A stretch of 64,000 nt of DNA, from NCBI RefSeq assembly GCF_028368995.1, contig NZ_JAQNDL010000003.1:2112001-2176000 (forward strand). Reading direction: 5' to 3'. The position numbers were made by a program, and so were the translations under genes. This DNA is from Nannocystis bainbridge (GTDB lineage Bacteria > Myxococcota_A > Polyangia > Nannocystales > Nannocystaceae). The notes beneath the pieces were generated by a model that saw nothing but the letters and a program-made list of their open reading frames with translations, was not told the origin of the DNA and searched no databases. Positions 1 to 64,000 of this stretch are shown in pieces. Every line of letters starts with the position of its first letter. Positions within the stretch are counted from its first letter, which is position 1.

Positions 1-25
1 GGGAGAGCATGTTCGGATGCCTCGC

Positions 26-700
26 TTACTTCTGGGGCCGCGGGAAGCGCGGGTCGTTCTGTTGCGTGGCGCGCTGGCCGTAGACCTCGCCCTTGAAGAT
101 CCAGCACTTGACGCCGATCGCGCCGGCGGTGGTGTGGGCCTCGGCAAAGCCGTAGTCGATGTCGGCGCGCAGGGTGTGCAGCGGCACGCCACCGGCGCGG
201 TAGGTCTCGCGACGCGACATCTCGGCGCCGGCCAGGCGGCCCGAAGCGGCGACGCGGATGCCCTTGGCGCCGAACTTCATGGCGGTCTGCATGGCCCGCT
301 TGAGCGCGCGGCGGAAGGCGATGCGACGCTCGAGCTGCTGGGCGATGTTCTCGGCCACCAGCTGCGCGTTGGTCTCGGCCTTGCGGACCTCCTGGATGTT
401 CAGGAACACCTCGGACTCGGTCAGGCGGGAGACCTTCTTCTTCAGGCCCTCGACGCCGGCGCCGCGCTTGCCGATGATGATGCCGGGACGCGCCGAGAAG
501 ATGTTGATCTTCAGCTTGTTGGCGGCCCGCTCGATCGTGATGTCGGCGATGCTGGCGGCGTAGAGATCCTTCTTCAGGAAGCGCCGGATCTTGAGGTCCT
601 CATGCAGCCACTGGCGGTAGCGCGAGTGCTCGAACCACTTCGAGCCCCAGGTACGGACGATGCCGATGCGGAAGCCGATCGGATGTGTTTTCTGTCCCAT
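26..700 (-). CDS. rpsC: 30S ribosomal protein S3
   Basis: [13 protein letters not shown] start, [12 protein letters not shown] motif, [12 protein letters not shown]; S10 operon position. Confidence 0.98.
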
Positions 701-1035
701 TAGCTGCGAACCTCCGCCACCTCGAGGTGGATGTGGCTGGTCTTCTTGAGGATCCGATTGGCGCGGCCCATCGCCCGCGGGCGCCAGCGCTTGAGCGTCG
801 GGCCCTGGTCGACAGTCACCTTGGTGACGACGAGGTTGTCGACGTTGACGTCGCCGGTGTCTTCGGCGTTGGCGACCGCGGACACGAGCAGCTTGAAGAA
901 CTGCTTGGCGCCCGACTTGTGCAGGAAACGAAGGTCGTCGATGGCGCGGGCGACCTGCTTGCCACGGATCAGATTGGCGATGATCCGGGCCTTTCGCGGG
1001 GTGATGCGCGCGTGGCTGAGACGTGCGATGGCCAT
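700..1035 (-). CDS. rplV: 50S ribosomal protein L22
   Basis: RITPRKAR...[18 protein letters not shown]; start trimmed to ATG at 1035. Confidence 0.97.
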
Positions 1036-1048
1036 GGGTACCTCGGGA

Positions 1049-1327
1049 TTACTTCTTGGTGGCCTTGCGGTCGCCGGAGTGACCACGGAAGGTACGGGTC
1101 GGGGCGAACTCGCCGAGCTTGTGCCCGACCATGTTCTCGGTGATGAAGATGGGGATCCACTTGTGACCGTTGTGGACCATCACGTTCGCGCCGACGAACT
1201 GCGGCATGATCGTGGAACGACGCGACCAGGTCTTGACCACGCGCCGGCTGCCCTCCCTGAGGGCGACTTCGATCTTCTCGACCAGGTGAGAGTCCGCGAA
1301 CGGGCCCTTCTTAATGGAGCGTGCCAT
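1049..1327 (-). CDS. rpsS: 30S ribosomal protein S19
   Basis: [10 protein letters not shown]...TWSRRS...[15 protein letters not shown]. Confidence 0.98.
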
Positions 1328-1330
1328 GCG

Positions 1331-2155
1331 TTACTTCTTCCTACGGGAGACGATGAAGACGTCGGTGCGCTTGTTGTGCCGCGTGCGGTAGCCCTTCGAC
1401 AGGATGCCCCACGGCGAGCACGGGTGCCGGCCGCCAGAGGTGCGGCCCTCGCCGCCGCCCATCGGGTGGTCGACCGGGTTCATGGTAACGCCGCGGTTGT
1501 GCGGGCGGATGCCGAGCCAGCGGGTGCGGCCGGCCTTGCCGAGGCTGACGCGGCTGTGGTCGCCGTTGCTCAGCGTGCCGACGGTGGCGCGGCACTCGAT
1601 GTGGACGCGACGAACCTCGCCGGAGGGCAGGCGGACCTGCGTCCAGTCGCCCTCGCGCGCCATCAACTGGGCGCCCGAACCGGCGGTGCGGACCAGCTGG
1701 CCACCCTTGCCGATCTTGATCTCGAGGTTGTGGATGATCGTGCCGACCGGGATGTTGCGCAGCGGGAGGCTGTTGCCCGGCTTGATGTCGGCCGCCTGGT
1801 CGCTGATCACCGAGTCGCCGACCTTGAGACCTTCGGGCGCGAGGATGTAGCGCTTCTCGCCGTCAGCGTAGCTGATGAGCGCGATGAAGGTGGTGCGGTT
1901 CGGGTCGTACTCGACCGTCGCAACCTTGCCCGGCACGCCGAACTTGTCGCGCTTGAAGTCGATGACGCGGTACAGCTGCTTGTGACCGCCGCCGCGGAAG
2001 CGCGCGGTCTGACGGCCGTGGTTGTTGCGACCGGTGTGGCGGTCGATCTTCTCGACCAGCGGCCGGTGCGGCTCGCTCGCGGTCACCTGGTCGCGGGTGT
2101 TGACGCTCATGCCGCGTCGGCCCGGGGAGGTCGGCCTGTAGACTTTGATGCCCAT
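1331..2155 (-). CDS. rplB: 50S ribosomal protein L2
   Basis: [26 protein letters not shown] motifs. Confidence 0.99.
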
Positions 2156-2166
2156 GGTGCGCTCCT

Positions 2167-2466
2167 TCAGCCCTTGTCGGCTTGCTCTCCGTAGAGGTCG
2201 ATCGAATCACCGGGGTGAACGGTGACGATCGCCTTCTTCCACGACCGCTGCTTGCCGGTGAACTTGCCGACTCGACGGAGGTCGCCGCGCACGACCATGG
2301 TGCGCACGTCCCGGACGCGGACGCCGAACACCTGCTCGACGGCCTTGCGGATCTCGATCTTGTTCGCGGCCTTGGCGACCTCGAACACGTAGTGGTTGTG
2401 ACGGCCCTGCGCTTCGGTCGACTTCTCGGTCACGACCGGGCGGACGATGATCTGCTGCGGGGTCAT
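2167..2466 (-). CDS. rplW: 50S ribosomal protein L23
   Basis: [11 protein letters not shown]...[18 protein letters not shown]...WKKAIVT; ATGA overlap with rplD stop. Confidence 0.96.
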
Positions 2467-3116
2467 GCGACCTCCTTCGGGGCGTCGGACTTGGTGCCCG
2501 ACAGACGGGCCTCGACCGCGCGCAGCGAGGTCTCCGAGATCAGCAGCTTGGGGAAGCGCAGGATGTCGTAGACGTTGAGGCCGCGGATGTCGAGGAAGCT
2601 CGCCGCTGCCAGGTTGCGCGTGCTGAGACGCAGGTTCTTGTTGTCGCCGGCGTCGACCACCAGGACCTTCGGCGCGCCGAGAGCGGTCAGCGCGTTGGCG
2701 ATGGTCTTGGTCTTGACGGCCTCGAGCTGCAGGTCGCGGACGACGATCAGGTCGCCCTTCGAGGCCCGCACGGTCAGAGCGGTGCGCAGCGCGCTCGCCA
2801 TGACCTTCTTGTTGACGTGGAAGGCGTAGTTGCGCGGCTTGGGCCCGAACACCTGGCCGCCTCCGCGGAAGATGTTGGAGCGGCGCGAGCCGTGACGGGC
2901 GCCGCCGGTGCCCTTCTGCTTGTGCAGCTTCTTGCCGGTGATGGAGACCTCGGCGCGGGTCTGGGTCGAGTGGGTACCAGCGCGGCGAGCAGCCCGCTGG
3001 TAGCGCACGACCTCCCACAGGAGGTGCTCACGCACGGGGACGGCGAACACCGCGTCAGCGACGTCGATCTCGCCGACCTGAGCGCCCGTGAGGTCTTTGA
3101 CGATGAGCTTGGCCAT
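2463..3116 (-). CDS. rplD: 50S ribosomal protein L4
   Basis: [13 protein letters not shown]...[11 protein letters not shown]...[11 protein letters not shown]. Confidence 0.98.
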
Positions 3117-3122
3117 GGTGCC

Positions 3123-3431
<309 letters not shown>

Positions 3432-3474
3432 GGCGATATCCCTTGCGTCTTGGCCGGCGTACTCGAGCGAAGTC

Positions 3475-4674
<1,200 letters not shown>

Positions 4675-4777
4675 GGCTGTGCTTCGCTCGTAGAGGTGTT
4701 GGAGTCTGAGGGGCGGGATCTAGCAGCTAGTCAAGGATTGGAAAAGCCCGATCGCGTCGCCTGAGTGAGAGAAACCG

Positions 4778-6907
<2,130 letters not shown>

Positions 6908-7189
6908 GGCAGGGAGGAAGCCGTTTCGGGAACGAGACGAGGGCCGCTCCGCCGGCCATCCGTCTCCACGCACTCGGGAGGGGTTATGGCAGGCGAGGGG
7001 CCCGGCTCGGGATCTGCTGCGAAGGGACCGGTGGTCCAATCGCGCGGCAGAATCGAGGGTTGTCGCGCTCTTGTCGGCTCAGGTCAGTGGGTCATCGACG
7101 GGTGGCCCGCGAAGGGGCCGGACATCCGGAGCTGAAGGAGAGAGGAGAGACAGATCGAGCGGCCCGCACGGGGCGGGCCGAGGCGCCGA

Positions 7190-7678
7190 CTACCAGCGGT
7201 AGTGGGCGAAGGCCTTGTTGGCCTCGGCCATCTTGTGCGTGTCTTCACGCTTCTTGACGGCGCCGCCGCGGTTCTGGGCCGCGTCGAGCATCTCGTTGGC
7301 GAGGCGCTCGCGCATGGTCTTCTCGGGCCGCGAGCGGGCGAAGCCGATCAGCCAGCGGTACGCCAGGGCCATGCCGCGCTCGGGGCGAACCTCGATCGGG
7401 ACCTGGTAGTTGGAGCCGCCGACACGGCGCGAACGAACCTCGAGGCGCGGGAAGACGTTGGAAATCGCCTTCTCGAACACCTTGACCGGGTCGTCCTTGG
7501 TGCGCTCGGAGATGATGTCGAAGGCGCCGAAGACGATCTTCTCGGCGATCGACTTCTTGCCGGCGCGCATGATGCCGCAGATGAACTTGTGGATGTTCCG
7601 GTTCACGTCCACGGGGTGGTCGGTGTACCGGATGTCGTTCTGCGGGCGCTTCCGCGTGGTGATACCTTTGCGCGACAT
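7190..7678 (-). CDS. rpsG: 30S ribosomal protein S7
   Basis: [36 protein letters not shown]. Confidence 0.98.
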
Positions 7679-7696
7679 GGTCGTCCTTCTAAGTCA

Positions 7697-8068
7697 CTAC
7701 TTGGGCCGCTTGGCGCCGTACTTGGAGCGCCGCTGGCGACGGCCGTTGACGCCGGTGGTGTCGAGGGTGCCGCGCACGACGTGGTAGCGGACGCCGGGGA
7801 GGTCCTTCACGCGACCGCCGCGGATCAGCACCATCGAGTGCTCCTGCAGGTTGTGACCCTCACCCGGGATGTACGTGGTCACTTCCATGCCGTTGGTGAG
7901 GCGGACGCGAGCGACCTTGCGGAGCGCAGAGTTCGGCTTCTTCGGCGTGCAGGTGTACACGCGGACGCACACGCCGCGCTTCTGCGGGCAACCGCGCAGC
8001 GCCGGAGCCGTCGTCTTCTTCTTCTGCAGTTCGCGTCCCTTGCGGACAAGCTGATTGATCGTCGGCAT
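7697..8068 (-). CDS. rpsL: 30S ribosomal protein S12
   Basis: [33 protein letters not shown]. Confidence 0.99.
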
Positions 8069-8193
8069 GCGCCGTGAAGCCTTTCCAGTATTCGAGCCGG
8101 TGGCTCAGGCCCCGGAGGGCCGAGGGGTTTGGGCAGGTCCGAGCCCGAGAGAACCGGACCTGTTCGCTTTTGCCCCCTGCGGCTGGGGGGCTG

Positions 8194-8222
8194 TTTATAT
8201 AGGGGGGCGCCAGCCAGATCAA
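8194..8222 (-). promoter_or_regulatory. Putative sigma70 promoter of the str operon
   Basis: TTGATC-N17-TATAAA on minus strand, about 125 bp upstream of rpsL. Confidence 0.6.
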
Positions 8223-8431
8223 GCATCGCCGCCGGCGGGGCGCGCGGGCCCGGACTGCCGTCCGAACCCCTCAGAGCGAGAGAGAACGGCCTGGAGTGCG
8301 AGTCCAGGCCCGGACCGCGGAGGCGGCCACGCGTGGTGCGTGTGCTGCCGCGGCGGGTGGACGGGAGATCACCTCCCGCCCACCGGAGAGACAGGCGCCG
8401 GCGCATCCTGCGCCAGCCCTGTCGAAGTGCA

Positions 8432-12634
<4,203 letters not shown>

Positions 12635-12667
12635 GGCCGTGTCTCCTTGTTCGCTTTCTCCGGTTGA

Positions 12668-16843
<4,176 letters not shown>

Positions 16844-17120
16844 CGCGGTTCCTCAGGGGGGACGAACTGCCGCGGAGGCAGTGGAGCGGGCCGGCAGGTT
16901 GTCTAAGCGCTAAGCGAGGCAATTGCTCAAGACTTCGGGCCTGGCGGCTCGTGAGCCAGCGAGATCGCGAAGCGGCAAAAAGTACTCGAGATTCGATGTG
17001 AGCCAAGGCTCACGGGGGCGCGAAAATGCGCCAATACAAACGCGACATGTGCACGGCACCCAGGGGGCTTCCCCCCTGGCGCCGTACACGCCGGAGCAGC
17101 TTGGGCGGCGGGCCCTGAGA

Positions 17121-17507
17121 TCACTTGATCTCGACCTCAGCGCCTGCCTCCTTGAGCTGCTTCGCCATCTCCTCGGCCTCGGCCTTGGAGATGCCTTCCT
17201 TGATGTTGGCCGGGGCGCCCTCGACGAGGTCCTTGGCCTCCTTGAGACCGAGGGCCGGGTTGAGCACGCGGACGGCCTTGATGACGTTGATCTTCTTGTC
17301 GCCGAAGCCCTTGAGCACGACCGTGAACTCGGTCTGCTCTTCCTTCTTCTCGGCGGCGGGCGCAGCAGCGGCGGGGCCAGCGGCGGCGACCGGCGCGGCG
17401 GCGGAGACGCCCCACTTGGTCTCGAGCTCCTTGACCAGGTTGGCGATCTCGATGACCGGAAGGTTGCTCAGGTAGTTGATGACTTGGTCGCGGGTGATGT
17501 CGGTCAT
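17121..17507 (-). CDS. rplL: 50S ribosomal protein L7/L12
   Basis: Ala-rich hinge, [22 protein letters not shown]. Confidence 0.98.
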
Positions 17508-17570
17508 GGTGAATTCCTCGAAGTCTGTCGATGCAAACGGTGACGGGTTGAAGAGGGACGAGCGCCGGCC

Positions 17571-18095
17571 TCAAGCGGCCGCGGCGAGCTGGTCCTTGCG
17601 GGCGTTCAGGAGGTAGAGGAAGCTCTGCGGGCCGGCGTTCAGCACGCGGACGAAGCTCGTCGCCGGGGTGTTGAGCAGGGCCAGGAACTGCGCCTTGAGC
17701 TCGCGCGGCCCAGGCATGTCGGCCAGGCGGCTGACGCCGCTGACGTCGAGCGTCTGGCCGTCGATGATGCCGCCCTTGACCTTGAAGCCCTTGGCGTCCT
17801 TGGCGAAGTTACGCGCCACGCGGGCCGCTGCACCCGGGTCCTCCGGCGAAAACGCGATCCCGGTCATGCCCTTCAGCAGGGCGGCGGCCGGCTCGTGCTT
17901 CGTCCCGGTCACCGCGTAGTGGATGACCGAGTTCTTGTAGACCTGGTAGCGGCAGTTCGCCTCGCGGAACTTGTTGCGGACGTCGCTGGCTTCGGCCACG
18001 GTGATCCCGGTGTAATCGACCAGGATGAACGCGGACACGTCGCTCAGTTCCTCGCGGAGCTTCGCCGATTGTTCGTGTTTGCTCAGGGTGGGCAT
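17571..18095 (-). CDS. rplJ: 50S ribosomal protein L10
   Basis: VDYTGITV...YQVYKNS...VKGG; position between rplA and rplL. Confidence 0.95.
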   Translation of the reverse strand: MPTLSKHEQSAKLREELSDVSAFILVDYTGITVAEASDVRNKFREANCRYQVYKNSVIHYAVTGTKHEPAAALLKGMTGIAFSPEDPGAAARVARNFAKDAKGFKVKGGIIDGQTLDVSGVSRLADMPGPRELKAQFLALLNTPATSFVRVLNAGPQSFLYLLNARKDQLAAAA

Positions 18096-18182
18096 CTGTG
18101 GCTCGTCTCCTCGGCCCTCCGGGTGGAGGACCGCCGAGATGGAGGACGGACGACCCGCCCCCGCTTCCTCTCGTCGCTCGCT

Positions 18183-18247
18183 CCACTCTCGGCAGGCCGC
18201 TTTCGCGTTTACGGTCGGAAGGCCGACCCCCTGCTGTCTTCGAGTGC
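18183..18247 (-). promoter_or_regulatory. L10-leader autoregulatory RNA
   Basis: GAAGACAGCAGG...TAAA...CCTGCCGAG upstream of rplJ, matching the recalled L10_leader architecture. Confidence 0.75.
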
Positions 18248-18327
18248 GTGCGCCCTCGCGGGCGGCTTCTTCACGTCACTACTGCGACAGACTTGGTGAA
18301 CTCCTCGAATGAGAACTCGAGACTCGC

Positions 18328-19029
18328 CTAGCGCTCGAGCAGCGCGGCGACCTCGTTGGTGTCGAGGCGGACCGACGGGCCCATCGTCGACGAGAGCGAG
18401 ATGCTCTTGAAGTACTTGCCCTTGGCCGTCGACGGCTTGAGGCGCTGCAGCGTGTCCAGCAGCGACATGATGTTCTCCCGCAGCTTGTCGGGGCCGAAGG
18501 ACATCTTGCCGACAGGCGCGTGGACGATGCCGGTCTTCTCGGTGCGGAACTCGATGCGACCGGCCTTGATCTCGCGGACCGCCCGGGCGACGTCCATGGT
18601 CACGGTGCCGACCTTGGGGTTGGGCATCAAGTTGCGGGGTCCGAGGATACGACCGAGGCGACCGACGAGGCCCATCATGTCGGGCGTGGCGATCGCGCTG
18701 TCGAAGTCGAGCCAGTTCTCCTTGAGAACGCGATCGACCAGGTCCTCGGCGCCGACGAAATCAGCGCCCGCCTCGCGCGCCTCGTTGGCCCGCTCGCCCT
18801 TGGCGAACACGACCACCCGCAGCGACTTGCCGGTGCCGTGCGGCAGGGCGCACGACGAACGGATCATCTGGTCGGCGTGCTTCGGGTTGACGCCCAGGCG
18901 GGCGGCGACATCGATCGTCTCGTCGAACTTGGTGAACTTCAGCTTCGGCAGCAGTTCAACAGCCTCGGCGAGGGTATAACGCTTGTCGCGGTCGACCAGC
19001 TTGCGGGTCGCCTCGTACTTCTTGCCCAT
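18328..19029 (-). CDS. rplA: 50S ribosomal protein L1
   Basis: [34 protein letters not shown]. Confidence 0.98.
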
Positions 19030-19043
19030 TGTGTCTTGCCTTT

Positions 19044-19077
19044 CCGGGGTCCAGGCGGCCTGTTCGGCCTCCCCCGG
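19044..19077 (-). promoter_or_regulatory. Possible L1-binding leader hairpin before rplA
   Basis: CCGGGGGGAGGCC-GAACA-GGCCGCCTGGACCCCGG hairpin with asymmetric internal loop just upstream of the rplA start. Confidence 0.4.
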
Positions 19078-19149
19078 GGTTGTCCCCGGCCGCGATGGGC
19101 CGGGGCTCCTGCCCGCATGTCCTCAGGGGCAGGAAGGAATTCTCGACGC

Positions 19150-19590
19150 TCAGGCCTCGACCACGTCGATGCCCATCGAGCGCGCCGTGCCGGCGATCGT
19201 GCGGGCGGCGGCGTCGATCGACGCGGCGTTCATGTCCTTGTACTTGTACTCGGCGATCTCGCGGACCTCCGCGGTCGTCAGCTTGCCGATCTTCTGCCGA
19301 TTCGGCACGCCCGAGCCGCCCTCGATCTTCGAGTTGGCCGCTTGCACCTTCTTCAACAACAAGATCGACGCCGGCGGGGTCTTGGTGATGAAGGTGAACG
19401 AACGGTCCGAGTAGACGGTGATGACCACCGGAATCACGAGGCCCTGGTCCTTCGCCGTGCGGGCGTTGAACTGCTTGCAGAACTCCATGATGTTGACGCC
19501 CTTGGAGCCGAGCGCAGGGCCGATCGGGGGCGCGGGGTTCGCCAACCCGGCCTTGATCTGGAGCTTGACGTACGCGGTTACCTTCTTCAT
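19150..19590 (-). CDS. rplK: 50S ribosomal protein L11
   Basis: [30 protein letters not shown]. Confidence 0.98.
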
Positions 19591-19714
19591 GGCAGTGCTT
19601 CGTGACGAAAAGGGTGTTCGGTCGGTGCGGCTAGCGCCGACCTTCAGGGACAGTGAGCTTGACGCCGCTCACTGGGCGGGACAGGCGTGCTGGCTTGTCG
19701 CAGATCCGCCGGCG

Positions 19715-20251
19715 TTACACAACCGGCTCGACCTCGGAAAAGTCGACCTCGACGCGCGTGGGGCGGCCGAACAGCGACACCGACAGCCAGATCTTCTGCT
19801 TGTCGTTGTTGATCTCCTCCACCTCGCCGGTGAAGTTGGCGAACGCGCCGCTACGGACACGCACCTGCTGGCCGACCGAATACGTGATGTTCGGCACGAC
19901 CTTCTCGACGGGCGCCTGCTCGTCCGGCGGAGCCTGGCCGAGCATGCGGTTCATCTCGGCCTTGCGCACCGGCTTGGGGTTCTGGCCGCCGAGGAAGCCA
20001 GTCACCTTCGGAGTGTTCTGGACCAGGTGCCAGCTCGCCTTGGTCAGGTCCATGCTGATGAAGATGTAGCCGGGCAGAAGCTTGTTGGTCTTCTGGACGG
20101 TCTTCTTGCCGCTCCGGGTGGTCACCTTCTCCGAGGGGATCAAGATCTCCCCGAACTGCTCCTCGAGCCCGGCATTCTTGATCCGGTCCTCCAGGGCCTT
20201 CTTTACCGAATTCTCGTAGCCCGAGAAGGTGTTGACGACGTACCACTCCAT
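19715..20251 (-). CDS. nusG: Transcription termination/antitermination factor NusG
   Basis: WYVVNTFSGYE, PGYIF, TPKVTGF, KOW domain, FGRPTRVE. Confidence 0.98.
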   Translation of the reverse strand: MEWYVVNTFSGYENSVKKALEDRIKNAGLEEQFGEILIPSEKVTTRSGKKTVQKTNKLLPGYIFISMDLTKASWHLVQNTPKVTGFLGGQNPKPVRKAEMNRMLGQAPPDEQAPVEKVVPNITYSVGQQVRVRSGAFANFTGEVEEINNDKQKIWLSVSLFGRPTRVEVDFSEVEPVV

Positions 20252-20272
20252 GGGAATTTGTGCCCCGATCCG

Positions 20273-20701
20273 TCAGAGAGCGTAGAGCCAGTCCGTCACG
20301 TTGGACCAGAACAAGTCCATCATCGCCAGAATGACGGAGCAGACGAGCGTGAGGACGACGACCACCATGGTGGCGACCCGCGTCTCCGCTCTGGTCGGCC
20401 ACGTCACCTGCGAGACCTCGACAGCGACCTCGCTCACGAACGTGAACCAGCGCTTGTTCCGCCAGGCGATGAGGGCGCTGACCAGAGCGACGCCGGTGCC
20501 GAGCGCCGAAGCGATGTTCGGCGCCGGGCGGCCGAGTTGCCGCGGCCAGTACGACCACAGCAACGCCCACATGTCCTCAGTGAGATTGCTGAGGACATAC
20601 GCAAGCAGCAGGAAGCCCAGGAAAAACGCCGCGTGCGCCCACCGACTGGGGTCGAACTCACGGGCGACTACGAGCTTTCTATTGCGCGGCGGGGTCGTCA
20701 T
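20273..20701 (-). CDS. secE: Preprotein translocase SecE (long multi-TM form)
   Basis: EVSQVTWPTRAET motif followed by a TM helix; upstream of nusG. Confidence 0.93.
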   Translation of the reverse strand: MTTPPRNRKLVVAREFDPSRWAHAAFFLGFLLLAYVLSNLTEDMWALLWSYWPRQLGRPAPNIASALGTGVALVSALIAWRNKRWFTFVSEVAVEVSQVTWPTRAETRVATMVVVVLTLVCSVILAMMDLFWSNVTDWLYAL

Positions 20702-20747
20702 GGCGGGGGCTCAGAGTGTCCGAAGATCGGCCATCTCTGACAGGAAG

Positions 20748-20820
20748 CAGGGGGTGGGGGACTCGAACCCTCGGCCTGCGGATTTGGAGTCCGCTGCTCT
20801 ACCAACTGAGCTAACCCCCT
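20748..20820 (-). tRNA. tRNA-Trp (CCA)
   Basis: AGGGGGT acceptor stem, GCGGA-CTCCAAA-TCCGC anticodon arm, GGTTCGAGTCC T-loop. Confidence 0.96.
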
Positions 20821-20837
20821 GTAAGAACCCACTTAAC

Positions 20838-20999
20838 CTACTTGGTCTCCTTGTGATCCGCCTGCTTCCGGCAGTGACGGCAGAACTTCTTGAGGACGAG
20901 CTTCTCGGGCGTCGTCCTCTTGTTCTTGGTCGAGGAGTAGTTGCGCCGCTTGCAGGTCTGGCACTCGAGCTGGATGATGATGCGGTTGCCGGCAGCCAT
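20838..20999 (-). CDS. rpmG: 50S ribosomal protein L33 (Zn-ribbon form, 53 aa; not in ORF track)
   Basis: Manual translation [53 protein letters not shown]. Confidence 0.96.
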
Positions 21000-21026
21000 A
21001 GGAGCCTCAACAGGCGAAGGGGTCCC

Positions 21027-21055
21027 GTTCTAGCAAGACCCGTTCCGGTTGACAA
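21027..21055 (-). promoter_or_regulatory. Putative sigma70 promoter for rpmG-tRNA-Trp-secE-nusG
   Basis: TTGTCA-N17-TAGAAC with extended -10 TG, just after the tuf terminator. Confidence 0.55.
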
Positions 21056-21101
21056 GTTCGAGCCCGGGACCGACAGATGCCGGCAAACCGGGGAGTTAGG
21101 G

Positions 21102-21133
21102 CAAAACAAGGCGGGGGTCACGCCCCCCGCCTC
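21102..21133 (-). terminator. Intrinsic terminator after tuf
   Basis: AGGCGGGGG...CCCCCGCCT stem followed by TGTTTTG on minus strand. Confidence 0.6.
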
Positions 21134-21146
21134 GCCATCTCGAGGT

Positions 21147-22346
<1,200 letters not shown>

Positions 22347-22399
22347 GGCTGTGCTTCTCTGGGGGTGACGGGTTCAGTCGTCGAGAGGGATTCTCTGGG

Positions 22400-22472
22400 A
22401 GCCCATGAGCGGATTCGAACCGCTGACCTCATCCTTACCAAGGATGTGCTCTACCAACTGAGCTACATGGGC
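22400..22472 (-). tRNA. tRNA-Thr (GGT)
   Basis: GCCCATG acceptor, CATCC-TTGGTAA-GGATG anticodon arm. Confidence 0.96.
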
Positions 22473-22509
22473 ATAATTGTCAGGATTCACTTGCGCGGGT
22501 TGCGCAGAG

Positions 22510-22582
22510 AGCGGGAGACGAGGGTCGAACTCGCGACATTCAGCTTGGAAGGCTGACGCTCTACCAACTGAGCTACTCCCGC
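22510..22582 (-). tRNA. tRNA-Gly (TCC)
   Basis: GCGGGAG acceptor, TCAGC-CTTCCAA-GCTGA anticodon arm. Confidence 0.96.
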
Positions 22583-22591
22583 GGTAGGCAG

Positions 22592-22676
22592 TGGATGGGG
22601 AAGGATTCGAACCTTCGAAGCGCGGTGCGCGGCAGATTTACAGTCTGCTCCCTTTGGCCGACTCGGGCACCCATCC
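22592..22676 (-). tRNA. tRNA-Tyr (GTA)
   Basis: GGATGGG acceptor, GCAGA-CTGTAAA-TCTGC anticodon arm, long variable arm. Confidence 0.96.
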
Positions 22677-22731
22677 TCGTGATCTTGAAACAGTCGCTGC
22701 GCGCGTGGCCCGGAGGGCCGTTCGGTTGGAG

Positions 22732-22804
22732 AGCTGACGATGGGACTCGAACCCGCAGCCGCCTGATTACAAATCAGGTGCTCTACCAATTGAGCTACGC
22801 CAGC
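22732..22804 (-). tRNA. tRNA-Thr (TGT)
   Basis: GCTGGCG acceptor, CCTGA-TTTGTAA-TCAGG anticodon arm. Confidence 0.95.
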
Positions 22805-22917
22805 GTGATGGTGAGAAATCCCTCCGGGGTCTTCAGGGCGGTAACACCGCCGGTCGAGTGTCGGGCTTAGGCTAACGAAAAGCTTCAGACCCGGTCGGGG
22901 TCCGAAAGTGGACGCGC

Positions 22918-22947
22918 TGTATAGCCGCGGATCCGGCAGAGTGTCAA
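22918..22947 (-). promoter_or_regulatory. Putative sigma70 promoter of the tRNA-tuf operon
   Basis: Perfect TTGACA, 18-bp spacer, TATACA, then GC-rich discriminator. Confidence 0.6.
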
Positions 22948-23037
22948 GCCACGTGGGGCGCGGGTCCACCCGGACGAGCGACGACGACGAGAGCCCCAGT
23001 TCGCGGCCCTACGCGGCCTGAACCGGCCATGCGGGCG

Positions 23038-24228
23038 TCAGAGCGGCGTCAGCTCCGGCACGAACAGCTTGCGATCGACAGGGCTGGGCTCGCTGCCGGC
23101 GGAGGCGATCTCCCCGGCCGCGATTTCGCGGCGGGCCTCGGGCGCGAGCGGCGGGTGCGGCTTGCCCAGCGTGGTGTCGCCGGCGAGCAGGACGGCCTGC
23201 AGCTCGCTGAGCTTGGCCTCGGTCTGGGCCGTGAACTCGCTCTCGTAGCCGAGCCGCCGGGCGGTCGCCAGGTTCTTCTCGAACACCCAGATCGCCTTGT
23301 TGACGACCGGCCTGAGCTGACCCTTGAGCTCTTCGTAGTAGACCTGGCGCTGCTTGTCGTCGAGCCAGTCGGGCACGGGGGCGTGCATCATGGCGTCGTA
23401 GAACTCCTCGAACAGGCTGCCCAGCTGGTAGCCGGCGGCCGAGACCCAAAACATGTGCTTGGCCTTGATGGTCTCGTTGTAGGCGTCCTGGGCCTTCTCC
23501 AGCAGGGCGAACTTGCGGGCGAAGTCCTCGGTCATCTGCTTCTCGGGCAGGCGGATCGCCACGTCGCGGAAGCGCCGGTGCCACACGGCGGCGCGGTAGA
23601 AGCGGGCCATGCCGACGAAGTAGTAGTTGCTGAAGCGCTCGCTGTTCTGCTCCTGGGAGGCGACGTAGACCTGGTCGGCCTGCAGCAGGAGGGGCTCGGC
23701 CTGGTCGAGCTGGCCGAGCTCGAAGTGGGCATAACCCTGGCGGGCCAGGGCCTCGACCCGCGCGCTCGGCAAGGTGGCGCGGGTGAAGGCCTCGGCGTAG
23801 CTGTCGGCCGACGCCTTCCACTCGCCGAGTTCGGCGTAACAGGCGCCCCGGCGGGCGAACAGGTCGGCGGGGCCGTCGCTGAAGCGGGCCACGTAGGCGT
23901 CGTAGGCCCGGACCGCCGCGGCGCAGTCGTGCAGGAGCTCCTGGGCGCGCGCGAGGCCGAGGTAGGCCTGGCGCACGCCGGTCTCGTCGGGGTCGCCGCC
24001 GAGGTAGCCGGAGAACAGAGCGACGGCCCGCGCCGCGTCGCCGCCGGCGAGCGCGGCCTCGGCGTCGGGCAAGGTGGCCGGGCCCGTGGGCACCGCTGCG
24101 GCCGCCTCGCCGGGCTGGACGGAGAGGGCCGCGTCCTCGGGGGTGACGACGCCGGCGGACTTGCCGGCGCAGGCGACGGGCGCGCTGGCGAGGGCGACGA
24201 GCGCGAGCCGGACGAGCGGGCGAGACAT
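23038..24228 (-). CDS. TPR-repeat lipoprotein
   Basis: Signal peptide with lipobox PVAC; TPR-like helices (AYLGLARAQELL, ARRGACYAELG, ARQGYAHFELG). Confidence 0.8.
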   Translation of the reverse strand: MSRPLVRLALVALASAPVACAGKSAGVVTPEDAALSVQPGEAAAAVPTGPATLPDAEAALAGGDAARAVALFSGYLGGDPDETGVRQAYLGLARAQELLHDCAAAVRAYDAYVARFSDGPADLFARRGACYAELGEWKASADSYAEAFTRATLPSARVEALARQGYAHFELGQLDQAEPLLLQADQVYVASQEQNSERFSNYYFVGMARFYRAAVWHRRFRDVAIRLPEKQMTEDFARKFALLEKAQDAYNETIKAKHMFWVSAAGYQLGSLFEEFYDAMMHAPVPDWLDDKQRQVYYEELKGQLRPVVNKAIWVFEKNLATARRLGYESEFTAQTEAKLSELQAVLLAGDTTLGKPHPPLAPEARREIAAGEIASAGSEPSPVDRKLFVPELTPL

Positions 24229-24371
24229 CGGCGTGAGCATGGCACACGAGGCCGTGGACATCACGGCCTGATTGTGAGTTGTCGCGTCGGAGATCGCTCC
24301 GGACGGGTTCGCGCAGCGACGCCGGAGTCACCCGCAGCCCGGATGCTGCTGCGGGTCGGCGTCGCCAGGGC

Positions 24372-26102
24372 TCACTCGGTCAGCTTGGCGATCGTGTCAC
24401 GGGCGGTCAGCACGGCCTTCTGGTAGCTGATGTCCGTCGTGCCCTTCTCGCCCTTCATGATGTCCTCGAGCGCGTCGACGCACTTCTGGCAGCGCTTGCC
24501 CTGCATGATGCGCGAGGCCAGCAGCGCCATCGTCACGCGCGCGTCGACCTCGCGGACCTTGTAGGCCTGCGCGATCGCCTCGGCGACGGCGGCGTCGCCC
24601 GGCGCGACGCGGGTCAGCTCCATCGCCGCGTTCTCGCGTGCGACCCAGTTGGCGTTGGTGTCCTTGAGGACCTTGAGGTAGCAGTCCTTGTCGGACTTGC
24701 AGGTCTCGAGGGTGGTGAACGCGGGCTCCCACTGCTTGAGGCCCTCGGCGACCTTGGGGTCGGTGTTGGCGGCGAAGGCCTCGCGGACGGCGGCGACCTG
24801 GTCGGGGCCCGCGGCGAGCACGGCGAAGCGACCGGCCTCGATGCGGATCGACAGCGGCGTCTTGTCGGTCGACGGCAGGGTCTCGGGATCGCTCTCGGCG
24901 GTCTTGATGAAGTTGGTGAGGCACTTCACGGCCTCTTCGCCGCCGACGTAGCCGAGCGCCTCGGCCATCATGAACTGCTCCTCGAAGTGGACCGAGGCCT
25001 GGGTGCACGGACAGATCGCGGCCGCGGCCTTGGGGTCGCCGATCTGGCCCAGGGTGGTGACGATGGCGTTGCGCAGGTTCTCGCTCTCCGCCTTGTCCGG
25101 ATCCTCTTCCTCTTCCTCGGCGGCCTTCTTCTTCTTGTCCTTCTTCTTCGGGTCTTCCTTGACCACGGCCTTGCAGGAGTCGGCCGGGATGTTCTTGACC
25201 AGGGCGTCGACGGCCTGCGGGCTGCCGAGCGAGCCGAGCATCAGGGCGGCGGTGAAGCGGACCACCGGGACGGTGCTGCCGGCCTCGACGACCTTCTTGA
25301 TGACGATGTCGTCTTCCTTGCCGGTGAGCAGCTCGACGAGGCGCGGGACGGCCGGCTCGCCGATGCTGTTGAGGGCCAGCTTGACGCGGTTGCTGAGGTT
25401 CTTGCTGTCGGTCTGGTCGTCGGGGATCGAGAAGTTGGCGATCACCAGCGGCTCGATCGCGGCCGGGTCGCGCAGGCTGCCGAGCGCCTCGGCGACGATG
25501 CGGTGGATCTGCGGCGGCCGCATCTCGGTCGGCTGCTGCAGCGCGGCGATCAGCGCCGGCGCGGCCTTGGGGTCCTTCAAGATCCCGAGCGTGCGCGCGA
25601 GTTCGCGGCGGATCTCACCCTCGGCCTTGCCCTTGTCCTTGCTCGGGTCCTTCGTCAGGCCCTCGAACAGGCCGAGCACCGCGTCGGTCGAGCCGGTGGC
25701 CTTGGCGCGCTGGATGCCCTGCAGGGCGATCAGCACGCGCTTGCGGCCCTCCTCCGAGCCGTCGAGGGTGCTGAGCGCCTTGCTCCACAGCGGGGCGGCC
25801 TCGGGCCGGCCGATGTCGCGGAGCATCTCGAGCATGTTGACCTGGTGCTCCGGCGACGAGTCCCACTGCTCCTCGAACACCGGGACCACCTTCTGCACGA
25901 ACTCGTCGAGCCGCGGCGCGTTGTCGGGCGAGGTGATGACGGTCTTGACCAGCTCCTTCATGCCCGAGAAGCCGATGCCCTTGGCGCTGGTGTTGCGGAT
26001 GTTCTCGATGTGCGTCTCGTAGGCGTAAGGGTCGGGCTCCTTGCAACCAGTGGTCGTGAACACCGACAGGGCGAACAGGGACGAGAGAAGGAGCTTGCGC
26101 AT
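24372..26102 (-). CDS. HEAT-repeat lipoprotein
   Basis: MRKLLL...TTGC lipobox; repeated R..A..LG...DP.A...L motifs. Confidence 0.85.
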   Translation of the reverse strand: MRKLLLSSLFALSVFTTTGCKEPDPYAYETHIENIRNTSAKGIGFSGMKELVKTVITSPDNAPRLDEFVQKVVPVFEEQWDSSPEHQVNMLEMLRDIGRPEAAPLWSKALSTLDGSEEGRKRVLIALQGIQRAKATGSTDAVLGLFEGLTKDPSKDKGKAEGEIRRELARTLGILKDPKAAPALIAALQQPTEMRPPQIHRIVAEALGSLRDPAAIEPLVIANFSIPDDQTDSKNLSNRVKLALNSIGEPAVPRLVELLTGKEDDIVIKKVVEAGSTVPVVRFTAALMLGSLGSPQAVDALVKNIPADSCKAVVKEDPKKKDKKKKAAEEEEEDPDKAESENLRNAIVTTLGQIGDPKAAAAICPCTQASVHFEEQFMMAEALGYVGGEEAVKCLTNFIKTAESDPETLPSTDKTPLSIRIEAGRFAVLAAGPDQVAAVREAFAANTDPKVAEGLKQWEPAFTTLETCKSDKDCYLKVLKDTNANWVARENAAMELTRVAPGDAAVAEAIAQAYKVREVDARVTMALLASRIMQGKRCQKCVDALEDIMKGEKGTTDISYQKAVLTARDTIAKLTE

Positions 26103-26376
26103 CAGGCCGACCTTTCAGGAACAGGCCCGCTCGGGCCGAGGAGGAGAGATTGGGAGATCCGGCTTTATGACGGCCGAATACGGGCCGCACGGGCCATGAC
26201 AGAGCTACGCCGATGTTACCAAAGGCGCGCGCGGGATGTTTGCCGCAGTTTCGTCGCGCGTCAAAAAACCCAGGCCCGACGAGGGCCGGCGCCCGAAAGG
26301 AGCACCAGACGTCGGTTGGCCGCCGCGTCGGTCGCGGCGGCGGGCTCGATGACACGAACGCGTCGCGGGGGAGCGC

Positions 26377-27081
26377 TCAGATGCGCTCGACCTTGTGCTT
26401 GCCGCGAGCCAGGATCCGCGGGCGGGCGACCTTCTTGGCCCGCTTGGCGCTGTCGCCCCACTCCGCTTCCTCGCCCTCGCCGTACGGGTCGCTCGCCTGC
26501 TCCTCGAGGCGAGGACGGGCCAGCGACGGCTTGGCGATGGCGCTGTCACGCCGCGGGGCGGTCCGCTGCGGGGGCAGCCGAACGCCGTTCTGAGTGGCGT
26601 ACGGGGCCGCGGGGCGGGCCTGCGCCGGGCGGGCCTGCGCCTGCGCCTGCGTCCACTGGCGACCCTCGCGGCGGTCACGGGCGGCCTCGGCGTCGGTCTC
26701 TTCTTCGTCCTCGTCGGGCGGCTCCATGCTGACCTGGCCGCGGAAGGCGGCGCCGGGAGCGACGACGAGGCGGGGGGCCCGGAGATCGCCGACGACGCGG
26801 GCGCTGGCGGCGAGCACGATGCTGCCAGCGGCGGTCACGTTGCCGACCACGGTGCCGGCGACGACCACGTCATCGGCGTGCACGTCGGCGGCGATGATGC
26901 CCTCGGGCTCGACGTAGAGCGTGGCAGAGAGGTGGATGCGGCCCTCGATCGTGCCGTGGACGCGCACGTCCTCCTGGCCAGAAAGACGACCGACGATGTG
27001 CGTGCCGGGGGCGACGACGGTGGAGGCCTCGTCGGGCGAGCCGACAGCCGAGTGCGTGGAATCCGACTGCGACACCTTCAT
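26377..27081 (-). CDS. bacP: Bactofilin with disordered, basic C-terminal tail (BacP-like)
   Basis: Bactofilin beta-helix repeats (VVAPGTHIVG...GDLRAPRLVVAPGAAFRG) plus about 110-aa tail; third of three bactofilins. Confidence 0.8.
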   Translation of the reverse strand: MKVSQSDSTHSAVGSPDEASTVVAPGTHIVGRLSGQEDVRVHGTIEGRIHLSATLYVEPEGIIAADVHADDVVVAGTVVGNVTAAGSIVLAASARVVGDLRAPRLVVAPGAAFRGQVSMEPPDEDEEETDAEAARDRREGRQWTQAQAQARPAQARPAAPYATQNGVRLPPQRTAPRRDSAIAKPSLARPRLEEQASDPYGEGEEAEWGDSAKRAKKVARPRILARGKHKVERI

Positions 27082-27392
27082 CCCCCCATGTCAACGTTGC
27101 CCTTGAACGAGGCACCGTCGGCGATGAGGATCCGCGGGGCGCGGATGTCACCGATGACGGTGCTGCTCGGGCGCAGCTCGGCGCGCTCGCTGGCGGCGAC
27201 GTCGCCGCGGAGCGTGCCCTGGACTGTGATCGTCGCGGCGTCGACGGTGGCCTCGACGACCCCGCCGTCCTCGATGACGAGGGTGTCCCGGACCTGGATC
27301 CGGCCCTTCACGGTGCCTCGGACGACGAGGTGCTCTTCGCCGGTGATCTCGCCGTCGATGAGGATGCTGGAGCCGATGACGGTGCTGGACAT
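27078..27392 (-). CDS. bacO: Bactofilin (BacO-like)
   Basis: TVIGSSILIDGEITG...GDIRAPRILIADGASFKGNVDM. Confidence 0.8.
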   Translation of the reverse strand: MSSTVIGSSILIDGEITGEEHLVVRGTVKGRIQVRDTLVIEDGGVVEATVDAATITVQGTLRGDVAASERAELRPSSTVIGDIRAPRILIADGASFKGNVDMGG

Positions 27393-27423
27393 GGTGTGCC
27401 TGCGAAGTCGGGGAATTGAAACG

Positions 27424-27798
27424 TCAGCGAGGACGCGGTTGCCGGAGGACGTTGCCGGGCAGCGGGACGTCCATCTCGACGGCGCCCTTGAACTGCGCGC
27501 CGTCGGCGATCTCGACGCGCGGGGCGCGAAGGTTGCCGACCACGCGGGCGCCCTCGCGGAGGGTGATGCCCTCGGCGGCGACGACGTCACCCTCGACCTG
27601 GCCGTGGATCTCGACGCTGTCGGCCTCGATGTCGGCAGCGACCATCGCCGGCCCGGCGATGAGGAGGTGCGCGGACAAGGCGATGCTGCCCTCCACCCTG
27701 CCCTGCACTACGACGTCTTCCTCGCCGACGAGAGACCCGCGGACGGTGATCCGTGGGCCGATGACACAGGGTGCTTCGTGGACGGCAGATCCAGCCAT
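27424..27798 (-). CDS. bacN: Bactofilin (BacN-like)
   Basis: VIGPRITVRG...GNLRAPRVEIADGAQFKGAVEMDV; start at ATG 27798. Confidence 0.8.
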   Translation of the reverse strand: MAGSAVHEAPCVIGPRITVRGSLVGEEDVVVQGRVEGSIALSAHLLIAGPAMVAADIEADSVEIHGQVEGDVVAAEGITLREGARVVGNLRAPRVEIADGAQFKGAVEMDVPLPGNVLRQPRPR

Positions 27799-27985
27799 GA
27801 GCGTTACGCCGGCGAAGAGTAACGGCGGGTCTGCGCCGCGGTCAAGCGCAGGTGACGGTCGGGGCCGGCGCCGCGGCGCCTGTGGGCCGATCGCACGCGG
27901 CGGCGGCCTGCAATTCGCTGTCAAGTCGCGCCAAACGCCACGTACACTGACTCCCCGCCAGACCTGGCGACGACCCGGAGCCTCC

Positions 27986-29392
27986 GTGAGCAGCACCCCC
28001 GAGACCCCCGCCTCCAGCGCGCCGCTGCAGCCCGAAGACCTCACGGGGTTCTTCCGCCGCGCCGAACGCCCCGACCGCCGGACCCACAAGATCGGCACCG
28101 AACACGAAAAGTTCGGCGTGTTCGTCGCCGACGGCGAGTACCGCCCGGTCGAGTACGAGGCCCACGTCCTGGCGGTCATGAATAGCTTCATGGAGCGGTT
28201 CGGCTGGCAGCCGGGCGGCGAACGCGGCAACGACGGGGCGCTCATCAGCCTCGTACGCGACGGCGCCTCGATCACGCTCGAGCCGGGCGGCCAGTTCGAG
28301 CTCAGCGGCGCACCCCTGGCCGACGTCCACCTCACCTGCCAGGAGTTCACGCAGCACCAGCGCGAGCTTCACGCGGTGTCGCAGGAGCTGGGGATCGCCT
28401 GGATGGCGTCGGGCTTCCATCCGTTCGCCACCCGCGAAGAGATCCACTGGATGCCCAAGCCGCGCTACGCGGTGATGCGGGCCTACTTGCCGACCGTCGG
28501 CCAGCGCGGCATCGACATGATGCTGCGCACGTGCACGGTGCAGGCCAACTTCGACTTCGCGTCGGAGGAGCAAGCCGGGACCCGGCTGCGCCTGGCGATG
28601 GGGGTGTCGGCGCTGACGACGGCGCTGTTCGCCAACTCCCCTTATAAGGAGGGCGAGGACCGCGGGTTCGCGTCGCTGCGCAGCGACAACTGGACCGACG
28701 TCGACGCCGCCCGCTGCGGGCTGCTGCCGCTGGCGTTCGAGGCGCCGTTCTCGTACGAGCGCTACGCCGCGTGGGCGCTGGCGGTGCCGATGTTCTTCAT
28801 CCGGCGCCAGGGCCGCTACATCCCGCTGCACGTGCCGTTCCGCGAGTACATGGCGACCGGCTACGTCGACCCGGACGGGGTCCGCCACACGGCGACGCTG
28901 GGCGACTGGGAGCTGCACCTCAGCACGCTGTTCCCGGAGATCCGCCTGAAGCCGTACCTCGAGGTCCGCGGCTGTGATTCGGTGCAGCAGAACATCCTCT
29001 GCGCGCTGCCGGCGCTGTGGAAGGGGCTGCTCTACGACGACGACGCCGGCGAGGCAGCGTGGGAGCTGGTGGCCGACCTCGACTTCGGCGAGCGGCTGAC
29101 GCTGTGGTCCGAGTGTCGCCAGGCGGCCCTGGCGTCGCCGCGCGTCCGCGCGCTGTGCCAGCGCCTGCTCACCATCGCGCGCGAGGGGCTCGACCGCGCC
29201 GACATCCGCGACCGTCGCGGCCGCACGGAGGCGTTCTTCCTCGACCCGCTCGAGGCGCTGGTCGCCGCCGGCACGTCGGCCGCCGACGTCGCGCGAGCCA
29301 AGATCGGCCCCCACCCCGGCCGCGACGTGGCGGCCCGCCGCGCGTTCGTCCGCGCGTTCCACTTCGCCGGCGCCGGGCTCGAAGAGGGCTGA
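27986..29392 (+). CDS. gshA: Glutamate-cysteine ligase (GCS2, plant/alphaproteobacterial type)
   Basis: IGTEHEKF, SITLEPGGQFELSG, WMPKPRY, TCTVQANFD, HLSTLFPEIRLK; GTG start after GGAG. Confidence 0.9.
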   Translation: MSSTPETPASSAPLQPEDLTGFFRRAERPDRRTHKIGTEHEKFGVFVADGEYRPVEYEAHVLAVMNSFMERFGWQPGGERGNDGALISLVRDGASITLEPGGQFELSGAPLADVHLTCQEFTQHQRELHAVSQELGIAWMASGFHPFATREEIHWMPKPRYAVMRAYLPTVGQRGIDMMLRTCTVQANFDFASEEQAGTRLRLAMGVSALTTALFANSPYKEGEDRGFASLRSDNWTDVDAARCGLLPLAFEAPFSYERYAAWALAVPMFFIRRQGRYIPLHVPFREYMATGYVDPDGVRHTATLGDWELHLSTLFPEIRLKPYLEVRGCDSVQQNILCALPALWKGLLYDDDAGEAAWELVADLDFGERLTLWSECRQAALASPRVRALCQRLLTIAREGLDRADIRDRRGRTEAFFLDPLEALVAAGTSAADVARAKIGPHPGRDVAARRAFVRAFHFAGAGLEEG

Positions 29393-29459
29393 CCTCTCGG
29401 GCATGTTCTCGAGGGCATGTCCGAGAGGGCATGTCCGCAGGAACATGACCTAACAAGCA
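29390..29459. repeat. Tiled array of five degenerate 14-bp TGTCC-N4-GGACA units
   Basis: TGACCTCTCGGGCA/TGTTCTCGAGGGCA/TGTCCGAGAGGGCA/TGTCCGCAGGAACA/TGACCTAACAAGCA. Confidence 0.85.
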
Positions 29460-29541
29460 GGAGCCGCGCGGGCGAGGAAGCGGACGCTCGCGCCTCCGGT
29501 CAAACAGGGCGCGGCGCGAGGACATGTCCCTCGCGCCGGCC

Positions 29542-31296
29542 TCACTCGTCGTCGTCGCGCAGGTAGGACGGCAGGTCCTCGATCAGCTCGACGCGGCTCA
29601 GCTCCTGGATGTCGTCGTCGACCGGCGGGGGCGGCGGAGGCTTGCGCGCCGGCGGGGGCGGCGGCTTGCGCGGGTTCGGCGGCTTGGGGCTCGGGCCGCG
29701 CGGGCCGACCGCGGCCGCGCCGGAGCCGGCGCGCGGCTTGCCGACCGGGGCGCCGAGCTCGACGACCTTCTTCTTGGGAGTGCGGTGGCGCAGGACCGGG
29801 GCGCCGCTTTCGGCGTCGACGTCGATCGCCGGCAGGCCGGGCATCGGCGGGGTGTCGCGGGTGCGCGCCGGTTGGGCGACCGGCTCGTCGTCGTCGTCGT
29901 CGAAGCCGTGCGCCGGCGGCAGGTTGGGCGCGTCGTCGTCGTCGTCGAGCAGCGCGCCGCGCACGTCCTCCATCGACGAGCGACGCACCGGGGCCTGCGA
30001 GCGCGTCGGCGGCGGCGACTCATCGTCGTCGTCGTCGTGCAGCACGCCGCGTACGTCGTCGATCGACGAGCGACGCACGGGCGCCTGCGAGCGCGGCGGC
30101 GGTGACTCGTCGTCATCGTCGTCGTGCAGCGCGTGGCGCTCGTCTTCCATGGACGGACGGCGCACCGGCGCCTGCGGCGAGCGCATCGGCGGCGGCGCGT
30201 CGTCGTCGTCGTCCAGCACCCTGCGCACGTCGTCGATCGACGAGCGGCGCACCGGCGGCGAGACGGGCCGGCGCGCGTCCTCGACCGCGGCGCGATGCAC
30301 CGGCCGGATGTCTTCGCGGCGCGGATCCTCGGGCGCCGCGTGGCGCACCGGCGGCGCGTCGTCGTCGTCGATCAGGACGCCGCGCGCGTCGTCCAGCGAG
30401 GCCCGCCGCGCCGGCGCGTCGTCGCGGCGGCGCAGGTCGTCGAACGCGGCGCGCCGGACCGGCCCAGCGTCCTCGAACATGCCGCCGCGACCGAGGTCGA
30501 GCGGCGGATCGTCGTCGCGCGGCTCGTCGTCGTCACTCAGGGTGGGCAGCGGCAGGTCGTCGTCGTCGTCCTGGATCGGCATCCGGACGTCGTCGTCGTC
30601 GTCGATGAAGCCCGACGCGTGCGCGCTGGTGTGCGAGGACACCGTCGGCGCGCGCGGTTCGTCGCGGTCGTACCGCATGCTGGGGTAGAACAGGTCGCTG
30701 ACGCCCGAGCCCTCGCTCGCGTCCTCGTCGGGGATCCCCAGCACCAGGGCCGCCGACTCTTCGCTGCTGATGCCGAGCGCCGCGGCCAGCGGCAAGGTCG
30801 CCGAGAGGTCGGCCGGCGGCGAGTGGTTCGACGACGAGTAGTCGCTCTCGCGCTGGGCCGCGAGCGCGAAGCTCCGCAACAGCGTCGGACGCGGCTCCTC
30901 CGCGGCCGGCTCCTGCTGGCGGTACGGGTACGGGCGGCTGAGCTTGAGCATCGACTGGAAGCGGGCGAACCCGCCGAGCCCGGAGTCGGGGTCGTCGTCG
31001 ATCACCGGGGCCGACGGCTGCGACGAGGTCGCCGCCGTGACCGCCTGGCGCAGGTCGGCCGGGATGTCGCCGTCGAGCTCGTCGAACTCGGTGCGGAAGT
31101 CGTCGCTGTCGCGGCGGACCGGCGCGCTGTCCCTCGAGACATGTCCCGAAGGACCGCCGAGGAGCTCGCCCAGCGTCGAGTCAGGGTCGAGGCCCTGGAG
31201 CAGCACGTTGGCCCGCGCGCGCGCCCACGCGAGCAAGGCCGGCACTTCCCTGGGGCCGTAGCCTTCGCGCGCGAGCAGGTCGTCGGGCTGCGGCAT
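29542..31296 (-). CDS. Low-complexity Asp/Pro/Arg-rich protein with ~30-aa tandem repeats
   Basis: 584-aa ORF 39 bp downstream of alaS; repeats like APVRRSS(I/M)(D/E)DVRxxLxDDDDD. Confidence 0.7.
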   Translation of the reverse strand: MPQPDDLLAREGYGPREVPALLAWARARANVLLQGLDPDSTLGELLGGPSGHVSRDSAPVRRDSDDFRTEFDELDGDIPADLRQAVTAATSSQPSAPVIDDDPDSGLGGFARFQSMLKLSRPYPYRQQEPAAEEPRPTLLRSFALAAQRESDYSSSNHSPPADLSATLPLAAALGISSEESAALVLGIPDEDASEGSGVSDLFYPSMRYDRDEPRAPTVSSHTSAHASGFIDDDDDVRMPIQDDDDDLPLPTLSDDDEPRDDDPPLDLGRGGMFEDAGPVRRAAFDDLRRRDDAPARRASLDDARGVLIDDDDAPPVRHAAPEDPRREDIRPVHRAAVEDARRPVSPPVRRSSIDDVRRVLDDDDDAPPPMRSPQAPVRRPSMEDERHALHDDDDDESPPPRSQAPVRRSSIDDVRGVLHDDDDDESPPPTRSQAPVRRSSMEDVRGALLDDDDDAPNLPPAHGFDDDDDEPVAQPARTRDTPPMPGLPAIDVDAESGAPVLRHRTPKKKVVELGAPVGKPRAGSGAAAVGPRGPSPKPPNPRKPPPPPARKPPPPPPVDDDIQELSRVELIEDLPSYLRDDDE

Positions 31297-31334
31297 GGAA
31301 TTTCACCGTATCACAGCGCGCCCGGGCCAGGCGC

Positions 31335-34010
31335 TCAGCCGAGCTGCGCGGCGAGGGCGCTGCCGGCGGCCTCGATGGCAGCGGGCAAGCCGGCGGCGTT
31401 GGGGCCTCCGGCCTGGGCCAGGTCGGGCCTGCCCCCACCGCGTCCGCCGACGTGCGCGGCGAGGGCGGCGATGAGGTTGCCGGCGTGGACCTTGCCGGCG
31501 AGGTCCTTGGTGACGGCGACCAGCAGCGAGGCCTTGCCGTCCTTCTCGGCGCCGAGGACGATCACGCCCGAGCCGAGGCGATCGCGCAGGGTGTCGGCGG
31601 CTTCGCGCAGGGCCTTGGGGTCGGCGACGCTGACGACCTTGGCGAGCAGCTTGACGCCGGCGACCTCGGCGATCGCGTCGGCGCTGCCGCCTCCGCCGAC
31701 GGCGAGCTTGCGCTGCAATTCGCCGATCTCGCGCTCGCGCTTCTGCGCGCTCGCCTGCAGGCGACCGAGCTTGTCGAGCACGTCGCCGGGGCCGCTGGCG
31801 TGCAGCTCGCTGGCGGCCTTGTCGAGGATCTGCACGGTCTGCTGGAGGTGGTTCAGCGCGTTCATGCCGGTCACCGCCTCGATGCGGCGCACGCCCTGGG
31901 CGATGCCGACCTCGCTGACGATGGCGAACAGGCCGATGTCGCCGGCGCGGTGGACGTGGGTGCCGCCGCACAGCTCGACGCTGTCGCTGCCGATCCGGAC
32001 CACCCGCACCTGCTCGCCGTACTTGGCCTCGAACAGGCCGATCGCGCCGGCGGTCTTGGCGTCGACGGGGCTCATCTCGCGCGTGTCGGTGTCCGCGTTG
32101 GCCAGCGTCATCTCGTTGACGATGCGCTCGATCTGCTGCTTCTGCTCCGCCGTGATCGGGCGCGGGTGCGAGAAGTCGAAGCGCAGGCGGTCGGGCGACA
32201 CCAGCGAGCCCTTCTGCGCCACGTGGGTGCCGAGCACCGCGCGCAGGGCGTGGTGCAGCAGGTGGGTCGCGCTGTGGTTGCGGCGGATCGCGGCCCGGCG
32301 CGCGCCGTCGACCGTGAGCGTGACGAGGCGCCCGACCTCGAGCGTGCCCCGGGTGACCTTGCCGCGGTGGATGTGCACGTCGCCGGTCGGCTTGAGCGTG
32401 TCGGCGATCTCGACGCGCACGCCCTCGCCCTCGGCGATGCCGATGTCGCCGACCTGGCCGCCGCTCTCGCCGTAGAACGGGGTGACCTCGGTGATGAACT
32501 CGACCTCGTCGCCCTCCTTTGCCGCCGTCTTCTCGACGCCGCCGACGGCCAGCGCGAGCACGCTGGTGCGGCCCGAGAGCTCGGCGTAGCCGGTGAAGCG
32601 AGCCTGCTTGGCGAACCGCTCCTTGAAGGAGAAGTAGAGGTTGCCGATCGCCTTGTCGCCGCCGCCGAGGTTGGCCGCCGCGCCGGCCGTCTGGCGCGCC
32701 TGGACCTCCTGCTTGACGGCCTCCTCGTCGAGGGTGAGGCCCTTCTCGCGGCTGAGGATCCCGGTGAGGTCGATCGGCAGGCCGTAGGTATCGTAGAGCT
32801 CGGCGGCGACGCCGAGCGGGAACGCGGTCTCGCCGGCGGGCAGCTCGGTGACGGCGCCCTCGAACAGCCGCAGGCCGCGCTTGAGGGTGCGACGGAAGCC
32901 CTCCTCCTCGCCGCGCACGACCTCCTCGATGGTGGCTGCCCTTTCGACCAGGTTGGGATAGGCCTCGCCGAACTCCTCGACGACCTTCTTGCAGACCTCG
33001 TGGAAGAACAGGTTCTCGAGCCCGACCTTCTCGCCGAAGCGGATCGCGCGGCGCATGATCCGGCGCAGCACGTAGGGGCGAGTGTCGCGGTCGGGGAACA
33101 CGCCGTCGGCGATCAAAAAGGCGGTCGCGCGCGCGTGGTCGGCGATGACGCGGAACGGCGCCTCACCGGCCCCGAGGTCGTGGGCGGGCGCACCGGCGAG
33201 CCGCTTGGCGAGGTCGACGAGCGGGGTGAGCAGCGAGGTGCGGTAGTTGCTGCCGACGCCCTCGAGCACCGAGGCGAGCCGCTCGAGGCCAGCGCCGGTG
33301 TCGATGCTCGGCTTCGGCAGCGGCACGAGCCGACCATCGTCGAACTTCTCGTACTGCATGAACACGAGGTTCCACAGCTCGGTGTAGCGGCTGTCCTCGT
33401 AGGCCGGGCCGCGACCGGCGATGCCGGCGTCCGGCGGGGCCTGGTCGCCGTGGAAGATGTGGATCTCCGAGCACGGGCCGCACGGACCGGTCGGGCCCAT
33501 GGCCCAGAAGTTCTCCTTGGCGGGGAACCGGTAGATCCTGTCCTTCGGGACATACGCGGTCCACAGCTCGTAGGCCTCGTCGTCGGCCGGCGCCGACTCG
33601 CCCTCGCCGCTGAAGACGCTGACGACCAGCCGATCGGCCGGGATGCCGAGATCCTCGGTGAGGAACTCCCAGCCCCAGCGGATCGCGTCCGGCTTGAAGT
33701 AGTCGCCGAACGAGAAGTTGCCGAGCATCTCGAACAGCGTGTGGTGCCGCTCGGTGAAGCCGACGTTGTCGAGGTCGTTGTGCTTGCCGCCGGCCCGCAG
33801 GCACCGCTGCACGGTGACGGCCCGCTTGTACGGCCGCGGGTCACGCCCGAGGAAGGTGTCCTTGAACTGCACCATCCCGGCGTTGGTGAACAGCAGCGTC
33901 GGATCGTTGGCCGGCACCAGCGACGAGGACGGCACGACGGCGTGCTCGCGGGCGGCGAAGTAATTGAGGAATCGGCTGCGGATCTCGTGAGCGCGAATGG
34001 GCCGCTGCAT
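31335..34010 (-). CDS. alaS: Alanine-tRNA ligase
   Basis: DPTLLFTNAGMVQFK, FEMLGNFSFGDYFK, HSATHLLH editing motif, ELCGGTHV, GGGRPDLAQAG. Confidence 0.98.
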   Translation of the reverse strand: MQRPIRAHEIRSRFLNYFAAREHAVVPSSSLVPANDPTLLFTNAGMVQFKDTFLGRDPRPYKRAVTVQRCLRAGGKHNDLDNVGFTERHHTLFEMLGNFSFGDYFKPDAIRWGWEFLTEDLGIPADRLVVSVFSGEGESAPADDEAYELWTAYVPKDRIYRFPAKENFWAMGPTGPCGPCSEIHIFHGDQAPPDAGIAGRGPAYEDSRYTELWNLVFMQYEKFDDGRLVPLPKPSIDTGAGLERLASVLEGVGSNYRTSLLTPLVDLAKRLAGAPAHDLGAGEAPFRVIADHARATAFLIADGVFPDRDTRPYVLRRIMRRAIRFGEKVGLENLFFHEVCKKVVEEFGEAYPNLVERAATIEEVVRGEEEGFRRTLKRGLRLFEGAVTELPAGETAFPLGVAAELYDTYGLPIDLTGILSREKGLTLDEEAVKQEVQARQTAGAAANLGGGDKAIGNLYFSFKERFAKQARFTGYAELSGRTSVLALAVGGVEKTAAKEGDEVEFITEVTPFYGESGGQVGDIGIAEGEGVRVEIADTLKPTGDVHIHRGKVTRGTLEVGRLVTLTVDGARRAAIRRNHSATHLLHHALRAVLGTHVAQKGSLVSPDRLRFDFSHPRPITAEQKQQIERIVNEMTLANADTDTREMSPVDAKTAGAIGLFEAKYGEQVRVVRIGSDSVELCGGTHVHRAGDIGLFAIVSEVGIAQGVRRIEAVTGMNALNHLQQTVQILDKAASELHASGPGDVLDKLGRLQASAQKREREIGELQRKLAVGGGGSADAIAEVAGVKLLAKVVSVADPKALREAADTLRDRLGSGVIVLGAEKDGKASLLVAVTKDLAGKVHAGNLIAALAAHVGGRGGGRPDLAQAGGPNAAGLPAAIEAAGSALAAQLG

Positions 34011-34265
34011 GGGCCGGGGAGAATAATCGATCCGCGCGTCCACGAGCCCCCGCGCGCACGGTGCCCGCCGCGTGCGATTCCGCGCGCACTTCGCGCAGGC
34101 CGAACGAGACGGGCTCGCAGGCGCGTCCCGGCCGGATCATGAGCGGAGGCACGAGGCCGGATCGCCGGGGGCTCGCGTCAGGACCGCCCCGACGAGCGGC
34201 GACGGTCGCCGCGGCGGGAGACGGCCGACGAAGTAGCGAGGCGGGCGGCGCTCGCCGACGCCGCG

Positions 34266-35597
34266 TCAGTCGAACTGCAGCAGCTTGATCTTGAGGTAGC
34301 GGCCCTCGACGAAGGCCGGGAGGACCGGGAAGTCGGGCGGGAGGCCGCACTCGCTGACCAGGCGGGCGGTGCGGCCAGCCGCGTGGACGCCCTCGCCGAC
34401 GGCCAGCAGGAACTCCTCCTCGGCGAGGCGCACCGCGTTGCTGATCGCCAGCACGTGGCCGCCGGGGCCGACGACGCCGCTGACGGCCTGCATCAGCTCG
34501 CCGTAGTCCTTGAGCGCGCTGAAGGTGCTGCCCTTGACGTTGCTGAACGGCGGCGGGTCGACGATCACCAGGTCCCACACGCGGCCGCGCTGGCGGAACT
34601 TCTCGAGCAGCGCGAACGCGTCGCCGGTGATCGTCTCGATCGCCTCGGGGTCCATCTTCGAGGCGCTGAGGTTCTGCCGGCAGCGCGCGTGGCTGCGGGC
34701 CGCGGCGTCGACGTGGGTGACCGAGCGCGCGCCGCCGCGGAGGGCCCGCAGGCCGAACGCGCCGGTGAAGCTGAACAGGTTGCACACGCTGCGATCGCGC
34801 GACCACGCCTCGAACAGGCGCCGGCCCTCGCGGAGGTCGAGGAACAGGCCGGGCGAGACCGGGGCCGTGACGTCGACCATGAACTTGAGGCCGTCCTCGT
34901 CGACCTCGAGGTCGGGCGGCGCGGCCTTGCCGGCCAGGTGGAACGCGGGCGGCCGGCGGTCGTCGGGGGTGACGCCGCGGATCCGGTCCTGCAGGTAGAT
35001 GCCCGCGGGCTTGAGCTCTTGCTCGAGCATCGGCACCAGCGCGTCGAGGTAGCTCTCGGCGATCTTGGCGTACTTGTAGACGAGCAGGTGCGAGCCGAGG
35101 CGGTCGACGGCGAGGCCGGGGAAGCCGTCGGCCTCGCTGTGGATCACGCGGCAGGCCTCGGCCGGGACGCCGACGCTGCGCCGACGCACGGCCGCCCGCA
35201 CGCGCGCCAGCATCTCGGCCTCGTTCCACTCGAAGTCGGGCTTGAGGCTCAACATCCGAATGGCGATCGCGCCCTCGGGCTCGTGGAGGCCGTGACCGAT
35301 CAGGTAGCCGTCGAGGTCCATGACCGGGATGACGGCGCCCTCGGGCAGCGCGAGCGGCCGCAGCACGGCGTTGCGGAACACCCACGGGTGACCGGCGCGC
35401 AGCAGGCGGGCGACCTCGTGCGGCACCTTGACGTGCGGGCCGCGGACCGAAGGTCGCGGGTGGCCGCCCTGCACGCGCCGGCGAGGCGCCTCGGCACCGC
35501 CGCCGCCGCCGCCGCCGCCGCTGCGACGCTGGGGCCGCGAGGTCTCGGCAGGACGAGTGGCGGGACGAGTGCGCGTCGGTCGGCCGTCGGTGGGCAT
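34266..35597 (-). CDS. RlmI/RlmK-like SAM-dependent methyltransferase with PUA domain
   Basis: GHPWVF, SEADGFPGLAVD, GLFLDLRE, NLFSFTGAF, DPPPF motifs; start uncertain. Confidence 0.85.
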   Translation of the reverse strand: MPTDGRPTRTRPATRPAETSRPQRRSGGGGGGGGAEAPRRRVQGGHPRPSVRGPHVKVPHEVARLLRAGHPWVFRNAVLRPLALPEGAVIPVMDLDGYLIGHGLHEPEGAIAIRMLSLKPDFEWNEAEMLARVRAAVRRRSVGVPAEACRVIHSEADGFPGLAVDRLGSHLLVYKYAKIAESYLDALVPMLEQELKPAGIYLQDRIRGVTPDDRRPPAFHLAGKAAPPDLEVDEDGLKFMVDVTAPVSPGLFLDLREGRRLFEAWSRDRSVCNLFSFTGAFGLRALRGGARSVTHVDAAARSHARCRQNLSASKMDPEAIETITGDAFALLEKFRQRGRVWDLVIVDPPPFSNVKGSTFSALKDYGELMQAVSGVVGPGGHVLAISNAVRLAEEEFLLAVGEGVHAAGRTARLVSECGLPPDFPVLPAFVEGRYLKIKLLQFD

Positions 35598-35823
35598 GGC
35601 GGCCGCGGAGAATAGGCGATAGCGCCGCGACGTGGCGAAAAAATCAGGTCCCCGGGCCATGGAGCCGGCCGCGCCGCGCGGGCGGACAGCGGTCCGTTGC
35701 CCCGCCTCCGTGGCGCAAAGGACAGGCGCGACGGGCCGCGAAAGTTTCCTCGCTTGGCGGGCCGGGCGGCGGGCTGTAGGCTTTTCTGCCCTGGCCGCGC
35801 CCGCCGGCGTCGGCCGAGCCCGC

Positions 35824-37512
35824 ATGGCAGACCGACTCGGCGAACTGCTGGTCCATCGTGACCTTATCTCGCTGCCGCAGCTCCAGCGGGCGCAGTCGGA
35901 GCAGCGCGCGTTCGGCAAGCGGCTGACGACCATCCTGCTGCGGCTCGGCTTCATCAGCGAGCGCCAGCTGGCCGGCTTCCTCACCGAGCACTTCAAGGTC
36001 CCCTACTTCGATTTCGCCACCCACGAGATCGATCCGGCGGTCATCCGCACCGTCGACAAGTCGATCGCCGTCCGCCACCTCGCGGTGCCGGTCCAGCGCG
36101 CCGGGTCCAAGCTCATCGTCGCGATGGCCGACCCCAACAACATGCTGGCGATCGACGACCTCAAGTTCCACACCAGCCTCCACATCGACGCGGTGGTCAG
36201 CCTCGAGCCGGCGATCGAGGCGGCGATCGCCCGCTACTACGACAAGGTCGACCTGGCGGCCCCGTACGGCGAGGTCCTCGGCGGGCTCGGGCTCGAGCCG
36301 GCCGTCAGCCTGCCGGAGCGCGAGCGGCCGCCGCCGCAACTGTCGGAGCCGGAGCAGACGATGGCCGGCCGGCTGTGCGAGGCGATCCTGCGCAACGCGC
36401 TGGCCAAGGGCGCGTCGGACATCCACATCGAGCCGTACGAGAAGGGCATGCGGGTCCGCTACCGCATCGACGGCGCGCTCTACCACGAGATGGACCCGCC
36501 GCTCGGCTACGGGGCGTCGCTGATCGGCAAGTTCAAGCAGCAGGCCGGGCTCGACGTCGGCGATCGCCGCCTGCCGCTCGAGGGCCGCCTGCGCTTCAAG
36601 GCCGGCAAGGAGCGCGAGGTCGCGTTCCACGTGGTGACGCTGCCGACAGTCTTCGGCGAGGCGCTGCGCCTGCGCCTGCTCGACCGCGCGGCGCTGCCTT
36701 CCGACCTGGCGCGGCTCGGCGTCGACGGCGAACCACTGCGCCAGGTCCGGGCCGCCCTCCACCGCGCCCACGGCCTCGTGCTGGTCGCCGGCCTCGCGGG
36801 CGCGGGCCGCTCGACCACGCTGTGCACCGCGCTCGGCGAGCTCACCGCCGACAGCGTGCGGATCGCCACCGTCGAAGATCCGGTCGAGTACCACCTGCAA
36901 GGCGTGTCGCAGGTGCAGGTCCACCCCGAGCTCGGCCCCGCGGCGGCCGTGCGCGCGGTGCTGCGGCAAGATCCGGACATCGTCATGGTCGGCGAGCTGC
37001 GCGACTTCGAGACCGCCGAGCTGTGCGCCCGCGCGGCCGCCGGCGGTCGCCGCGTGCTCGCGGCCCTGCCCGCGCCCGACGCCGCGGCGGCGCTGATCCA
37101 CCTCGTCTACCTCGGGGTCGAACCGCACGTGCTCGCGGCCGCGGCGTCGCTGGTGATCGCCCAGCGCCTGGTGCGACGGCTGTGCCCCGAGTGCGCCGAG
37201 CCCGATCCGAGCTGCAGCGTGCAGCGGCTGGTCGACGCCGGGGTCCCGCCAGCGCTCGCGCGCGACGGCTCGCCCCGGCGCGCGCGCGGCTGCAAGGCCT
37301 GTCACGGCGGCTTCCGCGGGCGCACGGCGATCTTCGAGGTCATGCCGATCGGCGAGGCGCTGCGCGAGCGGATCCTGGCCGGCGCCGGGGTGGCCGAGCT
37401 GCGCGCCGAGGCGGTGCGGCTCGGCATGCGACCGCTGCGGCTGGCCGGGCTCTCGCGCGTGGTCGACGGCACGACCTCGCTCGACGAGATCCTGCGCGCG
37501 ACCACGGACTGA
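35824..37512 (+). CDS. PilB/GspE-family protein with MshEN domain and degenerate ATPase motifs
   Basis: RLGELL MshEN motif, ASDIHIEP, RYRIDG, TVEDPVEY, LRQDPDIVMVGELRD; Walker A reads GLAGAGRST. Confidence 0.85.
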   Translation: MADRLGELLVHRDLISLPQLQRAQSEQRAFGKRLTTILLRLGFISERQLAGFLTEHFKVPYFDFATHEIDPAVIRTVDKSIAVRHLAVPVQRAGSKLIVAMADPNNMLAIDDLKFHTSLHIDAVVSLEPAIEAAIARYYDKVDLAAPYGEVLGGLGLEPAVSLPERERPPPQLSEPEQTMAGRLCEAILRNALAKGASDIHIEPYEKGMRVRYRIDGALYHEMDPPLGYGASLIGKFKQQAGLDVGDRRLPLEGRLRFKAGKEREVAFHVVTLPTVFGEALRLRLLDRAALPSDLARLGVDGEPLRQVRAALHRAHGLVLVAGLAGAGRSTTLCTALGELTADSVRIATVEDPVEYHLQGVSQVQVHPELGPAAAVRAVLRQDPDIVMVGELRDFETAELCARAAAGGRRVLAALPAPDAAAALIHLVYLGVEPHVLAAAASLVIAQRLVRRLCPECAEPDPSCSVQRLVDAGVPPALARDGSPRRARGCKACHGGFRGRTAIFEVMPIGEALRERILAGAGVAELRAEAVRLGMRPLRLAGLSRVVDGTTSLDEILRATTD

Positions 37513-37516
37513 CCGT

Positions 37517-38674
37517 ATGCCGCTGTTCGTGTGGGAGGCTCGCACCAGCGCCGGGGAGATCCGCGGCGGCGAGCTGGCGGGGCTCGACGAGGCGCAGGTG
37601 ATCGAGGCGCTGCGCCGCCGCGGCCTGCGAGTCACCCGCGTCGACCGCAGCAGCCGGCGCGCCGCGCATCGCCTGACCGAGGCCGCGGCGCCAGAGCTGC
37701 TGCCGGCGCTGCGGCAACTCCTGACCTTGAGGACAGCCGGAGTCGGGGCCGCGCAGGCGCTCGAGCTCGGGGCCCGCAGCAGCCGCGGGGCGGTGGCGCG
37801 GGCGCTGCACGCGGCCCAGCTGGCGGTCGAGTCGGGCGCGGGCGTCGGCGAGGCGCTCGCCCAGCACCCGACGGCCCTCGGGGCGCTGGCGGCCCGGGCC
37901 CTCGGCGAGGCCGAAGCGCGCGGGCTGTTCGAGGTCACGCTGGCGGCGCTGATCGAGCTGCTGGCGACCGCCGAGGCGGGGCGGTCGGCCGTGCGCGCGG
38001 CGATCGTGCGCGCGGGCGCGGCGGCGCTGGTGCTGCTCGGCGGCACCGCGGCGCTGACGACTGTGCTCGTGCCGGCGGCCGGCGGCCTCTATCGCCGCCT
38101 CGAGCTGGCGCCGACCGGCGCGGCGGCCGACGTGCTGGCGATCGCGCCATGGCTGTCTCTCGGGACAGGTTTACTCGCCGCCGCGCTCGCGGGGGCGGCC
38201 GCGCTGCTGGCGATCTTCCCGCCGTTGCGAGCGGGCGCGTTCGGGCTGGCCGCCGGCCTGGCCGAGACGCTGCGGCGCCTGGCGCTGGCCCGGTTCGCCC
38301 GCGCGCTGGCGCTGCTGGCGGTCGCCGAGGCGCCGCGGCAGCTCGCGCTCGAGCTGGCGGGCTGGGAGGCCGGCGACCGCGAGCTGGCCGAGGTCGCCCA
38401 GCGGGCCCGGCTCGCGGTGGCCCAGGGCGGCGAGCTCGGACCGGCGCTGGCCGAGGCCGGGCTGCCGGCCGGGTTCGCCCGCGCGGTCGAGGCCGCCGAC
38501 CGCGGCGGCGACCTGGCCGCGACGCTGCGCCGCCTGGCCGAGCTCGAAGAGGCCGCGGCGCTCGACTGGCTGGCCCGCAGGACAGGGCGGATCGCCCAGG
38601 TGTGCTACGCGCTGTCGGCGACCCTGGCGGTGACCGCCGCGCTGGCCCTGGCCGCCCCGCTTCTGCGAACGTGA
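37517..38674 (+). CDS. PilC/GspF-family inner-membrane platform protein (highly diverged)
   Basis: MPLFVWEARTSAGEIRGG N-terminus, two GspF-like halves, TM segments; 4 bp after PilB-like gene. Confidence 0.7.
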   Translation: MPLFVWEARTSAGEIRGGELAGLDEAQVIEALRRRGLRVTRVDRSSRRAAHRLTEAAAPELLPALRQLLTLRTAGVGAAQALELGARSSRGAVARALHAAQLAVESGAGVGEALAQHPTALGALAARALGEAEARGLFEVTLAALIELLATAEAGRSAVRAAIVRAGAAALVLLGGTAALTTVLVPAAGGLYRRLELAPTGAAADVLAIAPWLSLGTGLLAAALAGAAALLAIFPPLRAGAFGLAAGLAETLRRLALARFARALALLAVAEAPRQLALELAGWEAGDRELAEVAQRARLAVAQGGELGPALAEAGLPAGFARAVEAADRGGDLAATLRRLAELEEAAALDWLARRTGRIAQVCYALSATLAVTAALALAAPLLRT

Positions 38675-38693
38675 GGCCGGCGCGAACGTGACA

Positions 38694-38777
38694 TGCATCG
38701 AGGGACATGCCCTCACAGACATGTCCCTCGCGCCAGGCCCTCTCGGACATGCCCTCTCGGACATGTCCCTTCGCTCA
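38694..38777. repeat. Tiled array of six degenerate 14-bp TGTCC-N4-GGACA units
   Basis: Exact 14-bp register from TGCATCGAGGGACA to TGTCCCTTCGCTCA, filling a convergent intergenic gap. Confidence 0.85.
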
Positions 38778-40544
38778 GAACGTGATGACCGGGCCGATGT
38801 TGAGGTCGATGAGGAGGCTGGTGGTCCGCGGGAACCACACGCCGACCTGAGCCTCGCCGAACAGGCCGAAGTGCTTGGCGGCCTGCCAGTGGAAGCCGAA
38901 CACGCCGCCGATCATGCCGCCGCCGATCCGGACGGTGTCGATGCGCTGGGACTTGTCGGCGTTGGCGGTCACCGCCGCCGCGCCCTGGATCGCGTTGGTG
39001 CTCTCCGTCCCGCTCGGGTCGCCGCAGTCGTACTTGTACGGCCACACCGCGGTGCACTGACCGCCGCCCTCGAACGCGGCCTCCTTGTCGTCGGGCACCG
39101 AGTTGCCGTTGCGGTCGTTGGCGAAGCCCATCGGCACGCGCAGGCGGGTGAAGCCGCCGCCGAGGAAGCCGCCGGCGAACAGGCGGAACTTCTTCTCGTC
39201 CGAGCCGAAGAAGTACTTGATCTTGAGGCCGCCCGCGATCGTCACGCCCGGCTTGCTGCGGATGCCCTCCGGGTTGGGGTTCGTGACGTCGTTCATGTAC
39301 GAGTCCGGCAGCGACGCCTTGGGGTCGTCGCGGTAGACCTTCGAGCCCGTGACCGCCTGGATGCGGAGGAAGCCCGAGAGCACCAGCTTCTTGCCGATCC
39401 GCCCGCCGATCTCGGGGGCGACGTGGAACGGCGCCGAGGCCATGCCGGTGCTGACCTTGTGGTGGGCCGCGCACTCGCCCGCGTTGTAGGCCATCGCCAG
39501 CTGGTCGACCGAGTACGGCGTGCCGTAGGCCATCACCGTCGGGCCCATCTGCGTCTGGTACTGGACCGGGTCGCCGGGCAGGTCGCCGGTGCCGCTGCTC
39601 CACCGCGCCAGCGCGCAGGCGAACTCCTTGAGGCCGTAGTTGAAGTTGCCGGCCGGGGTGTACTGGCTGTACGTCTGGTCGGCGACCCCGCGGGCCACGC
39701 CGATGCCGGTGCCGAGACCGAGGTTGATGAAGATCTTCGGCAGCGAGTGCTTCGGCGGCGGCGGCTTCTCCGGCTCCTTCTCCTTCGGCGTCTCCTTGAC
39801 GCACTTCACGTCGGCGACGAGCGGGTTGTCCTGCGCGCCCTTGTTGCCGAGCGCCTTGTTGGCGCCGTCGTAGACGTAGACGAAGTACTCGACCGGCTTG
39901 TCGCCGTGCTCCGAGGCCAGCACCTGGGCGGTGGCGATGTTGCCGAAGGCGTCCATCGTCACCGACTTGAAGTCGCCCGAGTCGCCGACGTTGCGCCAGT
40001 AGAGCCCGACCTGGCCGCCGTCGGGGATGCCGGATGTGGCGACCTCGAAGTTCAGGTCCTGGCCGCAGCCGTCGGTCGACGGCGCGGTGTGGCGGACCGA
40101 CTCGCTCGGCGCCGACACGCCCGAGTCCTTGCGCGCCTTGTCGAGCAGCTTCTGCAGGTCGGGCGAGCGCAGCTCGGTCGGCAGCGTCACGTGGTAGTCG
40201 GCCTTGACCGCGCCGACGAACGCCGCCGTGGTGTCGTTCTTGTTGCCCGAGTTCGAGAAGATGATGACCGCCCGCAGCATCCGCAGCGGCGCGGTCGTCG
40301 GGTCCTCGGCGGCGCTGCCCGTGAGCGCCTGGTCGAGGCCCGCCAGCGCCTGGTCGAGCTCGAGGTTGTTGTACTGCCCGAGCGCCTTGTTATAGGCGGC
40401 CTTGAGGTCGTCGCGGCCGTCGGCGAGGGCTGTCCCCGAGGACAGGAGCACGGCCAGCGACAGCGCGGCGGTCAGCAAGCGCGAAGGGGAAAGCCAGCTC
40501 AGGTCCAGGGGCCGACGGGGACGGACGAGGGTCTGCGTTCGCAC
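38775..40544 (-). CDS. Exported protein: helical N-domain, beta-sandwich, Pro/Lys linker, probable outer-membrane beta-barrel
   Basis: Signal peptide ending ALA; amphipathic beta-strands; C-terminal Phe (NIGPVITF). Confidence 0.7.
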   Translation of the reverse strand: MRTQTLVRPRRPLDLSWLSPSRLLTAALSLAVLLSSGTALADGRDDLKAAYNKALGQYNNLELDQALAGLDQALTGSAAEDPTTAPLRMLRAVIIFSNSGNKNDTTAAFVGAVKADYHVTLPTELRSPDLQKLLDKARKDSGVSAPSESVRHTAPSTDGCGQDLNFEVATSGIPDGGQVGLYWRNVGDSGDFKSVTMDAFGNIATAQVLASEHGDKPVEYFVYVYDGANKALGNKGAQDNPLVADVKCVKETPKEKEPEKPPPPKHSLPKIFINLGLGTGIGVARGVADQTYSQYTPAGNFNYGLKEFACALARWSSGTGDLPGDPVQYQTQMGPTVMAYGTPYSVDQLAMAYNAGECAAHHKVSTGMASAPFHVAPEIGGRIGKKLVLSGFLRIQAVTGSKVYRDDPKASLPDSYMNDVTNPNPEGIRSKPGVTIAGGLKIKYFFGSDEKKFRLFAGGFLGGGFTRLRVPMGFANDRNGNSVPDDKEAAFEGGGQCTAVWPYKYDCGDPSGTESTNAIQGAAAVTANADKSQRIDTVRIGGGMIGGVFGFHWQAAKHFGLFGEAQVGVWFPRTTSLLIDLNIGPVITF

Positions 40545-40623
40545 AGGATCTCGGGCTCCTTCTAGCCGAACGCCGGCTCAGCGCCGGCGTTGGGTGTCCA
40601 GGGGGTTCGGCGCGCGGCGCCGA

Positions 40624-41883
40624 TCACTGGATGGTCTTCTTGCAGTCCTTGAGGTTGAATTCCACGCGGCGGTTGTTCGCGCGGCCATCGTTGGTCTTGT
40701 TGCTGTCGATCGGCTTCTCCTCGCCCCAACCGATCGGCTCGAGGCGGCCGGTGTCGATGCCCGCCTTGACCAGGTAGTCGCGCACGCTGTTGACGCGCTT
40801 CTGCGACAGGGTCTTGTTGTACTTGTCGGAGCCCTTGCTGTCCGTGTGGCCCTCGATGAAGATCTTGATGTCCGGGGCCGCGTTGAGCGTGTCCTTGACC
40901 TCGTCGAGCACCTTGAAGCTCTTCGGGTCGATGTCCCACTTGTTGAACTTGAAGTAGATCTTGTCGGACAGCTTGATCTGGCAGTTGTCGATCTTCAGGA
41001 CATCCGGGCAACCATCCTCGTCCTCGACGCCGTCGTAGTCCTCGGGGAGGTTGCGGCAGTCGACCTCGACGCCGTTCTCGGTCTTCTTGTCCTTGTTGAT
41101 CCACTGGTACGTCCCGTCGGGGTTGCGCACCAGCTCGGCCGCGTCGAGGACCTTGTCCTTGTCGTTGTCGACGTCGGGGCAGCCATCCTCGTCCTCGAAC
41201 CCGTCGAAGTCCTCGGGGTCGTTCGGGCACTTGTCGTTGACGTCGAGGATCGTGTCGCGGTCGTTGTCCGGATCGGGGCAGCCGTCCTCGTCCTCGAACC
41301 CGTCGACGTCCTCCGGCTCGTTGCGGCAGTCGATCGTGCGACCGCTCTCCGTCTTCTTGTCGTTGGTCGACCAGGTGTAGCTCTTGCGCGCCTCGTCCTT
41401 CGTCAGCTTGTCGGCGTCGAGGACCCCGTCCTTGTCGTTGTCCTTGTCGGGGCAGCCGTCGTCGTCCTCGAAGCTGTCGAAGTCCTCCGGATCGTCGGGG
41501 CACTTGTCGGCGATGTCGTCGTAGCCGTCCCAGTCGCGGTCGTTGGCGCCGACCGGCGGCCGGCTGACCACGTTCGGGTCCTTGCAGCGGACCGGGTCGG
41601 TCTTCTTGCGCGCGAGCTGGGTGTAGAGATCGGCCTTCTCGGCGTGATCCTTGCCGCGGTAGTACTCGCCCATCGTCAGCGCGTCGCGCGAGAAGCGGAT
41701 GTTCGCCTCGGCGATCGCCGTCTCCTTGGGCGCGCAGCCGATCGACTTCGAGCCGTCGGCGATCGCTCCTTGCAGCACCGTGTCGGTGCCCTGGACCTTG
41801 CCGAGCAGGCGCTCGCCGAGACACCCGAGCCCGACGAAGGAGCTCGCCATCGTGGCGACCACACAAACAGTAAGGCGGTTCAC
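40624..41883 (-). CDS. OmpA-family lipoprotein with thrombospondin type-3 Ca-binding repeats
   Basis: Lipobox GLGC; DKCPDDPEDFDSFEDDDGCPD repeats; IEGHTDSKG...NRRVEF OmpA-C domain; GTG start overlapping upstream stop. Confidence 0.9.
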   Translation of the reverse strand: MNRLTVCVVATMASSFVGLGCLGERLLGKVQGTDTVLQGAIADGSKSIGCAPKETAIAEANIRFSRDALTMGEYYRGKDHAEKADLYTQLARKKTDPVRCKDPNVVSRPPVGANDRDWDGYDDIADKCPDDPEDFDSFEDDDGCPDKDNDKDGVLDADKLTKDEARKSYTWSTNDKKTESGRTIDCRNEPEDVDGFEDEDGCPDPDNDRDTILDVNDKCPNDPEDFDGFEDEDGCPDVDNDKDKVLDAAELVRNPDGTYQWINKDKKTENGVEVDCRNLPEDYDGVEDEDGCPDVLKIDNCQIKLSDKIYFKFNKWDIDPKSFKVLDEVKDTLNAAPDIKIFIEGHTDSKGSDKYNKTLSQKRVNSVRDYLVKAGIDTGRLEPIGWGEEKPIDSNKTNDGRANNRRVEFNLKDCKKTIQ

Positions 41884-42353
41884 TTGCCACCTCCGACCGA
41901 CACGCCGGCCTTGACCTCGCCCTTGGCACCGCCCGCTCCGGTGGAGCCGGTCGCCTTGGCGTCGCCGCTCGCCTTGCCGTCGGCAGGCGTCGTCGCGGCC
42001 GGAATCTCGTCGGGGGTCGCGACGCCCTCGGCGCGCTGGTCCATCTGCCCCTTGCGCCGCATCTCGGCCTTCTTCTTCGCCTCTTCGGCGAGCTGCTTGG
42101 CCCGCTCGCCGTAGTCGAACGAGCGCTCGTATTCGCTGTAGCCCATCAAGATCTTCGACTGCTCCAGGTAGGTCACCGAGCCCCAGTACTCGTAGGGGGC
42201 GTTCTCCTCGGCGCCGGCCGCCTCGGCGTCCGCCACCGCCCGGGTCGACTCCTTGGCCACCTTCTTGAGGTACCCAAAGGGTCCACAGCCCGCAGTACAC
42301 GCGGCCGCGACGACGATGGGGATCAGCTTGACGAATCGCGTTGTTCGCAGCAC
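41880..42353 (-). CDS. Small lipoprotein, DUF4398-like
   Basis: Lipobox TAGC; AEAAGAEENAPYEY helix; GTG start after GGGAG. Confidence 0.7.
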   Translation of the reverse strand: MLRTTRFVKLIPIVVAAACTAGCGPFGYLKKVAKESTRAVADAEAAGAEENAPYEYWGSVTYLEQSKILMGYSEYERSFDYGERAKQLAEEAKKKAEMRRKGQMDQRAEGVATPDEIPAATTPADGKASGDAKATGSTGAGGAKGEVKAGVSVGGGK

Positions 42354-42692
42354 CAGAAGGCTCCCTGGTTCGAGATCGTGGCAGGCGTCGTTGAAGGGGG
42401 TCGTAAGGGTCCGGCCCCAGGCCCGCGATGGGGCCGTCATGGAGCCGGGGTCTGCCCGAGCGGGCGCGACGACTGCCGAAATCGCCGCGACGATACCAGG
42501 GGCCGGCGCAAAGGGTCAACAAGCCGACCTCCGCGGTCACGACCCCGACAGAGCCGGCGTGAACGCCACTTCTGGCGCCTCCGGCCGTAGCGGCCGCGAC
42601 CGCGGAGTCCCAGCAAGCCGTGGGGAAAAGCCCTCCTGCCCCAACCGGTCACTCCTGGTTCTCCTGGTCGCTGGCGGGTACGCTGCACGCCG

Positions 42693-43607
42693 ATGTCGTC
42701 TCGCCGCGCAAGGCCGCCGTCCGCGCGCCTGGCCGTCTGCCTCGCCGGGATCGCGCTCGCAACGGGCCTCGCCTGCACCCGCGTCAGCGACACGCCGCGG
42801 TTCGAGCCGATCTCCGAGCGCCTCGAGATCCTCGAGACGATCCCCGGCCCGATGGCGGACGACGTACCTCCCGGGGCCCAGATCGACTTCTGCTTCTCCG
42901 GCACCCTCGACCCGCGGGCCCTCGACGACCTCGACGCCTCCCTGCGCTCCGGCCTCGTCACCTTCGACACCCAGCTCGACCTGCAGTTGTTCGCCTGGCG
43001 CCCGCCGGGCGAGAGCAGCGGCACCGCCGACGCCCCGTGGTGCCCCGGCAGCGTGGTGTCCCTGCGCGCCAAGGAGCCGCTGGTCCCGGGGGTCCTCCAC
43101 CGCGTCCGCCTCGCCCCCTCGGCGGTCGGCTGGGCCGGCGAGCAGCTCGACGTCACCACCCCCGGCTGGGTCGCCGACGACGGCGGCCCGCTGTTCATCC
43201 TGCAGTTCTACGTCCGCGAGCCCGAAGACGACGGCAAGACCGACCCGCCGGAGCCGGCGCCGACGCTGACCCAGCTGTTCGCCCCAGGCCAGGTGTTCGC
43301 CGCCAACAACCCCGCCTGCAGCTGCCACCGCGACCCGGACGCGCTGGCCTACGAGCGCCTCGACCTGTCGTCGCCGCAAGCCGCGTTCGCCGGGCTGGTC
43401 CTGCCGACCCGCCGCCAGTCGACCGGCTTCCCGATGGTCGTGCCCCGCCGCCCGTCGGAGAGCTTCCTCGTCCAGGTGCTCCTGCGCGACGACGACGGCC
43501 AGGCCCTGCACGGCGTGCGCGGCGACCCGATGCCCCCCGACGCGCCCCTGCCCTATCAGGAGATGCTGGCGATCGTGCGCTGGATCGAGGGCGGCGCGCT
43601 GCCCTGA
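42693..43607 (+). CDS. Lipoprotein with Ig-like domain and C-terminal cytochrome-c-like domain
   Basis: Lipobox GLAC; CSCH motif, VVPRRPSESFL, distal MPP, IVRWIEGGA. Confidence 0.7.
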   Translation: MSSRRARPPSARLAVCLAGIALATGLACTRVSDTPRFEPISERLEILETIPGPMADDVPPGAQIDFCFSGTLDPRALDDLDASLRSGLVTFDTQLDLQLFAWRPPGESSGTADAPWCPGSVVSLRAKEPLVPGVLHRVRLAPSAVGWAGEQLDVTTPGWVADDGGPLFILQFYVREPEDDGKTDPPEPAPTLTQLFAPGQVFAANNPACSCHRDPDALAYERLDLSSPQAAFAGLVLPTRRQSTGFPMVVPRRPSESFLVQVLLRDDDGQALHGVRGDPMPPDAPLPYQEMLAIVRWIEGGALP

Positions 43608-43689
43608 GCCGACCGGGCCGGAGGTCGAGCGCCGATCTCCGCGGCTCGAGCTCCGGCCATCCCCGCGGGGCCGACAGCCCGGCCCGCGC

Positions 43690-44049
43690 TCACGGCACCT
43701 TGCCGCCCGGGTACTCCGGCTGCTCGAGCTCCCGCAGGGTCGTCAGCATGCCCTGCAGCCGCTTGGCCCGCTCGCGCGCCTGCTCGCGCGAGCGCTCGAA
43801 GTCGAGGTCCTTGAGGCCGAGCGCCGAGGCCCGGTCGTACAGCGCCAGCGCTTCTTCCTGGCCCTTGAGGCAGGTCTGGATCTGGTCGCCGGAGATCACG
43901 TTCTGGCCGATCTGTTGATCGAACACCAGTTTGCACGGGCCCCGCTCGGCCTCGCCTTCGGCCTTCATCCCTTGCGCGTACACCTCGCGGGCGGACTCGC
44001 CGCAGCCGAGGAGAAGGACCAACCAGAGCCCGAACGACAGCCGCGGCAT
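43690..44049 (-). CDS. Small hypothetical lipoprotein
   Basis: MPRLSFGLWLVLLLGC lipobox. Confidence 0.65.
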   Translation of the reverse strand: MPRLSFGLWLVLLLGCGESAREVYAQGMKAEGEAERGPCKLVFDQQIGQNVISGDQIQTCLKGQEEALALYDRASALGLKDLDFERSREQARERAKRLQGMLTTLRELEQPEYPGGKVP

Positions 44050-44402
44050 GCCTCCACCCTAACCGCTTCTCGCGGCCCGGGCGAGCGAGCCGCGCCAGAG
44101 AGAGGGGTCCCGGCCCTCGCGCTCCTGCCGTCCCGACTCTGGCCCTCGTCGCCCCTCCGAGCGCGAACCGTCCCGACCCTCGCGTTTATCTGCGAGCACG
44201 ACCTCGCGCGATCTTCTGCAACCTGTGCAACCTGCCCCCCACGGCCGGGCGAGGCGCCGCTGCGAATCCGGTCCCTTCCTTCTGTCTGTCCTGCGAGCCG
44301 CTCGCGCGAGACCCGGCGTCCAACAGCGTCCCACGTGAGCCAAGCCCCGCGCCGCCCGCGCTCCGCGCCCTCGTGTGCATGCTAGCTTCGCGGCCGGTCG
44401 CC

Positions 44403-45401
44403 ATGCGCCTCCTGCGGCAGCCCACGCCCCTTCCTCCTGGCACCGCAGCGTGCATCGGCGCCTTCGACGGCCTCCACCTCGGCCACCAGGCGCTCCTTCG
44501 CCGCGCCGCTGCCCTGGCCCCGCGGATCGCCCTCGTCACCTTCGACCCGCACCCCGCCCAGGTCCTCGCGCCCGAGCGGGCCCCGCCGCGCCTGCAGACC
44601 CTGGCCCAGCGGGCCCGCGTCGCCGCCGCGCTCGGGGTCGACAGCCTCGTCGTCCTGCCCTTCACCCGCGCCCTCGCCGACACCGCCCCTGACGCCTTCG
44701 TCGAGCGCCTCCTGCTCGCCGGCCTGCGCCCGGCCGCCGTCGTCGTCGGCCCCGATTTCCGCTTCGGCTCCGGCCGCGCCGGCGGCCCCGCCGACCTGCG
44801 CCGCCTGCTCGGCCCTGCCGGCGTCGAGGTCGAAGTCGTCACCGAGGTCAGCCTCCCCACCGATCCATCCCAGGCCAAGCTCGGCAGCTCCGGCATCCGG
44901 CGCGCCGTCGAGCGCGGCGACCTGCCCGCCGCCGCCGCCATGCTCGGCCGCGCCTACAGCGTCGAGGGCCCGGTCGTCTCCGGCGCTCGCCGCGGCCGCG
45001 ACCTCGGCTTCCCGACCGCCAACGTCGCCGTCCGCAACCCGCTGCTGCCCCCGCCGGGCGTCTACGCCGGCGCGCTCGCGCTCGTCGCCCCCGATCCCGA
45101 TGCCGGCACCGTCTGGCCCGCCGTCATGAACCTGGGTCAAAACCCAACCTTCGGCCCTGACAGCCCCCAGACTCTCGAGGTCCACGCGCTCGACGTCGAC
45201 CTCGGCCAGTCGCTCTACGACCGCCCGGTCGAGGTCGCCTTCGCCGCCCGCCTGCGCCCCGAGGAGCGGTTCCCCTCCGCGACCGCTCTGGTCGCCCAGA
45301 TCGCCCGCGACATCGAGGTCGCCCGCCCCCTCCTCACCGCGGACTGGCTGGCCCACGCGGTCCTCGGCGCCGCCTCCACCTGGGACGACGACCATGTCTG
45401 A
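44403..45401 (+). CDS. ribF: Bifunctional riboflavin kinase / FAD synthetase
   Basis: GAFDGLHLGHQ, TFDPHP, DFRFG, GRDLGFPTAN, LEVH. Confidence 0.95.
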   Translation: MRLLRQPTPLPPGTAACIGAFDGLHLGHQALLRRAAALAPRIALVTFDPHPAQVLAPERAPPRLQTLAQRARVAAALGVDSLVVLPFTRALADTAPDAFVERLLLAGLRPAAVVVGPDFRFGSGRAGGPADLRRLLGPAGVEVEVVTEVSLPTDPSQAKLGSSGIRRAVERGDLPAAAAMLGRAYSVEGPVVSGARRGRDLGFPTANVAVRNPLLPPPGVYAGALALVAPDPDAGTVWPAVMNLGQNPTFGPDSPQTLEVHALDVDLGQSLYDRPVEVAFAARLRPEERFPSATALVAQIARDIEVARPLLTADWLAHAVLGAASTWDDDHV

Positions 45402-45867
45402 AGCGCCCGCCCTCGTCAGCGCCACGCTCGCCCAGCTGTACATGCAGCAGGACCACCTCGAGCAGGCCCGCCGCGTCATCCAGCGGGTGCTCGCCGCCGA
45501 TCCGCTGCACGGCCACGCCCTCGTGCTCGCCGACCGCCTGGCCAACCGCTCGCGCGCCCGGCTCTACGCCGCCTTTCAGCCCGGCAGCGGCGTCGTCGTC
45601 CGCTGGCACGATGCCCCGCCCGAGCCCGCGCTGCACCTGATCCTGGCCGTCTTCCGCGCGGTCCCGGCCTTCCCCGGCCGCACCAGCACCCAGGTCACCT
45701 CGATCCGCTGCCGCGCCGAGGCCGGCGAGCACACCTTCCCGATCGCCGGCGGCCCGCGCCCCAGCCCCGCCAGCGCCAGCCTGTGCCTGGCCCGCCTGGC
45801 CCCCGACGGCCTCCAGCTGCTCGCCGTCCACGAAGCGATCTCCTGGCCCACCCCCACGGGCCCGTAG
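45394..45867 (+). CDS. Hypothetical protein with a single N-terminal TPR
   Basis: SATLAQLYMQQDHLEQA...LAADP; overlaps ribF end. Confidence 0.6.
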   Translation: MSEAPALVSATLAQLYMQQDHLEQARRVIQRVLAADPLHGHALVLADRLANRSRARLYAAFQPGSGVVVRWHDAPPEPALHLILAVFRAVPAFPGRTSTQVTSIRCRAEAGEHTFPIAGGPRPSPASASLCLARLAPDGLQLLAVHEAISWPTPTGP

Positions 45868-46064
45868 CTGCCGATTCAGGCGGTCGCTACGCCTGCTCGC
45901 CCGCGAGGTCCGGGCTCACTGGCACGATCGACCTTACGCCCCGTCTCCTCCCGTCCCCGATCGGCCTGCACCGTGGCGGCGCGCACGGATGACCGGCGCA
46001 CCGGCCTCGTGCGCGCCCGCAGACGCGCGCGCGCCTGGGCGCCTGTGCTAGTGTCCGCCCGCTC

Positions 46065-46961
46065 ATGTTCCGCGGAGCCCTCACCGCCCTGATCACTCCC
46101 ATGCGGCCCGCGGCCGGCGGCGCCTCCGAGCTCGACGAGCCCGCCCTGGTCGCCCTCGTCGAGGCCCAGATCGCCGCGGGGATCCACGGTCTCGTGCCGT
46201 GCGGCACCACCGGCGAGGCCAGCACCTTGAGCGCTGCCGAGCACCTCCGCGTCGTCGAGCTCGTCGTCAAGACCGCGCGGCGGCGCGTCCCCGTGCTCGC
46301 CGGCGCCGGCGGCAACGACACCGCCAGGGCCGTCGAGCTCGCGCGCGCCTGCAAGGCTGCCGGGGCTGACGGCACGCTGCAGGTCACTCCTTACTACAAC
46401 AGGCCGACCCAGGCCGGCCTCGTCGCCCACTTCCGCGCCATCGCCGAGGCCAGCGACCTCCCGGTCGTCGTCTACAACGTGCCCGGGCGGACCGGCTGCG
46501 ATCTGCTGCCCGAGACCGTCGCCGAGCTGGCCCGCGACCCGAAGATCGTCGGCATCAAAGAGGCCACCGGCGACATGAACCGGGCCGCCCGCCTGCGTGA
46601 GCTGCTGCCCGGGCGCCGCGACTTCGCCCTGCTCTCCGGCGACGACTTCACCGTCCTGCCCTTCCTCGCGCTCGGCGGTCACGGCGTCATCTCCGTCACC
46701 TCCAACGTCGCCCCGCAGTGGGTCGCCGGTCTGTGCGACGCCGCCGCGGCCGGCCGCTGGGACGACGCCCGCGCCCTGCACGACCGCCACTACCCGCTGG
46801 CCCGCGCCCTCTTCAGCCAGCCCAACCCGATCCCCGTCAAGGCCGCCGTCGCCCTCCAGGGCCGCTGCACCGGCGACCTCCGCCTCCCGCTCCTCCCGCT
46901 CGATCGCCAGGGCCGCGAGGGCCTGGCCGACACCTTGCGCACCCTCGGTCTTCTGTCCTAG
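46065..46961 (+). CDS. dapA: 4-hydroxy-tetrahydrodipicolinate synthase
   Basis: GTTGE, PYYNRP, YNVPGRT, GIKEA, SGDD, NPIPVK. Confidence 0.97.
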   Translation: MFRGALTALITPMRPAAGGASELDEPALVALVEAQIAAGIHGLVPCGTTGEASTLSAAEHLRVVELVVKTARRRVPVLAGAGGNDTARAVELARACKAAGADGTLQVTPYYNRPTQAGLVAHFRAIAEASDLPVVVYNVPGRTGCDLLPETVAELARDPKIVGIKEATGDMNRAARLRELLPGRRDFALLSGDDFTVLPFLALGGHGVISVTSNVAPQWVAGLCDAAAAGRWDDARALHDRHYPLARALFSQPNPIPVKAAVALQGRCTGDLRLPLLPLDRQGREGLADTLRTLGLLS

Positions 46962-46991
46962 AAGACAGGTCCCAAAGGCCAGCCACCGATT

Positions 46992-47816
46992 ATGACGACC
47001 GAACGCCTCGTCCCCATCAGCATCGTCGGCGCCCGCGGGCGCATGGGCAAGACCCTCATCCGCGAGATCGTGCTCAGCGACAGCATGATCCTCGAGGCGG
47101 CCGTCGACCGTGAAGGCGGCGCCGGGCTCGGGCAGGACGCCGGCCGGCTCGCCGGGCTGCACGACATCGGCGTGACCGTGGTCGACGAGCTGCGGCCGCG
47201 GCGCAACAGCGTCGTCGTCGACTTCTCGCTCGCCCCCGCGACCGACGCCAACATCCGCCGCTGCGTCGAGGCCGGCGTGCCGCTGGTGCTCGGCACCACC
47301 GGCCTGCAAAAGTCCACCCGCGAGCTGCTGCGCGGCGCCTCCCGCGAGATCGCCATCGTCAGCGCCGCCAACTTCAGCGTCGGCGTGACCCTGCTGACCA
47401 AGATCGCCGGCCTCGTCGCTGGCTCGCTCGGCGAGAGCTGGGACGCCGAGCTGCTCGAGATCCACCACAGCCACAAGCGCGACGCCCCCTCGGGGACCGC
47501 CCTGCGGATCGCCAAGGCCGTGGCCAAGGCGACCGGCCGCGACCTCGAGGGTGTCATGCGCACCGACCGGGCCGGAGAGAACGCCCGCCCGCGCGAGCGC
47601 GGCGAGATCGGCGTGGCCGCGGTCCGCGGCGGCGACTCGATCGGCGAGCACACCCTCATGTTCCTCGCCGACGGCGAGCGGCTCGAGCTGACCCACCGAG
47701 CCTTTGACCGGGCCATCTTCGCCCGCGGCGCCCTGCGGGCCGCCCGATGGGTCGCCGGCCGAGCGCCGGGCCTCTACAGCATGGCCGACGTCATCGGCCT
47801 CGGCGACCTGGGCTGA
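46992..47816 (+). CDS. dapB: 4-hydroxy-tetrahydrodipicolinate reductase
   Basis: GARGRMG, GTTG, EIHHSHKRDAPSGTA. Confidence 0.97.
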   Translation: MTTERLVPISIVGARGRMGKTLIREIVLSDSMILEAAVDREGGAGLGQDAGRLAGLHDIGVTVVDELRPRRNSVVVDFSLAPATDANIRRCVEAGVPLVLGTTGLQKSTRELLRGASREIAIVSAANFSVGVTLLTKIAGLVAGSLGESWDAELLEIHHSHKRDAPSGTALRIAKAVAKATGRDLEGVMRTDRAGENARPRERGEIGVAAVRGGDSIGEHTLMFLADGERLELTHRAFDRAIFARGALRAARWVAGRAPGLYSMADVIGLGDLG

Positions 47817-48199
47817 TGCGCCGGCAGTTCGACCTCGAGCTGGTGCGGCGCAGCAGCACCGGCGGCGGCGAGACCGCGACCTTCGCCGTCGAGGTCCCGG
47901 CCGACCTGCTCTATTTCGCCGGACATTTCCCCGGCGAGCCGGTGCTGCCCGGCGTGGCCCAGTTGGTCGCCCTGGTGCTCGACCGGGTGCGGGCGCTGTG
48001 GCCCGAGCTCGGCGAGCCGACGCGGGTCGGCAGGCTCAAATTCAAGCAGCCGATCGCCCCCGGCGACGCGCTCGAGCTCACCGTCGAGCTCGAGCGCGGC
48101 GAGGCGGCCCCGCGGGTGCATTTCCAGATCGATCGCAAAGGTCAGGCCTGCACCGTCGGGGTCATGACCTTTGCCACGGCGGGCGAATCGCAGGGTTGA
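47816..48199 (+). CDS. Hotdog-fold dehydratase (ApeI/FabZ-like)
   Basis: YFAGHFPGEPVLPGVAQL, LKFKQPIAPG; TGATG overlap with dapB. Confidence 0.85.
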   Translation: MRRQFDLELVRRSSTGGGETATFAVEVPADLLYFAGHFPGEPVLPGVAQLVALVLDRVRALWPELGEPTRVGRLKFKQPIAPGDALELTVELERGEAAPRVHFQIDRKGQACTVGVMTFATAGESQG

Positions 48200-48245
48200 G
48201 CGCCGGCGCCGTCCATCGGCTATGTCATCACCTCCCGGAGGTCAT

Positions 48246-49844
48246 GTGGAAGCAGTTCGAACCGTCGACGTCGCCGTGCTGGGCGGCGGCCTCGCAGGCA
48301 ATCTGATCGCCCGCCAGCTCCGCCGCCAGGTCCCGGGCCTCTCGGTCGCGGTGTTCGAGAAGAGCACCGAGGGCTCGTTCAAGGTCGGCGAGTCCTCCGT
48401 CGAGATCGCCGGCAACTTCCTGACCCGCCGGCTCGGCCTGACCTCGTACCTCTACCAGCACCAGCTGCCGAAGAACGGCCTCCGCTTCTTCTTCGACACC
48501 CCCGAGAAGAACGCCGAGCTCCACGACATGACCGAGCTCGGCAGCCGCCACCTGCTGCGCTTGCCGTCGTTCCAGCTCGACCGCGCCCGCCTCGAGAACG
48601 ACCTCCTGCGCATGAACGGGGACGCCGGGGTCGACATCCACCTCGGCGCCAAGGCCCACGACCTCGCGCTCGCCGAGGGCGCCGAGGGCGGGCCGGCGAT
48701 GCACGAGTTCACCGTCACCGAGGGCGAGCAGCAGACCCGCTGGCGCTGCAAGTGGCTGATCGACGCCAGCGGCCGGGCCAGCCTGGTCGCCCGCGCCAAG
48801 GAGCTGCGCGTCCCGACCGAGCTGCCCGTCAGCGCCGTCTGGGGCCGGTTCCGCGGCTACGCCGACATGGACGACATGGGCCCGCCCGCGTGGCGCGACC
48901 GCGTCCAGAACACCGCCCGCTTCCTCAGCACCAATCACTTCTGCTACCCCGGCTACTGGATCTGGTTCATCCCGTTGGGCCAGGAGGTCATGAGCGTCGG
49001 CTGGGTCGGCGAGAAGGCCCAGTTCAGCGACGCGTGGCGCAAGCCCGAGGGCTTCCTCGAGTTCCTCAAGGGCCACAAGGCCGTGTGGGACCTGCTGCGC
49101 GGCGGCCAGGCCGAGCTCGTCGACATCCTCTCGTACAAGCAGCTCGCCTACGGCACCAAGCGGTTCTTCCGCGGCGAGGACCGGTGGTTCCTGCTCGGCG
49201 AGGCCGCCGCCTTCACCGACCCCTTCTACAGCCCGGGCAGCGACTTCATCTCGATCGAGAGCGACTACATCGTCGACATGATCGCCCGCGACGCCGCCGG
49301 CGAGAGCCGCGCCGACATCGCCGAGCGCTCGGACACCTACGACGAGTTCATGCAGTTCCGGTTCGCCGCCACCGTGCTGCTGTACCGCGACCTCTACTCG
49401 GTGCTCGGCAGCTACGAGCTGCTCAAGCTCAAGTGGGACTTCGACATCGCCTGCTACTACAACCTGTGGGCGGCGCCGTTCTTCACCGACCAGCACCTCG
49501 ACCTGCGCTACTTGAAGGCCGAGCTGCGGCGCAAAGAGTTCGTCCTCCTGGGGCTCGAGAATTTCGCCCGCTTCTTCAAGCAGATCGAGGGCGAGATGCA
49601 CGCGCGCGGCGGCTACTACCGCAAGAACCTCGGTCAGTATTGCTACCAGCTCGACTTGGTCGACTTCATGGATGACATGTTCGCGCCGCGGCCGCGGCGG
49701 CAGGTGATGCGCACCACAGAGGCGATCTTCAACGGCACCCGCGACCGCGGCCTCGCCATCTTGCAGGACCTGGGGGTCGTACCGACGCGAGACGCCCCCG
49801 CCCTGCCCCTTTACGAGTTCATGCTCCAAGAGCCCCTCGCCTGA
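48246..49844 (+). CDS. Flavin-dependent halogenase-like oxidoreductase
   Basis: GGGLAG FAD motif, KVGES, LPKNGLRF, WIWFIP (WxWxIP), GEAAAFTDPFYSPG; GTG start after GGAGG. Confidence 0.8.
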   Translation: MEAVRTVDVAVLGGGLAGNLIARQLRRQVPGLSVAVFEKSTEGSFKVGESSVEIAGNFLTRRLGLTSYLYQHQLPKNGLRFFFDTPEKNAELHDMTELGSRHLLRLPSFQLDRARLENDLLRMNGDAGVDIHLGAKAHDLALAEGAEGGPAMHEFTVTEGEQQTRWRCKWLIDASGRASLVARAKELRVPTELPVSAVWGRFRGYADMDDMGPPAWRDRVQNTARFLSTNHFCYPGYWIWFIPLGQEVMSVGWVGEKAQFSDAWRKPEGFLEFLKGHKAVWDLLRGGQAELVDILSYKQLAYGTKRFFRGEDRWFLLGEAAAFTDPFYSPGSDFISIESDYIVDMIARDAAGESRADIAERSDTYDEFMQFRFAATVLLYRDLYSVLGSYELLKLKWDFDIACYYNLWAAPFFTDQHLDLRYLKAELRRKEFVLLGLENFARFFKQIEGEMHARGGYYRKNLGQYCYQLDLVDFMDDMFAPRPRRQVMRTTEAIFNGTRDRGLAILQDLGVVPTRDAPALPLYEFMLQEPLA

Positions 49845-49948
49845 GCCGACCGGGTCGGGCCCTGCGGGACCCGAAGCGGCCGGCCGAGCCCCCGGGCGAG
49901 CTTTACCTCCCCGGGCCCTGCAAGTACCATTCGCCGAACGACCCCAGC

Positions 49949-50218
49949 ATGACGCGCGCGGAAATCTACAATCGGATCGTCGGGATCCTCGTCAAGAGCT
50001 TCGAGCTCGACCCGAACGACATCCGCCCCGAATCCCGGCTCTTCGAGGACCTCGACCTCGACAGCATCGACGCCATCGACATGTTCGTCGAGCTCCACGA
50101 GGTCACCGGCCGCCGGATCGACGTCCAGGTCGCGCGGAAGATCCGCACCGTCGAGGACATCGTCAAGCTCGTCGAGTCCGAGCTCGCCAGCGCCAACGTG
50201 CCCAAAAACCAGGAGTGA
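49949..50218 (+). CDS. Acyl carrier protein (ApeF-like)
   Basis: LFEDLDLDSIDAID phosphopantetheine site. Confidence 0.93.
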   Translation: MTRAEIYNRIVGILVKSFELDPNDIRPESRLFEDLDLDSIDAIDMFVELHEVTGRRIDVQVARKIRTVEDIVKLVESELASANVPKNQE

Positions 50219-50225
50219 CGGGCCC

Positions 50226-50810
50226 GTGGCCTTCCCGCCGCTCGACGAGATCTTGCCGCATCGGCCGCCGATGCTGCTGCTCGACGCGCTGACGGCGGCC
50301 GAGGCCGAGTCGGCGACCTGCCGCGCCACCGTGCGGGCGGGCGCCCCGTTCGTGGTCGGCGAGCGCGTCTCCTCGCTCATCGCGCTCGAGTACTTCGCCC
50401 AGACCGTCGCCGCCCTGTTCGCCTACAAGGCCCGCAGCGGCGCCGGCGGGCCGTTCCGCGGCCTCCTCCTCGGCGCCCGCGACCTCGAGCTCGCCGCCTC
50501 GCACCTGCGCGTCGGCGACGTCCTCGACGTCCACTGCCGCGAGCAGTGGGCCAGCGGCCCGGTCGCCCAGTTCCACTGCACCTTGAACCGCGGCGGCGAG
50601 CAATTGGCCACCGGCGCCGTCACCGTCCTGCGCGGCGACCCGGCCGAGTTCGCCGCCGGCGGCTCCGACCTGTCCCCCGGGACAGCCGCCTCCGACCTGT
50701 CCTCCGGGACATCCAGCCTATCCTCTACGCCAGCCTCCGACCTGTCCCTCGGGACATCCGCCGGGGAGCCGTCCGTCACTCGCCTCGACCTCGTGGAGCC
50801 CGCGCCATGA
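50226..50810 (+). CDS. Hotdog-fold dehydratase partner (ApeP-like) with repeat-derived tail
   Basis: ILPHRPPMLLLD, LEYFAQ, GLLLGAR; tail SDLSPGT/SDLSSGT/SDLSLGT. Confidence 0.8.
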   Translation: MAFPPLDEILPHRPPMLLLDALTAAEAESATCRATVRAGAPFVVGERVSSLIALEYFAQTVAALFAYKARSGAGGPFRGLLLGARDLELAASHLRVGDVLDVHCREQWASGPVAQFHCTLNRGGEQLATGAVTVLRGDPAEFAAGGSDLSPGTAASDLSSGTSSLSSTPASDLSLGTSAGEPSVTRLDLVEPAP

Positions 50811-52039
50811 ATCCCCGTCGCGTCGTCATCACCGGCGTCGGCATCGTCTGCCCGATCGGCCACAACCTCCCCGAGGTCACCGCCTCGCTGCGCAGCGGCC
50901 GGCACGGCATCGTCGCCATGCCCGAGTGGGGCCGCGTCGAGGAGATGCGGACCCGCCTCGGCGGCGTCGTCACCGGCCTCGACCTCGACCGTCGCTGGCA
51001 CCGCAAGAAGACCCGCACCATGGGCCGCGTCGCCCTCCTGGCCGCCTACAGCGCCGAGCAGGCGCTGGCCGACGCCGGGCTCGACGAGGCGACGCTCGGC
51101 TCGGGCGTCACCGGCCTGTCGTACGGCTCCAACTCGGGCTCGTCCGAGGCGCTGGCGGAGTTCTGCACCACCCTGCTCACCACCATGAGCATGAAGGGCC
51201 TGCAGTCGACCAGCTACCTCAAGTTCATGCCGCACACCTGCGCCGCCAACCTGGCCCAGTTCTTCGGCATCCGCGGGCGGGTGATCCCGGTGACCTCGGC
51301 CTGCGCCAGCGGGGCCCAGGCGATCGGCGGCGCCTACGAGGCGATCAAGTACGGCCTGCAGGACGTCATGGTCGCCGGCGGCGCGGACGAGATGCACTAC
51401 ACCACGGCCGTCACCTTCGACCTGATGTTCGCCACCTCGACGAACTACAACGAGCGGCCGGACCTCAGCCCGCGGCCGTTCGACGCCAAGCGCGACGGCC
51501 TGGTCGTCGGCGAGGGCGCCGCCACCGTCGTGCTCGAGTCGTACGAGCGCGCGCGTGACCGCGGCGCCACCATCTACGCCGAGGTCCTCGGGTACGGCAC
51601 CAACTGCGACGGCCTGCACATCACCGCCCCGTCCGAGCAGGGCATGCGCCAGGCGATGGCCCGCTCGCTGCGCGACGCCGGCCTCGGCCCCGACCGCATC
51701 GACTACGTCAACGCCCACGGCACCGCCACCGACATCGGCGACGTGGCCGAGAGCAACGCCACCCGCGAAGTGTTCGGCCGCCCGGTCGCCCTGTCCTCGA
51801 CCAAGAGCTACACCGGCCACACCATGGGCGCTTGCGGCCCGATCGAGGCCGCCTTCTCGGTCGCCATGCTGCGCGAGGGCTTCCTCGCCCCCACGCGCAA
51901 CCTCGTCGAAGTCGACCCGCGCTGCGCCGACCTCGACTACGTGCGTGAGGTCCGTGACGTCCGCCCCGCGATCGTCATGAGCAACAACTTCGCCTTCGGC
52001 GGCGTCAACACGAGCCTCATCCTCGGCCGGGTCGACTGA
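50807..52039 (+). CDS. Beta-ketoacyl-ACP synthase (ApeR/FabF-like)
   Basis: TSACASG (Cys), NAHGTAT and KSYTGH (His, His), NNFAFGG; MPHT motif as recalled for aryl-polyene ApeR. Confidence 0.9.
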   Translation: MNPRRVVITGVGIVCPIGHNLPEVTASLRSGRHGIVAMPEWGRVEEMRTRLGGVVTGLDLDRRWHRKKTRTMGRVALLAAYSAEQALADAGLDEATLGSGVTGLSYGSNSGSSEALAEFCTTLLTTMSMKGLQSTSYLKFMPHTCAANLAQFFGIRGRVIPVTSACASGAQAIGGAYEAIKYGLQDVMVAGGADEMHYTTAVTFDLMFATSTNYNERPDLSPRPFDAKRDGLVVGEGAATVVLESYERARDRGATIYAEVLGYGTNCDGLHITAPSEQGMRQAMARSLRDAGLGPDRIDYVNAHGTATDIGDVAESNATREVFGRPVALSSTKSYTGHTMGACGPIEAAFSVAMLREGFLAPTRNLVEVDPRCADLDYVREVRDVRPAIVMSNNFAFGGVNTSLILGRVD

Positions 52040-52111
52040 ACCGGCCGCGGCGCCAGCCCGAGGCGCGCCCTCGCCCCTCGGGCCTATCCCCCGGCATCAG
52101 GCAGTCCCCGC

Positions 52112-52975
52112 GTGCCCAAGTTCCTGCGCATCCCCGTGTCCGGCCTCGCGTTCGTCGGCTTCTTCACGTTCGGCTGCATCGCCGGCTGGATCGGGCTGCC
52201 GCTCCTCGCCCTGTGGCCGGGCAGCCCGGAGGTGAAGCGACGGCGGATCGAGCGGATCATCTGCGCGATCTACCGCCGCTTCCTCAGCATCCTGAACATG
52301 GTCCGGCTGATCGACTACGTCCGCCCGGAGCTCCCGCCCGACTTCCCGCGCGGCGGCGGCTACGTCGTCATCGCCAACCACCCGTCGCTGATCGACACCC
52401 TGATCCTCATGGGCCTCGCGCCCGGCCTGTCCTCCGTCGTCAAGCCGGGCTGGTACAGCTCGTGGATGCTGCGCCTGCTGATGCGCTACGCCGGCCACAT
52501 CCCCGGGACCGACCGCACCGCCGCGCTGACGGATGGCTCTTCAGACATGTCGCAAGAGGCAGCCGACAGCGACATGCCGGCCGTGGTCGACCGCATGGTC
52601 GCGCACCTGCAGGCCGGCCACGCGCTGGTGATCTTCCCCGAGGCTTCGCGCTCGTGGGAGCGCAAGATGCGACGCTTCCGCCGCGGCGCCGTCGAGGCGG
52701 CCGTGCGCGCCGGCGTGCCGATCGTCCCCGCCTTCATCTCGGTCAACCCGCCGATGTTGATGAAGCACCAGCCGTGGCACGAGGTCCCCGACCGCCGCGG
52801 CGTGTTCCGGGTCGAGTTCTTCCCGGTCGTCGAGACCGCCGGCCGCGACCTCGACCCGCGCCAGCTCAACCGCGAGCTGCGGGCCCTCTACGACGGCCGC
52901 TTCGCCCAGATGCTGCGCGAGCGCGACGCCTCGGCCCTCACCGCCGCCCCGATCGCCCAGCTGCCGCAGACCTGA
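52112..52975 (+). CDS. Lysophospholipid acyltransferase family protein (PlsC/ApeD-like)
   Basis: ANHPSLID, IFPEASR, N-terminal TM helix. Confidence 0.88.
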   Translation: MPKFLRIPVSGLAFVGFFTFGCIAGWIGLPLLALWPGSPEVKRRRIERIICAIYRRFLSILNMVRLIDYVRPELPPDFPRGGGYVVIANHPSLIDTLILMGLAPGLSSVVKPGWYSSWMLRLLMRYAGHIPGTDRTAALTDGSSDMSQEAADSDMPAVVDRMVAHLQAGHALVIFPEASRSWERKMRRFRRGAVEAAVRAGVPIVPAFISVNPPMLMKHQPWHEVPDRRGVFRVEFFPVVETAGRDLDPRQLNRELRALYDGRFAQMLRERDASALTAAPIAQLPQT

Positions 52976-53294
52976 GCCTCCGCTCGACGATTCGTCCCGC
53001 CTCCGCGCCGCAGCCGTGGAAGTCGCCTGCGAAGACTCGCCCGCCTGTCCTCTGCGGGCTCGCCGACGTCCCGGATTCGCTGCATTGATTCTGCCGACCG
53101 CCGCACGGGCCGTCGTGTTTGGCGATCGACGCCGAACCGACACCCCGCGGGCCCTTCCCATCGACGGCCAAGCGACCGCGGCTCCCATCGACGGGCCCTC
53201 TCTTCCTGCGCGGAGCGCACGGCCGACCGGCCTGCGCTCTTGCGCATCATCGCCCCGCGCGTGAACCCGGCGTATCGCCTGCTACGCTGGGCGC

Positions 53295-54020
53295 GTGGTC
53301 CCTCGCCTCTCTCTGGTGGCAGCGTTCGTCCTCGGCCTCTTCGTCGGTCTCACCCCATTGGGCGAGCCGCGCGCCGGCGCCTGCCAGAAGCCCGGCGATT
53401 GCCCGACCGGTTTCACCTGCGCCCGCGGCTCCTGCGTCGCCGATCAGCTGCGTTGCGTGTTCGCCTGCGAGGGCCGCGACGTCCAGGGCGAGTGCGTCAC
53501 CTACGGCCAGGATTTCTGCGCCGCCGACGCCGTATGCGCCAAGGACTGCGCCGTGCGCAGCACCTACGGCGACTGCCACACCTGGGGCGCGGACGCCTGC
53601 GGCGAGTCCTTCGCCTGCTCCGTGCGGTGCAAGGAGCGCAGCACCGACGGCACCTGCCTCGCCTACGACCGTGACGCCTGCGGCACCCGCTACAAGTGCG
53701 CCAAGCACTGCGCTCAGCGGGCCCAGAACGGCACCTGCATGGCCTACGGCCCCGACGCTTGCGGCCCCAGCATGGCCTGCACCCCGCGCTGCCTCACCCG
53801 ATCGATCCACGGCGACTGCACCATGTGGGGCCAGGACGTCTGCGGCCCCTCCGCCACCTGCGCCCGCCGCTGCATCTCCCGCGACGGCGGCGGCACCTGC
53901 CTCGGCTGGGGCGGCGACGTGTGCGGCGAGGGAGCCGTCTGCGTCAAGCACTGCAACAGCCGCGGCAGCTTCGGCGCCTGCTTCGCCTTCGGCCCCGACG
54001 AGTGCGAAGCCGGCAACTGA
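53295..54020 (+). CDS. Secreted Cys-rich protein with seven 27-aa repeats
   Basis: Signal peptide; CQKPGDCPTGFTCARGSC module; 7x C-x3-C-x2-R-x3-G-x-C-x2-(Y/W/F)-x2-D-x-C. Confidence 0.8.
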   Translation: MVPRLSLVAAFVLGLFVGLTPLGEPRAGACQKPGDCPTGFTCARGSCVADQLRCVFACEGRDVQGECVTYGQDFCAADAVCAKDCAVRSTYGDCHTWGADACGESFACSVRCKERSTDGTCLAYDRDACGTRYKCAKHCAQRAQNGTCMAYGPDACGPSMACTPRCLTRSIHGDCTMWGQDVCGPSATCARRCISRDGGGTCLGWGGDVCGEGAVCVKHCNSRGSFGACFAFGPDECEAGN

Positions 54021-54195
54021 CCCCCTTTCGCCGCTGGCGTGCTCCACCGAGCCATCACTTCGTATTCAAACCCCGCGAGTGCGAAGCCAGATCCTCCACT
54101 CACATCACATGTCTCATAGGACATGTTGGTACCTCGACCCGCGTCCATTTCGAAGCGCGCAGCTCACCCACCATCCATCGCCCGTTCACACCGTT

Positions 54196-54431
54196 CGGCG
54201 AACCTGCGCAGCAAGAGCGCCCGTCCGTAAGCGCCGACGAATGTAGCCCCGCTCCCCCATACGGCGAACCTGCGCAGCAAGAGCGCCCGTCCGTAAACGC
54301 CGACGCACGTAGCCCTAGGGCCCCCGTGCAGCCCGCTCCCTCCGCGCGGCGAACCTGCTCAGCTCGAGCACCGCTCCATAATCGCCGAAGAACGCAGCCC
54401 CAAGACCCCCGCGCAGCCCGCTCCCCGCGCG
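54196..54431. repeat. Three imperfect direct repeats (66, 85 and ~85 bp)
   Basis: CGGCGAACCTGCGCAGCAAGAGCGCCCGTCCGTAA at 54196 and 54262; diverged copy at 54347. Confidence 0.8.
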
Positions 54432-54580
54432 CAGGAGGACGCGCCGAAAGCACGCCAGATGGCGGTTGTTCGGCGGCCAGCCCTGGCCGTCGAACAGCCG
54501 CCCCCCGGTCGGTTGCCTTCAACGATGACTGCATCGGAGCCGAGCGCGGCGCGTCGGCCTCTCACGGCTGCAGCCGTGCC

Positions 54581-54684
54581 GGGGGTCCGGGGAAGGGTCG
54601 ACCGACAATACGAGGCAGGATGAGCGCGAGGAACGAGCGTTCATCCCGACGCTGAACTGTCGGTCGACCCTTCCCCGGACCCCC
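54581..54684. repeat. 27-bp perfect inverted repeat with internal hairpin (REP/MITE-like)
   Basis: GGGGGTCCGGGGAAGGGTCGACCGACA at 54581-54607, reverse complement at 54658-54684; inner GGATGAGCGC...GCGTTCATCC. Confidence 0.8.
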
Positions 54685-54754
54685 TGCGAGACGCAGTCGG
54701 CAATTCGCGAAGCCCCCGCCCCCACTCCCCAAGGACATGTCCCCAAGGACAGAT

Positions 54755-57358
54755 TCAAACGCTCCACATCGACTGCACCCGCGCCCGCACCTTCCGCCGC
54801 GCCTCCCCGAACCCCGGCAAGCTCGCCAGCGGCTTCAGCGAAGGGCAGCGCTCCACCCACTCCACATCGATCAGCACCGAATCCGCCGCCTTCTGGAAGT
54901 ACACCAGCGCGTCCTCGTAGAACCCCCGCGCGCAGTACACCTCCACCACCAGCTGGCAGATCAGCGTGTGCAGCCGCGGGCTCACCCCGTCGGCCACGAT
55001 GCTGAGCACGTACGCGTCGAGCTCTTCCTTCGTCGACTCGCCCAGCAGCCCGCGCGCGTAGCCGACCGAGAACTTCGCGAAGCCCACCATCACCTCGTCG
55101 CGGATCGAATCGATCACATCGCGGACTCGATCCATGTCCCCGTACCAGCCTGCCACGCGCAGCCGGATCTGCGTCGTCGGGTTGCGGTAGCGCGCGTCGG
55201 CCTCGATGCTGCGGAGGATCTCCTCGTACTCACCCAGCTCCCCGCGCAGCGCGTGCACCCGCGCCACGTCGAACAGCCCCACGAACAGCCGCGGCTCGAG
55301 GTCCACTGCCAGGCGGGCGCGGGACACTCCTTCGCGCGTGTTCCCGGCCTCGCACTGCAGCTGCGCCAGATACTGGTGCGCGTGCGCGTACGTCGGTGCG
55401 ATCTCCAGCGCCTTCACCAGCGCCTGCACCGCGTCGCGCCACTCCCCGGTTTGCACCGCCAGCATCGCCTTCGCCAGGTGCGTCTCGGCCAGATCGGCCG
55501 CGTCCGCCAGCGCCCTGGCCAGCGCCCTGCGGGCCTCCGCCGCCCAATCGCGGTCCGCCGGCGCCTCCGAGAACGCCGGCAGGAACCACGCTCGCATGCA
55601 CGCCACCGCGTAGCTCGCCAGCGCCGGGCGGAACTCCGGCGCCAGCTGCATGCACCCCTCGAGCAGCTCGATCGCCCCGTCTTCGCCGAGGATGTGCAGG
55701 CTCGTGATCTTCCGCCGCGCCCGCAGGTACAGCGCCACCGCCTCGGCTGGCGCGTCGCCGCGGGCTGCCACCGTATTGAGCTCGACGCGGAGCGCCTCCG
55801 CGATCCGCTTGCTCATTCGGTCCTGCATCTCGAACACGTCTTCGATGCGGCTCTCGAACCGGTCGCTCCACAGCTGCGTCCCCGTCGCCACCTCCACCAG
55901 GCGCGCCAGCACCCGGATCTGCGACGGTGAGCACTGCACCGTCGCGTCGACCACCGCGTCGACCCCGAGGTTCGTGCCGATCGCCCGCGGATCGCGGTTG
56001 TCGCGGTACTGCGCCGTCGCCCCGCTGCCGAGCACCCGCAGCCCGCGGGTCCGCGACAGCACGTCGATGAGCTCATCGCTCAGCGCGTCGCCCAGGTAGC
56101 TCTGGTCGGGCGGACCTTGGTATCGGAACGGCAGCACCGCCAGCGCGCGATCGGCCGACGGCACCGGCGCCAGCGAGCGCATCGCCGCCGTCGGCATCAT
56201 CGACGAGCGACCGATCCCCGTCGCGCCGGCCACCGACCCACCCGCCGTCGCGTTGAGGCGCCCGCTCGCCAGCGTCGAAGGGGCCGCGGCCGTGATCGCG
56301 CTCGGCGTCAGCGCTCCGCCGGTCGACACGATCGTCGTCGCCTCGCGGTGGACCGCCGCGGCCATCGCCGCCAGCAGCGGCGCCCCGGCTTGCGGCGCCG
56401 CCGACTCGCCCACGCTGATCAGCCACGCCCGTAGCCGCTCGGCCACCTGGACCGCCCCGGCTGGCCGCTCATCTGGCTCCTGGGCCATGCACTGAAGCAC
56501 CAGTTCGCCGAGCAGCGGCGGCACGTCCTCGCGGATCGTCCGCGGGTCGGGCGGCGGCTGGGTCAGCCGGGCCAGCGCGACCGTCAGCGGCGACACCGGC
56601 CCCGACGCCCGCGCCTCGCCGGCGAACGGCAGCGTCCCCGTCAGCATCTCGAACAGCATCAGGCCGACCGCGTAGACATCGGTGCGGGTGTCGACCGGCT
56701 TGCCCGAGACCTGCTCGGGCGACATGTAGAGCGGCGTCCCGACCAGCCCCTGCGTGCGCCCGCCCTCGTCGGTCAGCGCGCGGGCGATGCCGAAGTCGGT
56801 GAGCACCACCCGGCCGGTGTTCTCGATCAGGATGTTGGCCGGCTTCAGGTCGCGGTGGACCACCCCCGCCGCGTGGGCCGCCGCCAGCCCCTCGCACACC
56901 GCCAGCATCACCCGCGCGGTCCGGGCCGGCTCGAGCGCCAGGCGCCGCCGCTCGCCGTCCTCGCGCACGCGCAGCACGTCCTGCAGCGTCGTGCCCTCGA
57001 TGAACTCCATGGTGATGAAGTGCGTCCCGCCGGCCTCGCCCATGTCATGGGTGCGGGCGACGTTGGGGTGGGTGATCCGGCGCGCCAACCTGACCTCGCG
57101 GCGGAACCACTCGAGCTGGTCCGGGGCGCGCGTGATCTCGATGTCGAGCACCTTGAGCGCGACCACGTCACCGACCATGGCATCCACGGCGCGGTACACC
57201 ACCCCCATCCCACCGCGACCGACCAGCCGCTCGACCCGGTAGCGACCGGCGTACAGCTCGCCCGAGGCGGCGAGCGGCCCCGTCGAGGTCGCCATCGGCG
57301 TCGCGGTCATGCCCTCGCCGAGCAGGGTCTTGTCGAGCGGATCGAACTGCTTGACCAC
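54755..57358 (-). CDS. Hanks-type Ser/Thr kinase with TolB-N-like and TPR domains
   Basis: GRGGMG, VALK, HRDLKPAN, DFG, GTPLYMSPE; ALAVLPF...LWSDRF; TPRs; start uncertain. Confidence 0.92.
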   Translation of the reverse strand: MVKQFDPLDKTLLGEGMTATPMATSTGPLAASGELYAGRYRVERLVGRGGMGVVYRAVDAMVGDVVALKVLDIEITRAPDQLEWFRREVRLARRITHPNVARTHDMGEAGGTHFITMEFIEGTTLQDVLRVREDGERRRLALEPARTARVMLAVCEGLAAAHAAGVVHRDLKPANILIENTGRVVLTDFGIARALTDEGGRTQGLVGTPLYMSPEQVSGKPVDTRTDVYAVGLMLFEMLTGTLPFAGEARASGPVSPLTVALARLTQPPPDPRTIREDVPPLLGELVLQCMAQEPDERPAGAVQVAERLRAWLISVGESAAPQAGAPLLAAMAAAVHREATTIVSTGGALTPSAITAAAPSTLASGRLNATAGGSVAGATGIGRSSMMPTAAMRSLAPVPSADRALAVLPFRYQGPPDQSYLGDALSDELIDVLSRTRGLRVLGSGATAQYRDNRDPRAIGTNLGVDAVVDATVQCSPSQIRVLARLVEVATGTQLWSDRFESRIEDVFEMQDRMSKRIAEALRVELNTVAARGDAPAEAVALYLRARRKITSLHILGEDGAIELLEGCMQLAPEFRPALASYAVACMRAWFLPAFSEAPADRDWAAEARRALARALADAADLAETHLAKAMLAVQTGEWRDAVQALVKALEIAPTYAHAHQYLAQLQCEAGNTREGVSRARLAVDLEPRLFVGLFDVARVHALRGELGEYEEILRSIEADARYRNPTTQIRLRVAGWYGDMDRVRDVIDSIRDEVMVGFAKFSVGYARGLLGESTKEELDAYVLSIVADGVSPRLHTLICQLVVEVYCARGFYEDALVYFQKAADSVLIDVEWVERCPSLKPLASLPGFGEARRKVRARVQSMWSV

Positions 57359-57620
57359 CGGCGCGAGCGTAACAGACCGGGTTGCGCCTGGCAGCGCGAT
57401 GGGCCTCGCACCCGAGCGCGCGGCCGCTCCGTGGCCACGCGCCCCGTCGCGCACCACGCGCAAACCCCACCACTGCGGTCCAGGGTCCCTTCCGTCCGCG
57501 CACCCCACGCCGCCACACCGACCGCTCGCTATGACGGCGACGCGCGCGCTCCCGTCCGCGGTCCCGCGCCGCCATCGGCCGCTGCGTCGGCAATCGCGAC
57601 CGGCGTGCTACGTACGCCGC

Positions 57621-58457
57621 ATGCACGATCCGGAGCTCGCGCTCGCCACCGCCGCCGCCCACGCCGCCGGGGCGGTGCTCCTCCGCCACTTCGAGGGCGT
57701 GTTCGAGGTCGAGACCAAATCCTCCCCGATCGACCTCGTCACCACCGCCGACCGCGCCGCCGAGGCGGTCGTGATCGAGGCCCTGCGCAGCGTTCATCCT
57801 GACCATTCGTTCCTGGCCGAAGAGTCCGGTCTCTCGGGACATGACCCGAAGTACACGATCTTGCCCGGCCCCGACGAGCTGCGGTGGGTCATCGACCCGC
57901 TCGACGGCACCACCAACTTCGCCCACGGCTTCCCTCACTTCTGCGTCTCGATCGCCCTGTGCGACGCTCACGGCCCGCGGCTCGGCGTGATCCACGACCC
58001 GATCCGCGGCGAGACCTTCGCCGCCGTGCGCGGCCAGGGCGCCCGGCTCGACCGCAATCCGCGCCCCGGTCGGGACCTCGCGGTGACCCACGCCGGTCGC
58101 CTGCAGCAGGCGCTGATCGCCACCGGCTTCTCGTACCAGCGGGCCACCACCCGCGACGACAACCTGGCCGAGTTCTGCCGCGTGGTCCCGCAGGTGTGTT
58201 GCGTGCGACGGGCCGGCAGCGCCGCGCTCGACCTCGCCTACGTCGCCGCCGGCCGGCTCGACGGCTACTGGGAGTACCACCTGCAGCCGTGGGACGTCGC
58301 CGCCGGCGCGCTGCTGGTGCAGGAGGCGGGCGGACAGATCCGGCGTTTGAGCGGCGCCCCGTGGCAGCTCGGCTGCGCCGACGTCGTCGCCGCCGGCCCG
58401 ACCCTGATGCCGATCTTGCTCGACGAGCTGCGCGCGGCCAAGATCGAGGCGCCATGA
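57621..58457 (+). CDS. suhB: Inositol monophosphatase family protein
   Basis: DLVTTAD, AEES, WVIDPLDGTTNFAHG, GSAALD, WDVAAG. Confidence 0.9.
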   Translation: MHDPELALATAAAHAAGAVLLRHFEGVFEVETKSSPIDLVTTADRAAEAVVIEALRSVHPDHSFLAEESGLSGHDPKYTILPGPDELRWVIDPLDGTTNFAHGFPHFCVSIALCDAHGPRLGVIHDPIRGETFAAVRGQGARLDRNPRPGRDLAVTHAGRLQQALIATGFSYQRATTRDDNLAEFCRVVPQVCCVRRAGSAALDLAYVAAGRLDGYWEYHLQPWDVAAGALLVQEAGGQIRRLSGAPWQLGCADVVAAGPTLMPILLDELRAAKIEAP

Positions 58458-58891
58458 AGACCAAGCAGCCGGGCCGCGGCAGCGCGCGCCGGACCCAGCG
58501 GCTGCTGCTGTGGTGCGCCGCCACCGACAGCACCTTCGAGCGCGCGGTCGCGGGCGACGGTCGGGCCGTGCTGACCGGCAAGTGCATCCACTGCAACGCC
58601 CGCCACACCCTCACCGAGGCCGGCGCGCCGCTGACCTCCGCCACCATCGAGCACATCGTCCCGCGCTCGCACGGGGGCACCGACGCGATCGTCAACCTCG
58701 CGATCGCCTGCGCCCGCTGCAACATCGGCAAGGGCCACCGCCTCGACGATCGCCCGTGGCAAGACCCCACCTTGCAGCGGGTCATCGCCACCTTGCAGGA
58801 GCGCCGAACCGCCCGCATGCGCCCGCCGCCCGACTGGCTCGACCTGCCCCCGCTGGCCCCCGCGCCCGACGGTGACGCCGACGAGCCCTGA
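58454..58891 (+). CDS. HNH endonuclease family protein
   Basis: CIHC...TIEHIVPRSHGGTDAIVNLAIACARCNIGKG; ATGA overlap with suhB. Confidence 0.88.
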   Translation: MKTKQPGRGSARRTQRLLLWCAATDSTFERAVAGDGRAVLTGKCIHCNARHTLTEAGAPLTSATIEHIVPRSHGGTDAIVNLAIACARCNIGKGHRLDDRPWQDPTLQRVIATLQERRTARMRPPPDWLDLPPLAPAPDGDADEP

Positions 58892-58944
58892 ACTGCTCCT
58901 GCGGCGCGCCGTGGGCCTCAACGAAGGCGCCGCCCGGCTCGACC

Positions 58945-59185
58945 CGTCCTCCGGGACATTTTTTATTGCGAGCCCAGGGCCCATGTGCCGGTTCGCGATG
59001 GGCCGAGCCGGCTCCCTGTCCTCAGGGACATCTGATTCCCAGGGCCTCCGGTGTCGGCTCGCAACGAGCCGAGCCGACGCGCAACGACCTGTCCAAAAGG
59101 ACATTTGATTCCAAGCCAGGGACCCGCTGTCGGTTCGGGCCGAGCCGACGCGCCACGACATGTCCAAAGGGACATCTTATTCCGC
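58945..59185. repeat. Four ~72-bp degenerate tandem units, each carrying TGTCC-N4-GGACA
   Basis: Cores at 58945, 59017, 59090, 59161 (spacing 72, 73, 71), each followed by an AT-rich ...ATT tract. Confidence 0.8.
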
Positions 59186-59393
59186 CCCCATGCTCGGGCC
59201 CGAACGACGCTCGCGCCTCCGCCCCTCCGCCCCTCTCGCCCGCGGGAATAACCCCCACCCCCTCGCGCGTGACCTACCCGAGCCGCGCGCGATGAGCCGC
59301 GGCGCCATGACTTCTCGAGCATGTCCCATCGGACATCTCGCCACCACGTGCGCGTGAGGCCTGGGCGCCGGCACGCCGCCGGAGGACCCTGCC

Positions 59394-60464
59394 ATGACCT
59401 CGATGCCCCCCAGCTCTGCCGGTCCCCCCGGCCATCTCCTCGCCCAGCGGCGTACCCGGACCTTGACCCTCGCCGTCGGCCTCGCCGCCGTCAGCGTGCT
59501 GGGCCTCGCCGTCCTGCTGCCGCCCCCGCCTGACGCCGGCAGCCAGGCCATCCGCGGCGCCGGCGTGTTCGCCCTGCTCGCCTTCGGCTTCCTCCTGCTC
59601 GGCGCTCTCCTGCGGCGCGTCCAGCTCGGCTGGCACCGCAGCCTGCGCGGCCTGCTCGTCGGCGCCGGCGAGGCCGTGTGGCGCCTCAGCCTGCGCCTGT
59701 GGCCGCGCGAGCCCGCCAGCGACGCCCAGGCCCCGCCCATGCGCCTGGGCGAGCGCATCGCCCTCGTCGCCGGCCTCGGCCTCACCGCCCTCGACGTCGT
59801 GCTCACCACCCTCCTGCTGCGCGACGTCTTCCCCGAGCCGCCCTACCGCTTCGACCTGTTCGGCCTGCTCTCGCCCGCGGCCGCCGAGTGGTCGTTCTAC
59901 GTCGCCGTCGCCGCCTTCAAGGCCGTGCTCGAGGTGTGGTTCGGCGTGTTCGACACCATCCGCGGCGGCGGCAGCACCCTGCGGTGGTTCGTGCTCGGCG
60001 GCGCCTCGGCCTTCGACGCCGCCCTGGCCGCCTCGCGCGGGCTCGTGCTCGCCGAGCAGGGCCTGGTCGGCTCCTCGGTCATGGTCAGCAACATCATCTT
60101 CATCGGCTTCGGCCTCGCCGTCCCGTGGGTCGCCGCGCACACCGGCGGCCTGCTGGTCAGCGCCATGGACGGCTGGCTGGCCCGCCTCGGCGTCCTGCGC
60201 CTCATCTCCGCCCTCCCGCGCCTCGCCGTGCTCGCCCTCCTGTGGCTGGCCGCGATCGCCGTCGGCGCCCCCGCCGTCGCCCTCGTGCTCGCCGTCGGCC
60301 TCGTGGTCGCCGTGTGGTCGGCCCTCGACGACGTCATCGCCACCATCCTCGGCCACGACGACGGCGCCCAGGCCCTCGCGCTCCCGGCCGAGGTCATGCG
60401 CGCCGCCGACGAACCCACGAACCCGCCGCACGCCCCGCTGCAGATGACCGCCAGCGTCTCCTGA
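59394..60464 (+). CDS. Multi-pass membrane protein of unknown function
   Basis: 356 aa, many hydrophobic segments, GGAGG Shine-Dalgarno, high GC3. Confidence 0.75.
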   Translation: MTSMPPSSAGPPGHLLAQRRTRTLTLAVGLAAVSVLGLAVLLPPPPDAGSQAIRGAGVFALLAFGFLLLGALLRRVQLGWHRSLRGLLVGAGEAVWRLSLRLWPREPASDAQAPPMRLGERIALVAGLGLTALDVVLTTLLLRDVFPEPPYRFDLFGLLSPAAAEWSFYVAVAAFKAVLEVWFGVFDTIRGGGSTLRWFVLGGASAFDAALAASRGLVLAEQGLVGSSVMVSNIIFIGFGLAVPWVAAHTGGLLVSAMDGWLARLGVLRLISALPRLAVLALLWLAAIAVGAPAVALVLAVGLVVAVWSALDDVIATILGHDDGAQALALPAEVMRAADEPTNPPHAPLQMTASVS

Positions 60465-60637
60465 GACCTGTCCCTTCGGTCATCTCCTGCCAGTACTCCC
60501 GCGACATGTCCCATGAGACATGTCTCCGCGCCGACCGGCGCGCCTGGACCGACATGTCCCTTTCGCCATGTCCTGTGATTCCTCTCCGCACCCGTCTTGA
60601 AGCCTGCCCCTCACCCTGCGCCGATCGGAGCTGTCCC

Positions 60638-61618
60638 ATGAGCCATCTTCAACCCCTCGCCGCTCTCGGCGGCCTGCTGCTCGGCGGCGCCCTGCTCGGC
60701 GGCCTGCTCTGGTGGCAGTCCGGCCTGCAGCCGCCGGCGCCCCACGACGACTGGCGCCCGCCCTGCCTCGCCCGCCTCGGCAAGACCTACGCCGCCTTCG
60801 CCCCGACCCGCGCCGCCGACGAGCGCCTGGCCCGCAACCTCCTGTTCGGCGTCGACCGCAGCGGCAGCAACCGCGAGCTCGCCGACGCCCAGCTCGACGC
60901 CGCCGTCGCCTACGCCGCCACCCTCGGCCCCGAAGCGGGCGTCGGCGTGCTGCTGATCACCGACCGCAGCGACCGCTCGACCACCCCCGACATGCCCTTC
61001 GAGCCAGGCGAGGTCGGCCAGCGCTGGACCGCCGCCCCGGTGCTGTGCGACGGCTGCAAGCCCGACAGCCTGTTCCAGCAGAAATGCCTCGAGCAGCTCG
61101 AGGTCGCCCAGGGCCGCCGCGTCGGCGAGCTCAACGCCGGCGAGGACGCCCGCCGCACCGGCCTGCAGGAGCAGCGGGCCCTGCGGATCCACGCCTGGCG
61201 CGACCAGGTCGCCGGCTACACCCCCAAACCCGGCACCTCGCTCCTGGCCTTCTTCACCAAGCTCGCCGACCTCCCGCCCGTGCGCCGCGAGCCCGAGCGC
61301 ACGGTCGTCGTCGTCATGTCGGACCTCGAGGCCAGCCAGGCCGGCGAGCGCAAGCAGCTCGACAAGTTCGAGCGCGCCTACCGGTCCTCCGGGACCTGTC
61401 CCGAAGCATCATGGCTGCCGAAGGGCATCTCCGGCCTCGAGATCGCCCTGGTCCAGAGCGTGCGCGACGGCATCGACGCCGACCTGTGGGCCCGCCGCTG
61501 GGACGCCGTGCTCACCTGCGCCGGCGCCCACGTCCGCCGCCACCGCTACAGCACCGCCGTCCCGCTGCGCCAGCTGCTCGACGACCCACCGGGCCCCGCG
61601 CTCGCGCTCGCCGACTGA
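60638..61618 (+). CDS. Membrane-anchored VWA-like domain protein
   Basis: N-terminal TM; MIDAS-like FGVDRSGS, GTS, VVVMSD. Confidence 0.7.
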   Translation: MSHLQPLAALGGLLLGGALLGGLLWWQSGLQPPAPHDDWRPPCLARLGKTYAAFAPTRAADERLARNLLFGVDRSGSNRELADAQLDAAVAYAATLGPEAGVGVLLITDRSDRSTTPDMPFEPGEVGQRWTAAPVLCDGCKPDSLFQQKCLEQLEVAQGRRVGELNAGEDARRTGLQEQRALRIHAWRDQVAGYTPKPGTSLLAFFTKLADLPPVRREPERTVVVVMSDLEASQAGERKQLDKFERAYRSSGTCPEASWLPKGISGLEIALVQSVRDGIDADLWARRWDAVLTCAGAHVRRHRYSTAVPLRQLLDDPPGPALALAD

Positions 61619-61640
61619 CCCGGCCGGGCCTCCATTCGGA

Positions 61641-61710
61641 TGTCCCCAAGGACATGCCCCTCCAGACATGCCCTTTCGAGCATGCCCGGGCGGACATGTC
61701 CTCTAATTCG
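61641..61710. repeat. Tiled array of four to five 14-bp TGTCC-N4-GGACA units
   Basis: TGTCCCCAAGGACA/TGCCCCTCCAGACA/TGCCCTTTCGAGCA/TGCCCGGGCGGACA/TGTCC between convergent stops. Confidence 0.85.
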
Positions 61711-62620
61711 CCGGGACCACCCCGAGCTCGCGCAGCCACGCCAGCATCGTCGCCGGCCACGTGCCCATCTGCGGCATCCCGGGCCGCTGGGCCAGGCCGA
61801 CCCCGTGGCGCCCGTCGTCGTACAGCTGCAGCCGCGACGAGGCCCCGCGCGCCCGCGCCGCCTCGTCGTAGAGCTCGCTGTTGTGGAACACCACCTTGGT
61901 GTCGTGGCGCGAGTGGACCAGCATCGCCGGCGGCGCGTCGGCCGTGACGCGCTGCTCGAGCGACAGCTCCTGCACCCGCTCCGGCGTCGCCGGCTCGTCG
62001 CCGAGCATGCTGCGCTTGCTGCGTTGGTGGGCCCAGCGATCGTCGAGCGTCACCACCGGATAGACCATGACGATGAAGTCCGGCCGGCACGACACCTGCT
62101 CGAGCGGGTCCTGGGCCGCGGCGTCGCCCTGCTTCGGGCACGCGGTGGCGACGAAGCCCGCCAGGTGCCCGCCGGCCGAGTAGCCGACGAAGCCGATCTT
62201 GCTCGCGTCGACCCCGAGCTCGCCCGCCTGCGCGCGCACCCGCTGGACCGCGCGCCGGCCGTCGGCCAGGAAATCGCGGTGGTGATAGCCGTCGCCGCTG
62301 ACGCGGTAGCGCAGCACCACCGCCACGAACCCCTGCTCGCTCAGCCAGCGGGCCGTCGGGAACGCCTCCGGCCGCAGCCCGCCGGTGTGCGCGTAGCTGC
62401 CCCCGGGCGCCACGATCGCCGCCGCCCCGTTGGCCTTGCCCGGCGCCGGCAAATAATAGAACAGCTCCGGCCGGTCGGCCTTGGCCGTCCCGCGGGCCCC
62501 CGGCGCCCCGTCGGGCCACAGCAGCTCGTGCCGGGCGAAGTCCCGCGGCGTGCAGCCGAGCGCGACCACCAGCCCCAAAGCACATGTCCCCAGGGACATG
62601 TATTTCAAGAAATGTCTCAT
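61703..62620 (-). CDS. Alpha/beta hydrolase (esterase) lipoprotein
   Basis: PGGSY oxyanion motif, GYSAGG nucleophile, HGVG; lipobox ALGC. Confidence 0.88.
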   Translation of the reverse strand: MRHFLKYMSLGTCALGLVVALGCTPRDFARHELLWPDGAPGARGTAKADRPELFYYLPAPGKANGAAAIVAPGGSYAHTGGLRPEAFPTARWLSEQGFVAVVLRYRVSGDGYHHRDFLADGRRAVQRVRAQAGELGVDASKIGFVGYSAGGHLAGFVATACPKQGDAAAQDPLEQVSCRPDFIVMVYPVVTLDDRWAHQRSKRSMLGDEPATPERVQELSLEQRVTADAPPAMLVHSRHDTKVVFHNSELYDEAARARGASSRLQLYDDGRHGVGLAQRPGMPQMGTWPATMLAWLRELGVVPAN

Positions 62621-63057
62621 GCGCCAGCCTCGGCGTCGATGTGGGCGCAGTACGGCGCGATCTCGGCGCGGAAGCTGTCGGTCCACGGGACCGGCCGCTT
62701 GCTCTCGGGATCGACGCGGACCACCGTGCGCCGGCCGGTCGCGTGCTCGATGTCCTCGTCGAGCGGCATCACCCGCAGGCCGAAGGTCAGGCTGGTCCGC
62801 CCGAGCCGCTCGACCCACACGCGCACCCGCACCTGGCCGGTACCGATCACCGGCCGCTGGTAGTCGAGGGAATTCGCGCGCACCAGGTGGTACTGGTCGG
62901 GGTTCGAGTTGAAGTCGAGGACCCCGCCCCAGCCGAGCTGCCGCCAGAACGAGCCGATCGCGTGCTCGAAGAGGAGCAGGTAGCGGGCGTTGTGGAGGAT
63001 GTGGAACGCGTCGAGGTCGTCGAAATAAACCCCGTGGATCGTCTCGTGGAAACGCAT
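62617..63057 (-). CDS. Acyl-CoA thioesterase (4HBT/YbgC-like)
   Basis: VYFDDLDAFHILHNARY, LGRTSL, PVPW. Confidence 0.88.
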   Translation of the reverse strand: MRFHETIHGVYFDDLDAFHILHNARYLLLFEHAIGSFWRQLGWGGVLDFNSNPDQYHLVRANSLDYQRPVIGTGQVRVRVWVERLGRTSLTFGLRVMPLDEDIEHATGRRTVVRVDPESKRPVPWTDSFRAEIAPYCAHIDAEAGA

Positions 63058-63222
63058 GACCGTCCGCGAGCGGTATACCGCACGCCGGCCCCCGCGCGGG
63101 CCCGATCGGGGCGCCTGTCGGCGTGTCCGGACACTCGTTCACATGTCCGCGCGGCAGCCCTCACACGACCCGCCGCCGTCGGCGCCGCTGGTTGTGAGTT
63201 ATCGTGATCGCCAGGCCTCGGG

Positions 63223-64000
63223 ATGGACGCCCGCCAACACCACGCCCGCCAGCAATTCACCCGCCTCGCGGGCGCCCCCGACCACGCCCTCGACCTCGGC
63301 GAGACCGCGCTGTGGATCGGCGCCGAGGAAGACGGGCCGGTCGCCGTCGAGGACTACCTGGCCCGCCTCGACGACCTCGCGGCGACCTTGCGCCAGCGCC
63401 TGCTGCCCGAGCACACCGCGCGCGAGCGGCTCGATCGACTGCTCGCCTACGTGTTCCGCGAGCTCGGCTTCCACGGCAACGAGTCCGACTACTACGACCC
63501 GCGCAACAGCTACTTCCACCAGGTGCTCGACCGCCGCTGCGGCCTGCCGATCTCGCTGGCGCTGCTGCTGATCGAGCTGGCGCGGCGGGTCGGCCTGCGC
63601 GTCGCCGGGGTCGGCTTCCCGGCCCACTTCCTCGCCGTCGACCTCGACCTGCCGCAGCTCTTCATCGACCCGTTCCACGGCGGGCGCCTGCTGACCGAGT
63701 ACGAGTGCCGGGTGATGCTGCGGCAGAAGACCCAGGGCCGGGTCGAGTTCGACCGCAATCAACTGCGCCCGGTCGGCGGTCGTCAGCTGCTGGTGCGCAT
63801 GCTGAACAACCTCAAGAGCGTGCACCTGAGCCGCGGCGACCTCGAGCGCGCGCTCGCGGCCAGCGACCGGATCCTCCTGCTCAGCCCCGGCGCCGCCGAG
63901 GAGTACCGCGACCGCGGACTGTGCCAGCTGCAGCGCCGGGCCTACCGCGCCGCCGCCCTGGACCTCGACCATTACCTCAGCCTCGCGCCGATGGCCGACG
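63223..64000 (+). CDS. SirB1/transglutaminase-like protein with TPR (partial, runs off window)
   Basis: Manual translation LGFHGNESDYYDPRNSYFHQVLDRRCGLPISL...GVGFPAHFL...RMLNNLK. Confidence 0.88.
   Translation, partial: MDARQHHARQQFTRLAGAPDHALDLGETALWIGAEEDGPVAVEDYLARLDDLAATLRQRLLPEHTARERLDRLLAYVFRELGFHGNESDYYDPRNSYFHQVLDRRCGLPISLALLLIELARRVGLRVAGVGFPAHFLAVDLDLPQLFIDPFHGGRLLTEYECRVMLRQKTQGRVEFDRNQLRPVGGRQLLVRMLNNLKSVHLSRGDLERALAASDRILLLSPGAAEEYRDRGLCQLQRRAYRAAALDLDHYLSLAPMAD

Follow-up and report, generated by a model that had tools for sequence, protein, structure and literature searches.

The window analyzed here is a 64,000-nucleotide stretch of Nannocystis DNA in which copies of an interrupted palindrome, TGTCC-N4-GGACA (hereafter the box), are found behind, between and within genes. 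The first-pass annotation of this DNA had reported twelve exact copies, and we confirmed all twelve in place. Only 0.07 exact copies were expected (100 dinucleotide shuffles, largest count 1). Allowing up to one mismatch gave 28 sites compared to 1.81 expected, and allowing up to two gave 64 compared to 28.7 (largest shuffle 40). Most of the degenerate copies in that annotation were also recovered, at 6206, 19118, 38154, 54110 and 61383 and in the arrays described below; the entry at 52534-52561 was absent at up to two mismatches. The scarcity of boxes early in the window was as it had described: there were no exact and two one-mismatch boxes in the first 29 kb, and 12 and 14, respectively, beyond it.

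Four tiled degenerate boxes (2, 2, 1 and 1 mismatches) occupy 29390..29445, starting at 29390, 29404, 29418 and 29432 in exact 14-bp register. They lie in the spacer where a GCS2 gene (27986-29392, +) and an ORF at 29542-31296 (-) converge. As RNA, 29384-29451 is predicted to fold with -38.9 kcal/mol (z -5.4). Two tiled one-mismatch boxes (31128..31155, starting at 31128 and 31142) are immediately 3' of the alaS stop and within the called 5' part of the same ORF. An exact box at 33539..33552 is in the part of alaS (31335-34010, -) for the catalytic domain, where it encodes YVPKDRI. Two rare codons complete it, TAT (10.8% of those for Tyr) and AGG (1.7% of those for Arg), and it was exact in both orthologues compared (genomes G010 and G005). 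Between a T2SS-F-like gene (37517-38674, +) and an ORF at 38775-40478 (-), the convergent spacer holds five degenerate boxes in exact 14-bp register (38708..38777), with a predicted RNA fold of -27.7 kcal/mol (z -2.2). That ORF contains an exact box 34 nt within its called 5' end (40431..40444), with arms that are exact in G010 and G005 and a centre that is different. At 46954..46981, a one-mismatch box and a tiled two-mismatch box (starting at 46954 and 46968) span the stop of dapA, such that the TAG codon sits in the free centre; dapB is the next gene.

Three exact boxes, 27 and 45 nt apart (50671..50756), are in a gene for an ApeP-like dehydratase (50226-50810, +). They are translated as DLSxGT in the C-terminal tail of the protein, in which the Pfam domain stops at residue 143 of 194, and their copy number varies in G010 and G005. 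A two-mismatch box and a tiled exact box (54724..54751) are 3 nt downstream of the stop of a Ser/Thr kinase gene (54755-57358, -), and two tiled two-mismatch boxes (57828..57855, starting at 57828 and 57842) are within an inositol monophosphatase gene (57621-58457, +). Downstream of an HNH gene (58454-58891, +) there is a tandem repeat of approximately 72 nt with one one-mismatch and three exact boxes (58945..59174), the copy number and content of which are hypervariable among six genomes. An exact box at 59322..59335, about 60 nt upstream of an ATG at 59394, has arms kept in six of six genomes around five different centres; its predicted RNA hairpin has -12.6 kcal/mol (z -4.0). Three degenerate boxes (60469, 60507 and 60555, spanning 60469..60568; 1, 1 and 2 mismatches) lie downstream of an ORF at 59463-60464 (+). 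The convergent spacer at 61618-61703 holds an exact, a tiled two-mismatch and a one-mismatch box (61641..61696). There were degenerate versions at the same place in four of five other genomes, an insertion in G003, and an exact box in the equivalent spacer of a distant member of the genus (G006). Finally, an exact box and two degenerate tiles (62585..62626) run into the stop of a thioesterase gene (62617-63057, -); the arms were kept in six of six genomes with T/C and G/A variation, and the centres differed.

A scan of the whole genome confirmed the excess of boxes and found it to be stronger than had been proposed. There were 1987 exact copies, compared to approximately 13 expected from the genome's own pentamer counts and three copies of the reversed pattern. 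Spacers of 0 to 11 nt other than 4 gave 0-16 copies each, and no permutation of the arms gave more than 83. With up to one mismatch there were 6245 sites (164 in the reversed control), and with up to two there were 13,775 (3,316 in the control), giving a rough figure of 10,000 recognizable boxes. Exact copies were present on all five contigs at approximately 15-23 per 100 kb without a regional trend, and we saw no origin- or terminus-related pattern in density across the contigs. All ten relatives from the same genus were also rich in boxes (114-2090 copies each), and genomes from other genera had 0-161 copies each. The box family is specific to the genus.

The description of the box as two conserved arms around a free centre held genome-wide, as the commonest 4-nt centre occurred in only 107 of the 1987 exact copies. 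The fuller form is symmetric, R-C-M-TGTCC-Y-Y-R-R-GGACA-K-G-Y, made of half-sites R-C-M-TGTCC-Y-Y with centres 9 bp apart, and its logo reaches into the spacer as YY/RR. Dispersed copies have in common only the ten arm bases and these weak symmetric flanks. The head-to-tail register noted in the window was likewise general: a neighbor with up to two mismatches was present at ±14 in 11.5% of flanks, compared to 0-0.1% at ±12, 13, 15 or 16. The decamer GGACATGTCC occurred 956 times, compared to 4-19 times for the same two arms at other spacings. The centres of neighboring tiled units were neither identical nor complementary (complementarity 1.29 compared to 1.16 ± 0.07 in shuffles for 191 adjacent pairs, and 1.09 compared to 1.09 for 33 triplets). 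Because neighboring centres are unrelated, the 14-bp register is maintained without recent duplication. Many of the loci consist of tandem repeats, whose periods are 21, 36, 38, 42, 48 or approximately 72 nt; all carry the core, and their copy number varies between species. An Eco57I-type methylase gene adjoins one box array.

Boxes are markers of gene 3' ends. Convergent spacers had 15.2 exact copies per 10 kb, tandem spacers 6.2, divergent spacers 2.1 and coding DNA 0.83. Sites with up to one mismatch were present in 738 of 1335 convergent spacers. A window from -8 to +60 relative to the stop contained such a site in 1742 of 7992 genes, compared to 362 of 7992 for the mirrored window at the start. 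In the first 20 nt past the stop, convergent spacers had 11.2 sites per kb and tandem spacers 4.8, and beside starts the values were 1.2 per kb (tandem) and 0.2 per kb (divergent). These values depend on genes from a crude caller (83% coding), so that start positions are approximate and some long spacers may contain missed genes. The box is thus palindromic, lineage-restricted, adjacent to stops and usable in both directions, as are palindromes of the TRIT, DUS-terminator and REP class.

A substantial part of the exact boxes (762, or 38%) was in called coding DNA. This number compares to a mean of 20.75 in eight shuffles of synonymous codons, so that the excess stands against both this null and the pentamer-based one. 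All three reading frames were used (64, 267 and 431 copies), tolerant linkers hold copies, and there were arrays of up to seven exact boxes within genes, for example in a kinase-WD40 linker. In 89 site-triples, in which a site was defined in one genome and the other two were compared, identity was 0.78 in the arms, 0.60 in the spacer and 0.67 in the flanks. For 48 triples within genes, 94.2% of third codon positions were identical in the arms, compared to 82.5% in the flanks (Fisher p 5e-5, with triples that are not independent). DNA-level purifying selection therefore acts on the arms and not on the spacer, also within genes. Like HIP1, the box is over-represented in genes and in spacers and is conserved above the neutral rate.

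Orthologous sites were maintained across species with differing centres, and the same intergenic spacers carried sites in members of the genus at approximately 60% protein identity. Among 82 aligned site comparisons, seven were scored as gaps, all in or beside tandem arrays or in poorly aligned spacers, and there was no clean insertion polymorphism. Accessory DNA is without boxes: they were scarce in low-GC accessory regions (Spearman 0.47), and two box-free 20-kb stretches were mostly missing from the five closest genomes.

The first-pass annotation had stated that the box matches no described motif. We found no description of TGTCC-N4-GGACA in the literature searched. The kind of element is known, as there are lineage-specific palindromes at gene ends (TRIT, DUS terminators and REP) and hyper-abundant palindromes (HIP1). 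These are long-standing puzzles, and the lineage-specific palindromes that have been solved revealed dedicated machines: a transposase (RAYT) in the case of REP and a pilin (ComP) in that of DUS. Nannocystis offers an unusually clean case, with ten fixed bases, a free centre, a 14-bp lattice, a copy between more than half of convergent gene pairs, and selection for a DNA word that can be measured even where it opposes the preferred codons of essential genes (alaS, for example). This combination puts the reader within direct reach of a pull-down, and in strains that can be cultivated its function is open to direct tests by mapping of 3' ends and by read-through reporters. The box can also serve as a marker of resident compared to acquired DNA in genomes of 11-13 Mb with many biosynthetic gene clusters and as a gene-end flag for annotation, and it may be relevant to heterologous expression of Nannocystis gene clusters.

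The reading we prefer, with somewhat less than even confidence, is that the gene-end box is read sequence-specifically by a symmetric, tiling DNA-binding protein. Such a protein, presumably a dimer, would recognize boxes on double-stranded DNA and would occupy adjoining boxes in the 14-bp register. Bound arrays behind genes could then be boundary elements in both directions, for example a roadblock or insulator against read-through transcription, or a nucleoid or topological anchor. Single boxes elsewhere would be placed at the least cost, in interdomain linkers and C-terminal tails. We infer the reader on duplex DNA, its polymerization and the effect of its binding. The earlier proposal of a dimeric, possibly polymerizing protein agrees with the specific arms, free centre, symmetric half-sites and strict register; no candidate protein was identified, and the genes beside 11 checked arrays had no DNA-binding family in common. 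Variation in the arms also favors a protein. Single-arm variants greatly outnumbered compensated variants, and transcript-oriented transitions that keep or break a wobble pair numbered 325:280 in tandem spacers and 290:359 in genes, indicating that the constraint is sequence-specific rather than structural. The tiling may be likened to that of MetJ met-boxes and Fur boxes, which are contiguous in-register palindromes where each dimer contacts its neighbor; those arrays are at few promoters, whereas Nannocystis boxes number in the thousands and are at gene ends. We know of no bacterial precedent for gene-end sites of one protein in such numbers (about 10^4 on the chromosome). The arrays of up to seven exact boxes in genes count against a protein, because a strong roadblock there should be harmful, and because tiled arrays also form long hairpins (z -5.4), a continuous stem would need the 14-bp register equally. 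We consider it doubtful that the most specific version holds, a protein-read gene-end code in which an abundant dimeric protein polymerizes on tiled boxes behind most convergent genes as a sequence-specific boundary, whether transcription roadblock or insulator, topological barrier, or mark of self DNA that is missing from newly acquired DNA. If true, protein-read boxes would give bacteria an equivalent of insulator elements, with a dedicated reader.

A less probable but serious alternative to a DNA-binding protein is that the box is an RNA-level 3'-end element, similar to TRIT or REP, that folds as a hairpin in transcripts. The stem, which reads identically from both strands, would measure 5-8 bp for a single box and 10-25 bp for tiled boxes. 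Through factor-assisted termination, processing by RNase III or a block to exonucleases, it would define or protect the 3' ends of mRNAs; copies in genes would be masked by ribosomes. The stop-anchored positions serving both directions are consistent with this, as are the predicted folding of tiled arrays (-38.9 kcal/mol, z -5.4) and the composition of intergenic perfect hairpins, in which the three top loop-proximal words all belonged to the box family (421-516 counts) and unrelated GC stems reached no more than 28. There are also hints of base pairing. Compensated double variants were mildly enriched (388 compared to 283 expected), and the outer flanks covary, with GGGCA opposite TGCCC in 29 cases compared to approximately 3.5 computed from flank frequencies. 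However, the outer extension of the stem was box-like rather than arbitrary in 67 of 98 cases, variants compatible with G-U pairs were not preferred on the transcribed strand, and a conserved stem with a free loop is the opposite of usual RNA-protein recognition. Single boxes fold weakly (-6 to -7 kcal/mol, z -1 to -1.5), and codon-level selection on boxes in genes would be left unexplained. A canonical intrinsic terminator is rejected by the lack of a U-tract: at least five T in 8 nt were found beside 11-13% of intergenic boxes on either side, and T-rich tails showed no bias in orientation, with 122 downstream and 117 mirrored upstream of 632 at a threshold of four T (50 and 35 at five T). 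Canonical terminators were at chance in 46-64 kb of the window (4 compared to 3.1), and the only window matches at the Rfam 15 gathering score were five tRNAs, with none for the box.

The precedent for an RNA element is the "Tuberculosis Rho-independent terminator" motif (TRIT) of Mycobacterium, which has 147 palindromic copies, mostly bidirectional and narrowly distributed around stop codons, with a sequence conservation taken to imply a double-stranded-RNA-binding factor (PMC3152330). TRIT, DUS and REP are associated with 3' termini (PMC13714241). The box resembles TRIT (PMC3152330, PMC13714241) as a lineage-restricted, mostly bidirectional palindrome conserved in sequence and structure, tight to stop codons and without classical U-tract logic. 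The TRIT copies are a longer conserved stem-loop centred approximately 8 nt inside the coding end, whereas the box has 1987 exact 5-4-5 cores with a free centre that start after the stop and tile every 14 bp, and has 762 copies deep within genes under codon-level selection.

We think it unlikely that the box labels self DNA in the manner of DUS/USS or HIP1. An uptake, recombination or repair protein would prefer the box, molecular drive or selection would let it build up in long-resident DNA, and boxes behind genes would later be co-opted as terminator-like hairpins. This would fit a genus-specific motif with copies in coding and non-coding DNA, all three frames and tolerant linkers, that is depleted in low-GC accessory regions and missing from 20-kb stretches. 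Neisseria DUS, like the box, are poor in acquired DNA. Homologues of ComEC and DprA are present, but they are also in 10-11 of 14 control genomes, and we know of no report of competence or of an uptake bias in Nannocystis. Known uptake signals are asymmetric words and not fixed-spacer palindromes; DUS is an asymmetric 10-12-mer, sometimes in an inverted pair, whereas the box is always a fixed-spacer palindrome. Neither strict 14-bp tiling nor an 8-fold higher density in spacers than in genes is expected from drive alone. Neisseria DUS are similar to the box as short lineage-specific words in genes and spacers. Behind genes they form terminator-like hairpins, and they act as non-canonical terminators (PMC13714241). 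The HIP1 palindrome of cyanobacteria, GCGATCGC, is 15- to 300-fold over-represented and, like the box, is hyper-abundant, lineage-specific and conserved within and between reading frames and genes (PMC5861425); it is also the subject of 10.1101/2024.09.10.611283 and PMC13756078. HIP1 is a contiguous octamer tied to methyltransferases, whereas the box is interrupted, tiles every 14 bp and lies behind stops; gene-end anchoring and tiling are not mentioned in the abstract on HIP1 (PMC5861425).

It is quite improbable that the box is a selfish or mutational repeat without a function for the cell, either a REP/MITE-like miniature mobile element moved by an unrecognized enzyme, or a minisatellite core that is prone to slippage and gives rise to tandem arrays. 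The suggestion of a small selfish repeat was weakened by several findings. The Y1/RAYT transposase profile PF01797 matched none of the 11 genomes of the genus (64-91% complete), compared to control matches in six of 14 known genomes. Dispersed copies share nothing beyond the arms, neighboring centres are unrelated, orthologous sites are old and positionally stable with differing centres, no clean insertion polymorphism was seen in the 82 comparisons, and synonymous positions in the arms evolve under purifying selection. On the other side, there are core-bearing tandem repeats with a copy number that varies between species, and Mesorhizobium carries this palindrome within a REPIN-like doublet. 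The doublets have identical arms and spacer length, and searches of two genomes gave 49 and 105 copies, but nearly all of the copies listed have a fixed loop, TGCC/GGCA, and many are mirrored pairs approximately 124 bp apart. The Mesorhizobium doublet is a REPIN/MITE-like mobile element and not a free-centre box. REP/BIME elements, like the box, are extragenic palindromes that number in the hundreds to thousands and cluster downstream of genes where the spacer is tandem or convergent. The box differs from them in having no RAYT (0 of 11 genomes), only ten conserved bases with a free loop and flanks, and 38% of its exact copies in called coding DNA; we rejected REP/RAYT membership because there was no Y1 transposase and no conservation of a whole unit with loop and flanks. 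The dRS3/NIME arrays of Neisseria also have conserved arms, a variable centre and different repeat units with the same short palindrome, but their arms and spacer are unlike those of the box, and phage integration has been linked to dRS3.

An ordinary regulon operator or a parS/matS/Noc/SlmA-type positioning site is scarcely credible, even with a 5-4-5 palindromic layout that is typical of many dimeric regulators and a 59322 site conserved upstream of a gene: the parS, matS and Noc/SlmA class comprises tens of region-confined sites, and that analogy failed for thousands of copies (1987 exact) that sit at the 3' ends of genes and are spread across all five contigs without a regional pattern, while promoter-bearing divergent spacers were the poorest non-coding class (2.1 per 10 kb; 0.2 per kb beside starts) and a transcription-factor operator was rejected on densities of 4.8-11.2 per kb next to stops compared to 0.2-1.2 per kb next to starts.

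Exact copies of the box TGTCC-N4-GGACA (two 5-nt arms around a free 4-nt spacer) occurred 1987 times in the N. bainbridge assembly (11.05 Mb, 71.5% GC, five contigs), compared with 3 copies of the reversed control, in a whole-genome scan of the kind that the first-pass annotation had proposed. The same arms separated by any other spacer length from 0 to 11 were present in only 0 to 16 copies, and palindromes with permuted arms reached at most 83 copies each. There were 4258 sites with one mismatch and 7530 with two (reversed control: 161 and 3152), and the excess over the control in the three mismatch classes indicates that the genome contains about 10,000 recognizable boxes. The symmetric logo continues past the arms, with R-C-M ahead of the left arm and K-G-Y behind the right arm, and the spacer has a preference for YYRR. 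Box density was alike on all contigs, and the density map had no regional, ori/ter or macrodomain pattern on any of the five.

Within the window, all twelve exact copies first reported were recovered (12 of 12), and their rarity by chance was confirmed by dinucleotide shuffles, which gave 0.07 expected per window. Allowing up to one mismatch there were 28 sites (1.8 expected), and up to two mismatches 64 sites (28.7 expected). Most of the degenerate tiled copies described earlier are real, including a run of four units at 29390-29445, a run of five at 38708-38777, and two-unit pairs at 31128, 46954, 54724, 57828 and 61641; those placed at 52534-52561 were not found with up to two mismatches allowed. 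The scarcity noted ahead of 29 kb holds, with no exact and two one-mismatch copies in that part, where ribosomal, RNA polymerase and tRNA operons form one block running in the same direction. The stops of the Ser/Thr kinase gene (54755-57358, minus strand), the HNH gene (58454-58891, plus strand), the ORF at 60638-61618 and the thioesterase gene (62617-63057, minus strand) are each trailed by boxes within 3-53 nt.

The same placement was seen genome-wide. Genes were taken from our own simple codon-usage caller (8000 genes, 83% coding), for which stops are reliable and starts and long spacers less so. Exact boxes were intergenic in 1209 cases, inside called genes in 762, and across an edge in 16. 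Their density per 10 kb was 15.2 in convergent, 6.2 in tandem and 2.1 in divergent spacers, and 0.83 in coding DNA. At least one site with up to one mismatch was present in 738 of 1335 convergent, 988 of 3877 tandem and 232 of 1455 divergent spacers. Counted in 20-nt bins, such sites numbered about 25 per bin within gene ends and climbed to 953 over the first 20 nt past the stop, and the profile around gene starts was low and flat. Normalized for available spacer, the first 20 nt past the stop held 11.2 sites per kb in convergent and 4.8 per kb in tandem spacers, compared with 1.2 (tandem) and 0.2 (divergent) per kb beside starts; the fall in density with distance from the stop may be overstated owing to missed genes.

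The exact 14-bp tiling described for the window is upheld across the genome. A neighbor with up to two mismatches was found in 11.5% of flanks at 14 bp, 6.2% at 28, 5.6% at 42 and 3.1% at 56, compared with 0-0.1% at the off-register distances of 12, 13, 15 and 16 bp. The decamer formed at the junction of two tiled boxes, GGACATGTCC, which includes the CATG that arises where two tiles meet, occurred 956 times, compared with 4-19 times at other spacings. Spacers of neighboring boxes had no identity or complementarity to each other beyond chance. The register is therefore not the product of fresh duplication, and selection for a single long perfect palindrome, or long hairpin across tiles, does not explain it.

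Selection acts on the arms, inside genes as well as outside. At orthologous places the arms are kept and the spacers change, for example at boxes 59322 and 62585 (6 of 6 genomes). We used a design free of ascertainment bias, in which one of three genomes served to define a site and its two counterparts were compared over 400 kb of synteny. Across 89 site-triples, which are not independent, identity reached 0.78 in arms, compared with 0.67 for flanks and 0.60 for spacers. For the 48 in-gene triples, identity at third codon positions was 94.2% for arms, compared with 82.5% for flanks and 68% for spacers (Fisher p = 5e-5, with the same non-independence). The codon-shuffled null that had been proposed was also run: within-gene synonymous-codon shuffling left 15-24 boxes, compared with the 762 observed in genes. 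The box in alaS (31335-34010, minus strand), exact in both orthologues checked, codes for the conserved YVPKDRI and requires two rare codons, TAT (10.8% of Tyr codons) and AGG (1.7% of Arg codons). Coding boxes use all three reading frames (64, 267 and 431 copies) and typically lie in low-complexity linkers. Their hosts are real multidomain proteins, one with seven copies between its kinase and WD40 domains. Genus members at about 60% protein identity retain boxes at the same intergenic spacers.

What reads the box can be stated only tentatively. We lean toward a symmetric protein, a putative reader, that would recognize boxes on duplex DNA. This reading is favored by the conserved arms, the free center, and symmetric half-sites that extend into the spacer with their centers 9 bp apart. 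Single-arm variants far outnumber compensated variants, which we also count in favor of a protein on duplex DNA. The arms fit ATGT-N8-ACAT (PadR-type) if the flanks are A/T and CTGT-N8-ACAG (enterobacterial LexA-type) if they are C/G, and the 5-4-5 layout is FNR-like; each is a candidate lead. We checked 20 proteins by Pfam, 9 of them array hosts and 11 flanking large arrays, drawn from a set of 71 genes at the 40 largest clusters (70 in all), and found no DNA-binding family common to them; the hosts included kinases, a WD40 protein, a HEAT protein, an S49 peptidase and a MerR regulator. Separately, a five-box array (L150, contig C2:1484189-1488726) lies directly 5' of a gene for a 1332-residue protein with an Eco57I-type restriction-modification methylase domain.

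A hairpin acting in RNA is somewhat unlikely, and it is the strongest of the alternatives. Compensated variants are mildly in excess (388 vs 283), the outer flanks covary, the box family makes up the dominant perfect hairpins of intergenic DNA, and tiled arrays fold strongly (z = -5.4). However, single boxes fold weakly (z about -1 to -1.5), and the wobble signature of RNA is absent, as the transcribed strand has no preference for G-U-compatible variants (325 vs 280 in tandem spacers, 290 vs 359 in genes). Neither a U-tract nor a tail orientation bias was seen at boxes, classical terminators in the scanned 46-64 kb part were no more frequent than chance (4 vs 3.1 expected), and the only Rfam matches in the window were tRNAs. 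Among sequencing runs matched to the window, the entries listed were six metagenomes, kept as contigs, that shared at most 0.13 of its words, and none was an RNA data set.

A self-DNA signal resembling DUS or HIP1 seems improbable; competence genes are present in the genome, an observation that does not discriminate. We consider a selfish or slippage repeat still less plausible. Many box loci are also tandem repeats of locus-specific 21-72-nt units with the core in all of them, and six genomes differ in how many copies they have of the repeat behind the HNH gene. Membership in the REP/RAYT family fails, with a Y1 (RAYT) transposase in 0 of 11 genus genomes and no whole-unit conservation among the copies. 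A classical operator or positional site can practically be dismissed, and the analogy to parS, matS or Noc sites that had been drawn fails on copy number and distribution.

The box is carried by 10 of 10 other same-genus genomes (114-2090 copies) and by two other genera of the family (87 and 161 copies), with 0-7 copies in the other 18 genomes searched. Box-poor genomes from other genera of the family (G012 and G014-G018) have 3-5 copies each. Among one genome per species (185,579 species), two boxes in tandem were found in 49 stretches, 32 in Nannocystis-titled records, 14 in Mesorhizobium and 3 in stray MAGs. No comparable iterated palindrome was detected in sequence sampled from two sister genera (G011, 400 kb; G013, 150 kb); TGCAC-N5, with 23 copies, came closest. 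The TGTCC-N4-GGACA palindrome itself is also found in two Mesorhizobium genomes, 49 times in one and 105 times in the other. These copies have a fixed loop, TGCC/GGCA, in nearly all those listed (L060, L086 and other Mesorhizobium loci), and many form mirrored pairs about 124 bp apart. With its fixed loop and frequent mirrored pairing, the Mesorhizobium doublet differs in nature from the free-centered Nannocystis box and looks like a REPIN/MITE-like mobile element.

In keeping with the earlier remark that the box matched no motif that could be named, the literature searched, largely outside subscription journals, held no description of it for Nannocystis or any other myxobacterium. Elements of this kind are already known. 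Two papers describe elements at 3' termini, namely the palindromic TRIT of Mycobacterium (PMC3152330) and DUS terminators, REP and Correia elements (PMC13714241), and a third presents HIP1 as a hyper-abundant palindrome that is under selection and whose function is unknown (PMC5861425). The unusual features of the box are its core of ten bases around a free center, its strict 14-bp lattice, the proportion of convergent junctions that it serves, and the codon-level selection in genes.

Bins of 50 kb that are poor in boxes have lower GC (Spearman 0.47). Two 20-kb stretches that lack boxes have little counterpart in the five closest genomes, except for one 10-kb block shared with the same-genus genome G003 at 94% identity and short repeats; in contrast, a 5.5-kb piece of the window aligns to all five at about 90%. 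Lower-GC stretches without boxes at C1:1.10-1.30 Mb and C2:1.85-1.90 Mb, for the most part absent from those five genomes, are probably recently acquired islands.

Several other features of the window were apparent. Region 58891-59463 contains a hypervariable tandem array of an approximately 72-nt repeat, 3' of the small HNH endonuclease gene, which is translationally coupled to an inositol monophosphatase gene; G003 and another same-genus genome, G010, have an additional gene-sized insertion in the matching region. In the convergent spacer 61618-61703, other genomes have boxes only, and G003 (L017) has about 3 kb inserted. The one-mismatch box 46954-46967 lies within an operon junction, 30 nt ahead of dapB, and the dapA stop codon TAG falls in its free spacer. 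An aryl-polyene-like lipid gene set at 47816-52975 encodes ApeI-like and ApeP-like dehydratases, a halogenase-like protein, an acyl carrier protein, a ketosynthase and an acyltransferase, and the ApeP-like protein has a 50-residue tail built of box repeats. At about 40000-44000, GC skew switches sign (+0.03/+0.05 before, -0.11/-0.17 after) and the prevailing gene orientation goes from minus to plus; the coding strand is rich in C on either side, so the skew flip tracks gene direction.
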